Of a stretch of 64,000 nucleotides of DNA, positions 1-64,000 are shown piece by piece. Numbering within the stretch: position 1 is the first letter of the stretch; the number at the start of each line of letters is the position of its first letter. The notes beneath the pieces are model-generated. The model did not search any database and was not told the DNA's origin. It worked only from the letters and a program-made list of their open reading frames with translations. Where the stretch lies: positions 29,395 to 93,394 of the forward strand of contig PLIO01000202.1 in assembly GCA_003140075.1 (NCBI GenBank), in the 5' to 3' direction. This DNA comes from Acidobacteriaceae bacterium. GTDB lineage: Bacteria > Acidobacteriota > Terriglobia > Terriglobales > Acidobacteriaceae. A program made the translations under genes and the position numbers.

Positions 1-62
1 ATGAATGCGTCACGACTACCAACCACGAGCCTCGGCGCCTAATTCATCACAGCGATTCGACC

Positions 63-989
63 TTGTACAAACCCCGCCGTTTGTATAAGAATTGTCTTCC
101 TGCCGAACGTTCGATACTTCGTCTCTGGGGGCATTTCCTGTATTTCAGGCCCAACACGCTCACCGAAGCGGTACAGGCGCTTGGCCTCTCCGGGGGGCAA
201 ATCTTAGCGGGCGGAACTGACTTTTTCCCTTCCCTTGGGGATCGATCCGTAACCGGGACCGTAGTAGACATTTCGGCTCTGCGGGAACTCAAAGGGGTGA
301 TTCGCGAAGCGAATTACATACGAATCGGCGGGCTGACTACCTGGACCGAGATTACGAAGGCGCAGCTCCCGAGATGCTTTGACGGGTTGAAGGCCGCCGC
401 CAAAGAGATAGGCGGGATTCAGATCCAGAATCGGGGAACTGTGGCTGGGAATCTTTGCAACGCATCTCCGGCGGCGGATAGTGTTCCACCGCTGCTTGCG
501 CTGGATGCGGAAGTAGAACTGGTTTCGCTCGCTGGTGCGCGCCGCATGCCATTGGCGGATTTCATCGTGGGCAATCGAAGAACGGTGCGGCAGCCCGGCG
601 AGATTCTTTCCCAGATACTGGTGCCCCGCGCTGCCGAGGACGCTTCGTCAACATTCTTGAAACTGGGTGCTCGGCGTTATCTGGTGATTTCCATTGTGAT
701 GGTTGCGGTTGTGATCCAGAAGGATGCAGCGGACCGCGTTCGCGAAGCCCGCGTCAGCGTGGGATCCTGCTCGGTGGTTGCGCGGCGGCTTAGGGAACTC
801 GAACATGCGCTGGTTGGAGCGCCTGTTGAATCTGGCCCGGGGGTGGGGAGTTTGGGTTCGCTCGTCACCGCGGATCGCCTCCAGGATTTGTCACCCATCG
901 GTGACGTTCGCGCGACGGCAGCCTATCGGCATGAAGCAGCGGTGCGGCTGGTGCAGCGTGCGCTTGATGTATGCGCGGAAAGTCTATAG
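63..989 (+). CDS. Molybdenum hydroxylase (xanthine dehydrogenase / CO dehydrogenase family) FAD-binding medium subunit, CoxM/XdhB-like
   Basis: 308-aa ORF with an N-terminal FLYFRPNTLTEAVQAL...AGGTDF pattern and a C-terminal RATAAYRHEAA pattern, both typical of this subunit. The TAG stop at 987-989 abuts ATG 990 of the Fe-S/MoCo gene. The start codon is TTG (63 or 78) and is uncertain. Confidence 0.8.
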   Translation: MYKPRRLYKNCLPAERSILRLWGHFLYFRPNTLTEAVQALGLSGGQILAGGTDFFPSLGDRSVTGTVVDISALRELKGVIREANYIRIGGLTTWTEITKAQLPRCFDGLKAAAKEIGGIQIQNRGTVAGNLCNASPAADSVPPLLALDAEVELVSLAGARRMPLADFIVGNRRTVRQPGEILSQILVPRAAEDASSTFLKLGARRYLVISIVMVAVVIQKDAADRVREARVSVGSCSVVARRLRELEHALVGAPVESGPGVGSLGSLVTADRLQDLSPIGDVRATAAYRHEAAVRLVQRALDVCAESL

Positions 990-3827
990 ATGGCGACCAT
1001 CGCTCCCACGCCGGAAACCAAGTGCCTGCTCAAGCTGATCGTCAATGACCGCGAAATCTCTGTGGCTTCGGCTCCAACTAAAAGGCTCTCGCGGGTTTTG
1101 CGGGAAGAGCTTGGACTGACCGGAACAAAAGTTGGCTGCGACGCCGGGGACTGCGGTGCATGTACCGTCTTGCTCGACGGAGAAGCGGTTTGCTCTTGCC
1201 TGGTCGCAGTGGGTCAAATCGAAAATCACTCGATCGTGACCGTCGAGGGACTGAAATCCAGACCTCCATTGTATGACCTCCTGCAGGCGGCATTTCTTCG
1301 TCACGGCGCCGCGCAATGTGGCGCGTGTACGCCGGGCATGCTGGTCTCGGCGACAGCGCTCCTTGAGAAGAATAATTCTCCTTCCGAGGCCGAGGTGATG
1401 AATGCGCTGGGCAGCGTGCTTTGCCGCTGCACGGGATATCGGAAGATTATCAACGCAGTGCGGGACGTGGGAGCGAAAAGTACAGATGCTGCGTGCCCCG
1501 CAGCAGGTACGTCGGTGGGGGAACGGTTGATCCGTCTGGATGGAAAACAGAAGGTCGAGGGCACTGAAATCTACGGTGCGGACGAAATTCCAGCCGGCGC
1601 TCTCACGCTGCGTGTTATCCGATGCCCGTACCACCGGGCGAAATTTCGCTTCGGAGATCTGGAAGCGTTCATCGCGGCTCATCCGGGCGTCGACGCAATT
1701 CTCACTTCCAAGGACGTTCCGGGCGACGATTGCTACGGTGTGATTCCGCGTTTTGCCGACCAACCGGTTTTTGCCCACGCGAAAAACGAAGCCAGGCATC
1801 GAGGAGAAGCGGTCGCGGCGGTTGTCGGCCAAGCGGAGGCGATTGAAAGTCTCGATCTGGCAAACTTCCCCGTAAGCTGGGAGGAACGGCCTGCGCTACA
1901 GACAATCGATGAGGCTCTCGCGCCAGGTGCTCCGCTCATTCACCCGCATCGTGCCCAAAACGTACTCACTCGCGGACGCGTAGAGCGGGGAAATGTTGAG
2001 CAGGCGCTGGCACAAGCGGACGTGGTGGTAGAAGGCGAATTCGAAACCGGCTTCGTCGAGCACGCCTGCATCGAGCCGGAAGCGGGATTTGCGCGGCGCA
2101 TCGGCGACCGGATCGAGATCCAGGCCTGCACGCAGTCACCTTACATGGATCGGGCGGACATCGCGAAACTTCTGGGAATTCCCGCTGACTCGGTTCGAAT
2201 TATTCCGACGGCAGTCGGCGGCGGTTTCGGCACCAAGCTGGACTTGTCTGTGCAACCATTTCTTGCGCTGGCCGCATGGCGATTGCGGCGGCCGGTGCGC
2301 ATGGTCTATTCGCGCATTGAGTCGATCATGTGCACCACCAAGCGCCATCCCGCGCGCATGCGCGGCCGTGCCGGCGCGAGTAAAGACGGAAAACTGCTGG
2401 CGCTGGATTTCGCTGCCGATTTCAATACTGGCGCTTATTCCTCGTGGGGGCCCACGGTTGCGGCTCGAGTTCCGGTGCATGCTTCCGGACCTTATTTCGT
2501 CCCGCACTATCGAGCCCTGACGCGGGCCGTTCACACCAACATCGTCCCCGCGGGGGCCTTTCGTGGCTTTGGAGTGCCGCAGATGGCGATCGCGCAGGAA
2601 CAACTTTATGATGAACTTGCTAATCGCCTGAGGATCGACCCGCTGGAATTTCGTATTCTGAACGCACTCGACGATCGAACTCCTACCACCACGGGGCAGG
2701 TGATGGGAGAAGGCGTTGGCATTCGCGCCTGCTTCGAAGCCTTGCGTCCCCAGTGGAGTGCGGCGCGAGCTGAAGCCGTAAAGTTCAATGCAAAGACACG
2801 CGGGCCAATTCGCCGCGGGGTTGGAATCGCCGGGATGTGGTATGGATGCGGGAACACGTCGTTGCCGAACCCTTCTACCGTGCGCATCGGACTGAAAAAG
2901 GATGGCAGGATTGCCTTGCACCAGGGAGCGGTCGATATTGGCCAGGGATCGAATACCATCGTGACGCAAATTTGCGCGGATGCGCTGCGCGCGCCAATCG
3001 ATCGCTTCGATTTGATTTCCGGAGATACTTCCGTGACGCCCGATTGCGGCAAGACCTCCGCATCCCGACAGACGCTGGTTACAGGCAGAGCGGCGCAGAT
3101 GGCGGGGGAGCACCTGAGGGCGGCCATCCTTCGACTGGTTGGTTCGGGCGGAGACGGGATAGACGCTGCAAGTGGAGAAGCGGCCGTTGAGTTTGGCGAT
3201 GGCACGCTAACCATCCGGAGAGGCGGAGAACGGTGCAGTGTGTGTTTGCAGGACCTGCCGCTTGACGGGCATGGCTATGTGCTGACCGCGGAGGAAACCT
3301 TCGATCCACCCACCAGCCCGCTCGACGAAAACGGCCAGGGTATTCCGTATGCCGTGTACGGATTTGGAGCACACATGGCGGAGATTGCCGTGGATATTGA
3401 TTTGGGGACGGTGCGCGTTCTGAAGATTGTGGCGGCGCACGATGTAGGCCGCGCCATCAATCCAACTTTGATTGAGGGGCAAATTGAGGGCGGGGTCGCT
3501 CAGGGACTCGGCATGGCGCTCATGGAGGAATTCTTTCCGGGCAAAGGCGAGAACTTGCATGACTATTTAATCCCCTCGATTGGAGACATCCCTCCAGTTG
3601 AGTCGATCCTGATTGAATATCCGTCTTCTATTGGGCCATTCGGAGCAAAAGGCATTGGTGAACAAGCCGTGATCCCGACGGCACCGGCGATCCTGAATGC
3701 GATTCACCATGCTACCGGCGCGCGCATGCGCCGAGTCCCCGCCACACCGGATCGCATACGCGAAGCCATAGTCGCGAACGCTTCCAGCGGCCGAATACCC
3801 AGGAAAACTGGAGACGCCCGTGGCTGA
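990..3827 (+). CDS. Fused [2Fe-2S] small subunit + molybdopterin-binding large subunit of a molybdenum hydroxylase (candidate nicotinate/N-heterocycle hydroxylase)
   Basis: 945-aa ORF. The N-terminal ~160 aa carry both CoxS-type cluster motifs (CDAGDCGACTV and CGACTPGM...CRCTGY). The rest matches the aldehyde oxidase/xanthine dehydrogenase a/b-hammerhead and MoCo-binding domains (GGGFG, GFGVPQ, GQGSNT, GIGEQA). Confidence 0.85.
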   Translation: MATIAPTPETKCLLKLIVNDREISVASAPTKRLSRVLREELGLTGTKVGCDAGDCGACTVLLDGEAVCSCLVAVGQIENHSIVTVEGLKSRPPLYDLLQAAFLRHGAAQCGACTPGMLVSATALLEKNNSPSEAEVMNALGSVLCRCTGYRKIINAVRDVGAKSTDAACPAAGTSVGERLIRLDGKQKVEGTEIYGADEIPAGALTLRVIRCPYHRAKFRFGDLEAFIAAHPGVDAILTSKDVPGDDCYGVIPRFADQPVFAHAKNEARHRGEAVAAVVGQAEAIESLDLANFPVSWEERPALQTIDEALAPGAPLIHPHRAQNVLTRGRVERGNVEQALAQADVVVEGEFETGFVEHACIEPEAGFARRIGDRIEIQACTQSPYMDRADIAKLLGIPADSVRIIPTAVGGGFGTKLDLSVQPFLALAAWRLRRPVRMVYSRIESIMCTTKRHPARMRGRAGASKDGKLLALDFAADFNTGAYSSWGPTVAARVPVHASGPYFVPHYRALTRAVHTNIVPAGAFRGFGVPQMAIAQEQLYDELANRLRIDPLEFRILNALDDRTPTTTGQVMGEGVGIRACFEALRPQWSAARAEAVKFNAKTRGPIRRGVGIAGMWYGCGNTSLPNPSTVRIGLKKDGRIALHQGAVDIGQGSNTIVTQICADALRAPIDRFDLISGDTSVTPDCGKTSASRQTLVTGRAAQMAGEHLRAAILRLVGSGGDGIDAASGEAAVEFGDGTLTIRRGGERCSVCLQDLPLDGHGYVLTAEETFDPPTSPLDENGQGIPYAVYGFGAHMAEIAVDIDLGTVRVLKIVAAHDVGRAINPTLIEGQIEGGVAQGLGMALMEEFFPGKGENLHDYLIPSIGDIPPVESILIEYPSSIGPFGAKGIGEQAVIPTAPAILNAIHHATGARMRRVPATPDRIREAIVANASSGRIPRKTGDARG

Positions 3828-5304
3828 CGACGATGCCATCCGCTGCGACGCGTGCCCTGTGCTCTGTTACATCAAGCCGGGAAGGACGGGCGCATGCGAT
3901 CGCTATGCGAACGACAAAGGGCAGTTGGTGCGAATTGACCCGCATGTCGTCCTCGATCGCGCGCTTTCACGCGGCGACTCGGTCGTTCCTTTTCTTGAGC
4001 GGGATCGTGAATGGGACGGCAGCATCGTGAGCCGTTCGGAGACTTTTGTCACGGCGATTGGCGCGGGTACGACATATCCCGACTACAAGCCGGCTCCGTT
4101 CATCATCTCGTCCGCGGTCCAGGGCGTGGACATGGTCACGGTGGTAACGGAAGGAATCTTCAGCTACTGCGGGGTCAAGGTGAAGATCGATACTGATCGA
4201 TATCTTGGCCTGGAGACGAATCTGGTGCGGGCGCAAGGCGAGCCGGTGGGGCACGTTACGACGAGCGAGTACGGCTCGCAGATGCTCTCGCTCGGCGGCG
4301 TTCGACATCTCACTGGAGGCAGCCGCAGAGAAGGCACGGTAACCTGCGAGACCCTGCTGAGTTTGTGCGACCGGAAGCCAGTGGAACTCAAGATCGACGA
4401 AGGCGCCACGGTGGTTGTGCAGGCCGGCAAGCCGCCCATAGTCGATGGCGTGCGGGAAGAGCGTATGCGCGTGGGGTGCGGCTCCGCCACGATCGGAATG
4501 TTCGCCAAGCAATGGCAGGGCAAGGTTGATGAGGTGGTGGTGGTCGACGACCACATCACCGGAGTGCTCTCGGAGCACCAAGCCGGGAAATTGCTGGGCA
4601 TCCCGGAAACCGGGATCGAGATGAAGGGCCGGCGCTCTACTCCGGGGCGCTATTTTCGGGTCGCCGAGCCGGGCACAGCTTGGGGAGGCACCAACATCGA
4701 TGATCCTCTATCTATTCTTCGGGAGTTCGATCCGAAAGTTGCCTGGCCCGGACTTCGATTGCTCATGGTGAGCACCACGGGAGAGCACCACGCGTACTAC
4801 GAACTGGACGAAGCCCTCCGCCCGGTGGAAAGAGAATTGCCCGCCACACTTTCCGAATCGGTAGCCCGGATCAAAGAGAATTGTGAACCAGCTCTGTCTA
4901 CCGTTCTGTTTATGGGCGGAGCAGGAGGGTCGTTGAGGGCCGGCGTCACAGAGAATCCCGTAAGGCTGACGCATTCGGTGAGGGACGCGCTGACCCGCGT
5001 CACTTGCGGCGGTGCGCCGGTTTACGTGTGGCCCGGAGGTGGGATCACCTTTATGGTTGACGTGAGCCGCATGCCGGAGAGAGCGTTCGGCTATGTGCCC
5101 ACGCCGGCGCTGGTCGCTCCCATTGAATTTACTCTGAAGCTTACAGACTATTCTGATTTGGGCGGCCACATGGATCATGTTCGTCCGTTGGATTCCGTCC
5201 TGCAGAGCAGCGAAAGCCGGCGCCATCTCTCGCCTAACCGGGAGAATCCCTGGCCGCTTTCCGTTACGAAGCCGCCGAAGTCAGATCCGGGATCAAATCA
5301 ATGA
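3820..5304 (+). CDS. 6-hydroxynicotinate reductase-like protein (Hnr-like, putative Fe-S enzyme)
   Basis: 494-aa ORF with a GTG start that overlaps the upstream stop by 8 nt and has GGAG 7 nt upstream. The N-terminal Cys cluster IRCDACPVLCYIKPGRTGACDRY resembles proteins annotated as 6-hydroxynicotinate reductase. Linkage to an enamidase-like gene and a Mo-hydroxylase supports the call. The family assignment is from memory and was not searched. Confidence 0.6.
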   Translation: MADDDAIRCDACPVLCYIKPGRTGACDRYANDKGQLVRIDPHVVLDRALSRGDSVVPFLERDREWDGSIVSRSETFVTAIGAGTTYPDYKPAPFIISSAVQGVDMVTVVTEGIFSYCGVKVKIDTDRYLGLETNLVRAQGEPVGHVTTSEYGSQMLSLGGVRHLTGGSRREGTVTCETLLSLCDRKPVELKIDEGATVVVQAGKPPIVDGVREERMRVGCGSATIGMFAKQWQGKVDEVVVVDDHITGVLSEHQAGKLLGIPETGIEMKGRRSTPGRYFRVAEPGTAWGGTNIDDPLSILREFDPKVAWPGLRLLMVSTTGEHHAYYELDEALRPVERELPATLSESVARIKENCEPALSTVLFMGGAGGSLRAGVTENPVRLTHSVRDALTRVTCGGAPVYVWPGGGITFMVDVSRMPERAFGYVPTPALVAPIEFTLKLTDYSDLGGHMDHVRPLDSVLQSSESRRHLSPNRENPWPLSVTKPPKSDPGSNQ

Positions 5305-6206
5305 GGGAACAAGCTCAGATAACATTCTTGCCCGATGGCCGCCGGTTGCATCTTCACGATGGACCGATCGATCTGATCGTTCAAGCGTTCGGGAGCGGGG
5401 CTGAAATAGAAATTGCGTATCGAGCGGCGGCAGAGCGCTTCATGACTGTTCTCGATGAACTCTGCAGTGAGCTTCAGATTTTGCGGCAGGCGGAGGGAAC
5501 CGGTGGTCCAATGGCTGAGGGAGTGATTGCGCGGCGCATGGCTGCAGCAGTATTGCCCTACAGCGGGCGTACTTTCATCACTCCGATGGCCGCGGTGGCG
5601 GGCGCAGTTGCGGAAGAGATTCTGGAGAGCATGACGTGTGCCGCAACGCTTTCCCGCGCTTACGTCAATAACGGTGGGGACATCGCGCTATATCTTGCGG
5701 CGGGTGAGCGTTTTGTGGTGGGAATGGTCGAGCGGCCGGACCGTCCGTCGCTTTTCGGCAAAGTCGAACTGCACTCGACACACCCGGCGCGAGGCATCGC
5801 GACCAGCGGCTGGCGTGGCCGCAGTTTCTCGCTAGGTATCGCCGACGCGGTGACGGTTCTTGCAGACCGCGCAGCCATGGCGGACGCCGCCGCCACGGTC
5901 ATCGCCAACGCCGTAGACTTGCCGGGCCATCCCAACATTACCCGAGTATCCGCCCGCGATCTTGCGCCTGATAGCGACCTAGGCGAGCGGCGAGTGACTC
6001 GCGACGTCGGCGATCTTACCTCAGACGAGATTGCCGCGGCGCTCGATGCGGCGGTTCTGGTTGCCCACTCGATCGCCGCACGGGGACTGATTCATTCTGC
6101 GGCTTTGCATCTGCGCGGCGACACTCGCATTGTTGGCGTGAGCGTAGCCTCAGGCGAGTTCGGGGCCGAGGCAGAGAATTTCAGCAGGAGTTTGATTCAT
6201 GCCTGA
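5301..6206 (+). CDS. UPF0280-family protein (function unknown)
   Basis: 301-aa ORF with an ATGA start/stop overlap with the Hnr-like gene. The sequence has the general character of UPF0280 proteins, which I recall as neighbours of Hnr-like genes in proteobacteria. I recognise no catalytic motif. Confidence 0.5.
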   Translation: MREQAQITFLPDGRRLHLHDGPIDLIVQAFGSGAEIEIAYRAAAERFMTVLDELCSELQILRQAEGTGGPMAEGVIARRMAAAVLPYSGRTFITPMAAVAGAVAEEILESMTCAATLSRAYVNNGGDIALYLAAGERFVVGMVERPDRPSLFGKVELHSTHPARGIATSGWRGRSFSLGIADAVTVLADRAAMADAAATVIANAVDLPGHPNITRVSARDLAPDSDLGERRVTRDVGDLTSDEIAAALDAAVLVAHSIAARGLIHSAALHLRGDTRIVGVSVASGEFGAEAENFSRSLIHA

Positions 6207-6783
6207 AGTTCAGATCCGAAAGAAGTTGACGGCTGTCGAAGAAATTTTCCACGAAGGCGGACCGGCTTCGCCGGTGCCGTTGCGGCGCGCGGCCGCGTTG
6301 GCCGTGATTCACAATCCTTTCGCGGGTGCGTACGTGCAGGAGATTGCGGGGTTCATGGATGACTTGAAGCCGCTGGGTTTGGAAATGGCGCGGTCGCTGG
6401 TGGCCGCGCTGGGCGGAGATGCGAAAGTGGTCGAGGGCTACGGTAAGGGAGCGATTGTGGGCGCGGCGGGGGAGCTCGAGCATGGAGCGTTGTGGCACGT
6501 GCCTGGAGGCTACGCCATGCGCGAGATTCTCGGCGATGCGAAGGCGATTGTGGCTTCGACGAAAAAGGTGGGCGGACCGGGGACACGGCTCGATGTTCCG
6601 ATCACGCATATTAATGCTTCTTATGTGCGCAGTCATTTCGATGCCATGGAAGTTGGACTGGCCGACGCTCCGCGGGCCGATGAGATTGTACTGGCGCTGG
6701 TGATGACCACGGGGCCGCGCGTTCATGCCCGAGTTGGAGGGCTGAAGGCTTCGGAGATCAAGGGAGAGGACGGACTGCGATGA
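6199..6783 (+). CDS. Amino-acid-synthesis family protein (DUF1185), paralog 1
   Basis: 194-aa ORF that overlaps the upstream gene by 8 nt. It is clearly homologous to the next ORF: same length, shared RRAAA-AVI-NP-AG-YV, GELEH, VRSHFD-MEV, DAPRA-EIV motifs and an identical C-terminus IKGEDGLR. Confidence 0.6.
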   Translation: MPEVQIRKKLTAVEEIFHEGGPASPVPLRRAAALAVIHNPFAGAYVQEIAGFMDDLKPLGLEMARSLVAALGGDAKVVEGYGKGAIVGAAGELEHGALWHVPGGYAMREILGDAKAIVASTKKVGGPGTRLDVPITHINASYVRSHFDAMEVGLADAPRADEIVLALVMTTGPRVHARVGGLKASEIKGEDGLR

Positions 6784-7364
6784 AAGCCACCATCCGCAAG
6801 ATTGTGACGTTCGTGGAGGAGACCAGGATCGAGATGGGAAAGATTATCGATCCTCCAACTCGGCGTGCCGCTGCGGTTGCCGTGATTGAGAATCCTTACG
6901 CCGGAAAGTACGTGGAAGATTTGGCTGAGCTGATGACCATTGGCGAGGAATTGGGCGAACTGCTCACGCTGCGAGCGGTTGCGGCTTTGGGCATTCCCGC
7001 GACCAGCGTTGAGAGCTATGGCAAGGCCGCTGCTGTCGGCGAAGACGGCGAGCTCGAGCATGCTGCAGCCATTCTGCATCCCAAGCTCGGTACGCCGGTG
7101 CGGAGAGTGCTTGGCAAAGGCGCGGCGCTTATTCCATCTTCCAAGAAGCGAGGCGGGATGGGAGTCGTCCTCGACCTACCTCTGGGGCACAAGGACGCGG
7201 CTTTTGTCCGCAGCCACTTCGACGGCATGGAGGTGCGAATCAACGACGCTCCTCGCGCCAACGAAATCGTCGTGGCGGTCGCGATCACGGATAGCGGCAG
7301 GCCGCTGGCGCGCGTTGGCGGGCTGACCAAGGATCAGATCAAGGGTGAAGACGGTTTGCGGTAA
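6780..7364 (+). CDS. Amino-acid-synthesis family protein (DUF1185), paralog 2
   Basis: 194-aa ORF with an ATGA overlap with paralog 1. It is a tandem duplicate; see the previous feature. Confidence 0.6.
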   Translation: MKATIRKIVTFVEETRIEMGKIIDPPTRRAAAVAVIENPYAGKYVEDLAELMTIGEELGELLTLRAVAALGIPATSVESYGKAAAVGEDGELEHAAAILHPKLGTPVRRVLGKGAALIPSSKKRGGMGVVLDLPLGHKDAAFVRSHFDGMEVRINDAPRANEIVVAVAITDSGRPLARVGGLTKDQIKGEDGLR

Positions 7365-7387
7365 TGAGGCGTCGAAGAAGTTAGCGG

Positions 7388-8599
7388 TTACTGTTTTACG
7401 ATCTCCGGCACCGTCGTTGCCGGCGGTGTGTTGCGGCTGCGCTGCGCGCTTACGACGCCATCAATGATCACCATCCCAATCCCCGGCAAATCTCCGCGCT
7501 GAATGCTTTCCAGCACGGTTTTTCCTGGCGAATGCTGGGCTTTGTCGATCATCACGAAGGTTGCGGCGCGGCCGGGTTCGATCAGGCCGCAGTCGAGATT
7601 GCGGATTCTTGCGGTGTTGCCGGTGGCGAAGCAGACGGCGACTTCGGCGGGTACATCTGCGAGAGACGATAGCAGGGAGATCAGGCGCAGGATGCCCAGG
7701 GGCTGCACCCCGGAGCCGGCGGGCGAATCCGTGCCCAGAATTATTCGATCCAGTTTCTTCAACTCTCTTGCCGTGCGCAAGGTGAGCAGCGCGGCTTTTT
7801 CGTTGCCGTTGTGAACGATTTCGAGAGCTCGCGGCGATTGCTCGCACAGCGCGACGATCTGATCGTCGGGCAGCGCGGTGTGGCCGCCGTTGATGTGGCC
7901 GATGACATCGGCATCTGCGGCGAGGACTATATCTTTATCGATCAAGCTGGAGCCGGGGATCGATGGTCCACCGGTGTGAATCGTACTTTGAATGCCGTAT
8001 TTCCGCGCCCATGCAACCATCTGGCGGGCGGTGGCTCCGTCTTTCACGCTGCCCAGGCCAACCTCTCCCAGCATGGTGACGCCGGCGGAGGCCAAGTCTT
8101 TGAAATCTTCCTCGACCATGCCGTGCTCGATCACCGGTGCGCCGGCATGAATTCTCACGCCGCCGGGGCGAAAGGCGGAAAAGGCGCGCTGCGCGAAGAT
8201 GGCCATGGCTTTCAGGCCGACGAGATCTTTCGGGCGGCCGGGAGTATGAACTTCGCCAGCGGAGATCATGGTGGTGACTCCGCCGTGCAGATAGCTGTCG
8301 ATCCAGCCGATCTGGTTCTGGCGCGGGGTCCAGTCGCCGGCAACGGGATGCACGTGGCTGTCGATTAGTCCCGGTGCGAGCGTTGTGCCCTTGGCATCGA
8401 TGACAAGGGTTGCGCCTTCGGGATTGATGTCTTTCTGTTTGCCAACGGAGGCTATTTTCCCGTCGATGGCGAGTACAGTGTCGGCGTCGAAAATTGGGTT
8501 CTTCAGATCGCCGCTGAGCAGCAGACCGATGTTGCGGATCAGAAGGCGGGCCTGCGTCTTCGGGGTTTTAGCGGGGTCGTCGTGAGCCATGCGGCGCAC
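7388..8599 (-). CDS. Enamidase-like amidohydrolase (1,4,5,6-tetrahydro-6-oxonicotinate hydrolase-like)
   Basis: 403-aa ORF that aligns along its length with my recollection of E. barkeri enamidase: IRNIG...SGD, TLAPGLIDSHVHP, GDWTPRQ, LHGGVTTMISAGEVH.PGRPKD, HTGGPSIPGSS, HINGG, GILR and a C-terminal SRNTPPA. It is convergent with the DUF1185 gene across a 23-nt gap. Confidence 0.7.
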   Translation of the reverse strand: MRRMAHDDPAKTPKTQARLLIRNIGLLLSGDLKNPIFDADTVLAIDGKIASVGKQKDINPEGATLVIDAKGTTLAPGLIDSHVHPVAGDWTPRQNQIGWIDSYLHGGVTTMISAGEVHTPGRPKDLVGLKAMAIFAQRAFSAFRPGGVRIHAGAPVIEHGMVEEDFKDLASAGVTMLGEVGLGSVKDGATARQMVAWARKYGIQSTIHTGGPSIPGSSLIDKDIVLAADADVIGHINGGHTALPDDQIVALCEQSPRALEIVHNGNEKAALLTLRTARELKKLDRIILGTDSPAGSGVQPLGILRLISLLSSLADVPAEVAVCFATGNTARIRNLDCGLIEPGRAATFVMIDKAQHSPGKTVLESIQRGDLPGIGMVIIDGVVSAQRSRNTPPATTVPEIVKQ

Positions 8600-9024
8600 C
8601 TCTTTCAGCCACGCGCTGAGTCACATAAGCGGCTGTGGATTTCCAGTGTACAAATAGTTCTGGCGGCGGTGTGCGGCAAGCGAGAATTTCGGTAAATCGG
8701 GATATCCCCTACCCAACCCCGCGCGATTGGAATCATCAGGTTGGCGGGAAATTTTGTATTGATCCTATGGCCACAACAGCTTACGGGTAAAATCTTGCAT
8801 TTAAAGGACTTTCGATCAACGATTTTCTCAACCTGTATACCGCTGGCCGTCACGATCATGGACTCATTTTAGAGGGCTCGCAAGGTTAGATGTCACACGG
8901 GCTTTCACAGGTGAGAGAGTTAGGGTCAGACTAAAATCATTAAACGCCCTTCGGCTTTGCTCAGGGCAGGCAGGGGAAACAGGGGAACGCAGAGGTTTGC
9001 TGCAGCAGGTCGAGAGGAACGGCA

Positions 9025-9645
9025 ATGGTATCTCGCAGTGTGGTTTTCTGGGAAGTGGATACCCAGGCGGATTTTATGCTGCCCGGCGGCAAGCTCTACG
9101 TGCCGGGCGCCGAACGATTGCTTCCTAATATTCGCAGGCTCACGGACGCTGCCCGGCAGGGGCGTGTCTTTCTGGTGTCGCACGGGTGCTACCACACGAA
9201 GGACGATCCTGAGTTCCAGACGTTTACGCCGCACTGCATTAAAGGGACCGAGGGCGCGGCATTCGTTCCCGAGGCGTTGACGGATAAAGTTGTCACCGTG
9301 CCGAACGAGGCAACGGCAACGCTGCCGCGCGACTTTGCCCACTGCCAGCAGATCCTGCTGGAAAAACAGACGCTCGATATTTTTCAAAGCCGGCATGTTG
9401 GAAAACTGGTAGAGCGGTTTAGCGAGGATATTGAATTCGTGGTCTTTGGAGTGGTGACGGAATATTGCGTGCGTTTCGCGGCAAAGGGATTGTTGGATCG
9501 CGGCCGGCGCGTCTCCGTGGTTCAGGATGCGATCGAGACTTTGAAGGCTGAAGATGGAGAACGCACGGTGGCTGAACTGCAAGGCATGGGCGCAAGATTT
9601 TTCAACACTGACGATGCTCTCGCTTTGCTTGATCATTCGAAATAG
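9025..9645 (+). CDS. pncA: Nicotinamidase / isochorismatase-family cysteine hydrolase
   Basis: 206-aa ORF. WEVDTQADF carries the catalytic Asp, TPHCIKGTEGAAF is the nicotinamidase hallmark WPxHCVxGTxGA-like motif, and VVFGVVTEYCV carries the nucleophile Cys. Confidence 0.65.
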   Translation: MVSRSVVFWEVDTQADFMLPGGKLYVPGAERLLPNIRRLTDAARQGRVFLVSHGCYHTKDDPEFQTFTPHCIKGTEGAAFVPEALTDKVVTVPNEATATLPRDFAHCQQILLEKQTLDIFQSRHVGKLVERFSEDIEFVVFGVVTEYCVRFAAKGLLDRGRRVSVVQDAIETLKAEDGERTVAELQGMGARFFNTDDALALLDHSK

Positions 9646-9684
9646 CCTGTGCAATTCCACGGTGATTTATAATCCAACCCACTG

Positions 9685-12279
9685 ATGAACCTGACTTCTG
9701 GTACAAAACTTGGGCCGTACGAGATCGTTAGCCTGCTGGGCGCGGGAGGGATGGGCGAGGTGTATCGCGCCCGCGACGCCCGTCTGAAAAGGGAAGTGGC
9801 GATCAAGGTATTGCCGCAAGCCCTCTCACAGGATGCCGAACGGCTGAGGCGTTTCGAGCAAGAGGCGCTCGCCACTGCTGCACTAAACCACCCCAATATT
9901 CTCGCGGTCTTCGACGTTGGAACCAATGAGGGCTCGCCTTACGTTGTGTCGGAATTGCTGGAGGGCGAGACGCTGCGCGAGCGGTTACGCAGTGGGGCGA
10001 TGGCGGTGCGCAAGACTTTGGACTACGCGTTGCAAATCGCGCATGGGCTGGCCGCGGCCCACGCAAAAGGAATCATCCATCGCGACCTGAAGCCGGAAAA
10101 TTTATTCCTAACGAAAGATGGGCGGGTCAAGATTCTGGATTTCGGCCTGGCCAAACTGACTCAGCCCGATCTGAGCGGAGATGGAGGCGTCGCGCCCACC
10201 TCGCTGCCGACCATGACCCACGCCACGGAAGCGGGTGTGGTGATGGGGACGGCGGGTTATATGTCTCCCGAGCAGGTGCGCGGAGTGGCCGTGGATGCGC
10301 GCTCCGACATTTTCAGCTTTGGGGCAATTCTCTTCGAGATGATTTCCGGCAAACGAGCCTTTCATCGGGAGACTGCCGCCGATACGATGAGCGCGATCCT
10401 GAAGGAAGATCCGGCGGATTTGAGCGAGACCAATCGCAATGTTTCTCCGGCGCTGGAGAGAATTGTGCAGCACTGCCTGGAGAAAAATCCGGAGCAGCGG
10501 TTTCATTCCGCCAGCGATATCGCATTCGATCTGGAACATCTTTCCGGGATTTCCAGCACAAGCGCGAGAGCAATGGCAGTTGCGGGTGCGCGGCCAAAGG
10601 GCAGGTGGCTGGCCGTGTTCGCTGGTGGGCTGGCGCTCGCGTTCGCGCTGCTTGCTGCCGGATGGTGGCTGGGCCGAGGCAGCGGCCCGGCGGCCCTCGC
10701 CGAGTACCAGCAGATTACTTTTCGCAGGGGCTCCATCGGCCATGCCCGGTTCACACCCGATGGCAGCATTGTTTACAGTGCGTCGTGGGAAGGAGCCGAA
10801 GATCAACTGTATATCGCCCGCGCGGACGACCCAGGCTCCCGCGAGCTGGGACTGAAGGACGCGGAGTTGCTTTCGATCTCCAAGAACGGAGAGTTGGCCG
10901 TCCGGCTGAGGACGGTGTTTTTCGCCGGCTATGCGCGAAGCGGGACGCTGGCGCGGGTGCCGCTGAGCGGGGGAACGCCGCGAGAAGTGCTGGACAACGT
11001 ACAGGACGCGGACTGGTCGCCGAACGGCGACAGCATGGCGATCGTCCGGTACCTTCCGGAAAACGGCCACTGGCGTTTGGAGTATCCCATTGGCAACGTC
11101 TTGATCGACAGCATCAACTGGATGAGCCACCCCAAGATTTCGCCGGACGGAAAATGGGTGGCGTTTGCCGATCATGAGAACAATGGAGGCGACGACGAAG
11201 GGTCGATCGCGGTGATTGGCTCGGATGGAAAGGGCAAGGAGAAGAAGCTTTCTTCGGGCTGGTCGTCGATGGAAGGGATTATCTGGTCGCCTACGGGCGA
11301 GGAGGTCTGGTTTGCCTCGACGAACCATGGAAGTGGACAGAGCCCGCGGGCTGTAACTCTTTCTGGCAGGTTGCGGACGATCACGAACGTTCCTGGAGGC
11401 ATGTGGCTGGAGGATGTTCGGAATGGAACAGTGCTGGCCGTAACGCACCAGCAGCGGGTCGGGATCCGGGGACTGGCGCCGGGTGCGAAAGAAGAGCATG
11501 AACTGGGGTGGTTCGGCTGGTCGCTGTTGGGCGACATCAGTCCCGATGGGCGCAAGATTTTGTTTACGGAGGCAGGCGACGCAGGCGGGCCTGACTATAC
11601 CGTATTTCTGCGCGACACCGATGGATCGCCCCCGTCGCGCATTGGCGAGGGTGACGCCATGGCTATTTCGAACGATGGAAAATGGGCGATCACGAAGCCT
11701 CCGAAAGGCGGACCCATGAATCTGGTGCCGACCGGAGCCGGCGAAGCGAGAGCGATTACGCATGATGCCGTTAACTACGAATCGGTGCGCTGGCTGCCTG
11801 ATGGCAAACGAGTGCTGGCGAGTGGAATTGAAGCAGGGCACGGGGCGCGCGACTACGTGATTGATCTAAGCACTGGGGATGCAAAGCCGATCACCCCGGA
11901 GGGCATCGCGGGGGTACACCTGTCGCCGGATGGCAGGAGCACGGTGGTATTGGCGTCCGATGGGAACTGGGGAGTTTGGCCACTGGAGGGCAGCGGTATT
12001 CATCCCATCCCGGGGCTCGACTCGGTCTACTACGTCATCGGTTGGTCGCCGGATGGAGGATCGGTGTACGCGGTCTCCAGTCGAGCGAACGAGAAAACCG
12101 CGAAGGTGTACAGGGTGAACATTGAGACCGGAAAAAGGGAGCTGTGGAAGACCTTCGGGGGAGATACGGAGGGGGTCAGAATAGTTGGCCGGCTTCAGCT
12201 TTCAAGCGGTGCGACGGCGTATGCATACACTTACTCGGTGATACTGTCGCAGGCGTACGCGGTGACGGGGTTGAAGTAA
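9685..12279 (+). CDS. Ser/Thr protein kinase with one TM helix and a C-terminal TolB/PD40-like beta-propeller
   Basis: 864-aa ORF with Hanks kinase motifs ([41 protein letters not shown]). A TM segment [22 protein letters not shown] is followed by repeated SPDG/SPNG-containing propeller blades. Confidence 0.85.
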
Positions 12280-12295
12280 AGACGAGGTGAGTGGA

Positions 12296-13132
12296 TTACC
12301 CGGCCAGGGTTTCGATGGCTTTTACCGCATCGGCAGGAAGCGCTAGCTGAGAGCTGGCGAGATCCTGCGCCATGTGCTCCGGGCTGGAAGTGCCGGTGAG
12401 CGGGAGCATTCCGAGCCTGCGGGCGAACGCAAAAATAATCTGCGGCGCAGTGGCCCCGGAACGAGCGGCGAGGCCTGCGACTACAAGATGATGGAGCACT
12501 TCTGGATTCGCAGTGAGCAGCGAAAATCCCTGATACGTGATTTTGCGCTCGTGGCAAAATAGTCGGACTTCGCGGTCCCAGCCGAGGCGGGCGTAACATC
12601 GGTTCTGCACGAACGCGGGCGCTTGGGAGTGAACTGCTGCCATTTGCTCAAGCTGGCGAAGTGAAATATTGCTTACTCCGAGCAGGCGCGTGCGGCCGGC
12701 ATCACGCTCTTTCGTCATTGCGTCCCAAACCTCGGTGTCGGCTTCGGTCCAGTCATAGCGCGATGAGGGTCCGTGCAGCACGAAGCTGTCGACATAGTGG
12801 GTACCAAGATGATCGAGCGAGCTGGCCAGCGATTGAGCGACCTGTACGGATAAGGTGGCTGCGGGATCGTAGGGCAGGCGGTGGTCCTGACCGGGCTGAT
12901 AGGTGAATTTCGTCTGCAGAAAAAGATCTGCGCGTGTGACCACTCCCGCGCGATAGGCGGCCGCCAATCCCTGGCCGACTCCGGCTTCGAAGTAGTGCCG
13001 CCGCTGGTTGGCTGTGTCGATGCCCCGAAAGCCTGTGCGGAGCGCCAGCTCTACTAGGGCCGGGGTGCGGTCTTCCTTCCAAGCCGTGCCGTAAAGAAAA
13101 TCGGGAACGAATACAGGTTGCGGAGTTGGCAT
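12296..13132 (-). CDS. Aldo/keto reductase
   Basis: 278-aa ORF with LYGTAWKE, GFRGIDTA..Y and LGVSN motifs typical of the AKR family. Confidence 0.85.
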   Translation of the reverse strand: MPTPQPVFVPDFLYGTAWKEDRTPALVELALRTGFRGIDTANQRRHYFEAGVGQGLAAAYRAGVVTRADLFLQTKFTYQPGQDHRLPYDPAATLSVQVAQSLASSLDHLGTHYVDSFVLHGPSSRYDWTEADTEVWDAMTKERDAGRTRLLGVSNISLRQLEQMAAVHSQAPAFVQNRCYARLGWDREVRLFCHERKITYQGFSLLTANPEVLHHLVVAGLAARSGATAPQIIFAFARRLGMLPLTGTSSPEHMAQDLASSQLALPADAVKAIETLAG

Positions 13133-13170
13133 GCGCTATTTTGCCATGACCGCGCGATACTCGATATGCA

Positions 13171-15714
13171 TTACGGCTTCGCGCTCGCAGTGGCAGCCTG
13201 CGGATTCTTCACGTAAGTGTTGAGCCAGTTGTTCATCTCCCAAAGCATGTGGAGGACGGACTCACGGGCCGCATAGCCATGCGATTCCAGAGGCAGCAAC
13301 ACAAAGCGCACCGTGCCACCCTGACCTTTGATGGCGCTAAAGAGGCGCTCGCTCTGCATGGGGAATGTGCCGGTATTGTTGTCGGCCTCGCCGTGGATCA
13401 ACAAGATGGGTGTCTTGATCTTGTCCGCGTACGAAAATGGGGACATCTTGTAATACACTTCGGGCGCCTGCCAATACGTGCGGTCCTCATTTTGAAATCC
13501 AAAGGGCGTCAGCGTGCGGTTATAGGCTCCACTGCGCGCGATGCCGGCCTTGAACAGGTCGCTATGAGACAGCAGGTTTGCAGTCATGAACGCGCCGTAA
13601 GAGTGGCCCATTACCGCGACCCGGTTGCGATCGGCCACGCCGAGGCGCACGCCTTCATCGATTGCAGCCTGAGCGCTGGCTACTAATTGTTCTACGTACG
13701 TGTCGTTCGGCTCTACCTTACCCTCGCCGACGATGGGAATCGTTGCGCTCTCCAGCACTGCGTAGCCCTGCGTGGCAAAGGGCACGGGCGATCCCCAATA
13801 CAAGAAGGGAAATTCGTATGGAGACCCGCTGATCTGTCCGGCCGCCGCTTTCGTTTTGTATTCCGTGGGATACGCTTCCATCAGAGTTGGCAGCGGACCG
13901 TCTCCGCTTTTGTAACCTGGCGGAAGATAAAGATTGGCGCTCAGCTCAACTCCATCGGAGCGCTTGTATTTGAGAACCTGCTTTTTCGGCAGCGGTGAAT
14001 TGCCGTACGGATTGAGAAATTGCGTAACCTGCTCCAGGGAATTTTTGGCGACGTTCTTCAGATAGTAGTTCGGGCTGACTTCCGGAGATTCTCGTCGAAT
14101 CAGAATGGTGGGAGCGGCCGCGTCCAAAACTACGGAAGGTGATTCAAAGAACGGCGCTGCCGATTGCCATACCCGCACGGTCTTAACCGCAAGAGTCGTC
14201 GGGCCGGCGTTGGCGTTCGCCAGGCTCAATACGGAAACAAACGGTTGGTCTCCATCCGGCGAAGCTCCTTCGGCGTGCAGGTACAAGCCTGTCCCGTCAG
14301 GCGTTAACTGCACAATGGATTTTCCCGCTCCGTTCATTACTTCAAACGGTTCGCCAGGATCGTGATAGTGATCTTCAAAGGAACCTTCGAACAATTTCAC
14401 TTCGGTTCCAGGAGCAGCCGGAGATACTTCGAGCATGATCCGCTTACGATCCTTCCAGCGCTGCTCTTCTACGATTGCGACGCGGTCGTTTCCCCACTCC
14501 ATGCTTCTGAAGCGCAGAGGAAGCTCGGCAAGCTTTTGCGGTGGCGCCTCGAAAGGCGCATCCTGTATGAATAGCCGGTCGCGAACCGGCGCTTCCTTCG
14601 TTGGATCTCCGCCATCGGCCGCTTCTGCCCAGAAGACTGTCGATGGCGCATCGCTGCGCCATTCGAAGTCGCGAGGTCCGGTTTCTACAGCGTCGTGAAT
14701 GTTTGGGATCGTATCTTCGAGAGGCTTGTCGGCAAGTTGCTTGACGTTCCCGCTTTTCAAGTCGACTACCGAGATTCTCTCGGGAAACATGTAGAAAGGC
14801 AGCAAATAGGAATAAGGGGGATGGCGTTCGTCGAGCAACGCATAGCGCCCGTCAGGAGAAGCGGAGGCGCTCTCTACTATGCCGGGTTTGCCGACGGGTG
14901 CGATTCTGCCGTCGAGCCCGACCACTACCACCTGAGAGGTTGCATAGTAGTTGAAAATAGCCTCGTCTTCGGGATTCTTCAGCAGGTCTTGAAACGTTGG
15001 CCCCGGTGTGACTCGCCCGAGATTCTCCTGGATGACGGGCCCTGTTGGCACGGCGCTGCGAGCGGGCGCGGCTGCTCTGCCTTTCGGCACAGCCTTGCAG
15101 ATCAAGCTTCGGCTGTCTCCCAACCATTCACACGGTCGGCCGAAAATTCCATTCAGCGCAAGATCGGGCACACGCCGCGCTTGCGCCGAGGCTACGTCGA
15201 CGACCCAGAGGCTCAATCCGGCATCCTCCGGCGCATCGCTGACGCTCACGAAGAAAATGTGACGGGCATCCGGCGACCAGCCGGCAAAGCGAATCTTCGC
15301 GTCCGGGGGCGGGCCGGCGATCGGCCGCTCCGTGCCATCGGGCAGGGCTTTTAGGCTCAAGGCGGTGACATAGCGGCCGCGGCTGGGTCCGTTAGTTTTG
15401 GGATTGAAGCGTAGACCTGCCAACCGCAATTCCGGCTGAGCCAGATCGGCTATCGAGGGCAAACCCGAAATCGCTTCCATGAGCAGCCATCGGCCGCTCA
15501 GCCCACTGCCGGGAGAGACTTCCACGCTGGGCGTGGGCCGTATGTCCACCAGATCGATGAGCGCCTTCGGTGGTTCCTGATACTTGAGGCTGGTCTGAGC
15601 TTCGACTGCGCAAAGTATTCCGGCAAGAAACAGCAAGAGAAAGAAGAATCGACAGAAAAAGCATCGCGCGTTTGCGAACTTCAGCCTGAGACCAACTACG
15701 CCGCAAGTGTTCAT
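13171..15714 (-). CDS. Secreted S9-family serine peptidase (prolyl oligopeptidase / glutamyl endopeptidase-like)
   Basis: 847-aa ORF with an N-terminal hydrophobic signal and a beta-propeller-like N-terminal part. The C-terminal alpha/beta hydrolase domain has the nucleophile elbow GHSYGAFMT plus HGEADNN and ESHGY. Confidence 0.8.
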   Translation of the reverse strand: MNTCGVVGLRLKFANARCFFCRFFFLLLFLAGILCAVEAQTSLKYQEPPKALIDLVDIRPTPSVEVSPGSGLSGRWLLMEAISGLPSIADLAQPELRLAGLRFNPKTNGPSRGRYVTALSLKALPDGTERPIAGPPPDAKIRFAGWSPDARHIFFVSVSDAPEDAGLSLWVVDVASAQARRVPDLALNGIFGRPCEWLGDSRSLICKAVPKGRAAAPARSAVPTGPVIQENLGRVTPGPTFQDLLKNPEDEAIFNYYATSQVVVVGLDGRIAPVGKPGIVESASASPDGRYALLDERHPPYSYLLPFYMFPERISVVDLKSGNVKQLADKPLEDTIPNIHDAVETGPRDFEWRSDAPSTVFWAEAADGGDPTKEAPVRDRLFIQDAPFEAPPQKLAELPLRFRSMEWGNDRVAIVEEQRWKDRKRIMLEVSPAAPGTEVKLFEGSFEDHYHDPGEPFEVMNGAGKSIVQLTPDGTGLYLHAEGASPDGDQPFVSVLSLANANAGPTTLAVKTVRVWQSAAPFFESPSVVLDAAAPTILIRRESPEVSPNYYLKNVAKNSLEQVTQFLNPYGNSPLPKKQVLKYKRSDGVELSANLYLPPGYKSGDGPLPTLMEAYPTEYKTKAAAGQISGSPYEFPFLYWGSPVPFATQGYAVLESATIPIVGEGKVEPNDTYVEQLVASAQAAIDEGVRLGVADRNRVAVMGHSYGAFMTANLLSHSDLFKAGIARSGAYNRTLTPFGFQNEDRTYWQAPEVYYKMSPFSYADKIKTPILLIHGEADNNTGTFPMQSERLFSAIKGQGGTVRFVLLPLESHGYAARESVLHMLWEMNNWLNTYVKNPQAATASAKP

Positions 15715-16270
15715 TCAACCTGGCCGCCTTGTCGTGGATGTCAATAAATGTAGCGACGTACATTGTCTCCTCAAGAGTGATGCCGCACAACTCCTTTTTG
15801 TTTAGCCGATGCGACGGCTCAGAGTCATTCTGTGGTGAGGGGTTTTTCTTTTGTGATCGTTCCGGATTCCGGGAGGTGTTTGCGGGCGGGGCGGAAGTGC
15901 ACACGCCCGCCTACGCGGCCTGCGAGGTTGACGGTTGCTTCACCCTATGCGAGCAGGTTTAGGCCGCTCTGGCTTCCATATACGCTTTCTAATATGGAAG
16001 TTGTAAGGTCAGGGGCGCTGGAGGCCATCGGCAGTTTGGTTCGAAAACTTTAGAACAATTCTCAACCAAGTTGAAGCCGTAGCGTTGCCTCGCTCGGTGA
16101 TTCAATTCAAATGATTGCTCTGCGGACTCGTGTCTGCAGGCGGTTTCTTGTGTTCTTGCTGACACTGTGTGTCTCGCGGTTTACATCGTCTTGAGCGGTG
16201 ACCTCTGGAAATCCTTGGAAATCCCCCATTTTCTGGGGTATCCAATTTTGGTGCGTACCTTGCTTTCTAT

Positions 16271-16298
16271 TTGCAGCGTCGGTTTCGCAGTTTATAGT
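16271..16298 (+). promoter_or_regulatory. Candidate sigma70-type promoter of the envelope operon (TTGCAG-N16-TATAGT)
   Basis: Hexamers read by eye about 24 nt upstream of ATG 16322. An AGGAG Shine-Dalgarno lies at 16314-16318. There is no experimental support. Confidence 0.3.
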
Positions 16299-16321
16299 GC
16301 AGTGTTCAGAAAGCAGGAGTC

Positions 16322-18244
16322 ATGAGACGAACATCGCTCGTCTCTGTCCAAAGCGCAGTAGCGGCTGGCTTCTTCCTGGTGCTTGTGCTCGGAGCGGTCG
16401 TGGTGTGGCGGGCCTCGCGGGCACTGCATTCGGCTGCACAAGATGTCCGTTCGGAACACGAGATCCTCTTTCTGGTTCGACCGCTTCCGGCGGTGAACAC
16501 CGATTTCGAGCCGATCAGCTCTCCCGCTGTATTTTTCCAGGCCGCGCATTTCCAGGATCATCTTTATGTGGCCGGCCCGGCAGGACTGCTCGAATATGAC
16601 ACGAGCGGGGGTCTGCTCCGCCAATACACCGTCGGCAGCGAATTACCTGGATCGCCGCTGATTGCGCTCGCTCCCGCCGTTCTGGCCGACGCTCGTGAAC
16701 CCGAACTCATCATTGCGACCGCCAACGACGGACTGCTGGCTTTCAATGGGCGCGCCCTTCGGCAGATCTTGCCCTACGACTTCGATACGCGCGCCATCAC
16801 CACGATTATGTCGTTCGCTTCCGGTCATCTTCTTATGGGGACCAAGAAGAAGGGCGTTCTGGTCTACGACGGGAAGCGGATCACGGTTCTGCACTCCACG
16901 TTGAAGGACAAGTACGTGACCGCGCTTGCGGGCAGCGAGTCCGATCTTTGGATCGGTACTTTGGCCGGAGGCGTGCTTCACTTCCATGCGGGTGAGACTG
17001 ACAGCTTCGCCGAAGCCGAGGGATTGCCCGATCCGCAAGTCACATCGCTCGCCGTGGCCGGTGACAACACATACGTTGGTACGCCGCTCGGCGTAGCGGT
17101 CTTCGATCGTGGACGGTTCTCCCGGGTGCTTGCGCCCGGAGTGTTGGCCACTGCGCTGTTCGCAACTCGCGACCAGCTTTACGTTGGCTCAGAAGATCAG
17201 GGGATGATTTCGGTTCAGCTCGCGGGGCGCCGCCCGAATCCAAACGCCGGGCAAGATTCGCAATTATCCGAAGTGCGGCAGCTTTTTGTTTCCGGGGACA
17301 CGATGTTCGCGGTGGCTCGTAACGGGCTCTACCGCATGAAGCCTCGCGAATTCGGGTGGCAGCGAGTGCTGGAGGCAGGCGCAGCCATCCTGAGCGATCG
17401 CAATATTTCCGCTTTGGCAACGGATGGGAGCGGCCGGCTCTGGGTTGGGTATTTTGATCGGGGCCTCGACATTCTTACCGCCGATAGCAGCCGCGCCACC
17501 CACGTCGATGACGAGCATGTGTTTTGCGTCAATCGAATCTTTCCCGATGCGAGGGCCGGCACAATCGATGTGGCTACCGCGAACGGACTCGTTCGCTTCG
17601 ACAATGCCGGCAACGAGCAGCAGGTGCTGACTCACAGCGACGGACTTATTGCCGACCATGTGACCGATGTCGCCGCCTACCGCGATGGGCTTGCCCTCGC
17701 GACTCCCGCCGGACTCACCTTCCTCGACGCCACCGGTGCGCGGAGCATGTATGCATTTCATGGTCTGGTAAATAACCATGTCTATGCGCTCGGCGTTTCC
17801 GGCGACGAGCTCATGGCCGGCACGCTCGGTGGCATCTCCGTTCTTGACAAAGGCAACGTAGCGGCGAACTACACCACCGCGACTTCGAACCTGAAGCACA
17901 ACTGGATCACTGCGGCGGTTCCGGTCGGCGGCGAATGGATGGTCGGCACCTACGGGGCAGGCGTTCTTGGGCTTGACCGCGCTGGGCATTTCCATTCTTT
18001 CGAGAAGGCTTCCGGACAATTTGAAGTAAACCCGAATGCAATGCTGGTAACTCCGGATTATGTTCTGGCGGGCACTTTGGGAAACGGTTTGTATCTCTAT
18101 GATCGACAGTCCGGGCGCTGGTCCGTGATCGACAGCGGATTGCCGTCTTTGAACGTGACCGCACTTGCTCGCGGCAATGGCTATATCTACGTGGGCACTG
18201 ACAACGGGCTGGTTCGTATTCCAGAGCAGAAACTGCGCTCATGA
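16322..18244 (+). CDS. Membrane-anchored beta-propeller protein with two-component-regulator-propeller (Reg_prop)-type repeats and no output domain
   Basis: 640-aa ORF with an N-terminal TM segment (AVAAGFFLVLVLGAVVVW). At least 9 repeats of the hydrophobic-G-T-x-x-G-hydrophobic-x-x-F/D type follow (DLWIGTLAGGVLHF, YVGTPLGVAVFD, LWVGYFDRGLDIL, VATANGLVRFD, LMAGTLGGISVLD, IYVGTDNGLVRI). Confidence 0.7.
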   Translation: MRRTSLVSVQSAVAAGFFLVLVLGAVVVWRASRALHSAAQDVRSEHEILFLVRPLPAVNTDFEPISSPAVFFQAAHFQDHLYVAGPAGLLEYDTSGGLLRQYTVGSELPGSPLIALAPAVLADAREPELIIATANDGLLAFNGRALRQILPYDFDTRAITTIMSFASGHLLMGTKKKGVLVYDGKRITVLHSTLKDKYVTALAGSESDLWIGTLAGGVLHFHAGETDSFAEAEGLPDPQVTSLAVAGDNTYVGTPLGVAVFDRGRFSRVLAPGVLATALFATRDQLYVGSEDQGMISVQLAGRRPNPNAGQDSQLSEVRQLFVSGDTMFAVARNGLYRMKPREFGWQRVLEAGAAILSDRNISALATDGSGRLWVGYFDRGLDILTADSSRATHVDDEHVFCVNRIFPDARAGTIDVATANGLVRFDNAGNEQQVLTHSDGLIADHVTDVAAYRDGLALATPAGLTFLDATGARSMYAFHGLVNNHVYALGVSGDELMAGTLGGISVLDKGNVAANYTTATSNLKHNWITAAVPVGGEWMVGTYGAGVLGLDRAGHFHSFEKASGQFEVNPNAMLVTPDYVLAGTLGNGLYLYDRQSGRWSVIDSGLPSLNVTALARGNGYIYVGTDNGLVRIPEQKLRS

Positions 18245-20616
18245 AAAATCTCATCTTTTCGATTCTCATCTCGCTCTTGACGTCGACACTACTGTTTGCC
18301 GACGCGGGCATTCTTATTCCTCGCGACAAGCAGCAGCCCGATCCCGCGATCCTCTCGCTCGAAGAAATGGAAATCACGATCCGCATCGACAATGGCGACG
18401 CCCGCGTGTTCGTGCGCCAGGTGTTTGCCAATCACACCGGCGGCATTCAGGAGGGCAACTACATTTTCGCTCTGCCCAGCCACGCTACGATCTCCGATTT
18501 TGCCACGTGGGACGGGCCGGTGAGGATTCCCGCCGTTATTCTCGAACGCAAGCGCGCCGAAGAGATTTACAACCAGCTGAAGCAGCAGTCGATCGATCCC
18601 GGCCTGCTGCAGATGGGGGAACGTGGCTCCGAAGAAGCCAAGCGCACGTCTGTTTTCAGCGCCCGCATCGTTCCGATTCCAGCTTTCGGAACGAAACGGC
18701 TGGAGATCGAGTATCACGAATCGATTCCGGTGGAGAATCTGAAGTCGTACTTCGCCATCCCACTGCGACCGGACGCATATCAGGCCCAGGCCGCGCGCCA
18801 TCTTCGCATCAATTTCGAACTGCACACAGCGCATGCCATTCGCAACTTTCAGGCGCCCGCAAAGAACTTTCCACTGCAACTCGAGCAGAACACCGCTCAC
18901 CTCGTCCAAGGCCATTTCGAAGGAGAGAACGTCAACCTGGGCGAGGATTTCGTAATCACTTACGATCTGGATCCCGCGGCGGCGGATACGCTGCAGATTC
19001 TGACGTATCGCAATCCGGTTAGCGGGCAGCCATCGCCAACCGAAACCGCGCCTGTTCGTACCACGAACGAGCCCGGCTTTTTTGAAGCGGAAGCTTTGCT
19101 CGGACCCGGGACGGGGTCCGCTCCCACCGCAAGCGCAGCCAGCGGCCCTCCCAAGACGGTTATCGTATTGTTCGATACATCGCTTTCCATGCAATGGGAA
19201 AAATTAGAGCGCAGCTACCAGGCTCTGGAAACGCTGCTGCGAACGCTCCGCCCCACCGACCATTTCAGCCTCGTGGTCTTCAATTCGGAAACCCACGCGT
19301 TGCCGCTCAGTGCTGCGAATGGCGGCAACGTCCAGCACGCAATTGATTTCGTCCGCGCCAGTCGATTGCGCGGTGGCACCGATATTCAACGCGCGCTCCA
19401 GGCCGGACTCCAACAGGCTGCAGATCCTGCGGCGTCCAATGCTTATCTGGTGATTCTGAGCGACGGCGGCGCGACCCGCGGTCCCATCACGAACGGAAAA
19501 CTTGCAGCGTGGTACGCCTCGGCGTGGAAGCAACTCCTGGAGACTCAGCGCCCGCGTACTTACATTCTCGCCGTCGGCGACGATGCCAACTTGCCGCTAT
19601 TCCGCATGCTGGAACGGCAGGATGGAGTGCTCGAACACGTGCTTTCGACCGAGCCCATGGAGTTCAAGCTGAACTCGTTCCTGTCGAAGATCGGCCGAAG
19701 TCCGATCGGGCAGTTGGATCTTGCGGTCGTGCCGGAGAGCGCCGTTGATACTGTCTACCCGCTGCAAGCCGCGACTTTTTCCGGATCGCTGGCTTCGTGG
19801 GTCGGACGTTACCAGAAGCCGCAGGAGAACGTCACCTTCGCGGTGCGCGGCTTGCGCGACGGGTCTCGTGTAGAGCTGACGGGGAAAACTAACTTCCCGC
19901 GCGAGTCTTTCGATCACCCGCAACTGCCTCGTCTCTGGGCTCGAGCTCGCGTGGATGCGCTGCTCGAGAAGATCGAGCGCGAAGGCGACGATCAAGCCAC
20001 CATCGACGAGATCATCCGCCTGGCGCGCCAGTACAAGTTCGTTACTCCCTACACTTCGTTCCTGGCTGTGCCGCGTGCGTTGTTGCGTCCACGCGTCATT
20101 CGGCCTGGCGACCCCATACTTCGCGTCAGAACCGACCCATCGATCACGTCTGTTGTCGCGCTGTTTCCGTTTGGATTGATGCAGCCGCTGCGTCACCTCT
20201 CGTCGGAAGATATTTGGCAGACCCGCTTTCTTGCTCCCACTGACATGCAGGATGGGACCTACACCGTGCGCCTCATCCTGCGCGACCAGCTCGGCAGAAC
20301 GTATCGTGAGTCGAAAACGTTCGTGATTGCCAGCAAGCCGCCGGTGGTCGAGGTGAAGCTCGACCACAAACGCTTCCAGCGCGGGCAGGCGATCGACCTG
20401 AAGGTTCACGCGTCGCAGAGCACGCGGACGCTGGTAGCGCGGCTGGATGGTACGGCACCGGTTGAACTCCGCTGGGATCCGCGAGCAGGCGCCAATACCG
20501 GCGAGTTGCTCATTCCCGAACAAACCATTCCTGGTTCTTACAAACTGACGGTCACCGCCGAAGATATTGCCCACAACATCGGCACCGGGGAGGTGCAGAT
20601 TGAAATCCTTCCTTAA
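18241..20616 (+). CDS. Secreted VIT domain + von Willebrand factor A domain protein with C-terminal beta-sandwich modules
   Basis: 791-aa ORF with an ATGA overlap with the upstream gene and a signal peptide MKNLIFSILISLLTSTLLFADAG. It has VIT-like N-terminal features, a vWA MIDAS motif (VIVLFDTSLSM, LVILSDGGAT) and the FVTPYTSFLAVP motif common in VIT-vWA proteins. Confidence 0.8.
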   Translation: MKNLIFSILISLLTSTLLFADAGILIPRDKQQPDPAILSLEEMEITIRIDNGDARVFVRQVFANHTGGIQEGNYIFALPSHATISDFATWDGPVRIPAVILERKRAEEIYNQLKQQSIDPGLLQMGERGSEEAKRTSVFSARIVPIPAFGTKRLEIEYHESIPVENLKSYFAIPLRPDAYQAQAARHLRINFELHTAHAIRNFQAPAKNFPLQLEQNTAHLVQGHFEGENVNLGEDFVITYDLDPAAADTLQILTYRNPVSGQPSPTETAPVRTTNEPGFFEAEALLGPGTGSAPTASAASGPPKTVIVLFDTSLSMQWEKLERSYQALETLLRTLRPTDHFSLVVFNSETHALPLSAANGGNVQHAIDFVRASRLRGGTDIQRALQAGLQQAADPAASNAYLVILSDGGATRGPITNGKLAAWYASAWKQLLETQRPRTYILAVGDDANLPLFRMLERQDGVLEHVLSTEPMEFKLNSFLSKIGRSPIGQLDLAVVPESAVDTVYPLQAATFSGSLASWVGRYQKPQENVTFAVRGLRDGSRVELTGKTNFPRESFDHPQLPRLWARARVDALLEKIEREGDDQATIDEIIRLARQYKFVTPYTSFLAVPRALLRPRVIRPGDPILRVRTDPSITSVVALFPFGLMQPLRHLSSEDIWQTRFLAPTDMQDGTYTVRLILRDQLGRTYRESKTFVIASKPPVVEVKLDHKRFQRGQAIDLKVHASQSTRTLVARLDGTAPVELRWDPRAGANTGELLIPEQTIPGSYKLTVTAEDIAHNIGTGEVQIEILP

Positions 20617-23600
20617 TTCATCGCGCAGAAGGGTATCGAGCCGGCGCATGCGTCTGCTGGCTATGGCTGTGTTGGTGCTTGCGGCCGGCTCGGCCATCGC
20701 TGCTCTGGGCGAGCTGCCCTCGTGGGTTCGCAACATCGAAGGATCGAGTGTGCTGGAGGCTGCTTTCTTCCGCATGATGCCGTTGCCCGGAGGTGCCGTG
20801 CCCTTTCGACGTCCTCCGCGCGAGACGCGTCCCGCGCTCTCCGAACTCATCAAGAATCAGCCACGCAATGGCGAACTATATTCTTTGCGCGCTCTGGAGG
20901 ACCAACAGCAGCTCGATTTCAAAGCCGCTGAATCGGATTGGAAATCCTACGTCGATAACTCATCGGAAAAGATCGAAGCTCAGCTCGCGCTTGCCGACTT
21001 CTATCATCGCCGTTTGCGGCCAGCGGACGAGATCAAAATACTATCTCTGGTTGCAACTGCCGCGCCCCTTGCGGCCGAGAAACTCACAACGTCCACGCAA
21101 CAACGCTCCTGGCAGGCGTTTGAGCGCATCTTCGGCGTGGTGCAAGCTCAGGGCCTCGCAAAAGACGCTTCCATCGCTCAGTACCGCGCCTGGATCGCGC
21201 GCTATCCGCAGGAGGAATCGCTTTACGTACGGTTCCTGCAATTTCTGGTTGCGCAAAAAGAATATGCCGCCGCCGGACAGCTGATCGCCGATTACCGCAA
21301 GCAGTTTCCGGGCGATCAGGTTTTTCCGGTGAGAGCGAAGGCGATGGTTGAATATCGGCGTGGCTCTGCCCGCGAGGGCTTGGCGGTGTATGAGCAGGAG
21401 TTTCAGCCGCTCTGGGACCCCGACTTGGTGAAAAGTTATTTCGATCTGCTGCGCGAGACCCAGAATCTTCGGAAGTTTCTCGACCAGGCTCGCGCCTCGC
21501 TGAACTCCGATCCCGAGGACTTGAACGCAACCGCCCGCATTTTCTATTACTACCAGCAGCAGGGCAAGCTTGAGGTGGCGCAGCAGGCAATCGCCGACTT
21601 CCGTCTACACAAGGAAGCTAGCAAGTCGCCGTGGACTTCGCAGGAACTCTACATCTGCGCACGGCTTCTGGAAGACATTCATGCCTATCCCGAGGCAGCG
21701 CGATATTATTTCGCGCTCTACAACAGCACGGGACGCTCCGACGCGCAGGAGCAGGCGATTGCCGGGCTCACGAATATTTTGCTGACCGCGCCGGAGATGC
21801 CGATCCGCTTTGGTTCGGGCGAACTCTCCATGTATCGCGACATCGCCACGATGGATCAGGGGCCCGGCTATTTGAACGGGATTCTTTCTCTGATCCTGAA
21901 CACAACCGAACCAGCTTTGAATTACTCAACGGAAGAACAGCGCGCGGTGCCTTACTTTCATCGTTCGCGGGCGGCCGAATTGCTGGCGCTGCTCGATGCG
22001 AAGTTCCCGGGTTCCGCTCGGCGACCTGGACTTCACGCCGGTCTGCTCCAGTTCTATTCCGCCACGGCGGAAAGCGACGCGGTCATTCAGGGTGGGCGCG
22101 ACTTTCTTGCGCAGTTTCCGAAGGCTTCGGAGCGTACCGCGGTTGCACTGCTCATGGCTGATGCCTACTCGCGCAAAGGCGATACGGCGAGTGAATTCGC
22201 CATCTACGATTCTGTGCTTCAGGAACTCGCATCCCAGGCGCAGAACGTGCCCCTGGGATCTGCGACGGAAGGGATGAATTCGTTTTACTACCCGCGCGGT
22301 GCAATGAACGCTGGCATGAATAACGCCGCTGGGGAGGGGGAAGAAGGCGAAGGAGAAGCGGAGGGCGGAGCACAGGGAAATACCGGATCGCGCCGACCGA
22401 TCGCAGGGGTTTTCCAGATCAGTTCCGCCATCTCACCTGCCCCATCGGCTGGAGCGCGTTCCGCCGAGTACGAGCGGGTTTTGGAGCGGTATCTCGCTCG
22501 CCTGGTGCAAATGAAACAAGTCCCGCAGGCGCTGACTGTGCTGCGGCGCGAGATCGACCGCAACCCTGACGACCCCGGCCTATACGAACGGCTCGCGGTT
22601 TTTCTTGAGCAGAACCAGTTAGGAGCCGAGCAGGAAGAAGTCTACCGCCGCGCGATGTCGCGTTTCCCGGACCGCTCGTGGTACGACAAGCTGGCGCGCT
22701 TCTATCTGCGTCAAAGAAGGAATTCCGACTTCGAACAGCTGACACGCGAAGCCCTCAAGACTTTCAGCGGCAGCGATCTCGAACGGTACTTCTACAACGT
22801 CAACGGCGGCGGCCCCGTGCTGTACCTGCGCTTGAATCAGTATGCCAATCAGCGTTTCCCGCACAACCCGGTATTCGTTCGGAATCTTCTCACGGCCTAC
22901 CGAACGCCCGCGACCACCGACCCGGTTGCCTGGGAATCGTTGTTGCGGCAGCACTGGTTCGAGGAAGCGAACCTGCGCGCTGAGTTCTTCGAATTTCTCT
23001 CCCGCACGGGCAGACTGGAAGCGGAGCTGAGTGCTTTGCGCCAGAGTGCGCCGGATGCTGCCAGTTGGGATGGCAATCCTGCCGCCGCCGAATTCCTGGC
23101 GAATGCCAACCTGTGGCGTTCGCACTTTGAAGAGAGTGCGCCTGTGCTGCGATCGCTTGCCGGTCAATATCCCGCCGAGTTCGAGATTGCGCGCACCGCT
23201 TCGTCCGTGTATCGCTCCCTGGCGTACTTCGATTCCGCCGATACGGCCATCGCCGCCCGGATCGAAGACAATTTGCTTCAGGCCAATCCGGGCAATACTG
23301 AGATCCTCGCGCGTGTTGGCGATATCTATGCCGACCGCGATCAGTTTGCGCAGGCCGCTCCGTACTGGGAACGGATTCCACAAGTATCGCCGGGACAATC
23401 CGGCGGATATCTCGACGCCGCTACCATCTACTGGGATTACTACGATTTCGATAACGCGCTGCGCCTGCTTAAGCAGGGGCGCGCTCGTCTCGCCGATCCC
23501 AATCTCTATTCCTACGAGGCAGGCGCTATCTACGAGAACCAGCGCGACTATGCGCACGCTATCGACGAATACGTAAAAGGCTCCCTCGCGGGCGCCGACG

Positions 23601-26600
23601 ACTCGTCTGCCGAAAACCGCTTGCTCCAGCTTGCGCGCCGCCCCAAGTTCCACGACCTCGTTGATCACAGCACTGCGAGTATCGTGGCATCATCCAATCC
23701 CTCTATGCCTGCGATCTATCTGCGGGTGAAGGTGCTGGAAGCTCAGAACCGCAGGCCGGAAATGGAAACGCTCCTCGACACGATGACCAACGGCACAACT
23801 TCCATCGAGCAGGCGGAAGACCTGGAAAACCTGGCGCAACAGAAATCGCTCGAAGCTGTACGCCAGCACGCGCTTGAGAAACAAGCCGTACTCACCACCG
23901 ACCCCGTCGCCCGCCTCGAACTTCGCTATGCGCTGATTCGAATGTATGAAGGCCGCAAGGATCTCGCGTCGGCGCAGAAGAACGTTGAAGCGCTCTACCG
24001 CGAGAATCCCAAGATTCTTGGCGTTGTCCGCTCCACGGTCGATTTTTATTGGCGCACCAAGAACTATCCGCAGGCAATCTCGGTTCTGCTGCAGGCCGCC
24101 AGGGACGCTTATCCCGAGCTGAGCGCTCAGTTCACCTACGAGGCCGCTCGCAAATCGACCGACGCGAAGCAGTACCCGCAGGCGCGCGAACTGCTCGCGC
24201 AGCTATTGAAGGATTCTCCTTACAACGGTGAATACCTTGCGGCCATGGCAGACACCTACGCGCAAGCCGGTGACGATCAGGGTTTGAAGCAGTTCTACAC
24301 GCAAAAGATCGCGCTGTTCCGGTCTGCGCCGCTGCCGGCGGATGCGCGTAAGGCGCAGGTTGCCACCTTGTGTCGCGGTCTGATTCCCGCGCTCACTCGA
24401 ATGAAGGACTACGCGGGTGCGGTTGATCAGTACATCGAACTCATCAACAGTTTCCCGGAAGACGACACGCTCGTCACCGAAGCCGCGTTGTATGGATTGC
24501 GCTATCAGCGCCAGCAACAACTCGTCGATTTCTATGCGAAGACGGTCGCGCAATCACCGCGTGACTATCACTGGTCCACTGTGCTGGCCCGGCTGCAGAC
24601 TAATCTGGAGGACTACCCGGCTGCGATTGAGACCTACGCCAAGGCGATCATCGTGCGGCCGGATCGCTTCGATCTTTACACCGCTCGGGCCGGTCTCGAA
24701 GAACGGCTGATGCACTTCGACGATGCAGTCTCCGACTACGAACATATCTATCAGCTCGCGTACAAAGATCCGCAGTGGATGGAGAAAATCGCTGCTGTGC
24801 GCGCGCGCCAGGGTAAAAAGACTGAAACCGTAACCGCCCTCAAAGCCGCGTTGATCGATGGCCGGCCGGAGAACGCGTCCAACTATTTCGAGGTCGCCCA
24901 CCGCCTTGAATCCTGGGGGATGCTTGCGGAGGCCCGCACTTTCGTCGAACTCGGAATCAAGACCGCCGGACCTGAACTGCTGGCCTCAGCAGAGAATCAG
25001 CCCGGCGCGAAGACCTACGTTCGCATCATGACTCGCCTCCGTCAGCAGGAGCTGGCATACACCAGGCTGCAGAGTTCGCTCGCGGAAGCATCTTCGAACC
25101 TGCCTGTCCTGAAAGAACAGGTCGCAACGCGAGGAATCGCCGCCATCACGGATGCCCAGTGGCGGGACAGAGTGCTCCACATGCGCATCGAGACTGCGCG
25201 CAACGGCATGGCCGCCGTTCTCACGGAGATGGGCAATACCGTGAACACATACTTCACACCAGAGGAGAGACTCGGCTTTGCGCACTTTGCCGAATCGAAG
25301 AAGATCGGCATGAACTTTGCCGACGTCGAGAAGTTTGCGATTCCTCTTGTCCAAAGCGCCGCTCTTGCCGACCAGGAATCCCGATGGCGTTTCGAGGTGA
25401 TGATGCAGGATCCGAATCGCAATCCGAATTTCTATAGCCGCCTGCCAGCCTTTGTGGGCCTGCAGCGCCGCCGGGGACGTTTTGCTGAACTTGGATCGCA
25501 GTTGGAGCAGTTCGCAGCGCTACTGCCCCGAACCAACCACAATGCTCCGCTGCTTGAGGCCGCCGACGCCTACCGCTCCGCCGGCGACCAACAAAATGAG
25601 TTGCGAATACTCTCAAACATTTCGGCGTCCTATCTCGACAACACCCACCAGCAGCATCTGTTCCAATTGCTACTGGCGCAGCGGCCAGAGGAGCTGGTCG
25701 CGATCAGTTCGGGATGGAATTCCGCAGGCGAAAATGCCGCCAACTTCGCGGTTGCGAACGGAGGATCTGCGCTCGCGCGCAACGCAGTTGTGGCTCGCGG
25801 AAAAAGCCGTCCGCCGGTCTGGACCAAGTCGTATCTCGGGCTGGTTGGACTTTACTATGCCGAGCCCGCTGCCGATGTGAACGAAGCATTCCTCGGCGCC
25901 CTCGGAGACAAGACGATCGCAGAGCGCCTGGCCACACCGGTTGACCGTGCGCAGCAGCTCGCCGGCGATACTTGGTTCTACTACGGATCCCGCTACGGCG
26001 AGTACCTCGGGACCACGAAGCAAAGTAATCCTGAGGACTATCTTCCCGCCATCCTGGAGCAGAGCCCAGCGTCGTCTTTCGGATATTTGACTTTGGCTGA
26101 CTATTACTTTGGCTCAGGCGACATGGAACACGCTATCGCGGATTACAACCACACGCTCGAACTCTCTCCCAATCGTCCGGATATTCACGGCAGTCTTGCC
26201 CTCGTTTATTACAAGCGCGGCGATCGGGCTGCCGCCGTCGGCGAGTGGAAGCAGGTTTTCGCGGCGCTTTTGAAGCAGCTCAATAGTGCGCACGTTCCGG
26301 AAACTTTCTGGGAGGACTTCGGGCATACTTGCGATCAGCTGTGCACCCGTCATCTGTATTCGGAACTTAAACCCGACGCCGACGCCATCGTTCGAACTTA
26401 TCTCCACCACAATGGCACCTACCGCTCGAACGCCATATTGCAACCCGCTTATGCTGCCATCGGTGACCCGGTATCAGCCACAGCGTGGCTGCTCGATGAT
26501 TCCGCGGCGGCGCAGGATCCCACACAGATTCTGGCTGATGTCATCGACGCGCCCTGGATTCCGCTGCCCCAACGCGCGTTAATCTATCAGCGTATTCTCC

Positions 26601-28045
26601 AATCCAAGCAAGATGCGCTTGTAAGCCTAACTGGCCTTGAGCGCGACAACGCTCAGCAAGCCCTCCGTTCCTGGCAAGTGCGCTCGATCAAGTACCTCAT
26701 CCTCACCAAACAGTATGCGTCCGCAGCCGATGCCATTGCGGCTTTATCAAAAGAGACCCGCGAGGCGGAGTCCGCCGCTCTGGTTCCACTCGATCTGCAA
26801 GTAGCTGCGCAGCTGGGAACACTGGACTCTAAAATCGCCGGGTATCGCACCGACCCGCGGAACACTCCCGATTCAAGTCTGCTTCGAACCGCGGCACGGC
26901 AGCTATTCGAGGCCGGAGACAAGCAGTCCGCGCGCAAGATTCTTGAATTCGTATTTGCTCGCGAGATCGATGAGCACCAGCTCAACGCCGCCAACTTCAT
27001 GGGCCTCGCGGAGATTCGCCTTGCTTCGGGAGACACTTCTGGTGCGCTCGATCTGCTGCGCCGCTTGGTTCTGGTCGTCGGGAATCCGTTCGAGAACCTC
27101 GATCCCGCTGCGGCTTTGCTGGAGAAAACCGGCCACAATGCTGAGGCTGTCGAGTTTCTCGATCAACTGGTCACGTCGGCGCCTTGGGACCCTTCTTACC
27201 GTTTGCGTCTCGCCAAAGCCAGAGCGGGCGCGGGGCAGAATGCCGTCGCGCCCGCTGAGGCTCTCGTCCCGATCGCGGCGGGATTGGAAGTTCCTTATGA
27301 TCTCCGTCTCAGAGCTGCTTCTGCTCTCGCGGGCCAGCGGCACTCCGATCTGGGAAGCGGCGAACTGAACCTGCTTGCCGGAAACGCATCGGCCATCTCT
27401 CCAACCGCCGCCGACAAGTTCTACTTCTACGAAGGTCGCATCAAGGCCGCGCAGAACATGGCCGACCCGCGGGCGAAACTCGAACTGCTAAGCCACTGCA
27501 TCATCGATTTTCCACAGCGAGACGAAGCTCGCATACCGCTGTTCCAGGCGGCGGCGACTTTGCGCTCCGATGAATTTGCTGTTGGAGTTCTGGAACCGCA
27601 GCTACAGAAGCAATTCCTCGGCAGTGCTACTGTCTCCGGAGCCGAGTACGAAGAGGAACAAATCACTGCGTCCGACAATGACGAAGCAGATGAAAGCGAA
27701 TCTACAAACAGCGCTATTCCGCAACCGGCCAAATTCTCCCGTGCGCAGCAAGCACAACTGGCGCAGATGGTCGGCGACGTGATGACGCGCCTGAATCGGC
27801 TGGCTGAGGCCGTATCGTATTTCGAAGTAGCGCGTCGCCTGGCGGATTCGCCGGAGCTACGCAAGGAAAGTAGAAGAAAGATTGCAGACCTAAAGGCCAT
27901 ATTGCGGATGCAGCAGCAGAACGCCGGGCGCCATCCCCTGCTGCATGAAGCTCTGGAGCAGGATCGCATCGTTCGGCCGCGGTTGTTGGCTCGCTCCGCT
28001 CCTGGGCCTAAGGCAGTCACTCCGAAAGGAGGCGTGAAACCATGA
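20600..28045 (+). CDS. Giant exported tetratricopeptide-repeat (TPR) protein (~2,481 aa)
   Basis: One uninterrupted ORF. It is alpha-helical repeat sequence throughout, with many A..Y..A....P TPR-like units (e.g. AIADYNHTLELSPNRPDIHGSLALVYYKRGDRAAAVGEWKQV), and an N-terminal signal/anchor MRLLAMAVLVLAAGSAIA. Candidate starts are TTG 20600 (GGGGAGGTG upstream) and ATG 20648. The track start at 20567 overlaps the upstream gene by 50 nt and is less likely. Confidence 0.75.
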   Translation: MKSFLNSSRRRVSSRRMRLLAMAVLVLAAGSAIAALGELPSWVRNIEGSSVLEAAFFRMMPLPGGAVPFRRPPRETRPALSELIKNQPRNGELYSLRALEDQQQLDFKAAESDWKSYVDNSSEKIEAQLALADFYHRRLRPADEIKILSLVATAAPLAAEKLTTSTQQRSWQAFERIFGVVQAQGLAKDASIAQYRAWIARYPQEESLYVRFLQFLVAQKEYAAAGQLIADYRKQFPGDQVFPVRAKAMVEYRRGSAREGLAVYEQEFQPLWDPDLVKSYFDLLRETQNLRKFLDQARASLNSDPEDLNATARIFYYYQQQGKLEVAQQAIADFRLHKEASKSPWTSQELYICARLLEDIHAYPEAARYYFALYNSTGRSDAQEQAIAGLTNILLTAPEMPIRFGSGELSMYRDIATMDQGPGYLNGILSLILNTTEPALNYSTEEQRAVPYFHRSRAAELLALLDAKFPGSARRPGLHAGLLQFYSATAESDAVIQGGRDFLAQFPKASERTAVALLMADAYSRKGDTASEFAIYDSVLQELASQAQNVPLGSATEGMNSFYYPRGAMNAGMNNAAGEGEEGEGEAEGGAQGNTGSRRPIAGVFQISSAISPAPSAGARSAEYERVLERYLARLVQMKQVPQALTVLRREIDRNPDDPGLYERLAVFLEQNQLGAEQEEVYRRAMSRFPDRSWYDKLARFYLRQRRNSDFEQLTREALKTFSGSDLERYFYNVNGGGPVLYLRLNQYANQRFPHNPVFVRNLLTAYRTPATTDPVAWESLLRQHWFEEANLRAEFFEFLSRTGRLEAELSALRQSAPDAASWDGNPAAAEFLANANLWRSHFEESAPVLRSLAGQYPAEFEIARTASSVYRSLAYFDSADTAIAARIEDNLLQANPGNTEILARVGDIYADRDQFAQAAPYWERIPQVSPGQSGGYLDAATIYWDYYDFDNALRLLKQGRARLADPNLYSYEAGAIYENQRDYAHAIDEYVKGSLAGADDSSAENRLLQLARRPKFHDLVDHSTASIVASSNPSMPAIYLRVKVLEAQNRRPEMETLLDTMTNGTTSIEQAEDLENLAQQKSLEAVRQHALEKQAVLTTDPVARLELRYALIRMYEGRKDLASAQKNVEALYRENPKILGVVRSTVDFYWRTKNYPQAISVLLQAARDAYPELSAQFTYEAARKSTDAKQYPQARELLAQLLKDSPYNGEYLAAMADTYAQAGDDQGLKQFYTQKIALFRSAPLPADARKAQVATLCRGLIPALTRMKDYAGAVDQYIELINSFPEDDTLVTEAALYGLRYQRQQQLVDFYAKTVAQSPRDYHWSTVLARLQTNLEDYPAAIETYAKAIIVRPDRFDLYTARAGLEERLMHFDDAVSDYEHIYQLAYKDPQWMEKIAAVRARQGKKTETVTALKAALIDGRPENASNYFEVAHRLESWGMLAEARTFVELGIKTAGPELLASAENQPGAKTYVRIMTRLRQQELAYTRLQSSLAEASSNLPVLKEQVATRGIAAITDAQWRDRVLHMRIETARNGMAAVLTEMGNTVNTYFTPEERLGFAHFAESKKIGMNFADVEKFAIPLVQSAALADQESRWRFEVMMQDPNRNPNFYSRLPAFVGLQRRRGRFAELGSQLEQFAALLPRTNHNAPLLEAADAYRSAGDQQNELRILSNISASYLDNTHQQHLFQLLLAQRPEELVAISSGWNSAGENAANFAVANGGSALARNAVVARGKSRPPVWTKSYLGLVGLYYAEPAADVNEAFLGALGDKTIAERLATPVDRAQQLAGDTWFYYGSRYGEYLGTTKQSNPEDYLPAILEQSPASSFGYLTLADYYFGSGDMEHAIADYNHTLELSPNRPDIHGSLALVYYKRGDRAAAVGEWKQVFAALLKQLNSAHVPETFWEDFGHTCDQLCTRHLYSELKPDADAIVRTYLHHNGTYRSNAILQPAYAAIGDPVSATAWLLDDSAAAQDPTQILADVIDAPWIPLPQRALIYQRILQSKQDALVSLTGLERDNAQQALRSWQVRSIKYLILTKQYASAADAIAALSKETREAESAALVPLDLQVAAQLGTLDSKIAGYRTDPRNTPDSSLLRTAARQLFEAGDKQSARKILEFVFAREIDEHQLNAANFMGLAEIRLASGDTSGALDLLRRLVLVVGNPFENLDPAAALLEKTGHNAEAVEFLDQLVTSAPWDPSYRLRLAKARAGAGQNAVAPAEALVPIAAGLEVPYDLRLRAASALAGQRHSDLGSGELNLLAGNASAISPTAADKFYFYEGRIKAAQNMADPRAKLELLSHCIIDFPQRDEARIPLFQAAATLRSDEFAVGVLEPQLQKQFLGSATVSGAEYEEEQITASDNDEADESESTNSAIPQPAKFSRAQQAQLAQMVGDVMTRLNRLAEAVSYFEVARRLADSPELRKESRRKIADLKAILRMQQQNAGRHPLLHEALEQDRIVRPRLLARSAPGPKAVTPKGGVKP

Positions 28046-29751
28046 AACGCATCGCCATATTCCTCATCATTGCTAGCGCGTGCGCGGGCCTCGGCTGGAC
28101 TGGTTACCGTGGAGCCAATCCGGCTGAGGTAACACCACTCTCGAAATTCGTCTCTGCTGGCCCGTTGCTTTACCTGGAGGCCAAGGATTTTTCCGCACTC
28201 CTTGCGGACTGGAACGCTTCGCCGCAGAAAAAGCAATGGAGCGAAAGCAGTAACTTCGAAGTCTTTTCCCGCTCGCGCCTCTTGTTGCGCCTTAACGGTG
28301 CGGGTGGTCAGTTCGCTGCTGCTGCCGGACTTCCCCCCGACATGAACTTCCTTTCCCAGGTTGCCGGAACTCGCAGCGCTCTGGCCCTGTATGACATCGG
28401 GAACCTGCAATTCCTTTACGTCACTTACCTGCCGTCCGCAAAATCCATGCAGACGACGCTCTGGCAGACTCGCGCCAAGTTCGAGCCACGCAGCGCCGGC
28501 GGCGTGAACTTCTACGTGCGCCGCGATCCCGAGTCGCAAAAGGAGGCCGCCTTCGCGGTTTCCGGCGACTACTTGCTGCTTGCGACCCGCGAAGATCTTC
28601 TGGCGGCCGCTCTGCAATTGATGGCTGGAAGCCAGGATCGCACGGTCGAAAGCGAACCGTGGTGGACGCAATCGATTGCCTCTGCCGGAGAAGCCGGCGA
28701 CTTGCGGATGGTTCTGAACCTCGCGAAGATTGTTCCCAGTTCGTACTTCCGCACCTACTGGGTACAGCAAAACATCACGGACCTGGGGCAGTACTCCGCA
28801 GAGGTCTCCGATTTGTTCCGTTCCAGCAAACAAGACCGCGAAGAGCGTGTGTTGATTCGGAAGGCCGCACCGGACGCGGCGCCGTCTGCGGATGGGCTCG
28901 AAGCCGCCGCCGACCTCGTTCGGCTCGTTCCCGACGGTACGGGAATTTACGAAGCGAAGGCGCATCCCTCGGCCGATTCGTGCTTTGATTTGCTCGAGAC
29001 CAAGCTCCTCGCGCCACATCTAGGCCCGGCACCTGCCTCGCAAATCGCCCCGCAGGTGCAGCTCACTTCAGGTGAAGCGGGTGCAGGTTCCGATCTGGAA
29101 ACCCGAATTGATCAGTCGCCCGTGCAGCGCTCCATCACGCCACCAAATACATCGGGATTGAAGGATTTCCTTGCCAAAACTCAAATCCTCGCCTCACTTG
29201 AGGTGCAATCCACCGAGCGCGACACGGCGGGTGTCTTCGTAAGAATTCATTCCGCGGCTGTGCTTGTCGCACCTTCCGACTGGAACGAGGCAACCGTCCA
29301 ATCTGCGCTCGCCGGTTTTGTGCGTCCAGGCCTCACTGCCAGCGAACTTGGTGTAGCGTGGCAGCAGAAATCTGGCTATCAGGAACTCGACGGCCTGTGG
29401 CCTCTCGTCGCCTCAGTTCGCGGCAAATATCTTCTCATCTCTGATGATCCGAACTTGATGACGGCAATGTTGTCCAACTTCGACCTCAAATCGGATGCGC
29501 AACCCGCAGTTTTCATCGCCGGATTCAACCATTCTCATGAGCGCGCCAACTTCGCGCGCTTCGCGGGCGTAGTCGACCGCCCCAACCGGGCTCAATTCAA
29601 CGTGCCGGGCATGGAGCGGCAACCGCAATTCTTTTCTGAAAACATGGCCAGCCTGAGTTCGACTCTCGCCGCTGTCGGCGCAGAACGCGTCACAGTTCGC
29701 ACCGATGGCGCGAAAGTCTTGCAGACGGTAACTTACGAATGGTCGCAATGA
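28042..29751 (+). CDS. Exported protein of unknown function (possible lipoprotein)
   Basis: 569-aa ORF with an ATGA overlap with the TPR gene and AAGGAGG 10 nt upstream. The N-terminus MKRIAIFLIIASACAG is signal/lipobox-like. I recognise no catalytic motif. Confidence 0.6.
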   Translation: MKRIAIFLIIASACAGLGWTGYRGANPAEVTPLSKFVSAGPLLYLEAKDFSALLADWNASPQKKQWSESSNFEVFSRSRLLLRLNGAGGQFAAAAGLPPDMNFLSQVAGTRSALALYDIGNLQFLYVTYLPSAKSMQTTLWQTRAKFEPRSAGGVNFYVRRDPESQKEAAFAVSGDYLLLATREDLLAAALQLMAGSQDRTVESEPWWTQSIASAGEAGDLRMVLNLAKIVPSSYFRTYWVQQNITDLGQYSAEVSDLFRSSKQDREERVLIRKAAPDAAPSADGLEAAADLVRLVPDGTGIYEAKAHPSADSCFDLLETKLLAPHLGPAPASQIAPQVQLTSGEAGAGSDLETRIDQSPVQRSITPPNTSGLKDFLAKTQILASLEVQSTERDTAGVFVRIHSAAVLVAPSDWNEATVQSALAGFVRPGLTASELGVAWQQKSGYQELDGLWPLVASVRGKYLLISDDPNLMTAMLSNFDLKSDAQPAVFIAGFNHSHERANFARFAGVVDRPNRAQFNVPGMERQPQFFSENMASLSSTLAAVGAERVTVRTDGAKVLQTVTYEWSQ

Positions 29752-30605
29752 GAAATCTGGCGCTGCTACTAATCGCGAGCCTGCTGACGACGTCGTCTTC
29801 CGAGCGTGCCGCCGTTCCGACGCCGGAGCGCGAGAACCTTCCTCGGAACTTGTTGTTTGCCCAATCGGCCAACCAGATGTTGAATCGGGATTTCCCTAGC
29901 AGCGATATTTCGTTTCTGCTACTCGACGCGTCCACAGGCAGAGTGCTGGCCTCGCGGTGGGAAAATCCTGAAGCGCCCATTCCTCTTGGTTCGCTTGTGA
30001 AGCCGTTCACCGCGCTGGCATATGGTGAGCATCACGCATTCCGCTACCCGGCGCACATTTGCCGCGGAACCGCTAGCGGTTGCTGGTTTCCGCGTGGCCA
30101 CGGTGAAGTCGATCTTGTGTCCGCGATCGCATACTCCTGCAACTCTTATTTCAGAATGCTGACCGCAGGAATGAGCGCCCCCGATGTATCGCCCACCGCT
30201 ACGCGCTTTGGCCTCACACTTCCCGCTCCGGAGACCGCGGGGCCTGCACTTGCGGGTCTCGGCAATCGTTGGCGGATTTCGCCGATGAGCATGGCGCGTG
30301 CTTATTTGGAATTGGTCCGCTGGCGCGATCAACCCGGTGTGCGGGAGATTTTCGCCGGAATGGCGCAATCGGCGAGGGAGGGAACCGGATCCGGAGTGGA
30401 TCGCGCTCTGCCATTTCCCGACGCCCTGACGAAGACCGGTACGGCGCAGTGCACTCACCTTCATCGTGCTCCCGGCGACGGCTTCACCATCGCGATGGCG
30501 CCGTCTGACAATCCCCAACTTCTGCTCATGGTTCGCGTGCATGGTGTTCCCGGGGCCGAGACGGCTAAGATTGCAGGACAGATGTTGCGCCGACTTGAGA
30601 AGTGA
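29748..30605 (+). CDS. Stand-alone penicillin-binding / beta-lactamase-fold (transpeptidase-like) domain protein
   Basis: ~285-aa ORF. ATG 29748 gives an ATGA overlap; ATG 29739 is an alternative start. It has a signal peptide and all three active-site motifs: SxxK (GSLVKPF), SxN (YSCNSYF) and KTG (KTGTA). Confidence 0.7.
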   Translation: MRNLALLLIASLLTTSSSERAAVPTPERENLPRNLLFAQSANQMLNRDFPSSDISFLLLDASTGRVLASRWENPEAPIPLGSLVKPFTALAYGEHHAFRYPAHICRGTASGCWFPRGHGEVDLVSAIAYSCNSYFRMLTAGMSAPDVSPTATRFGLTLPAPETAGPALAGLGNRWRISPMSMARAYLELVRWRDQPGVREIFAGMAQSAREGTGSGVDRALPFPDALTKTGTAQCTHLHRAPGDGFTIAMAPSDNPQLLLMVRVHGVPGAETAKIAGQMLRRLEK

Positions 30606-31744
30606 CTGGCCTTGCACGGATGAAAATCACAATCGCATTCTTCTCGCTGATTTTCGTAAGTTCCTCGGGTGTAGCCCAGGACGTGCGCGTCGGTGTGTTC
30701 GGCCTGTTCCATCCCGATCGACTTGTGGTCAGCGCTCGAACCGGTTCTGCAGTGGTTGTGCATGTCGCAGAGGAGTCCTTGGTGCTGGAGGAAAGCTCGG
30801 GTGTGAACATCGCCGACATCCGCGTCAGCGGGGACAACGTTGTTCTGCGCGTTGGAACCCGCATCTTCCATAACCCAAGAATCACCGTTACCAGCCGCAA
30901 CAACGGCCCCGCCGACTTCAACCTCGCCATCGCCGGTAGGATCACGCGGCACTATCGCGGCACGCTCGAAGTGAAACCTTATGCCCGAGCGCTTACGGCC
31001 GTTGTAACCATGGATCTGGAAACCGCCGTGGCCTCGGTTGTGGCTGCCGAAAGCGCGAGCGACACGCCAGCCGAAGCGGTGAAAGCTCTGGCCGTGGCGG
31101 CACGATCTTATTTCGCTGCCGGAAAAGGCCGCCACCACGATTTTGATTTCTGCGATACCACTCACTGCCAGTTTCTAAGAGCGCCGCCGGCAAACAACTC
31201 CTCCGCCGCGCAGGCGGTCGATGCCACTCGGGGATTGGTGATCGCTTACCAATCCCAACCTTTCGCTGCGATGTATACGCGCAGCTGCAGCGGGCGTACG
31301 CTCACTCCTGATGAACTAAGCCTGCCTCCCGCCGCTTATCCTTACTACTCTGTCGATTGCAAGTATTGCCGCGAGCACCCATCGCAATGGCAGAGCCGGC
31401 TCTCTTCTGAGGATGCTGTGGCCCTGCGGGGTTCGAACGAGTCTTCGCGGCTAAGCCTCGACCGTCGATTAGGATGGAGCGCCGTCCCAAGCAATACCTT
31501 CGTTGTCCGAAGAGAGGGCGAGCAAACCATCCTGCGGGGAGTCGGCCGGGGACACGGTATGGGCCTCTGCCAGGCTGGGGCCAAAGCAATGGCCGAAGAA
31601 GGCGCGACTTACCGCGAAATCCTTGCTCACTATTATGCGAATACAGACGTCATCCCGCTGGGCGGTGTTCCGCCACCGCGTCGATTGACCGAACGCTCAC
31701 GATCACGGCAATTCGACGGATTATCTGTACCGCTAAAGAAGTGA
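30602..31744 (+). CDS. SpoIID/LytB-domain protein (peptidoglycan lytic transglycosylase / amidase-enhancer family)
   Basis: 380-aa ORF with a GTGA overlap with the PBP-like gene; ATG 30620 is an alternative start. It has a signal peptide MKITIAFFSLIFVSSSGVAQD and the SpoIID signature PAEAVKALAVAARSYF...HHDFDFCDTTHCQ. Confidence 0.8.
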   Translation: MTGLARMKITIAFFSLIFVSSSGVAQDVRVGVFGLFHPDRLVVSARTGSAVVVHVAEESLVLEESSGVNIADIRVSGDNVVLRVGTRIFHNPRITVTSRNNGPADFNLAIAGRITRHYRGTLEVKPYARALTAVVTMDLETAVASVVAAESASDTPAEAVKALAVAARSYFAAGKGRHHDFDFCDTTHCQFLRAPPANNSSAAQAVDATRGLVIAYQSQPFAAMYTRSCSGRTLTPDELSLPPAAYPYYSVDCKYCREHPSQWQSRLSSEDAVALRGSNESSRLSLDRRLGWSAVPSNTFVVRREGEQTILRGVGRGHGMGLCQAGAKAMAEEGATYREILAHYYANTDVIPLGGVPPPRRLTERSRSRQFDGLSVPLKK

Positions 31745-31916
31745 TCGCTCGAATTCAAATTGTTGATTCCATGTCCCCACCGACAAATCTGAGGGAAGCG
31801 GCTAAGTCATTTTTCTGGTATTGGTTGCTCGCCGTAGGTCGAGATGAGCTCCGGATCGCTCGCGAACCATCGTGGCGGGTTCTTCAGCTTTGCAGCGCCG
31901 ACGCTGCAGAACATCA

Positions 31917-31946
31917 TTGACGGAGAGACGCAGAACGTCCTAAACT
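31917..31946 (+). promoter_or_regulatory. Candidate sigma70-type promoter of the his leader (TTGACG-N18-TAAACT)
   Basis: Hexamers read by eye. The -10 hexamer ends 9 nt before the GTG of the His-rich leader ORF. Confidence 0.3.
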
Positions 31947-31955
31947 TTAAGCGTT

Positions 31956-32030
31956 GTGACTTTGCTGAACCATCACGGCCACCATCATCACCATCATGCG
32001 ATAAGCGTGTCGGTGGAGCACTTCGGATGA
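31956..32030 (+). CDS. hisL: Histidine operon leader peptide (24 aa: V/M-TLLNHHGHHHHHHAISVSVEHFG)
   Basis: Small ORF GTG ACT TTG CTG AAC CAT CAC GGC CAC CAT CAT CAC CAT CAT GCG ... TGA. It has 8 His codons in a 9-codon window (31971-31997). A rho-independent terminator lies 29 nt downstream and hisI starts 122 nt downstream. The ORF is too short for the supplied ORF track. The symbol is by analogy only. Confidence 0.7.
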   Translation: MTLLNHHGHHHHHHAISVSVEHFG

Positions 32031-32058
32031 CGGCCTAACAGCACTAATAGGAAATCCA

Positions 32059-32101
32059 AGCCCGCTGATGCGAACCTCGCAACAGCGGGCTTTTTGTTTT
32101 T
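32059..32101 (+). terminator. Intrinsic terminator (attenuator) between the his leader peptide and hisI
   Basis: A 9-bp stem, AGCCCGCTG (32059-67) paired with CAGCGGGCT (32083-91). The loop holds a small GCGA/TCGC helix, and the stem is followed by TTTTTGTTTTT (32091-32101). Confidence 0.75.
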
Positions 32102-32151
32102 GCCGCGAGCGCTCGACGCTCAGGAGATGGACGAAGAGAAGGAGGTTTGGA

Positions 32152-32511
32152 ATGGAGATCGACTTCGACAAGATGCAAGGCCTGGTGCCTGCGGTGATTC
32201 AGGACTGGGGTAGCGGAGAATTGCTGATGGTGGGTTTCATGAACCGCGAGGCGCTGGAGAGCACGTTGCATAAGGGTTTCGTCACATTCTACAGTCGCAC
32301 TCGACAGAAGCTATGGACGAAAGGAGAAACCTCCGGCAATCGTCTGGAAGTTGTGGCAGCGCTCACGGACTGCGACCGCGACACAGTGTTGTTGCGGGTT
32401 CGTGTGCTCGGCCCCGGCAAAGTTTGCCACACGGGGTCGAGATCGTGTTTCACGCAGGAACTGCCGTTGGCCGCAGCGTCACGGACTGTGGAAGAGGAGA
32501 TGCGGCGATGA
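32152..32511 (+). CDS. hisI: Phosphoribosyl-AMP cyclohydrolase (monofunctional, no HisE domain)
   Basis: 119 aa counted from ATG 32152 (AAGGAGG upstream). Motifs: [44 protein letters not shown]. The track ORF starts upstream at 32068, inside the terminator, which is unlikely. Confidence 0.9.
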
Positions 32512-33377
32512 AACTGCGTCTGGGTATTCCTAAGGGAAGTTTGCAGGAGGCGACGCTCAACCTATTCACGCGCGCGGGGCTGCGCGTCTACACGAGCGCG
32601 CGCTCATACTTCGCGGCCACCGACGATCCTGAGATCGAATGTCTGCTCATTCGCGCGCAGGAAATGGCGCGCTACGTCGAACACGGTGCGCTCGACGCGG
32701 GTTTAACCGGCCTCGACTGGGTGCTGGAAAGCGGTCTCGATGTGGTCAGCGTCACCGACCTGATTTATGCGAAACAAAGTATGGGTAAGGTGAAGTGGGT
32801 GCTGGCCGTGCCGGAGGATTCGGAATTCCAGAAGCCCGAAGACCTGGAGGGACGGATCGTTGCCACTGAGCTGGTGAGCTTTACGCGGAATTACTTTGCC
32901 AGCCGCAACGTGCCGGTGCGGGTCGAGTTCTCCTGGGGCGCGACTGAAGTTAAGCCGCCGCTGCTGGCGGATGCCATCGTAGAGATAACTGAGACTGGGA
33001 GTTCGCTGCGTGCCAATCATTTGAGAATTATCGAAACCGTGCTGGAGTCGAATACGCAACTGGTCGCGAACAAGGCGGCCTGGGCCGATCCTGAGCGGCG
33101 GCAGAAGATCGAAAACCTGGCGGTGATGTTGTGCGGAGCCATGGCTGCTCTGGGCCGCGTCGGACTGATGCTCAACGTGCGGAAACCAGATTTGGCCGCT
33201 GTTCTGGGCCTGCTGCCTGCGTTGAAGAATCCCACGGTTGCGCCCTTGGCCGATGGAGAGTGGGTCGCGGTCAATACGGTCATCGAAGAGCACACCGCCT
33301 GGTCGCTGATTCCAAAGCTCAAGCAAGCGAACGCGCAAGGGATCGTCGAGTATCCGCTGAACAAGGTGGTGATGTGA
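32508..33377 (+). CDS. hisG: ATP phosphoribosyltransferase, long form
   Basis: 289 aa from ATG 32508, with an ATGA overlap with hisI. It begins [17 protein letters not shown] and has the C-terminal regulatory domain. Confidence 0.9.
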
Positions 33378-34630
33378 TGCGGATTCGCATTCTGGACGGA
33401 CCTAAGAGAGACCGGTTCGTACGGGCGCTGGAGCAGCGCGGCGCGAACGATCTCGCCGAAATCGAACCGGCGGTGCGACGCATTGTAAACAACGTCCGGC
33501 GCGACGGGGATCGGGCGTTGCGTCGTTATGCAGAGCGCTGGGATGGGTTGGGAAAAACCGAACCTGCGCGCGTGCCCGAGGCGGAGTTACAGGAGGCCTG
33601 GAAGCAAACCGCTCCGGAACTGCGGGACGCCATCGCGCAATCCGCAGCGAACATTCGCCGCTACTGCGAGTGGCAGAAGCCGGAAGAATGGCGGCGCGAG
33701 ATTCAACCCGGAGTTTGCGTAGGACAGTTGGTGCGTCCGCTGGAATCGGTGGGCTGTTACGTGCCCGGTGGCCGCTACCCACTGCCCTCTACCTTGCTGA
33801 TGACGGTGATACCAGCGCAGGTTGCGGGCGTTCCGCAGATTCGAGTAGCGTCGCCGCACCCGGCTCAAGCGACTCTGGCGGCTGCCGCATTTCTCGGCGT
33901 GCGCGAGTTCTACCGCGTGGGTGGGGCACAAGCAATCGCAGCATATGCTTATGGAACGAAGAGCGTTCCGCGCGTGAACAAGATCGTCGGTCCCGGCAAC
34001 CGGTACGTGACCGCAGCCAAAAAGCTGGTTGCATTCGATTGTGGCATCGAATTCCTTGCGGGTCCCACGGAGGCGGTGTTCATCAGCGAGACCGGCGATC
34101 CAGTTCTGATTGCCTGCGATTTAATCGCGCAGGCGGAACACGATCCCGACGCGCTCTGCCTCATGATTACGAATTCGCGCCAACTAGCTAAAGGTGTGCA
34201 GGCAGAGGCGCAGTGGCGAGCGCAGGTTAATTCAATTGCCGCTGAATCGCTCGCCCGTCGCGGAGCTATTCTTTTGGTTGAATCTCTCGAGGCGGCGATC
34301 GAGATTGCGAACCGCATCGCGGCCGAGCATCTTACTTTGCCCGCGGCCCTGGCGCAGAAAGTTCGAAATGCGGGTTCGATTTTTCTGAACGAGTTCACCC
34401 CGCAGTCTGCGGGGGACTACATCTCGGGTCCGAATCACGTATTGCCGACGGGAGCGATGGCACGCGTGCGGGGCGGCCTGAGCGTGTTGGATTTCGTTCG
34501 CGTTATTTCCTGCCAAAAAATCTCTCGCGAAGGGATTCGCCGCATCGCTCCACCGGCCATCGCGCTCGCCGAAGCCGAGGGCCTCCGTGGACACACGGAG
34601 TCACTGCGGGTGAGGTGCTCGAATGCTTGA
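33377..34630 (+). CDS. hisD: Histidinol dehydrogenase
   Basis: 417 aa from ATG 33377, in a TGATG overlap with hisG. Motifs: QAEHDP and GPNHVLPT. Confidence 0.9.
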   Translation: MRIRILDGPKRDRFVRALEQRGANDLAEIEPAVRRIVNNVRRDGDRALRRYAERWDGLGKTEPARVPEAELQEAWKQTAPELRDAIAQSAANIRRYCEWQKPEEWRREIQPGVCVGQLVRPLESVGCYVPGGRYPLPSTLLMTVIPAQVAGVPQIRVASPHPAQATLAAAAFLGVREFYRVGGAQAIAAYAYGTKSVPRVNKIVGPGNRYVTAAKKLVAFDCGIEFLAGPTEAVFISETGDPVLIACDLIAQAEHDPDALCLMITNSRQLAKGVQAEAQWRAQVNSIAAESLARRGAILLVESLEAAIEIANRIAAEHLTLPAALAQKVRNAGSIFLNEFTPQSAGDYISGPNHVLPTGAMARVRGGLSVLDFVRVISCQKISREGIRRIAPPAIALAEAEGLRGHTESLRVRCSNA

Positions 34631-35699
34631 AGCCCGCTCGGCAGTGAAGAGTTTGCATGCCTATCGGCCGCCGCTGGCTGGACGGCAAGGACTGCGTCTT
34701 GATTTCAACGAGAGCACGATCGGTTGCTCGCCGCGCGTGTTAGCGCGGCTGCGCTCCCTCGATGCCGAACTGCTGGCACGTTATCCCGAGCGTGAGCCGG
34801 TGGAGGCCGAGGTCGCCGATTTTTTCGGACTCGATGCGGCGCAGGTTCTGCTCACGAACGGAGTGGATGAGGCCATTCACCTGCTGTGCGCGACTTATAT
34901 CGATCCCGGAGACGAAGCGATTATCGTAGTACCGACGTTTGCGATGTATGCCATCTTCGCGCAGGCGGAAGGGGCTCGCTTGATCCCGGTTCATTCACGC
35001 GATAATTTTTCCTTTCCCTTGGAAGAACTGCTCTCGCGAATCAGCGCACGTACGCGGCTGATCGCGGTGGCGAATCCTAACAATCCTACGGGCGCGGCGG
35101 TTAACTGCGAAATTCTGCTCCAAGTCGCTCATGCGGCGCCGCAAGCGGCGGTGTTGGTGGACGAAGCCTATTTTGAATTTCACGGTGAGACTATGCTCAA
35201 CCGTTCCGCGCGACCGCCAAATCTCTTCGTAGCACGCACATTCTCCAAGGCGTACGGATTGGCTGGTCTTCGTATCGGCGTTCTCGTTGGAGATGCGGAA
35301 CAGATGGCGATGGTGCGCCGCGTCGCTTCGCCGTACAACGTGAATGCGGTTGCGTTGGCGGTGTTGCCGGAGGCGCTTCGCGATCAGAAATACGTCGAAC
35401 ATTATGTTGCCGAAGTGGAGAACGGCCGCGGAGTGTTGGAGCAGGAGTTCAAGACTCTTGGCCTCCATTACTGGCCGAGCCGAGCCAACTTTGTGCTCGT
35501 GCGCGTTGGTCCAGCCCACGCGGAATTCATGCAGGCCCTGCGGGCGCGGGGAATCCTGGTGCGCGACCGGAATTCCGATCCGGGATGCGAAGGCTGCGTG
35601 CGCCTGACCGTGGGTTCAAACGAACATACGAGAACTCTGATTAACGCGCTGCGCGATGTGGTCAGGGAACTCAGGGACTATCGCGAGGTGGGAGCGTGA
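34623..35699 (+). CDS. hisC: Histidinol-phosphate aminotransferase
   Basis: 358 aa with an 8-nt overlap with hisD. It has the class-II aminotransferase PLP-lysine motif [14 protein letters not shown]. Confidence 0.85.
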
Positions 35700-36283
35700 G
35701 GAAGGCGAAGCTGCACCGCAAGACCGCGGAAACCGAGATTCGGATTGCGCTCACGATTGAGGGCCGAGGAAAGTACGAGGTATCAACCGGAATTCGTTTT
35801 CTGGATCACATGCTGGAACTTTTCACCCGGCACGGCGGATTCGATCTGAAACTGGCAGCAGTGGGCGATTTGGACGTGGATCAGCACCATACCGTGGAAG
35901 ACGTAGGGATTGCTCTCGGTGAAGTCTTTGACCGCGCCTTGGGAGATCGCCGAGGAATTTTGCGCGCGGGTTATTTTGTCATGCCGATGGATGAAACTCT
36001 CGGTTTGGCGGCGGTCGATTTCGGCGGACGGTCGGCCGCGGTCGTCGACGCCAAAGTTCGTGCGGCGCGCGTAGGAGATCTGCAAGTGGAATTGGTGAGC
36101 GATTTTTTCGAAGGCTTTGCGCGCGGCGCACGCGCCAATGTTCATGTGCGCGTGCTTTATGGGCGCTCCAGCCATCACAAGATTGAAGCTATCTTCAAAG
36201 CTTTCGCACGGGCTTTGCGCGCGGCGTGCTCGCGCGATCGCCGCCTGGGCTTGATGCTGCCGAGCACCAAGGGACTTCTATGA
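35696..36283 (+). CDS. hisB: Imidazoleglycerol-phosphate dehydratase
   Basis: 195 aa with a GTGA overlap with hisC. Motifs: [22 protein letters not shown] and [16 protein letters not shown]. Confidence 0.9.
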
Positions 36284-36870
36284 TCGCGATCGTGGATTAC
36301 GGCGCGGGCAATCTGAACTCGGTCAAGAAGGCGTTTGATTTTCTCGGGGCTGACGTTGTGGTGACGGACCGGCGCGAGATCGTGGAGAACGCGGACAAAA
36401 TCGTCCTGCCTGGGGTGGGACATTTCTCGTCTCTGCAAACTCTGAGCCGCACGGGTTTGTGGGACGCCCTGCTGCAAGCCGCTTTCGCCGGCAAACCATT
36501 TCTCGGAATCTGCCTGGGAATGCAATGGCTCTTCGAAGGGAGCGCGGAGTGCAACGACATCACGGGAGCGGGTATCTTCACCGGCCGATGCCGGCAATTT
36601 CCAGCAGCTATGAAGTCGCCGCATGTCGGCTGGAATTCGCTGGCCATTCAGCCGGGCTCACGGCTGCTGCGAGGCGTCGCGCAGGAATCGTTTGTCTACT
36701 ACACGCACAGCTTTTATGCGCCTGTTGTTGAAGCCACGGCTGCCACCAGCGAATACGGGCTGCCGTTTGCCGGCGCCGTGGAGCGAGGCAACATTTTCGG
36801 AGTGCAGTTTCATCCGGAGAAATCAGGTGACGTCGGTCTCGCGATCCTGAAGAATTTCTGTGAGGTCTGA
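36280..36870 (+). CDS. hisH: Imidazole glycerol phosphate synthase, glutamine amidotransferase subunit
   Basis: 196 aa from ATG 36280, with an ATGA overlap with hisB. Motifs: [24 protein letters not shown] (nucleophile Cys) and FHPEKS. Confidence 0.9.
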
Positions 36871-37636
36871 GGTGTTGACCAAGCGCATCATCGCCTGCCT
36901 GGATATGGACGGCGGCCGCGTAGTGAAGGGCGTGCGGTTCAAGAATCTCCGCGACGCCGGCGATCCGGCGGAGTGTGCAGCCGCCCACGCCCGCAGCGGC
37001 GCAGATGAAATCGTGCTCCTTGACATTACCGCGACGAGTGGCAATCGGCACACCCTGCTCGAAGCGGTTCGCGGGACGGCACGGTCGCTGTTTGTTCCGT
37101 TTACGGTAGGCGGAGGAATTCGACAGCTCGACGATGCAGCGGCGGTTTTCGATGCGGGCGCGGACAAGATCGCCATCAACTCAGCTGCCGTGCGCGACCC
37201 CGCTTTGATCGGAAAGATTGCGGGGCGCTTTGGTTCGCAGGCAGTTGTCGTGGCCATTGATGCAAGAAAAAAAGAAGACGGATGTTTTGAAGTGTTCGTT
37301 GCTGGGGGACGCGTGCCCACGGGTCGCGACGCGATTCAATGGGCACGGGAAGCAGCCGCGAGCGGAGCGGGGGAGATCCTCCTGACCTCGATGGACAGGG
37401 ACGGAACTCAATCCGGATTTGACTGCGGATTAGTGCGCGCGGTGGCTGAGGCTGTCTCGATTCCTGTGATTGCTTCAGGCGGCGCTGGATCAGCGCGCGA
37501 CTTCATCGAAGTCTTTCACGAAGGTCGCGCAGACGCGGCTCTGGCCGCATCCATCTTTCATTTCGGCATCGAGAATATCGCGGAACTGAAACACGAGCTG
37601 CGCGATGCCGGCGTACCGGTGAGGTGGCCATGCTGA
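36860..37636 (+). CDS. hisF: Imidazole glycerol phosphate synthase, cyclase subunit
   Basis: ~255 aa. The start is GTG 36860 or 36872. Motifs: [30 protein letters not shown] and ASGGAG. Confidence 0.9.
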
Positions 37637-38304
37637 TTCCGTCGATCGACCTGATGGGCGGCAAGATCGTGCAGTTGGTGCAAGGTGAGAAGAAAGCGCT
37701 GGAGTTCGACAACTTCGAGTACTGGATTGAGCGCTTCTCGAAGTATCCGCTCGTGCAGGTGATCGACTTGGACGCGGCTCGAGGTACCGGCAGCAATCTG
37801 GCAATCGTGAATCAGATTGTTCAGAGGCTGAACTGCCAGGTAGGCGGCGGCATTCGCACTCTCGAAGCGGCACAGAGAGTCCTGAATTTGGGTGCGCGCC
37901 GAATCATTCTCGGGTCTGCGTTGTTGGAAAGTGGCAAGATCAACACGCAGTTCGCCGCGAAGTTAGCAAGTACGCTGGGTACGGCAGTGCTGGTGTTCGC
38001 CCTCGATTCGCGAGGCGGGCGGGTTGCGGTCGATGGGTGGCGCAAAAACACTGACGTCACTGCGTTCGAAATGATTCGTTCCCTCGAACCATTCTGTGGC
38101 ACTTTTCTCTATACGCATATCGAGACGGAGGGGTTAATGGGCGGAATCCCGATGGAGACCGTATGCGCGATCCGGCAAGCCACTTCGCGGCGGCTGGTGG
38201 TCGCTGGCGGTATTACGACACAACAAGAAATCGACTGCCTGGACGCACTCGGAATGGACGCCGTTGTCGGCATGGCTTTGTATTCCAGCAGGATTTCGGC
38301 GTGA
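37624..38304 (+). CDS. hisA: ProFAR isomerase (HisA family TIM barrel)
   Basis: ~225 aa. The start is GTG 37624 or ATG 37630. It has [18 protein letters not shown] at the N-terminus and GGGIR and VAGGI phosphate-binding motifs. It is shorter and more divergent than typical HisA. Confidence 0.8.
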
Positions 38305-38385
38305 AGGGATCTGGACTTATGGAGTGACTGTCGCTGCAGCACCTTTGATTTTGCAGATGCTGTGTGTTCGTTCTACGTAACCTAA

Positions 38386-40527
38386 TCACTGAGGTTGCGC
38401 TTCGAGCAGAAGATGTTTGTCGAATCGCGCAGGAACGGTAGCAATGGGGCCGTGAACGATGCCGAAATCTTTGCCGTTCACATAATCCACAACGTGATAG
38501 TTGCGGTCCTGGAGACCGCGCAGTTCAACGGAGCCGGTCCAATGGCGGGCGAAGAAGGCATAGTACATCTCTCCACCTTTGCGGATCGCGTGCGCCTCCG
38601 GAAGATCGAAGCCGATGTCGTAAAGATCTCCGAGATACTCTCCGCGCGAAAGCATTTTCTCTTTATAGATGCTTACCCATTTGGCAAAGTATTTCTCGCG
38701 TTCCGGAGTGAGGTCAAATTTGCTGCGTTTCGACACCAACTTCGGAAGCACGAATTGCGTGCCCACAACTCCCCCGACGCCTACGGTGGAGGCGAAATCG
38801 TCTGCCCCGTCGCTTAATTCAACGTGGTCGCCAAAGTAGGGTATGTTGTCGCCCATCAGCGCTTTCAATGTCTTGCCTTTGGAACGAACCTGGAAGGAAC
38901 TCTCAGGATCGGATGCCACCGACATGTTGAAGTGCGGCATGGTGAAGAACGAATACGCGGTACCGCAAGGGCAAAACTCAACCAATGCGTCGGGTTTCAC
39001 GCTGCGGGCGGTTTCGTACAGCTCACGAAAGAAATCGGGCAGCGCTTCGACAGAATCCTCGGGGTGCTTGTGATGATGCGCGGGATTGTAGCAAGGGGGA
39101 ACTGCGTTCATGTGCTGGCCGTCCAGTTTGAGACCGTCGAATCCCCAATCGCCGAGGATCTTTCGCACCAACGCTTTGTGGTACTCGATGACTTCCCGGT
39201 CAGCGGGGCAAAGATAGTCGGAGTTCCACCAGGAAATTTTTCGCCGGGAGCCGTCGCGATTGAGCAGTGCGAAATCAGGATGATCCTTGAGCAGCTTGGA
39301 ATCGGGGACAGCACTGAGAGGCGACCACCAAAGTTGGGCGCGAAAGCCTTCGTCATGAATTTTCTGGACGAGGGCTTTCATGTCGGCATCGCCGTGAGGA
39401 AACTTCTTCGGATCGAGCTCCCAATCGCCGTAGTTATTCTGCCAGCCGTCGTCCAGCGTTACCCAGGAAAAACCCAGCTTCTTGGCCGTGGGCAGCGTGT
39501 CGTAGACCTGTTTGAGTTGGACGGACCGGCCATAGCCCCAGGCGCACCAGATCGGCCCGAAAGCGCTGTCGGGCGCGGATGCCATTTGAAATCCCTGGCG
39601 CATCATCAGGCGACGGTATTCGGTAAGGGTGCGGAAGTAGTCTCCTTGATGCACGGAGACGAATGTCCGCAGAGTATGAAAACTTTCTCCCGGTTCCAGC
39701 GTTTGCTCCCGATTCGACTGCACCGCCACGCGAGCAAGGCCGGCGTCAGACATGGAAACGGGAAGCGAGACAAGCCGCGGTACCGGCTCGACGTGCCCGA
39801 CCGCGAGTCCAACATCCTTCCTCCAGACATCGACTATGGGAGTGCCGCCACCGTAGTCGCTGGCATTCATGCCGAGATAGTTCCGCTGATGAAATCCGGG
39901 GCGCAATGGCACCACCCAGTTGGGCCGCTTCTCGTACGAGCCACTCTGGTAAGACCAGAATGCAGGACCGGTTTTTGCGTTGCCGCCTTTCGCAGGCAAA
40001 GATCGCAGCAGATATCGATTGTTGGCCCATCCGTGGACGGTGAGCGGCGCGCTGCCTTCGTTTGTGTACTCCACATCGAAAATCGCCATCGAAGGAAAGT
40101 CGTCGTAGACGGTGACCGATACCTTCTTGCGTAGAGTTGTGGAATGGCCGGTCAGCCACAGGCGCTGGCCGGCGCCAAAAACGTCCGACACTTGCTCCCG
40201 TTGGCTCGAGTTCAAAGCAAAGTCCTTGAAGATGTGACCAGCACCAACCAGCGTTTCTGAGGCGGAGAAAGGGACTAGGGCCAGCATCTTCGAGGTTGCG
40301 CCAAAGAGTGGAACAACTCGGCTGTGCAGCTCCCGGTCGAATTCGATGCGCAGGACTGGACTCTGGAGAACGTTGCTCTGTATCGGGCTTTGGATCGGCA
40401 GATTGGCGGAGGAAGCGCTGGAAGCCGGAGAGGACTGAGCACCCGCGCCACTTTGCTGAGATTTCCAGGGGGTCGCCCATCCAAGCAGAGCAAGGCCGGC
40501 TAACGCGAGTGCCCGCAAGCGCGTCAT
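38386..40527 (-). CDS. Secreted clan GH-D glycoside hydrolase (alpha-galactosidase / alpha-N-acetylgalactosaminidase-like, GH36/GH27-like)
   Basis: 713 aa from ATG 40527, which gives the signal peptide MTRLRALALAGLALLGWA. The catalytic-domain pattern is WVTLDDGWQ...DWELDPKKFP...GFDGLKLDG. The 56-aa N-terminal extension in the track ORF is unlikely. Confidence 0.65.
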   Translation of the reverse strand: MTRLRALALAGLALLGWATPWKSQQSGAGAQSSPASSASSANLPIQSPIQSNVLQSPVLRIEFDRELHSRVVPLFGATSKMLALVPFSASETLVGAGHIFKDFALNSSQREQVSDVFGAGQRLWLTGHSTTLRKKVSVTVYDDFPSMAIFDVEYTNEGSAPLTVHGWANNRYLLRSLPAKGGNAKTGPAFWSYQSGSYEKRPNWVVPLRPGFHQRNYLGMNASDYGGGTPIVDVWRKDVGLAVGHVEPVPRLVSLPVSMSDAGLARVAVQSNREQTLEPGESFHTLRTFVSVHQGDYFRTLTEYRRLMMRQGFQMASAPDSAFGPIWCAWGYGRSVQLKQVYDTLPTAKKLGFSWVTLDDGWQNNYGDWELDPKKFPHGDADMKALVQKIHDEGFRAQLWWSPLSAVPDSKLLKDHPDFALLNRDGSRRKISWWNSDYLCPADREVIEYHKALVRKILGDWGFDGLKLDGQHMNAVPPCYNPAHHHKHPEDSVEALPDFFRELYETARSVKPDALVEFCPCGTAYSFFTMPHFNMSVASDPESSFQVRSKGKTLKALMGDNIPYFGDHVELSDGADDFASTVGVGGVVGTQFVLPKLVSKRSKFDLTPEREKYFAKWVSIYKEKMLSRGEYLGDLYDIGFDLPEAHAIRKGGEMYYAFFARHWTGSVELRGLQDRNYHVVDYVNGKDFGIVHGPIATVPARFDKHLLLEAQPQ

Positions 40528-40713
40528 GACCGGAGGATACCATCGATGCATTTCGATCGGAGTTTCATGCTCTTCCCTCGGCTCGCTTTCATCTTCATCC
40601 AGGGCCGCTTGCCGAAAGCCGGAACTGTGACGTATATTGCGAACGATTACATTTACTTTCGTTTCGTTGAGATTGTCAAGAGAATTTGCAGCCAACTAAG
40701 GAGATCAGTCGCC

Positions 40714-41919
40714 ATGTCCGTTAGACCGATTCTGTCATGCTTTGTATTTCTGGCGGCTTTCACGTGGTCCGCGGCTCAGAGTGCACCCCCTCAACAAGAC
40801 CAGTCGCAGGGGCAGATCGGTTACAAGTCCGCCGCCGGGGCGGACGCGAAGAAAACCCTGCTGCTGAAAGACTTCCACCCCGTCCCAATGCTGCATGCGC
40901 CGGCCCACAACGTGGACCGGGCCAAGTATTACGTGATCGACGTTCATAATCACGTGAACGACGCTATGCGAATCGACGATCACATGCCGCCAGAGCGCGT
41001 GGTAGAGATCATGAACAACACCAACGTCAAGACGGTGGTGATCCTCACCGGTATGTGGGGCGAAAAGCTGCAGGCGGTGATTGATGAGATGGTCAAACCC
41101 TATCCGGGACGCTTCATCGTCTTCAGCCAGATTGACTGGAGCAAGATCGACGACCCGAACTTTAGCCAGGAGATGGTGGCGCAGCTCGACGACGCCGTGG
41201 CGCGAGGGGCACGCGGTCTGAAGCAGTTAAAAGACCTCGGCCTGGGAGTGCGCGACAAGTCGGGGAAATTGATAGCGATCGATGACCCGCGCCTCGATCC
41301 CATCTGGGAGGAATGCGGAAGACTGGGCATTCCTGTCTCTATCCACTCTACCGATCCTGAAGCGTTCTTTCATCCCGTGGATAACACGAATGAACGGTAT
41401 GAAGAACTGACGGAACACCCGGACTGGAGTTTCTACGGGCCGCAGTTCCCTACGAAGGAATCGATTCTGGCGGCACGCGACCGCATGTTTGCCAAGCATC
41501 CGCACACGACCTTTGTCGCGCTGCACATGGCGAACTGGCCGGAGAATCTCGATTATGTTTCTCATTTGCTGGACACGCTTCCCAATGTGATGGTCGAGTT
41601 CGGTGCGCGGGAAGCTGAGCTCGGCCGCCAGCCCAGTCGCGCTCGCGAATTCTTCATCAAGTATCAAGACCGGATCATGTTCGGCACCGATAACGGCATG
41701 GATGAAGAGATGTACCGCAATCATTTCCGCTGGCTGGAGACCGGAGACGAATACTTCGACTATTGGGGATATCCCGGGCAGGGCCGCTGGGAGATATATG
41801 GCATGGAGCTTCCGGACTCGGTTTTGGAGAAGATCTATCACAAGAACGCAGAAAGGATTTTTGGGCAATTCCGCGGAGAAGCTCTGGCGCGCGGGAAGGA
41901 AACGACGCAGCGGAACTAG
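40714..41919 (+). CDS. Secreted metal-dependent amidohydrolase (amidohydrolase-2-like TIM barrel)
   Basis: 401 aa from ATG 40714 (AAGGAG upstream), with the signal peptide MSVRPILSCFVFLAAFTWSAAQ. It has a YVIDVHNH HxH metal motif, a later IHSTDPE and FGTDN near the C-terminus. Confidence 0.65.
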   Translation: MSVRPILSCFVFLAAFTWSAAQSAPPQQDQSQGQIGYKSAAGADAKKTLLLKDFHPVPMLHAPAHNVDRAKYYVIDVHNHVNDAMRIDDHMPPERVVEIMNNTNVKTVVILTGMWGEKLQAVIDEMVKPYPGRFIVFSQIDWSKIDDPNFSQEMVAQLDDAVARGARGLKQLKDLGLGVRDKSGKLIAIDDPRLDPIWEECGRLGIPVSIHSTDPEAFFHPVDNTNERYEELTEHPDWSFYGPQFPTKESILAARDRMFAKHPHTTFVALHMANWPENLDYVSHLLDTLPNVMVEFGAREAELGRQPSRAREFFIKYQDRIMFGTDNGMDEEMYRNHFRWLETGDEYFDYWGYPGQGRWEIYGMELPDSVLEKIYHKNAERIFGQFRGEALARGKETTQRN

Positions 41920-42677
41920 ACCAGAGTTACCTGGACTCCAGCTTTCTTTAGGGCGGCGAGATCCGGCTTGGGAATACCCCGGTCCGTAATTAGATGGTTT
42001 ACTCCTGAAGGTGGCGCGATCGAAGATAAGGTGCGACGGCCGAACTTGCTGGAGTCACACACCGCCACTACAGCCCTGGCCACATCCATCATCGCCCGAT
42101 TGACTTTGGCCTCCAGCAGATTCGGCGTGGTCAGACCATGTTGCACGTCGAAACCGTCCACTCCGAGAAAAAGGATGTCTCCATTGAGCCGGCGCAAAGT
42201 TTCTTCCGCGATTGGCCCAACCAGTGAGAACGAGTTCTTCCGCAAGGTCCCGCCGGTCAGAATCACCTCTAACGTAGAACCAGAGAGTTCGGCGGCGATA
42301 TTTACCGCGTTGGTGATTATGGTGAGGTTTTCAAACCTACGCAGCGCGCGTGCGATCGCCGTCGTCGTGGTCCCGGAATCGAGAATCACTACCTGACCCT
42401 CCTGTACCATGCGGGCGGCGGCAGCCGCAATCTGCAGCTTTTCCTTGCGATGCAGTTTCTCTTTTTCGCGCAGAGTCGGATCTTCAAGTGCGCTCTCGCG
42501 GGCGGGCAGAGCCCCGCCGTGGCTGCGGTGAATGCGGCCGTGGGCCTCGAGAGCGTCCAGATCCTTTCGGATGGTGACCTGGGAGGTGCGGAATTGCTTT
42601 GCCAGGTCGACGACCAGCACGCGGCCGTCGCGATTCAGGATGTCCAGGATGTGTCGGCGCCGTTCTTCGTTCAGCAC
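41916..42677 (-). CDS. DeoR/GlpR(AgaR)-family transcriptional repressor
   Basis: ~253 aa if GTG 42677 is the start; the track ORF extends to 42776. It has an N-terminal HTH (RRRHILDILNRDGRVLVVDLAKQFRTSQVTIRKDLDALE) and a C-terminal DeoR sugar-phosphate sensor domain (ILDSGTTT, VDGFD). Its stop overlaps the convergent amidohydrolase stop by 4 nt. Confidence 0.8.
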   Translation of the reverse strand: MLNEERRRHILDILNRDGRVLVVDLAKQFRTSQVTIRKDLDALEAHGRIHRSHGGALPARESALEDPTLREKEKLHRKEKLQIAAAAARMVQEGQVVILDSGTTTTAIARALRRFENLTIITNAVNIAAELSGSTLEVILTGGTLRKNSFSLVGPIAEETLRRLNGDILFLGVDGFDVQHGLTTPNLLEAKVNRAMMDVARAVVAVCDSSKFGRRTLSSIAPPSGVNHLITDRGIPKPDLAALKKAGVQVTLV

Positions 42678-42786
42678 AGGTCTACTCGGCAAGGCTGGCT
42701 TTCGGATGGATATGCATGGCCGTATCTTCAGCCTTTCTTTTTTACCGTGATCGGCTCCGTTTGTCCATGCCAGCAAAATTTTACGC

Positions 42787-42815
42787 TTGACAGCTTCGTG
42801 TAGCGAAAGTAAAAG
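42787..42815 (+). promoter_or_regulatory. Candidate promoter of the glycan-utilisation genes (TTGACA-N17-TAAAAG)
   Basis: Read by eye in the 150-nt divergent DeoR/hydrolase intergenic region. The -10 hexamer is imperfect. GAAAG/CGAAAC-type half sites lie nearby. Confidence 0.25.
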
Positions 42816-42827
42816 TTATTAAACGTA

Positions 42828-44723
42828 ATGATACGAAACAAAGCTATTTCGACCATCGCGCTATTGCTTCTGGTTCCGCTCCTGCCAGCGACCTCCGATT
42901 CGGTGGAGCAAGATTGGACCCATTACGTGCGCATCGGCGCCTATGGGCTAGGCAGCGACAATGCGAACCGGATTGTCCGGAGCGCGCAGGAAGACGGCGT
43001 ATTCGGCATCGAGGTCGACAACGACATACCCGGCCGCTATGAGAGTTTTCTCAACCCTGACGAAAAGCTGAAGGCAATCCGCGATGTCGCGGAAAAGGCA
43101 CACGCAGCAGGCAACCGGGCGTTCGTTTACATCGCCGGAACCGAGTGCATCACGGCCAACGCCGACAAAACTCCCCATACCCTCGCCAAGGATCATCCCG
43201 ACTGGCTCCAAAGGAAGATCAGTGGAGACCCTGCGGTCTTTGGAGGCGGCTCTGCTTTCTGGATAGCGAAGGGTGACGAGGATGTGTGGGTTAGCCCGTA
43301 CGCGCCAGCCTGGCGAAAAACTTACATGGAGCGGGTACGGCAGATTGCGGCCACGGGAATCGACGGAATTTACGTGGACATTCCCTACTGGATGACCCAC
43401 TTCGATGGCTGGGAAGACAGTTGGGCCAGCTTCGACGATTACACGGTGGCTGCGTTCAAAAAGGAGACGGGGCTTGATGCGAAGAAAGACCTGAAGCTGG
43501 GAGACTTTTCGGACCCCAGTTTCAGAAAATGGATCGATTTCCGAATTCAGACGTTCACCGATTTCATGCAAGAGACTGACCAGAACGCGAAGGCGGTGAA
43601 TCCTTCCATCAAGACGATTCCTGAAATTTACCCCGGTATTGAGGAAGAGGCCGTGCGCGTCGGGGCTGATGTTTACAGTTTGTATGCGGTCGTCGACGCC
43701 GTTGCCCATGAATATGAGTTCGGAAGTGGCGACCACATGGCCTCATCCAGAAGCGCGCTGGATTGGTTCAATTATCAGGTGGGGATGCAGTCGTTTCGCA
43801 CTTTCGCGCAAGGTAAGGCGACTTGGATATTGAACTACTCCTGGGACGGCGATCCCAAAGTGGATCGGCGTGAGGCCATGATGAATCTGGCAGTCTCGCA
43901 GTTGATGACGGGATCAAATTTCTGGGACGCGCCCGGACATTCGATGGCGGGATCGAACGACCTTGCAACCCGGAAGCGGATATTCTCCTGGATCAAAGCG
44001 CATCAAGAGACTTTCTACCGGCCCCGGACTGCAATCGCTCCCATTGGCGTCTACTTTTCTCCCGCTACGCGGAATTATTACGCAGAAGAATTTATCCCGT
44101 CCTATCGCGGAACTCTTATCCTTCTCATGCAGAAGCACCTGGAGTTCCAGGTCGTCACCCCGCGCACCCTCTCGGAATTCCACGGAAATACTTTGGTTCT
44201 GCCTGACGTGCGGGTGATCAGCGAGGGCGAAAGAGAGTGGTTGCGCAAGTATATGGATAGCAGCAAGACGCTGGTGATCACGGGAGAAGATGCTACGCAG
44301 TTAGGTTCTGCCGCGAACGTACTCCGGTTCAGTAAGTGCCCCGGAAAGGATTACTATGCGGCGCTGCAGACCAGCGTCGAGGAAGCGAGCCCAGATCGAG
44401 AGCGCGACTTTCTGCAGAGTTTGAAATCCGAGACGCCGGTTCGCGTGTCCGCCTCCTCCATGATCGCTACGTCAATCGCCCAGGTCGACGGAACGCCTCA
44501 CGTGTTTTTCGCGAACTTCGCCGGGCTGAAGGGTGGGGCGAACCCGATTCAGACGCCGCAGACTGACGTTCAAGTCACGGTGACGGGTGCAACCAAAGGA
44601 CGTGGATTCTTTCTTCCGTTTCTCGGAGATGTACGGCCACTGAATGGCACTGCGGAAGGCGCAAATATCAGTTACAGTCTTCCGGCGATTGAAAAAGGCG
44701 GGGTATTTTGGTTTGAGCGGTGA
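42828..44723 (+). CDS. Secreted putative glycoside-hydrolase-like TIM-barrel protein (family uncertain; GH114/GHL-like pattern)
   Basis: 631-aa ORF with the signal peptide MIRNKAISTIALLLLVPLLPATS. The segment NRAFVYIAGTEC...VWVSPYAPAWRKTYMERVRQIAATGIDGIYVDIPYW resembles the beta-strand/acid pattern of GH114-type and related GHL barrels. This is a weak assignment by eye. Confidence 0.45.
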   Translation: MIRNKAISTIALLLLVPLLPATSDSVEQDWTHYVRIGAYGLGSDNANRIVRSAQEDGVFGIEVDNDIPGRYESFLNPDEKLKAIRDVAEKAHAAGNRAFVYIAGTECITANADKTPHTLAKDHPDWLQRKISGDPAVFGGGSAFWIAKGDEDVWVSPYAPAWRKTYMERVRQIAATGIDGIYVDIPYWMTHFDGWEDSWASFDDYTVAAFKKETGLDAKKDLKLGDFSDPSFRKWIDFRIQTFTDFMQETDQNAKAVNPSIKTIPEIYPGIEEEAVRVGADVYSLYAVVDAVAHEYEFGSGDHMASSRSALDWFNYQVGMQSFRTFAQGKATWILNYSWDGDPKVDRREAMMNLAVSQLMTGSNFWDAPGHSMAGSNDLATRKRIFSWIKAHQETFYRPRTAIAPIGVYFSPATRNYYAEEFIPSYRGTLILLMQKHLEFQVVTPRTLSEFHGNTLVLPDVRVISEGEREWLRKYMDSSKTLVITGEDATQLGSAANVLRFSKCPGKDYYAALQTSVEEASPDRERDFLQSLKSETPVRVSASSMIATSIAQVDGTPHVFFANFAGLKGGANPIQTPQTDVQVTVTGATKGRGFFLPFLGDVRPLNGTAEGANISYSLPAIEKGGVFWFER

Positions 44724-44784
44724 CGGCTGAATGCCGGGCCGAGCGATGCCGCGAAGGACTTGTCGCATCAAGGAGGTTTTGAGG

Positions 44785-45969
44785 GTGAATGCCCTTGCTG
44801 AGTTGTTGAGTCTTCCGGACAGTGACAAAAATGCTCGTGGGTTGACTCACACCCCTGCGGAAATCGCGCAGCAGCCCGACGCATGGCTATCTACGTTCGA
44901 ATTCTTTCGAAGAAAACAGGCCGAGATCGCGGAATTCTTATCGCTAGCGGGACTAGACGCAAGTCCAGAGTTGAGACCAACGGTTTTCCTCATCGGCGCC
45001 GGGACTTCCGATTATATCGGGCAATCCCTGGCCTATCTTCTGCGCAAGCAGTGGCAGTGCGACGTGATTGCCGTCCCCAGCACCGACCTGCTGACACACA
45101 GGGATGAGTTGTTGCTCCCGGAGAAAGAGTATCTCTGGCTCTCTTTTTCGCGCTCAGGGGACAGTCCGGAAGGAGTTGCGGTGCTCGAAAGCGCTCGCAA
45201 GAGCCGCCCGGATATTCATCACCTCGTGATCTCTTGCAATGCCGCAGGCCGCATGATCTGCGAAAGTTCAGACTCGCCGCGAGTATTGGGTGTTTGCCTG
45301 GATGATGCCGTTAACGATCGAGGATTGGCCATGACCAGCTCTTTCTCCAACATGGTGATCTTCGGTCAGTGCCTGGCGCACGCGAACAGCCTTGTTCGAT
45401 ATGAGGAAGTCCTGTCGCAACTGGTTGAGGCGGGTAGGAATTTTCTGCCGGTTGCAGCAGACTGCGCGTCCACGCTGGCGAAGGGCGCGTACACCAAGGC
45501 TTGCTTTGTCGGTTCAGGCCCCCTGAGGGCGGTTGCGAAGGAGTCTGCTCTCAAGCTGCTGGAGCTGACTGCAGGAAAAACCTTGACCATGTCGGAATCG
45601 GTATTAGGACTCCGCCATGGCCCCATGGCTGCGATGGATGAAGAAACGCTATTCGTTTGTTTTCTTTCGGGAAATCGGCGGGTTCAGCAGTACGAGCGAG
45701 ATTTGCTCAATGAAATCGGAAAGAAGGCGTTGGTTCGGTCCAGGGTTGTTGTGGCCGGGAGCGAAATCTCCAGCAGCGACTCTTTCGCCGAGTACTATCT
45801 GACGGGCAATCTTTCGAGCGCTATAGGCGATGACTACCGGCCCGCGTTGGACGTCATCTTCGGGCAATTGCTGGGGTTGTTCTTTTCACTGCGATGGAGC
45901 CTACGGCCCGATTGCCCAAGCCCGAATGGAGCCATCAGCCGAGTGGTGCAGCATATCAATATTCACTAG
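44785..45969 (+). CDS. SIS-domain sugar-phosphate isomerase/deaminase, AgaS-like
   Basis: 394 aa from GTG 44785, with AAGGAGG 8 nt upstream. It has two SIS modules with GAGTSDYIG and SRSGDSPE motifs, as in AgaS/GlmS-isomerase-type proteins. Confidence 0.75.
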   Translation: MNALAELLSLPDSDKNARGLTHTPAEIAQQPDAWLSTFEFFRRKQAEIAEFLSLAGLDASPELRPTVFLIGAGTSDYIGQSLAYLLRKQWQCDVIAVPSTDLLTHRDELLLPEKEYLWLSFSRSGDSPEGVAVLESARKSRPDIHHLVISCNAAGRMICESSDSPRVLGVCLDDAVNDRGLAMTSSFSNMVIFGQCLAHANSLVRYEEVLSQLVEAGRNFLPVAADCASTLAKGAYTKACFVGSGPLRAVAKESALKLLELTAGKTLTMSESVLGLRHGPMAAMDEETLFVCFLSGNRRVQQYERDLLNEIGKKALVRSRVVVAGSEISSSDSFAEYYLTGNLSSAIGDDYRPALDVIFGQLLGLFFSLRWSLRPDCPSPNGAISRVVQHINIH

Positions 45970-46014
45970 GAACCAAGTGTGCCGTCGCACTCCAGAACGC
46001 GAAAGGAGTACTCA

Positions 46015-46977
46015 GTGAGCGAGGTTTGCGTTGTCGGAGAGATCAACTTGGATCTGATTCTTTACGGTTTGCCCAAAGATCTTCCGCCCGACAGAGAAGT
46101 GCTGGCCAGCGGCCTGGCGTTCACGCTGGGAAGTTCGTCGGCGATCTTCGCTCATAACCTGCATGTGTTGGGCACGCAAGTTGGTTTTATATCCAAGATC
46201 GGCGGCGACCCTCTGGGAAAAATGGCGCTGGATCGTCTGTCCGTTGTGGGTGTCGATACCAGCTGCGTAAAGCAAGGAACCAGCAAGACATCCACCGGTC
46301 TCACTGTAGTGCTGCCGCATGCCCATGATCGTTACATGTTGACGTATCCGGGCACGATGTTTGAGATGCAGTATTCAGATATCGACATGGACTACGTCCT
46401 CGGCGCTCGGCATCTGCACCTTTCCTCCTTCTTTTTGCACCGCGCCTTGCGGCCGCGCATTCCTGACTTGTTCCGGCAGGCGAAGGAAGCGGGTCTCACC
46501 ACGTCTCTGGATACGAACGATGATCCCGAAGATTTATGGGGGCTCGACCTGAACGAAGTTTTGAAGTATGTCGATGTTTTTCTTCCCAACGAGCGCGAGG
46601 CAAAAAAAATTGCACGGACGGAGGATCCTTCGCAGGCGCTCAATCAGTTGGCTGGGCTTGCCAAAGTAGTCGTAATCAAGCGCGGCTCAAGCCCCTCCCT
46701 CTGCCGCTCGGGGAATCAGGAGTGGAGCTGTGCGCCGCCGTTTGCCGAAGTTGTCGACGATGTCGGTGCAGGCGATACGTTCGATTCTGCTTTCGTTCAT
46801 CTGTACCTGCGCGGGGCAAAGCTCGACGATTGCCTGGCTTTTGCGAACATCGCAGCCGCGTACTCGGTTACGAAAGCGGGCGGCACGGAAGCATTTCGAG
46901 ACCGCGCGGACCTGTTTAGCTTTATGCGGCGGCAATGGGCCGCTATGGGCAAGGGCGCTTTTCCTTTGCACGATTAG
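46015..46977 (+). CDS. PfkB-family carbohydrate (sugar-phosphate) kinase
   Basis: 320 aa from GTG 46015, with AAAGGAG 6 nt upstream. It begins VCVVGEINLDL and has the C-terminal PfkB signature DDVGAGDTFDSAF. Confidence 0.8.
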   Translation: MSEVCVVGEINLDLILYGLPKDLPPDREVLASGLAFTLGSSSAIFAHNLHVLGTQVGFISKIGGDPLGKMALDRLSVVGVDTSCVKQGTSKTSTGLTVVLPHAHDRYMLTYPGTMFEMQYSDIDMDYVLGARHLHLSSFFLHRALRPRIPDLFRQAKEAGLTTSLDTNDDPEDLWGLDLNEVLKYVDVFLPNEREAKKIARTEDPSQALNQLAGLAKVVVIKRGSSPSLCRSGNQEWSCAPPFAEVVDDVGAGDTFDSAFVHLYLRGAKLDDCLAFANIAAAYSVTKAGGTEAFRDRADLFSFMRRQWAAMGKGAFPLHD

Positions 46978-47178
46978 GCCGACTACGAAGCTGGATTTCT
47001 CCTCGTTCACTGGCGAAGTCTGAAAGTTGGCAGGAATCGCAGGATGGCGCCATGGACATGTTTATGACTAAAACCGCAAGACCTGAGATTTTCGATTCCG
47101 GCGTCTTCCTTCAACCGCCGGCGTGGCGCGCTCACTGCGGAAAACACCACGTACGCCCAAAGCAAAGGGAGGATTTTC

Positions 47179-50100
47179 ATGGGACCGATTGAACGGCTTT
47201 TCTCTTGCATCCTGATGGCGTGCTTTCTTGGAAACTTTGCGCTGGCACAGGGCAGCTACCGGGCACAGCTTCGCGGTGTGGTGTCCGACGCAACGGGAGC
47301 GGTTATTCACGATGCGACCGTAACCATCACGGACGTAGGAACCAATATCTCCAGCACCGCTCGCACCGACGACAAGGGCGAATACTACTTCACTGGTTTG
47401 CGGCCATCCACCTATACGGTAAAGGCTGAGCTGAAGAGTTTTCGGACCACAGAGCGTACGGGTGTGGTGCTGGCCGTCGACCAGGAAGCCTCGCTCAATT
47501 TCACTCTGACTCCCGCCAGCGTAAGTGAGAGTGTTGTAGTCACCACGACCGCGCCGCTGCTGGACACGGACAACGCGACGCTGGGTACAGACATCACCCA
47601 CGAGTATGTGAACGACATCCCGTTGCTCAACCGGGATTACTTCGGGCTAACTTTCCTGGCGGCCGGCGTCACCGAGGTGGCAGGGTCAGGCACAACGGAT
47701 AACTATCCGTCGGGAACAAACTTCACTTCCAACGGGCAGCGCAACGCGACCGCCGAGATACGGTTGGACGGCGCCTTGATCAGCGCTCCGGAACAGGGTG
47801 AGGGCGGAAACTCCAACGTCTACTACGAGCCGTTGCTTGACTCCGTGCAGGAATTTAAAGTGCAGAACAATAGCTTCTCGGCGGAGTTCGGCAACAACGG
47901 TGGCACGGTCGTAAACATGGTTTTGAAGAGCGGGACCAACGCCTTTCATGGCACCGGCTGGTATTTCCTGCAGCGCCCGGGAATAGACGCTCGCGATTTC
48001 TTCAATCCAGCGCCCAGTCCCAAACCAGACAGCCGGCGCGACCAGGGTGGCTTTTCGCTGGGCGGCCCGATCAAGAAGAACAGAACATTTTTTTTTGTTG
48101 ACTTCGAGAAGGTGAGAAGCTCAAGCGCGGTCAGCGGGCTCGTGACCGTACCCACCATGGCGGAACGGCAAGGCGACTTCTCAGGACTTGAGAATAACAT
48201 TTACGACCCGAATGTAAATTGCGGGACGGCGACGAATGTCATCCGGCCGCAGGTTGGCCTTAACTGTAGCGGCCAGCAGATCGGACCTCTCAATCAAATT
48301 CCAGCAGCTGAAATTAACCCCATCGGACTAGCTGTGCTCAATCTCTACCCGCAGCCCAGCAACTCGAACGAATTCGATAACTATAACTACACAACGCTGA
48401 CGCAGGCTCCGGATTACCAGTTCGATATCAAACTAGACCACCAGATCAACGACAAGAATCGCATCAACGGCCGCTACAGCCGAAGCTGGAGCAACTACAC
48501 AACTCCGCTCACCTTAGGCGATAGCTTCGATAATGACGGAATAGCGAGCGGTGTGACCGTGGCGCAAAACGGCTCGTTCGAATATTCCTGGACGGTGAAC
48601 CCGCGGATTATCTGGACCAGCCACGCGGCGGTCGACCGAGTGCACGAATTGTCGCTACCCGGTATCCCCACGATTTCCGGTTTCAACGCCTCACTGCCCG
48701 CGGGAACTCAAGGATTGCCGCCGGTGTTCCAACAGGCCAACGGGATCGATGAGATGCCGACGTTCACGATGCAGGGGAATCTGCCGTGGAATGACCTTTA
48801 CGATCAGTGCTGCATCTACACTAAATTCGGCCACACCCTGGTGAGCTACTCGTCGCAGCTGGTGATTTCCCGGGGATCGCACCTGATCAAGGTGGGCGGG
48901 GAACAGAGAATTTTCTACAACAATTTCTGGCAGCCGAACAACCCGACCGGGCTCTTGACTTTTACGGATGAAGTCACATCTCCGACTCCGAACAGCGACT
49001 ATGATGCAACTGGACTTGTCACCACGGGCAACCCACTGGCCAGCCTGGCTTTTGGATACGGCGACAACATCAACGCCTCGAGTCAGCTGATCGTGACTCC
49101 CTCGGTGGCCAACCGGTCGTTGGAGACAGGGTTTTATATCCAGGATGACTGGAAGGTAAGCTCGAAGCTGACGGTGAATCTGGGTCTGCGCTACGAGTGG
49201 AGTTCGCCCTACACCTCGCGCAATAACCAGCTCGAATTCAGCAATTTCACGGCGGATTCTGGCGTAGGCATCAATCTTGCGAGCCTCCCCAGTACTGCGC
49301 CTGGGGGCACTCTGAGCGCGCAGGCGACTATGCAGAGTATCCCCGGGCTGAATCTTCCGACGACGCAGGAGTTGTATGGCACGACGCAGTTCGCCACGTC
49401 CAGCATGAGGACGGTTCCGACGTACCGCAAGGACATTGGACCGAGGCTGGGCTTTGCCTATGCGTTCGATTCGAAGACGGTGGTGCGCGGCGGAGTCGGC
49501 GTTTATTTTGGAATGAGCCCGGCCACAAATTTCCAGTATCCCGGCTCCGCGTTCCGCAAAACGGCCAACCTGTTTTTTACCAATGACGATTTTGCCACGC
49601 AATCGGCGACTCTGGAAAACCCGTTCCCCAACGGCTTTACCGGTCCGCAGGGTACGCAGTATGGCCAGTTTGCGAACTGGGGCTATCAAAACCCGAACGA
49701 TCTGGGCACGACCGCGGCGCGGGACGCCGACATCTACCAGTGGAATCTGGGAATGCAGCGAGAGCTGCCCAGCGAGATCGTGGTTGGCGTCGACTACGTT
49801 GCCAACCGCAGCACCCATCTACCCTGGTCTGGCACAAACAACCGGGCTTTCATCCCATCGTCTTTGCTGGGGCAGATTTCACAGGCTGTGCATTACGACA
49901 GCGACGTCACTCAAGGTAACGGCATCGGGAACTGCGATGCCAACAGTTGCGTAACCAACTTTCTTCAGACCCTGGTCGGCAACCCATTTTATTCCATGTT
50001 CAATACCCCTTGCACATCAACCCCTTCCAATCCTTGCTTCAATGAAGTTAATTCCAACTACGGCCAATCGACGCTGCCCTTGTCGAATCTGTTAAATAAG

Positions 50101-50967
50101 TACCCGCAATTCGCCGGCGACTTCGAGGGCCTGATGCTGGAGAGCGCGAATTCGTGGTACAACGCGATGCAGTTTCGCTTTCAGAAGCGCACGACGCACC
50201 ACGTTAGCTTCGAAGGTAGCTACACGATCTCGAAGGAGACCGATTATTCTTCGGCAGGTCGGAACAATTGGGTGGGAGCGCTCGGTCTGGGCCTTCCGCA
50301 GCAACTGGATAACCTGTCTGCGGAACACAGCATCGGTGCCAGCGACGCGCCACAGCGGCTCGCGGCCGCCGTGGTTGTAGACCTGCCCGTCGGCCGCAAA
50401 CAATGGATTGGCGGCGCTATGAACCGAGCGGTGGATGCAGTCATCGGAGGCTGGTCGGTCGCCACGATGATCACCCAACAATCGGGGCAACCCATGGCCA
50501 TCGGCCTGAACAACCCGCTTCTGGCCAACGGCAGCCAGCGTCCCGATGTCGTCTGCTCCCAGCTCAAGAGCGGGACCAGCATGCACGACGTGGCCTTGGA
50601 CTGGGAGAATGTGGGATCGGCGGCGAGCCCAACCTCGTATTTCAATGCGAATTGCTTTGCGGACCCGGGCGACCAGATTCCGGGCAACGCGCGACGCTAT
50701 TTTTCCGGCTTACGCGTTGACGGCATCCACAACGCGGATCTGAACCTTTACAAGTCGTTTGTGCCCAAAGAAGGCATGCGGCTGGAAGTGCGAGCGGAGG
50801 TTTTCAACTTCACCAATCACCCGCGCTTTGGGCAGCCGAATTCGGCCGTGGGGAGTGGGCCTGCGGGAAGTTCGACTCAGACGAATCCGTTTTTCGGGAC
50901 GATTTCCGGCGACGCTATTGGGGAAACGCCCCGCTTCTTCCAGTTTGGCGTGCGGTTCGAGTTCTGA
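47179..50967 (+). CDS. TonB-dependent outer-membrane receptor with N-terminal carboxypeptidase-regulatory-like domain (Acidobacteria-type)
   Basis: 1,262-aa ORF with AGGGAGG upstream and the signal peptide ...FLGNFALAQG. It has a CarboxypepD_reg-like beta-sandwich (GVVSDATGAVIHDATVTITD...TDDKGEYYF) and a plug-like segment. The long beta-barrel ends in the OMP terminal motif FGVRFEF. Confidence 0.8.
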   Translation: MGPIERLFSCILMACFLGNFALAQGSYRAQLRGVVSDATGAVIHDATVTITDVGTNISSTARTDDKGEYYFTGLRPSTYTVKAELKSFRTTERTGVVLAVDQEASLNFTLTPASVSESVVVTTTAPLLDTDNATLGTDITHEYVNDIPLLNRDYFGLTFLAAGVTEVAGSGTTDNYPSGTNFTSNGQRNATAEIRLDGALISAPEQGEGGNSNVYYEPLLDSVQEFKVQNNSFSAEFGNNGGTVVNMVLKSGTNAFHGTGWYFLQRPGIDARDFFNPAPSPKPDSRRDQGGFSLGGPIKKNRTFFFVDFEKVRSSSAVSGLVTVPTMAERQGDFSGLENNIYDPNVNCGTATNVIRPQVGLNCSGQQIGPLNQIPAAEINPIGLAVLNLYPQPSNSNEFDNYNYTTLTQAPDYQFDIKLDHQINDKNRINGRYSRSWSNYTTPLTLGDSFDNDGIASGVTVAQNGSFEYSWTVNPRIIWTSHAAVDRVHELSLPGIPTISGFNASLPAGTQGLPPVFQQANGIDEMPTFTMQGNLPWNDLYDQCCIYTKFGHTLVSYSSQLVISRGSHLIKVGGEQRIFYNNFWQPNNPTGLLTFTDEVTSPTPNSDYDATGLVTTGNPLASLAFGYGDNINASSQLIVTPSVANRSLETGFYIQDDWKVSSKLTVNLGLRYEWSSPYTSRNNQLEFSNFTADSGVGINLASLPSTAPGGTLSAQATMQSIPGLNLPTTQELYGTTQFATSSMRTVPTYRKDIGPRLGFAYAFDSKTVVRGGVGVYFGMSPATNFQYPGSAFRKTANLFFTNDDFATQSATLENPFPNGFTGPQGTQYGQFANWGYQNPNDLGTTAARDADIYQWNLGMQRELPSEIVVGVDYVANRSTHLPWSGTNNRAFIPSSLLGQISQAVHYDSDVTQGNGIGNCDANSCVTNFLQTLVGNPFYSMFNTPCTSTPSNPCFNEVNSNYGQSTLPLSNLLNKYPQFAGDFEGLMLESANSWYNAMQFRFQKRTTHHVSFEGSYTISKETDYSSAGRNNWVGALGLGLPQQLDNLSAEHSIGASDAPQRLAAAVVVDLPVGRKQWIGGAMNRAVDAVIGGWSVATMITQQSGQPMAIGLNNPLLANGSQRPDVVCSQLKSGTSMHDVALDWENVGSAASPTSYFNANCFADPGDQIPGNARRYFSGLRVDGIHNADLNLYKSFVPKEGMRLEVRAEVFNFTNHPRFGQPNSAVGSGPAGSSTQTNPFFGTISGDAIGETPRFFQFGVRFEF

Positions 50968-51123
50968 GGCGTGGGCCGCAATCAATGGGTTGGCGGCAAT
51001 ATGAACCGCGCCCTGGACGCCGTCGTTGGAGACTGGTCAATCTCCACCCTGATGACGCAACAATCGGGCCAGCCCATGGCGATCTCGGATAGCTTCGGAC
51101 GATTGGCGAATGGCAGCGAATAG
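50968..51123 (+). pseudogene. Relic fragment of a paralogous TonB-dependent receptor gene (~51 codons)
   Basis: The fragment translates in the same frame as the upstream gene: GVGRNQWVGGNMNRALDAVVGDWSISTLMTQQSGQPMAISDSFGRLANGSE*. It aligns with internal residues PVGRKQWIGGAMNRAVDAVIGGWSVATMITQQSGQPMAIGLNNPLLANGSQ, encoded at about 50389-50541 of the intact gene. I counted roughly two-thirds identical residues by eye. Confidence 0.55.
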
Positions 51124-51262
51124 CACCCTTGGGCCACTCATTCCCGGATCGTGCCATTGCCACGGCGCGACTCCGGCCTGAGGATACTCGTGCTTGGGAA
51201 ATGGCACTCTAGATTGAATGCTATTTCCGGCGGACAAACGAGAGCGGATCAAGAGAATCAAA

Positions 51263-52117
51263 ATGCTGGAAATGAATTCAAGAGCGGCGCTGGCCGGACC
51301 TGCGATGAATCAGGCAAACCAGCAACATCGTCGGCTCCTGGTCGCGCTCACCCTTCTGCTCGTTGCTCTCGCCGTTGTTCTGGTAAAAGACCGCGACTTC
51401 TGGTTTGGCTCGGACGACGCGACTGACTCTGAAGCCGCGAGCTCGGAAAGCTTTACGAAGGCTGCGGCGGTCGCTGTGCCAGCCAAGACCGGCGAAGCTC
51501 CCGCGTCGCGCGCAGTGATCGCGAAGAACCGGATCGCTTCGAAGACGGCCACCGAACTGGCGGCCCAAGAGACATTAAATCAAGAGACGTTCCATAAAGA
51601 GACATTACATAAGGACGCTGCTGCCCAGGACTCGCCGGTAGTCGCAACCAGCCGGGTTGTCCTGCCTCCGCTGGATGTCGAAGTGGTTGCCGGCGACACG
51701 CACCGCACTGTTCATCCGGGAAGCAGTTTCGCAAAAGTGCAGATTGCCAGCGACTCAACCCGCAACTCAACCGTCAGCGCATCAGATGTGACGCTGCCTT
51801 CGAATGCAGCCGAGCGCGAGCATCTTTCTACCGCGAGTATTCCAGAACAAACGGTTGACGCCTCGTATCCCTTGCTGGGGCAGCACGCTCGAGTGCAGGG
51901 TTCGGTGGTGTTGCAGGCGGTAGTTGGCGCCGACGGCACAATCGAAGACCTGCGCGTGCTGAGCGGTCCCGCCATACTCACTGCTGCGGCGCAGCAAGCA
52001 GTCCGCCAGTGGCGCTTCAAGCCCTATCTCCAGAACGGACAGCCGGTCGAGACCAAAGCCAGAATCACCGTCAACTTCTCGATTCGGATCTCCGACAACC
52101 CTCCCCAAACGAGCTAG
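51263..52117 (+). CDS. tonB: Energy transducer TonB
   Basis: ~284 aa from ATG 51263. It has an N-terminal TM segment (LLVALTLLLVALAVVLV) and a low-complexity spacer with the QETLNQETFHKETLHK repeat. The C-terminal TonB domain is YPLLGQHARVQGSVVLQAVVGADGTIEDLRVLSGPAILTAAAQQAVRQWRFKPY. Confidence 0.75.
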   Translation: MLEMNSRAALAGPAMNQANQQHRRLLVALTLLLVALAVVLVKDRDFWFGSDDATDSEAASSESFTKAAAVAVPAKTGEAPASRAVIAKNRIASKTATELAAQETLNQETFHKETLHKDAAAQDSPVVATSRVVLPPLDVEVVAGDTHRTVHPGSSFAKVQIASDSTRNSTVSASDVTLPSNAAEREHLSTASIPEQTVDASYPLLGQHARVQGSVVLQAVVGADGTIEDLRVLSGPAILTAAAQQAVRQWRFKPYLQNGQPVETKARITVNFSIRISDNPPQTS

Positions 52118-52209
52118 GCCGCCGAGTCGAACCTTCGCATCCACCCCAACTGACAAAATTGTGATACTTAGTATCGAAATTATTCATGAACAGGGCACGC
52201 AGTGGTAAC

Positions 52210-52238
52210 TTGACGCGGTAGTTGGTTCGGCCTACTAT
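52210..52238 (+). promoter_or_regulatory. Candidate sigma70-type promoter of the sulfur-assimilation leader (TTGACG-N17-TACTAT)
   Basis: Near-consensus hexamers with optimal 17-nt spacing. The -10 hexamer ends 9 nt before ATG 52248. Confidence 0.4.
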
Positions 52239-52247
52239 CTTCGTAGA

Positions 52248-52337
52248 ATGATACATTTTAGCAGTCTTCGCCAGATGTGTATGTGTGCATGTTGTTGTGC
52301 ATGCGTGTGTTCTGGCGCAGGGAGGCTGCTGACTTAG
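52248..52337 (+). CDS. Cysteine-rich leader peptide (29 aa: MIHFSSLRQMCMCACCCACVCSGAGRLLT; alternative start ATG 52275 gives 20 aa)
   Basis: Small ORF with 7 Cys codons (6 TGT, 1 TGC) within 11 codons (52278-52310). It lies between a promoter-like element and a strong terminator, directly upstream of the sulfite reductase operon. It is not in the ORF track because it is under 60 aa. Confidence 0.65.
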   Translation: MIHFSSLRQMCMCACCCACVCSGAGRLLT

Positions 52338-52391
52338 AAGTTTCATAAGCATCATCAGCAATCATCACCCACCGCCAGAGAGCCTCTGGCG
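52269..52391 (+). promoter_or_regulatory. Four-segment attenuator core: CGCCAGA (52269-75) / TCTGGCG (52311-17) / CGCCAGA (52373-79) / TCTGGCG (52385-91)
   Basis: Two exact copies of a 7-mer alternate with two exact copies of its reverse complement. This allows mutually exclusive 1:2, 2:3 and 3:4 pairings. The 2:3 pairing extends through GGG 52320-22 with CCC 52368-70. The Cys codons sit in the loop between segments 1 and 2. Confidence 0.6.
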
Positions 52392-52403
52392 GTGGTTTTT
52401 TTT
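52369..52403 (+). terminator. Strong intrinsic terminator (attenuator) upstream of sulfite reductase
   Basis: A perfect 12-bp stem, CCACCGCCAGAG (52369-80) paired with CTCTGGCGGTGG (52384-95), has a 3-nt loop and is followed by eight T (52396-52403). The sir ATG lies 27 nt downstream. Confidence 0.85.
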
Positions 52404-52429
52404 GCACCTCAAGTTGAGAAGGTCAATTT

Positions 52430-54148
52430 ATGGCAAGTCGTCCTATGGCAAGTCCAGTCAAAGAAACCAAGGCGCAGAAGTCGGAACGCCTGAAGCGCGC
52501 CATGAACCCATGGGACGGTCTCTCCGAAATTCGCCGCTTCGCGCGAGAAGGCTTCTCCTCGATTCCAGCCGAGTGGATCGGCACGTATTTCCGATGGTGG
52601 GGTGTTTACACGCAGGGTGATGGAGCGGGGGTGGTCGGCGGCAAGGATGGCCAGGGATTGGCGTTGCCGTTCTTCATGCTGCGAATTCGCATTCCCAACG
52701 GCCTTTTGCGGTCGGATCAGCTACGAACCATCGCCGATCTTACCCGCCGTTATGCGCGCGGAACCGCCGATCTCACGGTGCGGCAGAACATTCAGTTGCA
52801 CTGGATCACGATCGAAGCGCTCCCGGAAGTGCTGGAGCAACTCTGGCGGGTGGGTCTGAATACGACCGGCTCCTGCGGCGATGTCACCCGCAACATTACG
52901 GGCTGCCCCGTCGCCGGCGTGGATGCCGATGAAATCTGCGATGCTTCATCTCTTGCCTTGGAAGCCGATCGTATGCTGGCGGGGAATGCCGAATTCTACA
53001 ACCTGCCCCGCAAGTTCAAGATTTCCATCACTGGATGCCGCGTATGGTGCCCGTACCCAGAGATCAACGATGTGGGCTTCACTGCGCTCCAGCGCGTGGT
53101 GAATGGAAACGCTGAGATTGGCTTTGCCTTGCGCGTAGGTGGCGGACTTTCCACTGAGCCTTACCTGGGCGCACCGCTGGATGCTTTCGTCCGCTGGAAT
53201 CAGGTGCTACCGGTAATTCGTGGAGTCGCCGAGCTGTTTCGCGACTCCGATCAATTGCGCGAACATCGCGAACGGGCGCGGCTTAAATTTCTCTTTCTGC
53301 GACATGGCTGGACGGCACACGAATTCCAAGAAGAACTGGAGCGGCGGATCGGATTTCAGCTTGACCCTGCCGAGCCCGAACAGGCGCCGGCAGACGTCTA
53401 CCGGGATCATATCGGCATCCACGCACAAAAGCAGCCTGGTTTGTGCTATGTGGGGGCCACGGTTCTGCGCGGCAGGATTACGCCCGAACAAATGGACGCA
53501 GCGGCCAATCTGGCCGAACGATTCGCGAGCGGCGAATTACGAACTACCAACATGCAGAACCTCCTGATCGTCAACGTCCCTCGACCGCAGGCTGACGAGT
53601 TAGCCAAGGAACTGGGTGCGATAGGACTGCCGGTTAGCGGGTCACCGTTCTGGCGCGGCGCCATCGCTTGCAGCGGCACGGAGTTTTGCAAGCTGGCGAT
53701 TACGGAAACGAAGAGCTTCTCGCGCTGGCTGGTGGAGGAATTGGAAGAACGTCTGCCCGGTTTCGATCAGCACCTGAAGCTGCACGTCACCGGCTGCCCC
53801 AATAGTTGCGGGCAGCACTGGATCGCCGACATTGGAATTGAAGGCAAGAAGATCAAGGTCGATGGGCAAATGCTGGATGCCTATTACTTCTGCCTGGGTG
53901 GAGCGCTCGGTTTGAATCAATCGATTGCGAGGCCGGTCGGATATCGCTGCCTCGCCACCGAGGTTCCCGAAGCCATCGAGCGGCTTCTGCGCAGGTACCT
54001 CGCCCAGGGAAGTGCGAGCGAGAATCTCCGGCACTTTTTTGCTCGCCACAGCGATACCGAATTACGCGATTACCTGGCCGGACAATCGATCGATCCCGTC
54101 GCCCGTGATGTGCCCGAGGGACGCGTGCCGAGCGGAGTGGAAGGTTAA
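52430..54148 (+). CDS. sir: Sulfite reductase, ferredoxin-dependent type (siroheme/[4Fe-4S] hemoprotein)
   Basis: 572-aa ORF with two nitrite/sulfite-reductase ferredoxin-like half domains. The cluster/siroheme Cys motifs are CSGTEFCKLAITETK and TGCPNSCGQHWIADIG. Confidence 0.85.
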   Translation: MASRPMASPVKETKAQKSERLKRAMNPWDGLSEIRRFAREGFSSIPAEWIGTYFRWWGVYTQGDGAGVVGGKDGQGLALPFFMLRIRIPNGLLRSDQLRTIADLTRRYARGTADLTVRQNIQLHWITIEALPEVLEQLWRVGLNTTGSCGDVTRNITGCPVAGVDADEICDASSLALEADRMLAGNAEFYNLPRKFKISITGCRVWCPYPEINDVGFTALQRVVNGNAEIGFALRVGGGLSTEPYLGAPLDAFVRWNQVLPVIRGVAELFRDSDQLREHRERARLKFLFLRHGWTAHEFQEELERRIGFQLDPAEPEQAPADVYRDHIGIHAQKQPGLCYVGATVLRGRITPEQMDAAANLAERFASGELRTTNMQNLLIVNVPRPQADELAKELGAIGLPVSGSPFWRGAIACSGTEFCKLAITETKSFSRWLVEELEERLPGFDQHLKLHVTGCPNSCGQHWIADIGIEGKKIKVDGQMLDAYYFCLGGALGLNQSIARPVGYRCLATEVPEAIERLLRRYLAQGSASENLRHFFARHSDTELRDYLAGQSIDPVARDVPEGRVPSGVEG

Positions 54149-54154
54149 GAAACG

Positions 54155-54790
54155 ATGAGCAGCTCATTTCCAATGTTTTTGAAACTCGAAGGCAAGCGTT
54201 GCCTTGTGGTGGGCGCCGGCAAAGTAGGCGAACCCAAGATTCTCGGTCTGATCGACACGGGTGCATCCATCCACGTGCTTGCTTTGGAAGCGTCCGACGA
54301 AGTAAAGGAGTGGGCAAGAGCGGGGAAGATTACGCTCGAACTCCGCCCGTTTGTCGAGACAGATCTCGCCGGAGTATTTCTGACTGTGGTAGCCACAGCG
54401 TCACGCACCCTGAACGAGTCGATTTATCGGGAAGCGCAACGGCGTGGAGTTCTGTGCAATGTGGTGGACGTTCCGGAATATTGCGACTTCTACTATCCCG
54501 CCGTTGTGCGCCGGGGCGATCTGCAGATTGCAATCTCCACCAGCGGACAAAGTCCATCGCTCGCCCAAAAGCTCAGGCAGCAGATCGAGCGGCAATTCGG
54601 CCCCGGATATGCGTCATGGGTCGCAGAACTGGGAGCCACGCGAAAGCTCGTGCTGGCCAGTGACCTCAGTCCCCAACGCAAAAGCGATCTGTTGCACTCG
54701 TTGGCCAGCCGTCAGGCGCTGGAAGCCACATTGATCGAAGAGTCCACCGACAGAGAATCCGCGAAAGAGGACAGGAGGGTAACCGTATGA
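54155..54790 (+). CDS. Precorrin-2 dehydrogenase / sirohydrochlorin ferrochelatase (CysG N-terminal-domain / SirC-like)
   Basis: 211-aa ORF with FPMFLKLEGKRCLVVGAGKVG (NAD Rossmann) and the DLQIAISTSGQSP motif. Confidence 0.8.
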   Translation: MSSSFPMFLKLEGKRCLVVGAGKVGEPKILGLIDTGASIHVLALEASDEVKEWARAGKITLELRPFVETDLAGVFLTVVATASRTLNESIYREAQRRGVLCNVVDVPEYCDFYYPAVVRRGDLQIAISTSGQSPSLAQKLRQQIERQFGPGYASWVAELGATRKLVLASDLSPQRKSDLLHSLASRQALEATLIEESTDRESAKEDRRVTV

Positions 54791-55632
54791 ACGGCAAGGT
54801 ATATCTGGTGGGAGCGGGCCCGGGCGATCCCGAACTGCTCACTGTAAAAGCTCTGCGCTTGCTTCGGAGTGCCGACGTGGTTCTTCACGACGATCTCGTC
54901 CCTCGAGAAATATTGAACTTGATTCCGCCAACCGCTCAAGCGCGCAACGTTGGCAAACGTTGCGGGAGCAAGACCATGCGGCAAGAGGAGATCAACTTCC
55001 TAATGGTGACGCTGGCTGGTTCTGGATTGCAAGTAGTACGGCTGAAGAGCGGAGATCCGCTGATCTTCGGCCGGGCCGGAGAAGAGATCGAAGCGCTGCG
55101 ACGATCAACCATCGAATATGAAATTGTTCCCGGCGTCACCTCGGCCCTAGGAGCGGCCGCAAGTCTCGGAATTCCGCTCACCCATCGGAAGATGTCCTCC
55201 ACGCTTGTGCTGACGGCTGGCCATCGGGCTCCCGGCAACGACGACGAGGATTGGAGCCACTTTGCGTCGGACGAAGCGACTCTTGTCGTCTACATGCCGG
55301 GTGACAGGTATGGCGAGATTTCCAGCAGGCTGAAAGCCGCCGGATTCCCGGGCGAGACACCTTGCGCCATTATTTCCCGGGCGACGACTCCAGAGCAGCG
55401 GATACACAGCACATCAGTTTCGGATCTGCATCGAGCGCCGAGGCTCGCGTCTCCAACGCTGCTGGTCGTCGGCGAAGTAGTGAGATTTGCCGCTCATGAT
55501 TTATTCGATCGGGGTTTCGTCGAGGCTACGGCGACCTTCCCTGAACTGGAGCCGGGATTGGCAACTGCGCTGGCGCGACGGGTTCTTTTGCCGCCCGAAA
55601 TCTTGAGAGCAGATGAGGAACACTTGTCATGA
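54787..55632 (+). CDS. cobA: Uroporphyrinogen-III C-methyltransferase
   Basis: 281-aa ORF with an ATGA overlap with the upstream gene. Motifs: VYLVGAGPGDPELLTVKA, VVRLKSGDPLIFGRAGEE and VPGVTSA. Confidence 0.85.
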   Translation: MNGKVYLVGAGPGDPELLTVKALRLLRSADVVLHDDLVPREILNLIPPTAQARNVGKRCGSKTMRQEEINFLMVTLAGSGLQVVRLKSGDPLIFGRAGEEIEALRRSTIEYEIVPGVTSALGAAASLGIPLTHRKMSSTLVLTAGHRAPGNDDEDWSHFASDEATLVVYMPGDRYGEISSRLKAAGFPGETPCAIISRATTPEQRIHSTSVSDLHRAPRLASPTLLVVGEVVRFAAHDLFDRGFVEATATFPELEPGLATALARRVLLPPEILRADEEHLS

Positions 55633-56318
55633 AAGAGCAAGTTGTGGAGCTGCAGATCCCCGCGGAAGCCTGGTCACCTGAGCATGTTCTCCGTTGGGCG
55701 TTCGATAACTTCTCAAATTCGGTTGCGATCGCCTCGGCTTTCGGCGCCGAGGGGATGGTCCTTATCGATATGGCGTCCCGTGTACGCCAGAGTTTTCGTC
55801 TCTTCACTCTGGACACCGAATTTCTTTTTCCCGAGACCTATGACCTGATGGACCAAGTGGAACAGAAGTATGGCGTCGTGATTGAAAGGGTTCTTTCGCT
55901 CGCGTCGCCGGAGGAGCAGGAACGAGCTCATGGTCCGGCTCTCTGGCAACGGAACCCCGATCAATGCTGCAGCCTGCGGAAAGTCGAGCCGCTGCGGCGC
56001 AAGCTAGGAGAACTGCGCGCCTGGATCACCAGCATCCGCCGCGATCAAACCGCAGCGCGCGCCAGCGCCAGAAAGATCGAGTGGGACGAGAAATTTGGCC
56101 TGGTAAAGATCAACCCGATCGCCGACTGGACTTCAAAGCAGGTATGGCGACACATCTACGAGCACGACGTGCCCTACAACAGGCTGCACGACCGTGACTA
56201 TCCCAGCATCGGCTGCACTCATTGCACGCGCGCCGTGCACGCAGGCGAAGACCCAAGAGCGGGACGATGGTCTGGATCTTCTAAAACGGAGTGCGGGCTG
56301 CACATCCTCCAGCCTTAA
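55629..56318 (+). CDS. cysH: Phosphoadenylyl-/adenylyl-sulfate reductase (thioredoxin); Fe-S type, so probably APS-specific
   Basis: 229-aa ORF with an ATGA overlap with the upstream gene. It has the C-terminal KTECGLH catalytic motif plus the CC...CxxC set (DQCCSLRK and GCTHCT) that marks cluster-containing APS reductases. Confidence 0.85.
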   Translation: MKEQVVELQIPAEAWSPEHVLRWAFDNFSNSVAIASAFGAEGMVLIDMASRVRQSFRLFTLDTEFLFPETYDLMDQVEQKYGVVIERVLSLASPEEQERAHGPALWQRNPDQCCSLRKVEPLRRKLGELRAWITSIRRDQTAARASARKIEWDEKFGLVKINPIADWTSKQVWRHIYEHDVPYNRLHDRDYPSIGCTHCTRAVHAGEDPRAGRWSGSSKTECGLHILQP

Positions 56319-56347
56319 TCGCGTTGCCCAGAAGCTTTGCTCGCCTG

Positions 56348-58147
56348 ATGTATCCTCAAGGTGTGCTGGCCGGCGAAGAATACAAACAGTGTCTCAAAGA
56401 CCGCGAAAATCGTGTCGCTCGCCACGAAGCAGTTCATATTCGTCTGGGTAATATCCGCTTGGTTCTCGTCATTGTAGCCGCGGGCATAGCTTGGGAATCT
56501 CTGAGAAGGCACAGGCACACACTCTCGCCCTGGTGGATGGCTGTGCCACTGATTCTGTTCGTATTCGTCGCGGCCTATCATTCGCGCGTCCTACGAGCCC
56601 GCGACCTCGCCGAGCGTGCGGTCGCCTTCTATCGCAGAGGATTAGCCCGAATCGAAGACCGTTGGCGGGGCACCGGTGAGGCCGGCGAACGTTTCAACGA
56701 CCCTCATCATGTCTACGCGGCCGACCTCGATTTGTTTGGCCGAGGCGGTTTGTTCGAACTTCTTTCCACTGCGCGCACGCGCATCGGCGAGGAGACTCTC
56801 GCCAAGTGGCTGCTGTCGCCTTCAGCCGTGAGTCAGATTGAAGAGCGGCACGTTGCGGTTCGTGAGCTGCGTGATCAGCTCGATCTCCGGGAGGATTTGG
56901 CGGTACTCGGCGAAGATGCCCGCGTGGGAGTGTATCCGGAAGCGCTGTTGGGTTGGGCTGAGGCGCCGAACCAGATGAAGCCAGAATGGATTCAATGGTT
57001 GGCGCCTTTCCTCGGAGCAGCGGCACTTGCGGGCGCCGTGGTTTGGGGTCGCTTGGGAATCGCCACTCCGTTTCTTTTGATTGTCCTGATCGAGGCACTC
57101 ATAACCTATGGACTGCGCAAGCCGGTGGGTGAGGTGCTGCATGGTTCGGAGCAGGCACTGCGTGATCTGGGCTTGCTTTCGGGCCTCCTGGCGCGAATCG
57201 AACAGCACACCTTTCGCGCGCCGCGGTTGCACTCGCTGCAAAGCGAACTTTCTTCGCATCAGCTCCCAGCTTCCCGCGCAATCGCCCGCCTGAGAACCAT
57301 CGTTGATTTGAGCGATTCGCGCGACAACGTGTTTGTCCGCCTACTGAATGTCCCGCTCCTGTATTCGGTGCAGGTGGCGTTTGCGGCCGAACGATGGAGG
57401 CGGGCGCACGGCCACGCTGTGCGGTCCTGGCTGAGTGCGATTGGCGAAATCGAAGCGCTTCTCTGTTTGGCTGCCTACAGCTATGAACATCCTGACGATC
57501 AATTCCCCGAGTTTACGGAGGGGGTTGCATGTTTCGATGGCATAGAGATCGGACACCCACTCATCCCGGCCGGAACCTGTATTCGTAATAATGTGCGCCT
57601 ATCCGATGGCAGGCACGTCCTGCTCGTCAGCGGTTCGAATATGTCGGGCAAGAGCACGTTGCTCCGTGCGGTCGGAATCAATGTCGTGCTCGCAATGGCC
57701 GGTGCTCCGGTCCGCGCTCAGCGTCTTCGACTGACGCGGCTTCAAGTGGGTGCCAGCATCCGCGTGAACGATTCTTTGCAGGAGGGCAGTTCGCGCTTTT
57801 ATGCGGAAATCACCCGGCTCCGTAAACTTTTCGACTTTTCCAGTGATGCTCCGCGATTGCTATTCCTGTTGGATGAACTCTTGCAAGGCACGAACTCAAA
57901 CGACCGCAGGATTGGAGCAGAAGGGGTTGTTCGCGCGCTGCTGAACCGGGGAGCGATTGGATTGGTGAGCACTCACGATTTGGCCCTGGTCGATATCGGC
58001 GGCTCACTGAGTGGTCAATTGTGCAACGTCCATTTTCAGGAAGACTTTGAAAACGAAAGGATGCATTTCGATTACAAGTTGCAGGAAGGGGTGGTCACGA
58101 AGAGCAATGGACTCGCTCTCATGAGGTCGATCGGGCTCGACGTGTGA
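56348..58147 (+). CDS. Membrane-anchored MutS-related ATPase (MutS domain V only, no mismatch-recognition domain)
   Basis: ~599 aa from ATG 56348. The N-terminal half has four hydrophobic helices (LVLVIVAAGIAWESL, WWMAVPLILFVFVAAY, WLAPFLGAAALAGAVVW, PFLLIVLIEALITYG). The C-terminal half has Walker A GSNMSGKSTLLR, Walker B LFLLDELLQGTN and STHD. Confidence 0.75.
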   Translation: MYPQGVLAGEEYKQCLKDRENRVARHEAVHIRLGNIRLVLVIVAAGIAWESLRRHRHTLSPWWMAVPLILFVFVAAYHSRVLRARDLAERAVAFYRRGLARIEDRWRGTGEAGERFNDPHHVYAADLDLFGRGGLFELLSTARTRIGEETLAKWLLSPSAVSQIEERHVAVRELRDQLDLREDLAVLGEDARVGVYPEALLGWAEAPNQMKPEWIQWLAPFLGAAALAGAVVWGRLGIATPFLLIVLIEALITYGLRKPVGEVLHGSEQALRDLGLLSGLLARIEQHTFRAPRLHSLQSELSSHQLPASRAIARLRTIVDLSDSRDNVFVRLLNVPLLYSVQVAFAAERWRRAHGHAVRSWLSAIGEIEALLCLAAYSYEHPDDQFPEFTEGVACFDGIEIGHPLIPAGTCIRNNVRLSDGRHVLLVSGSNMSGKSTLLRAVGINVVLAMAGAPVRAQRLRLTRLQVGASIRVNDSLQEGSSRFYAEITRLRKLFDFSSDAPRLLFLLDELLQGTNSNDRRIGAEGVVRALLNRGAIGLVSTHDLALVDIGGSLSGQLCNVHFQEDFENERMHFDYKLQEGVVTKSNGLALMRSIGLDV

Positions 58148-58427
58148 TCGTGCCGCTCACCATTCCCCACTCTCGTCAGGAGGAGCCACCATCGGCGAAA
58201 TGCACGAGGACTCGGTTTTCTCTTGACATCGCGGCCGCTTTAAAACACCATAAGCGGTCCCTTTGAAGCGATCCACTATACCCCTGAGTTTGTGGCCTTT
58301 CCGAAGCTCGCCCGGACTCGGATCTGTGGGCGGCGGCCGGAGGCCCGACTGTCTACAATTCATCCGTGGTGAGTTGATGTCCATTCTGGCGAGCGGGAGC
58401 AACTGGCCAAGAAATGGAGATAGGACC

Positions 58428-61400
58428 ATGAGTTCAAAGTCTGGTGCGATGTGCGCGTTGTCCTTTTTTGTTCTCGTCGCGCTGCCACTCTTCGCCCAGA
58501 CCTCTGGGTCCATCACAGGCACGATCTTAGACAATACGGGCGCGGCGGTTTCCGGGGCCGGGGTTTCAGTGAGCGAACCGGCAACGGGCTTTCGCCGCAG
58601 CGCTACATCCAATGCGGACGGCGAATATTTGGTCGCCGGTCTCGGAGCCGCTACTTACGACATCACCATCACGGCGAAGGGCTTCAAGACATTTGAAGCC
58701 AAGCGGGTGATTCTCCACGTTGGCGAAAAGCTGAGAGTGGACACGAAACTGGTCATCGGCAAAGTCACGAGTGAGATCGTCGTGGAAGGAAGCTCGGTCG
58801 GCAAAGTCGAAACTCAGTCGTCGGAACTAGCCGGCACCATTAGCGGAGACCAGATCAGCCAGTTGGAGTTGAACGGACGCGATTTCACTACTCTCATCAA
58901 GTTGATTCCGGGAGTCAGCGATCAGACGGGACAGGATGACGGAACAGTGGGGCCGTCCGGCAGTGTCTCTTACGCCGTTAACGGTGGCCGCACTGAGTTC
59001 AATAACTGGCAGATCGACGGTGGCGAAGTTCTTGATACGGGCAGCAACGCAAATATCAACGTCTACCCTAACATTGACGCACTCGCCGAGGTTCGGGTAC
59101 TCACTTCCACCTACGGCGCCCAGTACGGACGCAACGGATCCGGCACCATTGAAGCCGTTACGAAATCAGGCACCAATCAGTTTCACGGCGAAGCCTTCGA
59201 GTTCATTCGTAATGCTGCGTTCAATGCGCATAACTATTTCGATCAGCCCGGCACATCGAAAACCTATTACAACAAGAATGACTTTGGATATATCGTCGGT
59301 GGCCCCATTAAGAAGGATAAGATATTTTTCTTCTGGTCGCAGGAATTCCGCCGCGAAAATGTTCCGTTCGTTTATAACAACCTGAACGCGTATCTTCCCA
59401 ACGCAACAGAGCGAGCGGGGGATTTCAGCGACGTCTGTCCCGCGCCTGGTACGCCGTTCGTAAGGGCGGGCACCACTCCTGGAGGGAGGGAGGTGGTTAG
59501 CATCGATTGCCCGGCATACACCGGGGGAGTGGATCGGGCGGGCAATAATTATTACCTTGGATTCCCCGACAACACCATCCCCGCAAGTCTACTCGATACC
59601 ACCAATACCGGCCCCATTCTTGCGAATGTTCCGCTGCCGAACGTCGGGCACGCATTTGTGGGGACTATTGCTTCGCCCACCAGTTGGCACGAAGAACTGA
59701 TCAAGGTAGACGACCAGGTTACTCCCAAATTGCGGGCGAACATCCGCTTTATTCACGATTCCTGGGCGCAGAATTACCCGATTTCGCCCTGGTCGGGATC
59801 GAGCGTGCCGGCAATCGGAGGGACGCTGCAGGGCCCCGGAATCAGCGTGGTGACAAGTTTGACCGCCGCGCTTTCGCCCACGCTGCTCAACGAATTTGTC
59901 TTCAGCTACGCCGCCAACCACTTGCATCTGTTTAATACAGGAACCGCATGGCAGCGTCGGTCCAGCATGACCATGACTGGGATTTTTGAAAACGGTTTCA
60001 ACGGAACCATTCCGGCTTTTGGAATTGGTGGTCCGAGCCATTTCAATTTCTCCGTCGATCCGGGTTATCTACCCTGGAATAACTCCAACCCCACCTATAG
60101 CTTCCATGATAATTTGACCAAGAACATAAGGCGGCACAACTTACAATTCGGAGGCTACTTCGCTGCGATCGAGAAAAACGAACCAGCGGAGGAAGAACCG
60201 AATGGAAGCTTGGGTTATTACTCGAATCCGAACACGTTTTATAACCAGCCCAACGCCTCCACTGGCCCCTATTCCAGTACGGGTAATGGTTTCGCGGACA
60301 TGCTGGTGGGGTTTATCAACACGTTCGCTCAACCTAACCTGAACCTGAAGTACTACAACCGTTACAAGGTATTTGAGCCATATTTTCAGGATGATTGGCG
60401 GGCCACTAAGAGGCTAACGTTGAACCTTGGCGTGAGAGTAAGCTTATACGGCAGCTATTATGAGCGCTACGGGAACGCTTACAATTTTGATCCCAATGCC
60501 TATGTAGCCGCCGATGCCCCGGTGGTTGATCAGAATAGCGGGGCCCTTGACTTCGGCCCGGGACAAAGCGTTTACGACATGACCGGAATGGTGCACTGCG
60601 GGTACAACGGAGTGCATAGTAGTTGCATGTCCGGTCACTTATTCAATCCGGCTCCGAGAATTGGCTTTGCTTTTGATCCGAAGGGAGACGGTAAAACCGC
60701 GATCCGCGCGGGTTATGGGATCTTTTTCGAACACGCGAATGGCAACGACGCCAATACCGAATCGCTCGAAGGCAATCCTCCCAGCATCATTGCGCCGGTT
60801 CAGTTCTACATCTCCGGCTACACGAATATAGGGGGCACGGCCGCGAGCGGACAGTCGCTTCTGTATCCGCTGGGCGGCGGTGACAGTCAGTTGACCTCCA
60901 TTACCACCACGACGCAGTGGCCCTACATCCAGCAATACCATCTCGATATCCAACGCGAACTGGCGCGGAATACCTTACTGACTGTGGCTTATGTCGGCGC
61001 CAAGGGGACTCATTTATCGCAGCAACTTGATCGCAACCAAATCCATTCCACTCCGGCCTCGCAAAATCCGTACCTGTCGGGACAAATCATTACCAGTAGT
61101 GACTGCAACAACGTATCGAATAGCCCCCCTACCCTCGGCAATGGAACTACTCCAGTCACCGGTCAGGCACTTATTAATCTCAACGTTGCCTGCGGCAATG
61201 TAAATCCCGACCTTTTCCGTCCCTACCAAGGTTATGACTCGATTTACGGCATAATCGGGGGAGCTAACTCGGAATACAACGCGCTGCAAGTCTCAGGAAG
61301 ACGGAATGCCGGTGGATTGCAGCTCACGCTCGCCTATACCTATAGCCACTCGATTGACAATTCGTCGGATCGCTACGATTCCTCGTTCGTCGACTCTTAC

Positions 61401-62054
61401 AATCTGTCTTCATATCGTGCCAGCTCCTCCTATGATCAGCGTCATATCTTAACGGTGAGCTACATCTACGATCTGCCAATTCTGCGGCACGCAATGGGCT
61501 TGATGCAGTCGCTGTTGGGAGGCTGGCAGGTTTCGGGAATTACCACCGCTCAGACGGGCGAGCCGGTAACTATCGTAAATGGCGGCACCTATGACAATGC
61601 GGGAGTTGGCAATGAGGTGGGATCGGGTTCCTATGCCGATCTGGTCGGAGATCCGCACGGCTCGAAGCCTCAGTTTAATCCGGTGCCGAACGTTGTGTAT
61701 GGTCCGCTGCTCGACAATCCCGGAGCCTACTCGCAACCCACAGGGCTTACTTTTGGCGACTCGGGTCGAAATTCCCTGGCCGGACCGGGCCGCCTCAATT
61801 TTGACATGGGATTGTTTAAGCACTTCAAGGTAAAGGAGTCGATGGCGTTGGAGTTTCGCGCCGAAGCTTTCAACATCTTCAACCATCCGCAATGGAATGG
61901 CATAAACAACACCTCTTGTGGGTTGGAAATTAACTCGGGTGCGGACGATTGTGTGAACGGCGACGACGTTGGAGATGCTCCCAACAATTTCCTGCATCCG
62001 AGTGGAGCCCACAATGGCCGGATCGGTGAATTCGGTTTGAAGTTCATCTTCTGA
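58428..62054 (+). CDS. TonB-dependent outer-membrane receptor with N-terminal carboxypeptidase-regulatory-like domain (paralog 2)
   Basis: 1,208 aa from ATG 58428 (GGAGA upstream), with the signal peptide MSSKSGAMCALSFFVLVALPLFAQT. It has the same architecture as 47179-50967 and ends FGLKFIF. Confidence 0.8.
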   Translation: MSSKSGAMCALSFFVLVALPLFAQTSGSITGTILDNTGAAVSGAGVSVSEPATGFRRSATSNADGEYLVAGLGAATYDITITAKGFKTFEAKRVILHVGEKLRVDTKLVIGKVTSEIVVEGSSVGKVETQSSELAGTISGDQISQLELNGRDFTTLIKLIPGVSDQTGQDDGTVGPSGSVSYAVNGGRTEFNNWQIDGGEVLDTGSNANINVYPNIDALAEVRVLTSTYGAQYGRNGSGTIEAVTKSGTNQFHGEAFEFIRNAAFNAHNYFDQPGTSKTYYNKNDFGYIVGGPIKKDKIFFFWSQEFRRENVPFVYNNLNAYLPNATERAGDFSDVCPAPGTPFVRAGTTPGGREVVSIDCPAYTGGVDRAGNNYYLGFPDNTIPASLLDTTNTGPILANVPLPNVGHAFVGTIASPTSWHEELIKVDDQVTPKLRANIRFIHDSWAQNYPISPWSGSSVPAIGGTLQGPGISVVTSLTAALSPTLLNEFVFSYAANHLHLFNTGTAWQRRSSMTMTGIFENGFNGTIPAFGIGGPSHFNFSVDPGYLPWNNSNPTYSFHDNLTKNIRRHNLQFGGYFAAIEKNEPAEEEPNGSLGYYSNPNTFYNQPNASTGPYSSTGNGFADMLVGFINTFAQPNLNLKYYNRYKVFEPYFQDDWRATKRLTLNLGVRVSLYGSYYERYGNAYNFDPNAYVAADAPVVDQNSGALDFGPGQSVYDMTGMVHCGYNGVHSSCMSGHLFNPAPRIGFAFDPKGDGKTAIRAGYGIFFEHANGNDANTESLEGNPPSIIAPVQFYISGYTNIGGTAASGQSLLYPLGGGDSQLTSITTTTQWPYIQQYHLDIQRELARNTLLTVAYVGAKGTHLSQQLDRNQIHSTPASQNPYLSGQIITSSDCNNVSNSPPTLGNGTTPVTGQALINLNVACGNVNPDLFRPYQGYDSIYGIIGGANSEYNALQVSGRRNAGGLQLTLAYTYSHSIDNSSDRYDSSFVDSYNLSSYRASSSYDQRHILTVSYIYDLPILRHAMGLMQSLLGGWQVSGITTAQTGEPVTIVNGGTYDNAGVGNEVGSGSYADLVGDPHGSKPQFNPVPNVVYGPLLDNPGAYSQPTGLTFGDSGRNSLAGPGRLNFDMGLFKHFKVKESMALEFRAEAFNIFNHPQWNGINNTSCGLEINSGADDCVNGDDVGDAPNNFLHPSGAHNGRIGEFGLKFIF

Positions 62055-62121
62055 GCCCTTACGGTAGATGGCATCCCCCTGGGCTCTAAGCGAATCGCGA
62101 TTCTCTGAGAAGAGGCGTGCC

Positions 62122-63228
62122 TCAATGTTGCGAAGCGTCCAGCAACTCCTTCAGATACTGCTCCCATGCCGCTGCCCACGTGTGCGTGCCGTGGCCGTGA
62201 GTTTCCTCGGAGATAGGAAGCAGGACGAAACGACCCCTCTTCACTCGTTTGATTTCGCGCTCTGCGATCCCTAGCTCCGGAGGGTTGATGAAATCGTCCG
62301 CCGAATTGACGAACATCACCGGGGCGGTGATTTTCTCGAGCTCGGGCGAAGGATCGTAGTTCCATGACGCATTCAACGCGTAAAGCAGGTCGTTGGCGTC
62401 GTGGTCCGCGCTGAACCGCTTCACGTAGTCCGCGCGCGCTGCATCGGTAGCGTCGCGGGTCGGAAAATTTCTCTGCATCTGCAGAGATGAACCCGCGGCC
62501 ATGTAGAACATCTCTGCCCCAATCTTCAGACCTGCGAGAGGTTGTGCGGCATACTCTCCGCCCTTCCAATCAGGATCGTCGCGAATGGCGTCGATCACCA
62601 TCTTGCGCCAGAGTCGATTCCGCCCCGCGATCTGCACCGGCTGGCAGGCCAAGGGCATGAGTGCGTCCATAAAGTCGGGGTAGGTCTCGCCCCAAACCCA
62701 GGAATGCATGCAGCCCATGGATGTGCCCAGGATCAGGCGCAGATGGTTCACTTTGAGTCCTTTTTCCAGCAACTCGTGCTGCGCCGCAACCATATCTCTG
62801 TAGTCGTACTGTGGAAAGTGAGCATGCATACCGTCGCTGGGCTTGCTGGATTTTCCGTGGCCGATGTTATCCACCAGAATAATGTAGTAACGGGTAACAT
62901 CGAGAAGCTGTCCCGGGCCAAATAGCACGCCCGCAAACTGTGGCGCGAGAAACTGTGCGCCGGACCCGGTCGTGCCGTGCAACAGCAGGATGGCATTCAT
63001 AACTTGGCCGTTGGTGTTGCGCACGGGAGTTCCGAACGTCGCGTAATGTATACGCAGCGCAGGCAGCGTCGCGCCCGATTTGAAATGAAAATCGGGAGAG
63101 ACGTAATCGCCTTCCTTGGGCGCGGGCAAATTACTTGGCTGTTGCGCCGAAGAAACCGCTGCGCAAGAAAGTAGGATGGCTAGAAACGCAAACCAAGACG
63201 TTCGAATGGAATATCCCATAGCTTGCAC
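62122..63228 (-). CDS. Secreted alpha/beta-fold hydrolase (MetX-like acyltransferase/esterase superfamily)
   Basis: 368-aa ORF with a signal peptide ...LLSCAAVSSAQQ and the nucleophile elbow GTSMGCMHSW. It has an HG oxyanion region (LLLHGTTGSG) and a His near the C-terminus (THGHGTH). Confidence 0.75.
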   Translation of the reverse strand: MQAMGYSIRTSWFAFLAILLSCAAVSSAQQPSNLPAPKEGDYVSPDFHFKSGATLPALRIHYATFGTPVRNTNGQVMNAILLLHGTTGSGAQFLAPQFAGVLFGPGQLLDVTRYYIILVDNIGHGKSSKPSDGMHAHFPQYDYRDMVAAQHELLEKGLKVNHLRLILGTSMGCMHSWVWGETYPDFMDALMPLACQPVQIAGRNRLWRKMVIDAIRDDPDWKGGEYAAQPLAGLKIGAEMFYMAAGSSLQMQRNFPTRDATDAARADYVKRFSADHDANDLLYALNASWNYDPSPELEKITAPVMFVNSADDFINPPELGIAEREIKRVKRGRFVLLPISEETHGHGTHTWAAAWEQYLKELLDASQH

Positions 63229-63278
63229 CGTCCTTCCGATCTGGCGCGTTGCGCCCGAGAGTCTTTACTGCGTCTTGC

Positions 63279-64000
63279 TTATCCGCGCAGCTCATACCCT
63301 GCGGCCTGGAGGCCGCTGATAATGCGCTCGCGCGCTGAATTCACTTCCTCGGTGGCTAACGTGTGATCGACCGCGCCCAAAGTTAGACGAAACGACACGC
63401 TCTTTTCGTTCGAAGGTAAAGCGTATATTCCAAGAAATTCCAGACTAACCAATTCGGCGCTACCCAATGCGTACAGTTGTTTGGCGAGAGTTCCGACAGG
63501 TTGCCGATCTGGCCCCACTATGGAAAGATCAAAGTTGCTGGTCGGAAACCGTCGTAACGGACTGTACATCTTGGCATCGGGAAGGACTGCCTTCAGCGCG
63601 TCCATCCCAACTTCCAACAACACCGCGTGCCCGCGCTCAACCAGCGCAGGACGCAGTTCAAACAGTCGACCCACCTCGCTGCCGGAACAAATGAGCAGTC
63701 CAGCCCTCTCCGGATGTTCGTAAGGGCGGGGCATGTCAACGGGGATCACTTCCATTTGCGGCACGATATATGTCGCTACCCGCTTTAGCTCGGAAATGCC
63801 TGCCACGCCGTCGCCCTCCAGGTCATAAATAGCGGCCGCAATCTGCAGCTCCTCTTTCACGTCCGTCCTTTGGACACGACGGTACTGCTTCCCTATTTCA
63901 AACAAACGAAACGAAGTGAAAAATCTGCTGTTATCAATTATGTTTGCCCAGATTCCCGGAATGAGGCTCGGTCTAAGATGACCTTGACCCGAATCAATCG
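63279..64000 (-). CDS. pheT: Phenylalanine--tRNA ligase beta subunit, C-terminal part (gene continues past the window end)
   Basis: The reading frame is open from the window edge: ...LRPSLIPGIWANIIDN..FRLFEIGKQY. This matches the conserved PheT LRxSLxPG...LFEIG block, followed by FDLSI and the C-terminal FDX-ACB domain (SVSFRLTL...). The M at 63905 in the track is an internal TTG (Leu) codon. Confidence 0.85.
   Translation of the reverse strand, partial: IDSGQGHLRPSLIPGIWANIIDNSRFFTSFRLFEIGKQYRRVQRTDVKEELQIAAAIYDLEGDGVAGISELKRVATYIVPQMEVIPVDMPRPYEHPERAGLLICSGSEVGRLFELRPALVERGHAVLLEVGMDALKAVLPDAKMYSPLRRFPTSNFDLSIVGPDRQPVGTLAKQLYALGSAELVSLEFLGIYALPSNEKSVSFRLTLGAVDHTLATEEVNSARERIISGLQAAGYELRG

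Follow-up and report, generated by a model that had tools for sequence, protein, structure and literature searches.

A conserved operon of exported proteins in Terriglobia that probably builds an undescribed periplasmic complex

Six exported-protein genes in one unit

Inspection of the sequence and the open reading frame (ORF) list of the window (the whole 64-kb stretch of DNA analyzed) placed six + strand ORFs, here termed g1 to g6, at positions 16322–31744, a span of ~15.4 kb. A direct reading of the sequence showed all but one of the five junctions to be 4-nt overlaps (ATGA at 18241–18244 for g1/g2, at 28042–28045 for g3/g4 and at 29748–29751 for g4/g5; GTGA at 30602–30605 for g5/g6), and the g2 stop (20616) is separated from the g3 ATG (20648) by 31 nt; this reading confirmed the ORF coordinates, the overlaps and the near-abutting g2/g3 boundary proposed in a preliminary description of this DNA. 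Each product carries exactly one hydrophobic segment, an N-terminal export segment, as expected from the earlier claim that every product begins with a signal peptide or membrane anchor, and a hydrophobic-segment scan found no C-terminal anchor in any of the six. Judged by its sequence, g1–g6 is a single operon of six exported proteins, whose gene overlaps suggest stoichiometric co-translation. A 607-bp intergenic region (15715–16321), presumed to serve as promoter or regulatory region, separates g1 from a divergent S9 peptidase gene; neither a long conserved ORF nor an Rfam family occurs in it. It holds a single sigma-70-like match (16270–16298), and because such matches are fewer in this region than expected from shuffling, no promoter is claimed. 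A Shine-Dalgarno-like AGGAG lies 3 nt 5′ of the g1 ATG (16322).

Domains were called using the Pfam gathering score as threshold, together with NCBIfam and PDB sequence comparisons, and all domain calls of the preliminary description held, with Pfam matches above the gathering score for g1, g2, g3, g5 and g6. The first gene, g1 (16322–18244), encodes 640 aa comprising an N-terminal signal anchor or signal peptide and ~14 Reg_prop-type blades (Pfam Reg_prop, 41.8 bits, above gathering score); the blade-like motifs recur with a period of ~41 aa and are predicted to form two seven-bladed β-propellers. Its closest solved relatives are periplasmic glycan-sensor domains of Bacteroides hybrid two-component systems (HTCS), with PDB sequence matches to 3v9f (E 8e-14), 4a2l (E 3e-9) and 3va6 (E 1.5e-5). 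Like the HTCS sensors (BT4663, PDB 4a2l), g1 is a Reg_prop double propeller; unlike them, it ends after its last blade, and a Y_Y_Y domain, histidine kinase, receiver and DNA-binding output are all lacking. No output or cytoplasmic domain was found in the ORF or by Pfam, in agreement with the orphan propeller described earlier, and g1 could be a cleaved, soluble protein and not membrane-anchored.

The second gene, g2 (18241–20616), encodes a secreted protein of 791 aa with a VIT domain (61.7 bits), a vWA domain (39.2 bits), both above the Pfam gathering score, and C-terminal Ig/MG-like β-sandwich domains that give weak Pfam matches to Big_13, MG2 and He_PIG. The metal-binding MIDAS is perfect: D312xS314xS316 (nt 19174–19188), T412 and D447 do not vary among 40 sequences, so the VIT-vWA architecture with an intact DxSxS motif is upheld. 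Sequence comparison with the PDB recovered inter-alpha-inhibitor heavy chains (ITIH4 9c4f, E 1e-17; ITIH1 6fpy, E 1e-13). g2 shares with these animal matrix-stabilizing proteins the order VIT, vWA and C-terminal extension and a complete MIDAS, with sequence similarity over ~320 residues; it differs in being bacterial and periplasmic, in its added C-terminal Ig/MG-like domains, and in showing neither a sign of heavy-chain cleavage or ester-transfer chemistry nor a bikunin-like partner.

The third gene, g3 (20648–28045), encodes a secreted TPR/alpha-solenoid protein, a presumed scaffold, that matches TPR-type families only (Pfam, NCBIfam, PDB) and whose signal peptide is its sole hydrophobic segment. 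Its most likely start is ATG 20648, giving 2,465 aa, because the signal peptide MRLLAMAVLVLAAGSAIAA and the homologue alignments begin there; TTG 20600 (2,481 aa) and TTG 20567 (2,492 aa) are less likely. The giant all-TPR protein claimed earlier thus stands in its composition, and its length of 2,481 aa is best revised to 2,465 aa.

The fourth gene, g4 (28042–29751), encodes a secreted protein of 569 aa belonging to a family with 830 representatives at 50% clustering. As the preliminary description had supposed of a protein without recognizable motif, it has no PDB sequence or NCBIfam match nor, even at E ≤ 10, any Pfam match, and 59 diverse family members have no Pfam match either. Its N-terminus resembles a cleavable signal peptide (AxA|Q), and it has no conserved Cys. 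The AlphaFold2 model (pLDDT 88, pTM 0.83) has an alpha/beta/alpha fold with significant Foldseek matches only to Treponema pallidum TP0453 (E 3e-5 to 9e-4, probability 1.0), a moderate similarity (target-normalized TM-score 0.45–0.50) that covers less than half of g4. Both are exported envelope proteins; g4 differs in being twice as long, in not being a lipoprotein and in lacking sequence similarity. TP0453 inserts amphipathic helices into membranes, and its role as a lipid carrier is itself no more than a proposal (PMC5421087, citing Luthra 2011). The only disordered linker of g4 (pLDDT 51–55, the rest of the model being confident) holds an acidic linear motif, G-x-x-x-D-L-E-T-R-I-D-x-x-P (residues 347–360; 29080–29121, + strand). 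Among 59 representatives that are 32–51% identical overall, E353, I356 and D357 are conserved in 92%, 92% and 98%, compared with just 17–25% for the linker positions beside the motif, and this conservation together with the model makes DLETRIDxxP a candidate docking peptide for a putative partner.

The last two genes encode peptidoglycan enzymes. g5 (29748–30605, 285 aa; alternative start 29739, 288 aa) is a secreted, pedestal-less transpeptidase domain of class-B PBP type (Pfam Transpeptidase, 52 bits, above gathering score), and a profile built from its orthologues matches class-B PBPs (7rd0, E 1e-9; PBP2 8yjx, E 1e-8; MrdA, PBPA and SpoVD). S85xxK88 (nt 29991–30002), S133xN135 (nt 30135–30143) and K232TG (nt 30432–30440) are invariant in 47 sequences, matching the minimal penicillin-binding fold described before. 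g6 (30602–31744, 380 aa; start GTG 30602 or ATG 30620) is a secreted SpoIID/LytB-type lytic transglycosylase, as first proposed (Pfam SpoIID, 68.6 bits; TIGR02669, 153.6 bits with the cutoff at 83.3; SpoIID of Clostridioides difficile, 5i1t, E 1e-16). Among 44 sequences Glu150 (nt 31049–31051), at the catalytic position, is invariant, and C184/H188/C189 (nt 31151–31168) and a GHG motif are nearly so. Given the invariant SxxK/SxN/KTG of g5 and the Glu and Cys/His cluster of g6, both enzymes are probably active. The motifs earlier called intact, in the MIDAS and the transpeptidase, are thus invariant in about 40–47 orthologues, as is the SpoIID catalytic Glu.

Conservation of a four-gene core and a two-gene pair

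The operon is conserved among soil bacteria of the acidobacterial class Terriglobia: the g1–g6 block recurs in ~130 independent loci with fixed order and tight spacing and with variable flanking genes, and the arrangement is for this reason far beyond chance. No conserved seventh gene was found among these loci, and the his flank of the operon is retained only in the three nearest relatives. The core, g1–g4, always occurs together, and its order is retained on 10 distant contigs down to 32–37% g4 identity; the gene order is thus conserved well beyond close relatives, and the single co-directional unit of exported proteins first described is borne out by the same order in relatives. A giant protein of 2,145–2,475 aa lies directly 5′ of g4 in all related loci that are long enough to show it, and a propeller gene lies 5′ of g2 wherever sequence extends that far. 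By identity to distant loci, g2 is the most conserved gene of the six (51–61%, versus 33–45% for g3 and g4).

The g5/g6 pair behaves as an accessory. It adjoins or lies near g4 in most loci (g5 in 92 and g6 in 93 of 99), and among distant lineages five have it and four lack it (L050, L052, L053 and L138); in these four the core is intact and no PBP-like or SpoIID gene occurs within 10 kb downstream; two close relatives, L056 and L074, retain mere remnants. This distribution points to an ancient pair that is either expendable or has moved elsewhere. The six genes accordingly form a 4+2 arrangement, whose core may serve some purpose other than wall remodeling. The machine for localized wall remodeling proposed earlier would make both peptidoglycan enzymes central, yet these are the dispensable part, and that proposal is not sustained in the form given.

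Comparison with known systems and alternative readings

A search of profile libraries and the literature found no characterized system of this composition, as the preliminary description had held, and hallmarks of Bat, α2-macroglobulin (Mag/Yfa), sortase, exosortase and defense systems are absent from the locus; the nearest analogies are thematic only. The Bat operon and MoxR-vWA systems likewise co-encode exported vWA and TPR proteins, but profile searches found no MoxR AAA+ ATPase or DUF58 in the operon or the window, and no defense-system signatures, again as first stated; moreover, g2 has a VIT domain and signal peptide instead of the BatA/BatB membrane anchors, and the propeller, g4, PBP-like protein and SpoIID have no counterpart there. 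The best partial NCBIfam matches of g2 and g3 are, respectively, the marine proteobacterial sortase target TIGR03788 (E 1e-40; 139.8 versus a cutoff of 551.65) and the PEP-CTERM/exosortase-associated PrsT (E 1e-25; 89.5 versus 312.2), but neither an LPXTG nor a PEP-CTERM tail occurs in the products, which also end without a hydrophobic segment, and the window encodes no sortase or exosortase. g6 shares its SpoIID/LytB domain, catalytic Glu and Cys/His cluster with the SpoIID-SpoIIM-SpoIIP engulfment machine of endospore formers, whereas the present host is a non-sporulating diderm without SpoIIM or SpoIIP at this locus, and g6 falls below the sporulation SpoIID equivalog cutoff (100 versus 234.75 bits). 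TPR proteins scaffold peptidoglycan enzymes in E. coli (NlpI, LpoA and CpoB), and g6 similarly shares its operon with another peptidoglycan-active fold and a TPR protein, although g3 is ~8 times the size of NlpI and not a lipoprotein.

A parallel that the preliminary description does not mention is with bacterial α2-macroglobulin operons, which have SpoIID-like and PBP partners. Class I (ECAM/YfhM) adjoins pbpC, encoding PBP1C, and class II (MagABCDEF in P. aeruginosa, YfaA-T-S-Q-P in E. coli) comprises operons of six genes that encode a periplasmic complex associated with the inner membrane, so that both classes are linked to peptidoglycan enzymes (PMC3735191, PMC5764988). By this analogy the locus might be a periplasmic guard-and-repair module, in which g2, a large capture protein tethered to the inner membrane by g3, g4 and g1, would trap harmful proteins breaching the outer membrane and the PBP-like and SpoIID-like enzymes would mend the wall. 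Such a module would fit six exported products from one six-gene unit, as for the Mag proteins, centered on one very large periplasmic protein; the SpoIID domain of E. coli YfaQ (27 bits versus a gathering score of 23), with which g6 aligns (BLASTP E 5e-5, five-protein database); the NlpC/P60-like YfaT/MagC as a further peptidoglycan-related partner; and weak MG2/YfaS matches of the g2 C-terminus. We nevertheless consider it unlikely, as none of the six proteins matches A2M, thioester-domain (TED), DUF2138, DUF1175, DUF2300 or DUF2135 models, a bait region and a CXEQ thioester motif are both lacking, the g2 match to MG2 falls below threshold (20.4 versus 32.8 bits), g4 is not detectably related to YfaA (DUF2138; profile comparison probability <1%), the large proteins here are g3, a TPR solenoid, and g2, with VIT and vWA domains, g5 is a class-B-type transpeptidase domain alone and not a bifunctional PBP1C, vWA/ITIH proteins are adhesion modules and not protease traps, and four lineages do without the 'repair' genes.

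Terriglobia are known EPS producers, and a role in handling or anchoring extracytoplasmic polysaccharide (capsule, EPS or biofilm matrix) would have g1 bind glycan, g2 cross-link or stabilize it, as animal heavy chains do with hyaluronan, and g3 act like the TPR parts of BcsC, PelB, AlgK or PgaA. The oligosaccharide-sensing relatives of g1, the ITIH relatives of g2, the partial NCBIfam matches of g3 to PrsT (PEP-CTERM/EPS system) and PgaA, and a weak NCBIfam match of the g2 VIT domain to PEP-CTERM-associated proteins all point this way; this role is quite doubtful, however, because every NCBIfam match concerned is far under cutoff, the operon and window contain no glycosyltransferase, polymerase, flippase, porin, exosortase or PEP-CTERM tail, the flanks in relatives are as a rule not EPS-related, and the PBP-like/SpoIID pair is left unexplained. 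The homology of g1 to sensor domains, and a Ser/Thr kinase with PD40 repeats 4 kb upstream (9685–12279), would also suit a periplasmic ligand-sensing module in which g1 would act as an orphan HTCS-type sensor, recognizing an envelope or environmental glycan together with its partners and signaling via that or another kinase encoded elsewhere; given that g1 has no cytoplasmic domain, that the flanks that could be compared in relatives are not conserved with the operon and that ~5,100 aa of exported scaffold and enzymes are out of proportion to a sensor, this is highly improbable. Finally, each domain type is individually common in Acidobacteriota, but a fortuitous adjacency of six unrelated exported-protein genes has next to no probability in view of the 4-nt junction overlaps, and is effectively refuted by synteny, with order and spacing kept down to 32% identity while flanks change.

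A putative periplasmic assembly

Because the operon matches no characterized system, its products probably assemble into an as yet undescribed periplasmic complex. The reading that we tentatively favor, at somewhat short of an even chance, is an assembly of several proteins at the periplasmic face of the inner membrane that combines a structural or adhesive scaffold with optional local peptidoglycan editing; the steps below, beyond domain identity, are what we infer for it. The TPR solenoid g3 would be the platform of the assembly, and the ITIH/integrin-like g2 would clamp an acidic ligand through its MIDAS metal site. Integrin I-domain MIDAS sites bind L/I-D/E-T/S motifs, and the best ligand candidate is the DLETRID peptide in the flexible g4 linker, with a carboxylate of an envelope polymer as the alternative. 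The double propeller g1 would bind envelope glycan and hold the complex at the inner membrane, and the TP0453-like fold of g4 would provide membrane or lipid contact. Where present, g5 and g6 would edit cross-links and glycan strands around the assembly, which could thereby be inserted into, or tied to, the sacculus. The products could also be exported past the periplasm via a system encoded elsewhere. Four distant lineages have the core without g5 and g6 next to it, which rules out wall editing as the core function of this assembly; the assembly is specific to the acidobacterial class Terriglobia.

Organization and conservation of the six-gene unit

The genes g1–g6, encoding a propeller protein, a VIT-vWA protein, a giant TPR protein, a 569-aa protein, a PBP-like protein and a SpoIID-domain protein (window 16322–31744, + strand), constitute one conserved unit in which all products are predicted to be exported. 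All six + strand ORFs claimed in the preliminary description are present as described, with ATGA overlaps at 18241, 28042 and 29748 (+), a GTGA overlap at 30602 (+), and a g2/g3 junction (+) with the g2 stop at 20616 and the g3 ATG at 20648. The giant TPR ORF was likewise recovered, but its proposed length of 2,481 aa was revised to 2,465 aa from the start at 20648, since both the signal peptide and the alignments with homologues start at that point. Candidate starts lie at 29739 or 29748 for g5 (285–288 aa) and at GTG 30602 or ATG 30620 for g6. Upstream, the unit is bounded by a 607-bp intergenic region followed by the divergent gene of a large S9-family peptidase (window 13171–15714, −), and downstream by a histidine-biosynthesis operon. 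No tRNA or Rfam element was found for the operon, and matches to promoter and terminator consensus sequences were at or below shuffle expectation. Long antisense ORFs within the operon genes (e.g., 27427–29019) are the usual by-product of ~59% GC. The GC skew of the operon (window 16000–32000) is approximately −0.03 to −0.07, compared to +0.05 to +0.16 for neighboring + strand genes; horizontal transfer, which this lower skew might suggest, was rejected because the operon and its flanks have equal GC content and the difference in skew arises mainly at codon position 2, reflecting the amino-acid composition of exported proteins.

Other genes were also noted in the surroundings. A gene 4 kb upstream of the operon (window 9685–12279, +) encodes an 864-aa Ser/Thr protein kinase whose C-terminal part carries PD40 (WD40-like) propeller repeats, and tandem AA_synth (PF06684) paralogues of 194 aa each lie at 6199–7364 (+). 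Two ~1,262-aa CarboxypepD_reg and outer-membrane beta-barrel proteins (47179–50967 and 58263–62054, +), with a TonB C-terminal-domain protein between them (51218–52117, +), are unrelated to the operon.

A scan of species-representative genomes with g4 recovered 45 loci, all from Terriglobales or Acidobacteriota MAGs (56–84% identity), and a metagenome scan with the g4 family alignment contributed 80 further loci from close relatives only (63–81% identity), with no added taxonomic breadth. Among 133 loci with enough flanking sequence, using separate denominators per gene, g3 adjoined g4 in 101 of 112, and the expected positions were occupied by g5 in 92/99, g6 in 93/99, g2 in 70/72 and g1 in 61/69; missing g3 cases were mostly split alignments and missing g1 cases mostly loci with <100 nt of g1 inside the 10-kb flank. 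The histidine-biosynthesis flank is shared only with the three nearest relatives, and no seventh conserved gene was found downstream of the operon in relatives. In distant contigs (g4 32–42% identical), a giant TPR gene lies directly upstream of g4 in 10/10, and the nine contigs that reach past it carry a propeller-sized ORF and then a VIT-vWA gene upstream; in locus L047, the sequence holds only the tail of the gene upstream of g4. On the 480-kb contig L136 (215–3070), four short ORFs (192, 244, 192 and 154 aa) take the place of an intact VIT-vWA gene, a fragmentation probably caused by assembly frameshift errors rather than a split gene, and the ORF preceding this gene has a length of just 192 aa and no Pfam match. 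Identities across distant loci are 51–61% for g2, ~50% for g1, 37–44% for g5 and 33–45% for g3, g4 and g6. All homologues with an organism name belong to Terriglobia (Terriglobales, Sulfotelmatobacter, Terracidiphilus, Bryobacteraceae, Acidoferrales), apart from a single TPA (third-party) MAG with the label Dormibacteraeota.

The PBP-like and SpoIID genes are distributed more unevenly. Both occur in the distant loci L047, L048, L054, L136 and L137, and neither was found within 10 kb in L050, L052 (Bryobacteraceae), L053 or L138 (with HMM confirmation in L050, L052 and L053). In L048, from the most divergent lineage, an amidase-signature gene (PF01425; 12388–13833) lies between them; next comes, on the other strand, a gas-vesicle gene cluster encoding GvpA, K, G and L/F together with an AAA protein (14959–19349). 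Two close relatives carry apparent remnants: L056 has a 114-aa PBP-like fragment (11614–11955) and no SpoIID gene, and L074 lacks a PBP-like gene and shows a fragment of SpoIID immediately behind g4 (11643–12035). These could reflect real decay or assembly error. This patchy presence points to an invariant four-gene core (g1–g4) and an ancient pair that is dispensable or relocatable. Just downstream of the core in L053 lies a DPPIV_N/S9 peptidase gene (13160–15988); the occurrence of S9 peptidases beside the operon in both this locus and the window may be coincidental, as such peptidases are numerous in Acidobacteriota.

Predicted features of the core proteins and the accessory pair

The g1 product (640 aa) has a single, N-terminal hydrophobic segment followed by ~14 blade motifs spaced ~41 aa apart, with a Reg_prop match above the Pfam threshold. 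Among solved structures, it is closest to the glycan-sensing periplasmic domains found in hybrid two-component systems of Bacteroides (3v9f, E 8e-14; 4a2l, E 3e-9). The g2 product (791 aa) comprises a signal peptide, VIT (61.7 bits) and vWA (39.2 bits) Pfam domains and C-terminal Ig/MG-like domains, of which the MG2 match is sub-threshold (20.4 bits vs 32.8). Its best PDB sequence matches are ITIH4 (E 1e-17) and ITIH1 (E 1e-13), and the order of VIT then vWA with a complete MIDAS (the vWA metal site) places it among VIT-vWA (ITIH-like) proteins. The intact MIDAS proposed earlier was borne out, with DxSxS, T and D invariant across 40 sequences. In g3 (2,465 aa), a signal peptide is followed by matches of TPR type only.

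Neither g4 (569 aa) nor 59 diverse relatives, from a family of 830 representatives at 50% clustering, matched any sequence in Pfam, NCBIfam or the PDB. An AlphaFold2 model built from 59 sequences (pLDDT 88, pTM 0.83) had crystal forms of Treponema pallidum TP0453 as its sole significant PDB fold matches (E 3e-5 to 9e-4, probability 1.0), the match being significant but partial (target-normalized TM-score 0.45–0.50). TP0453, as summarized in a passage of PMC5421087 citing Luthra 2011, has an alpha/beta/alpha fold with amphipathic helices that insert into membranes and is a proposed carrier of lipids or glycolipids. TP0453 is lipoprotein-anchored, whereas the g4 family has an N-terminus resembling a cleavable signal peptide, with no conserved Cys and no lipobox Cys; a lipoprotein assignment for g4 was rejected, as the window copy has ASAC but this Cys is not conserved in the family. 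The g4 product represents a new protein family with a predicted TP0453-like fold and a conserved linker motif. The linker (residues 327–365) is the sole low-confidence stretch of the model, and this only disordered linker of g4 contains the acidic motif G-x-x-x-D-L-E-T-R-I-D-x-x-P (window 29080–29121, +; residues 347–360), in which E353, I356 and D357 are 92–98% conserved among sequences only 32–51% identical. Since a conserved motif within a disordered linker is typical of docking peptides, we consider it a candidate docking peptide that may engage either the MIDAS of g2 or a TPR groove in g3. Its DLETRID portion resembles the L/I-D/E-T/S motifs bound by integrin I-domains.

The accessory pair consists of two peptidoglycan-enzyme folds. 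The g5 product consists of a signal peptide followed by a transpeptidase domain alone (PF00905, 52 bits vs 22.1; 285–288 aa), and the SxxK, SxN and KTG motifs, reported initially as retained, are invariant in 47 sequences. These are the motifs of class B PBPs (PBP2/MrdA type); g5 is a predicted transpeptidase, and a profile of 10 orthologues matches class B PBPs (7rd0, PBP2, MrdA, PBPA, SpoVD). It lacks the membrane anchor and pedestal (PBP dimerization) domain of SEDS-coupled class B PBPs and scores 48.7 bits against the TIGR03423 cutoff of 455. A class D beta-lactamase or BlaR-type sensor was rejected based on the SxN and KTGT motifs and the class B PBP profile matches; a single-sequence AlphaFold model (pLDDT 44) was left unused. 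The g6 product proved to be the SpoIID/LytB-domain protein anticipated (TIGR02669, 153.6 bits vs cutoff 83.3; family also PF08486) and aligns with C. difficile SpoIID (5i1t, E 1e-16). Its Glu150, the counterpart in the alignment of the GEM-motif Glu in 5i1t, is invariant in 44 orthologues, and a Cys/His/Cys cluster is conserved. This Glu is the catalytic residue of SpoIID, and g6 is probably active. The score of g6 against the sporulation SpoIID equivalog TIGR02870 was 100.1 bits, below the cutoff of 234.75, and no SpoIIM or SpoIIP gene was found in the window. Overall, the predicted metal-binding and catalytic residues of g2, g5 and g6 are intact.

Comparison with known systems and rival explanations

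We found no description of this gene set in the literature searched. A PADLOC defense-system scan of the six proteins gave no match at E ≤ 0.001, and a vWA-based conflict or defense system was rejected, in agreement with the preliminary description. The absence of Bat hallmarks was upheld as well, with no AAA_3/MoxR or DUF58 Pfam match in the operon and 30 flanking ORFs across the window (ORFs <180 aa being partly scanned). No A2M, sortase or exosortase gene occurs in the 64-kb window, none of the six products has a C-terminal sorting signal (LPXTG, PEP-CTERM) or C-terminal hydrophobic segment, and g2 scores 139.8 bits against the TIGR03788 cutoff of 551.65. With hallmark genes and sorting signals absent, membership in Bat, sortase or exosortase systems was rejected. 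As the locus is a member of none of the known systems tested, it is new in composition, and none of the tests run overturned the claim that the system is undescribed.

The nearest analogy found is to bacterial α2-macroglobulin loci, and an α2-macroglobulin-like guard-and-repair role is an unlikely alternative that draws on this likeness. A class I α2-macroglobulin gene adjoins pbpC, and class II genes form six-gene operons whose exported products make up an inner-membrane-associated periplasmic complex (PMC3735191, PMC5764988). In the comparison operon, E. coli K-12 yfaA-T-S-Q-P (2,327,367–2,336,644), YfaQ (“tandem DUF2300”) contains a SpoIID domain above the Pfam gathering score and YfaT (DUF1175) has a weak NlpC/P60 match, so the class II operon holds two peptidoglycan-hydrolase-like folds. 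The g6 product aligns with YfaQ, the SpoIID domain being the only shared feature; g2 gave a BLASTP match to YfaS of E 0.009 in a database of five proteins. Against such a role, no A2M or thioester-domain Pfam match was found in any product, and the partners DUF2138, DUF1175, DUF2300 and DUF2135 had no match in g1–g6 or 59 g4 family members. A DUF2138/YfaA (MagB-position) homologue was rejected for g4 at the sequence level (hhalign probability 0.1–0.7%, no Pfam match across 59 members). The class I pair sets a lipoprotein A2M with a CXEQ thioester beside the bifunctional glycosyltransferase-transpeptidase PBP1C, whereas the locus has no A2M and g5 is a single transpeptidase domain with no transglycosylase domain. 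With A2M and these DUF partners absent from the locus, the likeness is one of design, not membership.

The remaining alternatives are less probable. Polysaccharide-matrix handling, a quite unlikely role, would suit the glycan-sensor resemblance of the g1 propeller; no polysaccharide-synthesis genes were found in the 64-kb window. The same resemblance could be read as a sensing role, which we regard as very improbable: in hybrid two-component sensors the propellers precede Y_Y_Y, a transmembrane segment, HisKA/HATPase, a receiver and an AraC-type output, whereas g1 matched the propeller part only, with no kinase or output domain, and the protein ends after its last blade (blade 14). Chance adjacency of the six genes, set beside a gene order that recurs in distant contigs, is scarcely credible.

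A possible envelope assembly and its significance

Our tentative preference, held somewhat short of an even chance, is for a scaffold with optional wall editing. Here, g3 would serve as the platform of assembly; the g2 MIDAS would bind an acidic ligand, for which the g4 DLETRID motif (residues 351–357) is the most specific candidate, with the TPR groove of g3 as an alternative receptor for this motif. The g1 propeller would bind envelope glycan and anchor the complex, g4 would contact membrane or lipid, and g5 and g6, where present, would locally edit peptidoglycan. The original proposal of a wall-remodelling machine is retained in part: an undescribed system stands, but the emphasis on wall remodelling loses weight, as both wall enzymes belong to the optional part. 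A bolder reading, possible if doubtful, is a hitherto unrecognized organelle-like periplasmic assembly in Terriglobia, namely an integrin/ITIH-style adhesion complex in which the g2 MIDAS clamps the DLETRID peptide of g4, a member of the new TP0453-like family, on the platform formed by the 2,465-aa TPR protein. The complex would be tethered to the inner membrane by the orphan double propeller, acting as a glycan binder, and wired into peptidoglycan by a dedicated pair of a transpeptidase and a lytic transglycosylase. If true, this adhesion complex would give a dominant soil phylum a novel type of structural or mechanical system that spans the envelope.

The operon defines a new protein family in g4, and it brings together an ITIH/integrin-like MIDAS protein and a sensor-type propeller in a setting that is structural rather than signalling. 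Following the two α2-macroglobulin classes, it is also a third case of a very large periplasmic binding protein co-encoded with a PBP or SpoIID-like enzyme, which hints that periplasmic machines may share a general design rule. The linker motif of g4 and the MIDAS of g2 provide direct and inexpensive experimental handles. Few soil bacteria are as abundant as Terriglobia, yet their cell envelope is almost unstudied; the operon spends ~5,100 codons on exported proteins that are kept class-wide, which probably reflects an important envelope function. While it does not alone settle a long-standing question, the g1–g6 unit shows that the class as a whole invests very heavily in an envelope assembly so far unstudied.

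Follow-up and report, generated by a model that had tools for sequence, protein, structure and literature searches.

The his operon and its leader region

The stretch of DNA analyzed here (the window; 64,000 nucleotides) carries a his operon, the genes of which we assigned as follows.

32152 to 38304, plus strand: hisIGDCBHFA, the putatively regulated operon (NCBIfam matches; Pfam on called genes)
32152 to 32511, plus strand: hisI (NCBIfam; strong Shine-Dalgarno sequence AAGGAGG, ATG start)
32508 to 33377, plus strand: hisG, long form with C-terminal domain (NCBIfam)
33377 to 34630, plus strand: hisD (NCBIfam)
34623 to 35699, plus strand: hisC (NCBIfam)
35696 to 36283, plus strand: hisB (NCBIfam)
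about 36280 to 36870, plus strand: hisH (NCBIfam)
36860 to 37636, plus strand: hisF (NCBIfam)
37624 to 38304, plus strand: hisA-like gene (scores below its NCBIfam cut-off)

The genes from hisI to hisF score above the NCBIfam cut-offs, and the ORFs of the operon abut or overlap. The upstream neighbor on the same strand encodes a SpoIID/LytB-domain protein; two genes upstream of this SpoIID-like gene, a 2492-aa ORF extends from 20567 to 28045 on the plus strand. In the region upstream of hisI, we mapped the following elements.

31917 to 31922, plus strand: -35 hexamer TTGACG (consensus scan; TTGACN in 78/78 aligned leaders)
31941 to 31946, plus strand: -10 hexamer TAAACT, family pattern TANNNT (consensus scan; 78/78 leaders)
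31956 to 32030, plus strand: leader ORF, 24 codons and TGA stop (ORF listing, translation)
31971 to 31997, plus strand: candidate regulatory His block HHGHHHHHH, the proposed ribosome-stalling site (codon-position conservation)
31988 to 31999, plus strand: segment 1, 5' arm of the 1:2 hairpin (anti-antiterminator; minimum-energy fold, 87% paired)
32005 to 32016, plus strand: segment 2, GCGUGUCGGUGG, the partner of segment 1 in one fold and of segment 3 in the other
32025 to 32057, plus strand: spacer hairpin GGAU (32025-28)/AUCC (32054-57), with inner CCUA (32034-37)/UAGG (32048-51)
32058 to 32072, plus strand: segment 3 (32058-67, 5' arm of the terminator; 32062-72, 3' arm of the antiterminator)
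32083 to 32092, plus strand: segment 4, 3' arm of the terminator stem (97.9% of cells paired, 3 compensatory pairs)
32091 to 32101, plus strand: T-tract of the intrinsic terminator, CTTTTTGTTTTT, also TTTTTGTTTTT (conserved in alignment A1)

For this region, the original prediction proposed that the his operon is preceded by a leader-peptide attenuator, made up of a 24-codon ORF with 8 His codons in 9 and of a GC-rich hairpin with a T-tract before hisI. The ORF was confirmed in the sequence: it starts with GTG at 31956, ends with TGA at 32028 to 32030 and has the product (M/V)TLLNHHGHHHHHHAISVSVEHFG, in which 8 of the 9 codons at 31971 to 31997 encode His, while a ninth His codon lies at 32019. 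The hairpin and T-tract were found as well, with a stem of 10 bp beginning at 32058 and a gap of 50 nt between the T-tract and the start of hisI at 32152. At the level of sequence, the attenuator assignment is supported by the his genes downstream, by the presence of the element in 79 of 79 assessable relatives and by the antiterminator described below.

A search for five CAY triplets in a row, with at most one mismatch, returned a single site in the 64 kb (two overlapping matches versus 0.24 expected). A second copy of the element was not found in the window, either with the CAY pattern or with the covariance model R1 (see below) run with filters off. On the metagenome contigs inspected, the leader ORF is absent from the gene callers' annotation. 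Some metagenome assemblies contain a called minus-strand ORF of 36 aa at window positions 31807 to 31917, upstream of the promoter; this ORF is probably a spurious gene call.

Conservation of the leader in relatives

To identify related loci, we used the HisI protein to scan one genome per GTDB species and kept the best 80 loci, nearly all of which are labeled Acidobacteriaceae, Terriglobales or Candidatus Sulfotelmatobacter and which have HisI identities of 76 to 89% to the window. A His-rich ORF, a hairpin and a T-tract were present within approximately 250 nt upstream of hisI in 78 of these 80 loci. Counting L066, in which an insert separates the T-tract from hisI (see below), and leaving out L004, the contig of which ends 69 nt upstream of hisI, the element was detected in 79 of 79 assessable loci among the best 80 Terriglobales species. 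The 78 leaders were combined in alignment A1; they come from different but related species, and counts based on them are therefore not independent. In a separate HisI protein search, the matches listed were close relatives only (79 to 100% identity), and the window's own HisI was found only on metagenome contigs. The covariance model R1, built from the acidobacterial alignment A2 with two family members held out, scored these two leaders at 142 to 152 bits.

The lack of a His-codon run upstream of his genes in related genomes had been named beforehand as a result that would speak against an attenuator; instead, all 79 assessable loci carry the run. Aligning the relatives, as had been suggested, showed His runs conserved upstream of hisI together with a terminator stem that has compensatory changes. 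The 78 leaders have 5 to 10 His codons each, and all lie directly upstream of hisI. Their peptides have 22 to 26 aa, length changes being in-frame indels in multiples of three, and the consensus M(T/I)SL.HHRHHHHHHAMSVSAE..G. The start and stop columns of the ORF are conserved in the alignment, with ATG in 67 and GTG in 9 of the 78 leaders. In the six codons of the His block after the gap, the CA at positions 1 and 2 is mostly conserved at 0.85 to 1.00, while the third position is C or T with a conservation of 0.53 to 0.87. The retained CA with a variable third base, the triplet indels and the retained start and stop together form the signature of a sequence that is read as codons.

Two further features of the leader ORFs were observed. 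An Arg codon (CGY) breaks the His run in 65 of the 78 leaders, and a Gly codon (GGC) does so at 31977 to 31979 in the window; the break may be functional, or it may merely be a tolerated change from CAY to CGY. In the leader L026:2313-2457, a 2-nt indel shifts the reading frame, so that the peptide, MTSLNHHRHHHHLMR, ends after the His block and before segment 2. Every RNA element is kept in this leader despite the frameshift, and it scores 151.5 bits with model R1.

Promoter and predicted translation start of the leader ORF

The original prediction included a putative -35 hexamer. This hexamer corresponds to TTGACG at 31917 to 31922, and its TTGACN pattern is shared by all 78 leaders. Together with the -10 hexamer, in which columns T17, A18 and T22 are invariant in alignment A1, it forms a candidate promoter at 31917 to 31946 that appears sigma-70-like from its sequence. 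The spacer has 18 nt in the window and 17 to 18 nt in all 78 leaders.

The position of the start codon relative to this promoter is tightly constrained. In the window, the GTG of the leader ORF starts 9 nt after the -10 hexamer; among the 78 leaders, this distance is 9 nt in 40, 10 nt in 32 and 8 nt in 4, i.e. the -10 box is held 9 to 10 nt upstream of the start codon in 72 of 78 species, and the sequence between the two varies freely. We did not find a Shine-Dalgarno sequence before the leader ORF: SD-like tetramers occur in 6 of the 78 leaders, all of them within a -10 hexamer of the sequence TAGGAT. Transcription usually starts 6 to 10 nt after the -10 hexamer, and the promoter geometry thus predicts a 5' UTR of approximately 0 to 4 nt. 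Because a Shine-Dalgarno sequence was not found and the conserved -10 box lies 9 to 10 nt before the start codon, we suggest that the mRNA from which the leader ORF would be translated is probably leaderless or close to leaderless.

Leaderless genes are predicted to make up 10 to 19% of the genes in three Acidobacteria genomes (Zheng et al., PMC3160421), in which the TANNNT signal peaks slightly nearer the start codon than in the leader family of the window. If the leader mRNA is indeed leaderless, the ribosome would load on its extreme 5' end once this end is clear of RNA polymerase, and the synchronization of ribosome and polymerase would be solved differently from the enterobacterial arrangement of a Shine-Dalgarno sequence plus a pause hairpin.

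The terminator and its distance to hisI

The terminator stem (32058 to 32067/32083 to 32092) is GC-rich and comprises 10 bp, including two basal A-U pairs, with an inner 5-bp hairpin; a simple terminator scanner registers only the inner part of this stem. In the 78 leaders, 97.9% of the cells are paired compared to 29 to 60% in slid controls, and three pairs are changed on both sides, e.g. from G-C to U-A in L067 and from G-C to A-U in L073.

These features bear on an alternative in which stalling on the His codons controls hisI translation or mRNA stability, while the hairpin before the T-tract is mainly a structural or processing element. Such control would have a parallel in mycobacteria, in which leaderless polycysteine short ORFs are reported to be amino-acid-responsive attenuators of operon expression (10.1101/834739). 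However, the hairpin has the full set of features of an intrinsic terminator, namely a GC-rich 10-bp stem, a T-tract and compensatory changes, and 50 nt further on, hisI is preceded by a strong Shine-Dalgarno sequence of its own, over which no conserved occluding structure was apparent. We therefore consider this alternative highly improbable and favor termination of transcription at the T-tract.

In L066 (L066:1950-2470; QIAN01000162.1), approximately 540 nt are inserted between the T-tract of the attenuator and hisI. Based on Rfam, the insert is a group II intron (group-II-D1D4-3, 76.1 bits with a threshold of 32; Intron_gpII, 39.6 bits with a threshold of 40) that is too short for a reverse transcriptase. 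The sequence of L004 upstream of hisI (L004:1-69), at which the contig ends, has the same 3' end as this insert (CCCCTATGCCGATT). Insertion directly behind terminator hairpins is known for some bacterial group II introns, and the location of the intron in L066 would fit with the hairpin being a genuine terminator.

Mutually exclusive folds of the leader RNA

The RNA from 31945 to 32105 folds at -56.8 kcal/mol (z = -3.8), and none of 200 shuffled sequences folded as well. The original prediction had proposed folding to enumerate alternative structures but reported no convincing antiterminator by eye. Folding revealed two alternatives, i.e. the 1:2 hairpin plus the terminator versus a 2:3 antiterminator. 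The free full-length leader RNA folds into the 1:2 hairpin (31988 to 31999/32005 to 32016) and the terminator at -56.4 kcal/mol, segment 1 overlapping the last three His codons and the Ala codon. For a transcript ending at 32080, i.e. before segment 4, the antiterminator is the minimum-energy fold whether or not the His block is masked; here, 5'-CGUGUCGGUGG-3' (32006 to 32016) pairs with 5'-CCGCUGAUGCG-3' (32062 to 32072) over 11 bp, four of which are G-U pairs in the window, compared to two in the consensus of the family. The antiterminator helix encloses the spacer hairpin, which is also present in the fold of the truncated transcript.

Both folds recur in the relatives. The full-length minimum-energy fold has 7 or more of the 10 terminator pairs in 78 of 78 leaders, and the truncated, His-masked fold has 8 or more of the 11 antiterminator pairs in 72 of 78. 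With the His block of the full transcript masked, 66 of 78 leaders still favor the terminator thermodynamically. The antiterminator was dominant in only 5 of 78, and we therefore rejected the idea that it prevails thermodynamically in the full transcript. It follows that antitermination must be kinetic. In the classical trp attenuator, the choice is likewise kinetic, and the terminator is thermodynamically stronger.

In alignment A1, 95.8% of the cells of the antiterminator are paired versus 30 to 45% in slid controls (whole structure including the spacer hairpin), and almost all changes preserve pairing and are one-sided (U-A to U-G 28 times, G-C to G-U 11 times and G-U to A-U 6 times). As the region hardly varies, covariation support for the antiterminator is weak: one change affects both sides, and 91 of 500 shuffles reach the covariation score. 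In the 1:2 hairpin, 87% of the cells are paired compared to 20 to 63% in slid controls, and most members have an internal mismatch. An earlier proposed pairing of 32021-28 with 32054-60 corresponds to the GGAU/AUCC outer helix of the spacer hairpin; it stands insofar as this outer helix is 98% paired, but it is almost invariant and shows no covariation. The inner helix of this hairpin is paired in 84 to 85% and is missing from shorter variants. The pairing of 31982-89 with 32026-33, also part of the original prediction, exists with 7 of 8 pairs in the window, but it needs GAUGACGGCC and is restricted to close relatives of the window. The same holds for a GGCC/GGCC extension of the 1:2 hairpin in the window fold, which was consequently not included in the core structure. 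Given this distribution in the sequences, we treat the pairing and the extension as a candidate clade-specific extension.

The seven codons after the His block (31998 to 32018) have third positions that are 97% conserved compared to 70% in hisI. These frozen third positions point to a constraint on the RNA rather than on the peptide, and the invariance of the segment can be explained because segment 2 must pair with two partners, i.e. segments 1 and 3.

This conservation is relevant for two further alternatives. First, a protein or tRNA-His could bind the CAY repeats or the segment from 31998 to 32016, by analogy with TRAP, HutP, PyrR or the T-box, with the ORF being incidental. The CAY triplet repeats and the almost invariant 19-nt RNA could indeed make up a binding site, and an ORF without a Shine-Dalgarno sequence as well as the weak covariation of the antiterminator would be compatible with this idea. 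By contrast, an incidental ORF does not fit with the conservation of the start codon (ATG or GTG in 76 of 78), of the in-frame stop and of triplet-only indels, nor with third positions of the His codons that vary like synonymous sites, while the invariant segment is accounted for by its double pairing with segments 1 and 3. Moreover, the window contains no match at gathering score to the T-box or any other Rfam family, and a scan of 31400 to 32600 with relaxed cut-offs gave only subthreshold leader or terminator-like matches. Altogether, we regard recognition by such a factor as very unlikely.

Second, the ORF could encode a functional His-rich peptide, e.g. for metal binding, with the hairpin acting as an ordinary leaky terminator or as a stabilizer. 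His-rich peptides can bind metals, which makes such a function conceivable for the leader peptide, and its C-terminal motif AMSVSAE..G is conserved. However, the C-terminal codons are frozen at synonymous positions, as expected for a constraint on the RNA; the ORF is always found between the promoter and the his operon, and the 5' arm of the terminator can pair with the 3' part of the ORF; and the frameshift in L026 drops the C-terminal motif, while the RNA elements are kept. A function of the peptide as such is therefore extremely improbable.

Relationship to known attenuators

The original prediction referred to the arrangement as hisL-type, which our data support with respect to function but not with respect to family, as the leader fails the RF00514 threshold and has a four-segment fold. 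In the search with Rfam His_leader (RF00514) that had been proposed as a check, the window scored 23.3 bits (E = 0.31) compared to the gathering threshold of 49. Similarly, 0 of 20 relatives passed the RF00514 threshold, and at gathering score there was no match to Rfam in the whole window and none in the 20 relatives. Thus, the acidobacterial leader is not a member of Rfam His_leader. Matches to His_leader, Thr_leader, Trp_leader and a Burkholderia sRNA were all subthreshold, with the terminator and the His run accounting for their scores; they were rejected. T-box leaders are tRNA-sensing riboswitches that regulate his genes in some Firmicutes and Actinobacteria; the T-box model gave no match in 31400 to 32600 at E values up to 10 and none at gathering score in the window. 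In the reciprocal direction, model R1 scored 23.9 bits on hisL-hisG of E. coli MG1655 (L085 494-649) and 21 bits on the reverse strand of its own terminator. The weak reciprocal similarity between R1 and hisL probably reflects common functional features, i.e. the His run and the terminator.

As in enterobacterial hisL, a short ORF with a His run and an intrinsic terminator precede the first his gene, the pairings are mutually exclusive, and the presumed signal is charged tRNA-His sensed via a stalling ribosome. The his leader of Salmonella and E. coli follows a six-segment A:B/C:D/E:F scheme, whereas the acidobacterial leader has four segments and a spacer hairpin. The acidobacterial peptide has 22 to 26 aa with Arg (or Gly) interrupting the His run, while hisL has 16 aa with seven consecutive His. 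The E. coli hisL ORF is led by a Shine-Dalgarno sequence; the acidobacterial leader is without one and has its start codon 9 to 10 nt after the -10 box. Finally, the first gene is hisI in the acidobacterial operon and hisG in the enterobacterial operon.

The leader shares with E. coli trpL that segment 1 lies over the regulatory codons, that 2:3 pairing forms the antiterminator and 3:4 pairing the terminator, and that the terminator is thermodynamically stronger and the choice kinetic. It differs from trpL in the amino acid and the operon, in the extra conserved hairpin in the spacer between segments 2 and 3 and in the SD-less ORF, and there is no sequence relationship between the two. As far as the predicted folds allow, the topology of the acidobacterial leader appears to resemble the trp leader more than the six-segment his leader of enterobacteria.

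His-leader attenuators have also been predicted in the Bacillus cereus group, Peptostreptococcaceae and Erysipelotrichales and, in bacilli, upstream of hisZ and of a hisS paralogue (PMC9413887, PMC2965389), and they have been described or predicted in gamma-proteobacteria and Actinobacteria (PMC9413887, PMC2965389, PMC4833913). The Firmicutes His leaders are likewise missed by RF00514 (PMC9413887). Like these, the acidobacterial leader combines a His-rich peptide, a terminator and an antiterminator in a lineage-specific and apparently independent manner; it differs from them in phylum and sequence, and it has 5 to 10 His codons per leader versus 3 to 5 consecutive His codons in Firmicutes. Compared to the mycobacterial polycysteine ORFs (10.1101/834739), the similarity lies in an SD-less short ORF that is rich in codons for the product and located at the 5' end of a biosynthetic mRNA; the acidobacterial leader is set apart by a canonical intrinsic terminator and antiterminator, and its leaderless status is suggested by promoter geometry. 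In agreement with the original prediction, which knew of no such arrangement established for Acidobacteria, our literature search, in which subscription journals were thinly covered, found no description of a His attenuator for this phylum.

Proposed mechanism

The sequence elements, the mutual exclusivity of the folds, the conservation and the constraint at the codon and RNA levels were obtained computationally. From these, we infer where transcription starts, that the ORF is translated, that the ribosome stalls on it and that the system responds to histidine. Together, the data make it very likely that transcription of the his operon is controlled by a ribosome-mediated attenuator upstream of it, with charged tRNA-His as the signal.

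In this model, transcription would start a few nucleotides after the -10 box TAAACT (31941 to 31946), and a ribosome would load at the GTG/ATG at 31956, at or within approximately 4 nt of the 5' end, without a Shine-Dalgarno sequence. When His-tRNA is plentiful, the ribosome would pass the His block and reach the stop codon at 32028. Once this codon occupies the A site, the ribosome would cover approximately 32013 to 32040, including the 3' end of segment 2, so that it would either cover part of segment 2 or depart and allow the 1:2 hairpin (31988-99/32005-16) to re-form. Segment 3 would then be free to pair with segment 4, the terminator (32058-67/32083-92) would form, and RNA polymerase would halt at the T-tract (32091 to 32101), short of hisI. 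When His-tRNA is scarce, the ribosome would stall within 31971 to 31997, hiding segment 1 and exposing segment 2 (32006-16); with its A site on the His codons from 31980 to 31992, its 3' edge should lie upstream of 32006. The exposed segment 2 would pair with 32062-72 before segment 4 is transcribed, and the resulting 2:3 antiterminator would block the terminator and allow the polymerase to proceed into hisIGDCBHFA. The operon would thus most likely be switched on when histidine runs short.

Such a mechanism would be the textbook one; what appears to be new, judging from the sequences, is its occurrence in a phylum for which none is described in the literature searched. More specifically, we see roughly even chances that the attenuator is an independent acidobacterial invention in which the sensing ribosome starts translation on an mRNA that is leaderless or almost so. 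If this start is indeed leaderless, the leader would represent a natural system for ribosome-polymerase coupling without a Shine-Dalgarno sequence. The attenuator adds one more apparently independent origin of His-codon attenuation. Acidobacteria are among the most abundant soil phyla, and their gene regulation is almost wholly uncharted; the leader provides a concrete candidate for a cis-regulatory RNA of a core biosynthetic operon, conserved in no fewer than 79 peat and soil species of Terriglobales. Because the element is missed by Rfam and gene callers, the alignment and model could serve as the starting point of a new RNA family and help to annotate genomes better.

Additional features near the leader

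A hairpin, TGCAGCG-CCGA-CGCTGCA at 31891 to 31908, had been noted upstream of the -35 hexamer. It is present as a perfect 7-bp hairpin but is not conserved, as only 3 of 78 relatives have a perfect hairpin of at least 6 bp at this site, and it was rejected as part of the conserved unit. An A-rich stretch directly upstream of TTGAC (e.g. CAGAAAC.GATTGAC) is more widely shared than this hairpin and could be a UP-like element.

Two of the loci, L067 (DASRWO010000385.1) and L078 (DATHMV010000055.1), have typical Terriglobales leaders and HisI identities of approximately 76 to 80%. They are labeled 'Candidatus Deferrimicrobiaceae' and 'Candidatus Aquilonibacter', respectively, both of which are names of non-acidobacterial lineages; the contigs are probably mis-binned or the MAG labels wrong.

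Between the terminator and the ribosome-binding site of hisI, the window contains a perfect 10-nt palindrome, CGAGCGCTCG, at 32106 to 32115. The matching region of the relatives is only loosely similar (GCG.GCGTTCG), and the palindrome may form a small hairpin or be bound by a protein.

Follow-up and report, generated by a model that had tools for sequence, protein, structure and literature searches.

A candidate cysteine-sensing transcription attenuator with a conserved terminator and antiterminator ahead of sulfite reductase operons in Terriglobia

Classical leader-peptide attenuators regulate amino-acid operons and are exemplified by trpL of E. coli, hisL of Salmonella and the leu, thr, ilv and pheA leaders; to our knowledge, cysteine has long been missing among the amino acids that they sense. 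An initial annotation of the locus described here, made from its sequence alone, held that leaders with cysteine codons were at best the subject of sporadic computational predictions, which understates the record. Cys leader peptides were predicted 5' of cys and cbs operons of Actinobacteria (Mycobacterium, Propionibacterium acnes and Bifidobacterium longum) in 2005, without obvious terminators or an assigned mode of regulation (Seliverstov et al. 2005, PMC1262725). Subsequently, polycysteine leaderless short ORFs of mycobacteria (Ms5788A and others) were shown by experiment to regulate cysteine genes via ribosome pausing, acting on translation; the authors noted that such cysteine mechanisms had not been described before, and they did not exclude independent functions of the peptides (Canestrari et al. 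2020, bioRxiv 10.1101/834739, Mol Microbiol 114:93). In Firmicutes, cysteine and methionine genes are under the control of S-box and T-box leaders (PMC1262725).

The locus that we examined lies within a 64-kb stretch of DNA (the window) from an organism known from metagenomes only. Our analysis confirmed that the leader element is not a product of chance, and upheld the coordinates that the initial annotation had given for its promoter, its 29-codon ORF with seven Cys within 11 codons, its four copies of a 7-mer and its terminator. The sigma-70-type promoter (TTGACG-N17-TACTAT) occupies 52210-52238 of the forward strand, with the -35 box TTGACG at 52210-52215, a 17-nt spacer and the -10 box TACTAT at 52233-52238; the interval 51000-59000 contains just one other sigma-70-like match. 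The leader ORF (52248-52337, forward strand; MIHFSSLRQMCMCACCCACVCSGAGRLLT) runs from the ATG at 52248 through 29 codons to a TAG ending at 52337, and its Cys regulatory tract (52278-52310, forward strand) packs seven Cys codons, predominantly the rarer TGT, into codons 11 to 21 (i.e., codons 11, 13, 15, 16, 17, 19 and 21). No other short ORF in any of the six frames of the window has five or more Cys within 12 codons. The ATG lies 9 nt 3' of the -10 box and about 3-4 nt 3' of the start site expected by an E. coli-type rule, and the ORF is predicted to be leaderless or nearly so; because the predicted 5' UTR is only about 0-4 nt, there is no room for a Shine-Dalgarno sequence before the leader ATG, and none is present. 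The 7-mer CGCCAGA occurs at 52269 and 52373, and its complement TCTGGCG at 52311 and 52385, all read on the forward strand; since the whole window holds 24 copies of the 7-mer on both strands (14.8 expected), four copies of alternating orientation in 123 nt are far beyond chance. The last two are contained in an intrinsic terminator at 52369-52403, which consists of a perfect 12-bp stem with a 3-nt loop (52369-52395) and a directly following T8 (52396-52403, forward strand).

This arrangement suggests a trp- or his-type, ribosome-mediated transcription attenuator that would sense charged tRNA-Cys and control a sir-siroheme-cysH operon, a reading to which we assign a high probability. Judged by its sequence, the element is a member of the known class of classical leader-peptide attenuators, in that a maintained ORF, cognate codons, a terminator, an antiterminator, a segment 1 and the appropriate pause geometry can all be recognized. 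Its seven to nine regulatory Cys codons are comparable to the seven His codons of hisL. It differs from the classical leaders in the amino acid that it is proposed to sense and in its phylum; in that its regulatory codons are situated in the loop of the 1:2 helix and not within segment 1; in that its ORF begins only a few nucleotides from the predicted 5' end of the transcript, without a Shine-Dalgarno sequence; and in having an additional conserved hairpin around the stop codon. Neither in sequence nor by covariance model does it resemble the Rfam leader families. The initial annotation knew of no Rfam family for such an element, and a cmscan of 51500-53000, at E values up to 10, bore this out: there were four matches, none of them to a leader, T-box or riboswitch family and all far below their gathering scores (SgrS scored best, with 16.8 bits where 37 would be needed). 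A search of the openly accessible literature found cysteine attenuators described in no paper on Acidobacteria, and the element seems to be undescribed in Acidobacteriota.

The resemblance to the mycobacterial ORFs (10.1101/834739) is considerable. Both are unannotated short ORFs with a run of Cys codons at or near the mRNA 5' end (as predicted in the present case), both precede several cysteine or sulfur operons, including a gene for a thiosulfate sulfurtransferase (rhodanese-type), and in both, control would be exerted operon by operon, summing to a regulon, with sensing (as proposed here) by ribosome pausing. Unlike the mycobacterial ORFs, however, the present leaders have a conserved canonical terminator and antiterminator, and their Cys run is in the middle of the ORF and is followed by eight or nine conserved codons, whereas the mycobacterial run is C-terminal; the phylum and the peptides are different, and the origin is apparently independent. 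With the candidates of Seliverstov et al. our leaders share the comparative-genomic approach and the short Cys-run ORFs 5' of cysteine genes, but here every part of a classical attenuator is present. Like the S-box (SAM) and T-box leaders, the element would control sulfur-assimilation or cysteine genes by termination and antitermination in a 5' leader, although those leaders sense a metabolite or an uncharged tRNA by means of a structured RNA, with no translated ORF.

Leaders of orthologous operons that lacked an in-frame Cys-rich ORF had been named at the outset as evidence that would count against the proposal. Among 80 orthologous sir loci, with 63-90% identity between their Sir proteins and that of the window, 74 carry such an ORF together with a terminator, and nearly all of these are from genome bins of Acidobacteriota (class Terriglobia). 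The family element is made up of a sigma-70-type promoter, an ORF of 26-33 codons with a median of eight Cys codons, and an intrinsic terminator. A promoter of the form TTGACN-N16-18-TANNNT was found in 69 of 75 homologous leaders, and 56 of these have the leader ATG 7-10 nt 3' of the -10 box. An ATG-initiated ORF spans the Cys run in the Cys frame of 74 of the 75 leaders, compared with 3 and 11 of 75 for the other two frames, and 71 of 73 leaders have their stop codon at the same alignment position despite its varying identity (TAA in 54, TAG in 16 and TGA in 1). The Cys runs are conserved and the antiterminator displays compensatory changes: Cys columns retain Cys while switching between TGT and TGC, and at least two consecutive Cys codons are present in leaders 5' of cysteine-related operons. 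Cys makes up 24% of leader codons versus 2.1% of those for Sir, and the TGT share of Cys codons is 61% in the leaders versus 9% in the adjacent sir genes. Tetramers resembling a Shine-Dalgarno sequence are scarce in front of both sir (19 of 75) and the leader ORF (9 of 69), such that the absence of one from the leader is not usable as an argument. Within the peptide, N-terminal residues vary freely and the C-terminal SGAGRLLT is conserved. The conserved C-terminal codons overlap segment 2 and the stop-codon hairpin, and because their third positions are kept where they are paired, the constraint appears to act on the RNA.

The initial annotation had placed the repeats in a 1:2 / 2:3 / 3:4 geometry, with the regulatory codons between segments 1 and 2 and with a GGG/CCC extension of 2:3; these pairings proved to be conserved, and hold against controls. 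Segment 1 (52258-52275, with the core CGCCAGA at 52269-52275) is the partner of segment 2 and its extension. Segment 2 (52310-52332) is similar in sequence to segment 4; its UUCUGGCG (52310-52317) and GGG (52320-52322) pair with segment 3, the GGG matching 52368-52370, and the segment 1 extension finds its partner at 52322-52332. The Cys tract falls in the 1:2 loop, which is closed by an inner hairpin (52280-52307; -11.0 kcal/mol), and the loop of the antiterminator is closed by the stop-codon hairpin (52327-52360; UGCUGA at 52327-52332 with UCAGCA at 52355-52360; -7.0 kcal/mol). Segment 3 (52368-52380) has two roles, serving the terminator as its 5' arm and the antiterminator as its 3' strand, and segment 4 (52384-52395) is the terminator 3' arm; all of these segments and hairpins are on the forward strand. 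The fold of 52245-52405 has an energy of -67.7 kcal/mol (z = -5.6), which none of 200 shuffles equalled, and the separate energies at the window locus are -38.5 kcal/mol for the 1:2 hairpin, -25.0 for the antiterminator and -23.3 for the terminator.

To follow these pairings through the family, we used a covariance-model alignment of 73 leaders, with a stricter threshold against reverse-strand matches to the palindromic terminator, in place of a plain MAFFT alignment of 75 leaders that was poor in the 5' part. The 2:3 core was 93.5% paired even on an alignment fitted to the other structure, and the whole 2:3 structure includes nine pairs with double changes, shifted controls being only 27-47% paired. 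Its covariation score was reached by none of 500 shuffles, part of that covariation being common to the terminator because segment 2 resembles segment 4. The core itself (CUGGCG with CGCCAG) is almost invariant, and covariation is found mainly in flanking pairs and divergent subfamilies. In the leaders of the rhodanese and cysD operons, and in three others (L065, L067 and L079), segment 3 takes the form CCAGA or CCGGAA in the terminator loop and is still complementary to segment 2. For the homologues, the medians are -22.3 kcal/mol for the energy of the 2:3 duplex and 13 nt for its overlap with the terminator 5' arm. The terminator helix is 93.2% paired, with a family median of -25.7 kcal/mol, and the stop-codon hairpin is 76.9% paired, with double changes at five of its six pairs. 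The 1:2 helices, at 65-80% paired, are the least conserved part, and they too exhibit double changes. An RNAalifold consensus of a close subgroup returned the terminator and small hairpins only, as is attributable to sequences that are too similar and structures that compete.

From these parts we infer a start site, translation of the ORF, pausing on its Cys codons, a kinetic choice of structure and a response to cysteine, which would operate together as follows. Transcription would start within a few nucleotides 5' of the ATG at 52248, and translation of the 29-codon leader would follow at once. When cysteine is plentiful, the ribosome would proceed to the stop codon, and the part of segment 2 just behind it (52310-52322) would pair with segment 1; were there no translation, segment 2 would likewise pair with segment 1, with the same outcome. 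Segment 3, left free, would then pair with segment 4 to form the 12-bp/U8 terminator, and transcription would end at about 52403. When Cys-tRNA is scarce, the ribosome would pause at the Cys codons that separate segment 1 from segment 2, keeping the two apart, with its leading edge just short of segment 2. Segment 2 would then pair with segment 3 once the latter is transcribed, and this antiterminator would pre-empt the terminator, allowing RNA polymerase to enter sir. Such a switch would most likely turn the sulfur-assimilation genes on at low cysteine.

The spacing of the leaders is in keeping with this scheme. In each of the 71 leaders measured, segment 2 starts 23-24 nt 5' of the stop codon; the start of segment 3 follows the stop codon at a distance of 24-32 nt, and 70 of 71 leaders have at least three Cys codons sited at least 13 nt before segment 2. 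On footprint sizes assumed from established knowledge, a ribosome paused on most of the Cys codons would leave segment 2 free, and one at the stop codon would keep segments 2 and 3 apart; pausing on either of the final two Cys codons would cover segment 2. When the window transcript was ended before segment 4 and folded, placement of a ribosome at codons 11-18 gave 10-11 nt of pairing between segments 3 and 2, and with the ribosome at codons 19-23 this pairing dropped stepwise to zero. The initial annotation had called for a comparison of the 1:2+3:4 and 2:3 states by folding: at equilibrium the terminator state is always favoured (-66.0 versus -49.4 kcal/mol), and masking of any part of the full leader never removed the terminator. 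Because the terminator always wins at equilibrium, the switch must be a kinetic (i.e., co-transcriptional) one, and because attenuation is kinetic, the equilibrium fold of the masked leader says little about it.

The sir, siroheme and cysH genes expected downstream are present. The first gene that would be regulated, sir (52430-54148, forward strand; Pfam NIR_SIR and NIR_SIR_ferr), encodes a NirA-family, ferredoxin-type sulfite/nitrite reductase; its match to the NCBIfam NirA family is below the cut-off, and sulfite is given as its substrate because of the operon context. It is preceded by a Shine-Dalgarno-like GAGAAGG at 52416-52422, and is followed on the same strand by genes for a siroheme synthase N-terminal-type enzyme (54155-54790), a uroporphyrinogen-III C-methyltransferase (54787-55632) and CysH, a phosphoadenylyl-sulfate/adenylyl-sulfate reductase (55629-56318). 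The products of this operon act in sulfate and sulfite reduction towards cysteine. In tblastn searches with the operon proteins of the window, the order sir-sirC-cobA-cysH recurred 3' of the leader in most loci, and related leaders also precede cysD-cysN-cysH-tauE, a rhodanese gene and sirC-cobA-cysH operons. The genes 5' of the leader are not conserved (45 clusters among 73 loci), and the TonB-like upstream gene of the window is absent 5' of the leader in all 80 related loci. In silico evidence thus establishes the linkage to sulfur operons, as it does the sequence parts, their conservation, compensatory changes and fixed spacing. That Terriglobia run the whole of assimilatory sulfate reduction (cysDN, cysH, sulfite reductase, siroheme synthesis and rhodanese) as a ribosome-sensed regulon, each operon having its own near-leaderless Cys leader ORF and intrinsic terminator, seems to us a reasonable, somewhat favoured extension of the proposal.

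A possible alternative, and the one that fares best, is a translational attenuator of the mycobacterial type, in which ribosomes paused on Cys codons would expose an otherwise concealed ribosome-binding site of sir, and transcription termination would be controlled little or not at all. The only Cys leader ORFs studied by experiment act in this way, and the hairpin 3' arm of compact homologues offers a GGUGGG, possibly a ribosome-binding site, 10-15 nt before the sir ATG. In the window, however, GAGAAGG is outside all predicted helices and the region is unpaired, and the Cys tract has its pairing partners in the 5' hairpin and not in the start region of sir, unlike what is expected of the mycobacterial type. 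Moreover, every homologue has a G+C-rich stem with a U-tract directly following, which is the signature of intrinsic termination, and we regard translational control as improbable.

The conservation of SGAGRLLT, and the peptide functions left possible by Canestrari et al., might instead be taken to indicate a functional Cys-rich micropeptide (e.g., metal-binding or thiol-active), the hairpin being merely its own terminator and unrelated to sir. But the conserved C-terminal codons are those that coincide with segment 2 and the stop-codon hairpin, with paired third positions kept, and the N-terminal residues are free to vary. A micropeptide also gives no role to the conserved complementarity between segment 2 and the terminator arm. 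Furthermore, the U-tract in compact loci ends at most 5 nt from the sir ATG, and because this leaves no space for a second promoter, sir depends on read-through there. These considerations make a micropeptide very unlikely. Slightly less probable again is a signal that bypasses the ribosome, i.e., a small-molecule riboswitch, T-box-like tRNA binding or an RNA-binding protein, to which the ORF would be incidental: the S-box and T-box leaders of Firmicutes cysteine and methionine genes provide a precedent, but no Rfam family reaches its cut-off even at E values up to 10, the leader ORF is conserved along with its frame, start and stop, and the sequence 5' of segment 2 is almost all coding, with no conserved multi-helix aptamer seen. 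Finally, the idea that simple TG-rich sequence happened to yield the Cys codons, and that the 7-mers recur by coincidence, can be dismissed almost entirely, since, although the tract TGTTGTTGT is of low complexity and its other frames read Leu or Val codons, scattered Cys codons beyond the TGT run are conserved in diverged leaders, both TGT and TGC are used, length differences are of whole codons, the other frames are seldom open, the reverse strand has at most four Cys, and the loci, with Sir proteins as divergent as stated above, are not assembly duplicates.

If Terriglobia do run such a regulon, this would be the first terminator-based cysteine attenuator, and the Cys 'ribulon' of mycobacteria would have been re-invented independently, with transcription and not translation as its output; two phyla seem to have converged independently on Cys-run leader ORFs before the same kinds of genes. 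A conserved attenuator of this type would also explain how sulfate assimilation is controlled in abundant soil and peat Acidobacteriota, including Sulfotelmatobacter-like lineages. Almost no attenuators of Acidobacteriota have been assigned functions (PMC2965389). The leader ORF is missed by gene callers and the element is outside Rfam, and a model built from these loci would aid the annotation of many genome bins. A search with a profile of the leader peptides matched only seven proteins, all unannotated, among 5.8 billion, and within the 64-kb window the leader element was the sole forward-strand match to the covariance model.

Every part of the leader proposed in the initial annotation is present in the window: a promoter (TTGACG-N17-TACTAT, 52210-52238), one of just two sites of sigma-70 type within 8 kb; an ORF running from an ATG at 52248 to a TAG at 52337 whose product, MIHFSSLRQMCMCACCCACVCSGAGRLLT, has seven Cys in codons 11-21; the 7-mer CGCCAGA at 52269 and 52373, with its complement at 52311 and 52385; and a terminator whose perfectly paired 12-bp stem (52369-52395) closes a 3-nt loop and is followed by T8. 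Because the whole window holds only 24 copies of this 7-mer on both strands, four copies of alternating orientation inside 123 nt far exceed what is expected. The leader has a predicted folding energy of -67.7 kcal/mol (z = -5.6), and its ORF, uncalled in three public assemblies of the same sequence, is the sole Cys-dense short ORF in the window's six frames. Strong comparative evidence supports reading this element as a Cys attenuator: it is probably a cysteine-specific leader-peptide transcription attenuator of the classical kind, with the mechanism of the trp and his attenuators. In this reading, transcription would start at the predicted site, the ORF would be translated, ribosomes would pause at its Cys codons and the operon would respond to cysteine.

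Scanning the Sir protein, the product of the first downstream gene, against one genome per species yielded 80 loci with Sir 63-90% identical to that of the window, nearly all in genome bins of Acidobacteriota (class Terriglobia). In 74 of the 80, an in-frame, short Cys-rich ORF (26-33 codons, median 8 Cys) precedes a hairpin and T-run that lie upstream of sir; the opposite strand of the same regions gave 0-4 Cys. The six loci lacking the leader are those assigned to Rokubacteria or Methylomirabilota. At four of these (L052, ~2670-2885; L054, ~2680-2890; L069; L080), its place is taken by a zinc-ribbon-like ORF of 69-81 residues that has two CxxC pairs and ends ~95-120 nt before sir.

The weakest alternative, that the Cys codons are a by-product of TG-rich simple sequence, can be dismissed because an ATG-initiated ORF spans the run in the Cys frame of 74 of 75 leaders and seldom in the Val/Ala (3/75) or Leu (11/75) frames. 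In a structural alignment, Cys columns stay Cys while their codons change (e.g., TGC 31, TGT 22), and the stop codon occupies a single column in 71 of 73 leaders (TAA 54, TAG 16, TGA 1). TGT makes up 61% of Cys codons in the leaders versus 9% in the adjacent sir genes; such use of rare codons is known from other attenuators. Three divergent leaders of the same architecture (L055, L056 and L063, ~2790-2975) have just 3-4 Cys codons (e.g., MNLIRQMLRCAGATNAACCLASISGQGDSRT) and may be decaying or retuned in sensitivity. Among 5.8 billion proteins, a search recovered only seven resembling the leader peptide, all unannotated.

The claimed geometry of alternative pairings among segments 1 (52258-52275), 2 (52310-52332), 3 (52368-52380) and 4 (52384-52395) is supported by pairings largely kept across 73 leaders and by near-fixed spacing in 71. 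In each of the 71 leaders measured, segment 2 begins 23-24 nt ahead of the stop codon; segment 3 begins 24-32 nt past that codon, and the Cys codons lie mostly 15-36 nt upstream of segment 2. Assuming a ribosome footprint reaching ~12 nt past the first A-site base, in 70 of the 71 a ribosome paused at any of three or more Cys codons would halt just before segment 2. Once at the stop codon, the ribosome would sit between segments 2 and 3, leaving segment 2 behind it to pair with segment 1.

All three pairings are predicted in the window, at -38.5 kcal/mol for 1:2 (with an inner hairpin from the Cys tract), -25.0 for the antiterminator 2:3 and -23.3 for the terminator 3:4, but energies of the whole leader argue against an equilibrium switch. 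Because the leader is more stable with 1:2 and 3:4 enforced (-66.0 kcal/mol) than with 2:3 enforced (-49.4), the folding model implies that termination is the default and that any switch must depend on kinetics, like that of the trp leader. With the full leader folded under a ribosome-footprint mask, the terminator was never lost. In a transcript ending before segment 4, 10-11 nt of segment 3 pair with segment 2 when the A site is at codons 11-18; at codons 19-23 segment 2 is increasingly covered and 2:3 pairing drops to zero.

Support for 2:3 also comes from 73 leaders aligned to a covariance model built from 1:2 and 3:4, an alignment not fitted to 2:3. The 2:3 core is 93.5% paired, against 27-47% in shifted controls of the whole structure; the terminator is 93.2% paired, 1:2 is 65-80% paired, and a hairpin around the stop codon reaches 76.9%, with 5 of its 6 pairs having double changes. 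The whole 2:3 structure has double changes at nine pairs and a covariation score matched by none of 500 shuffles, a signal arising mainly from flanking pairs and divergent subfamilies because the core CUGGCG/CGCCAG is near-invariant and segments 2 and 4 are alike. Tested without any alignment, the 2:3 duplex had a median energy of -22.3 kcal/mol and overlapped the terminator 5' arm by a median of 13 nt. Especially telling are some divergent leaders (L065, L067, L079 and those preceding rhodanese or cysD genes) in which the CCAGA or CCGGAA of segment 3 lies outside the terminator stem, in its loop, yet remains complementary to segment 2; in the rhodanese and cysD leaders the terminator has the 3' arm GGCAGGTGGG, which places these bases in the loop.

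The promoter pattern TTGACN-N16-18-TANNNT is found in 69 of 75 leaders. Because the ATG lies only 7-10 nt past the -10 box in 56 of these 69 (most commonly 9-10 nt), the predicted mRNA would start at most a few nt before it, so that the ORF would have little or no leader of its own; comparing Shine-Dalgarno motifs gave no further information.

The predicted attenuator is conserved across Terriglobia and is apparently used at several sulfur-assimilation operons. Upstream genes vary (45 clusters over 73 loci), and no other locus has the window's TonB-like gene upstream. In seven compact loci (L016, L020, L021, L027, L042, L046, L053), sir could be expressed only via read-through because no more than 5 nt separate its ATG from the U-tract; there, GGUGGG in the 3' arm might serve as ribosome-binding site, and the hairpin could block translation besides transcription. 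When metagenomes were scanned for the Cys run plus segment 2, most matches preceded sir-sirC-cobA-cysH operons, five preceded sirC-cobA-cysH without sir, several preceded rhodanese sulfurtransferase, a context also reached by an independent protein search, and others preceded cysD-cysN-cysH-tauE. The peptides of the rhodanese leaders (L087, L109, L112, L098, L157, L081) and cysD leaders (L192, L194, L104, L084) fall into separate subfamilies with the C-termini ...SSGAGRLGS, ...SGAGRLVT or ...SGAGRLAV. Common to the leader-bearing operons is a role in assimilating sulfur towards cysteine.

The leader matches no Rfam 15 family, and a search of the openly accessible literature gave no report of a Cys attenuator in Acidobacteria. 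Cys-sensing leader ORFs are known in mycobacteria, where the studied example works by hiding a ribosome-binding site rather than by termination and where the authors stated that no cysteine mechanism of this sort had been described earlier (Canestrari et al. 2020, 10.1101/834739); Cys leader peptides were predicted in Actinobacteria "without obvious terminators" (Seliverstov et al. 2005, PMC1262725).

In the window, the leader is followed by genes for a NirA-family sulfite/nitrite reductase, two siroheme-synthesis enzymes and CysH. Since the reductase falls short of both NCBIfam equivalog cut-offs, we name it a sulfite reductase from its operon context. The last 28 nt of cysH are shared with an ORF (56291-58147) that carries MutS domains III and V, scores far under the cut-offs for the MutS family and was not found downstream of cysH in the related loci. 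The operon is flanked by a TonB C-terminal-domain protein (51218-52117) and, on either side, by large outer-membrane beta-barrel proteins of ~1260 residues (47179-50967 and 58263-62054), both TonB-dependent-receptor-like with CarboxypepD_reg and OMP_b-brl_4 domains.
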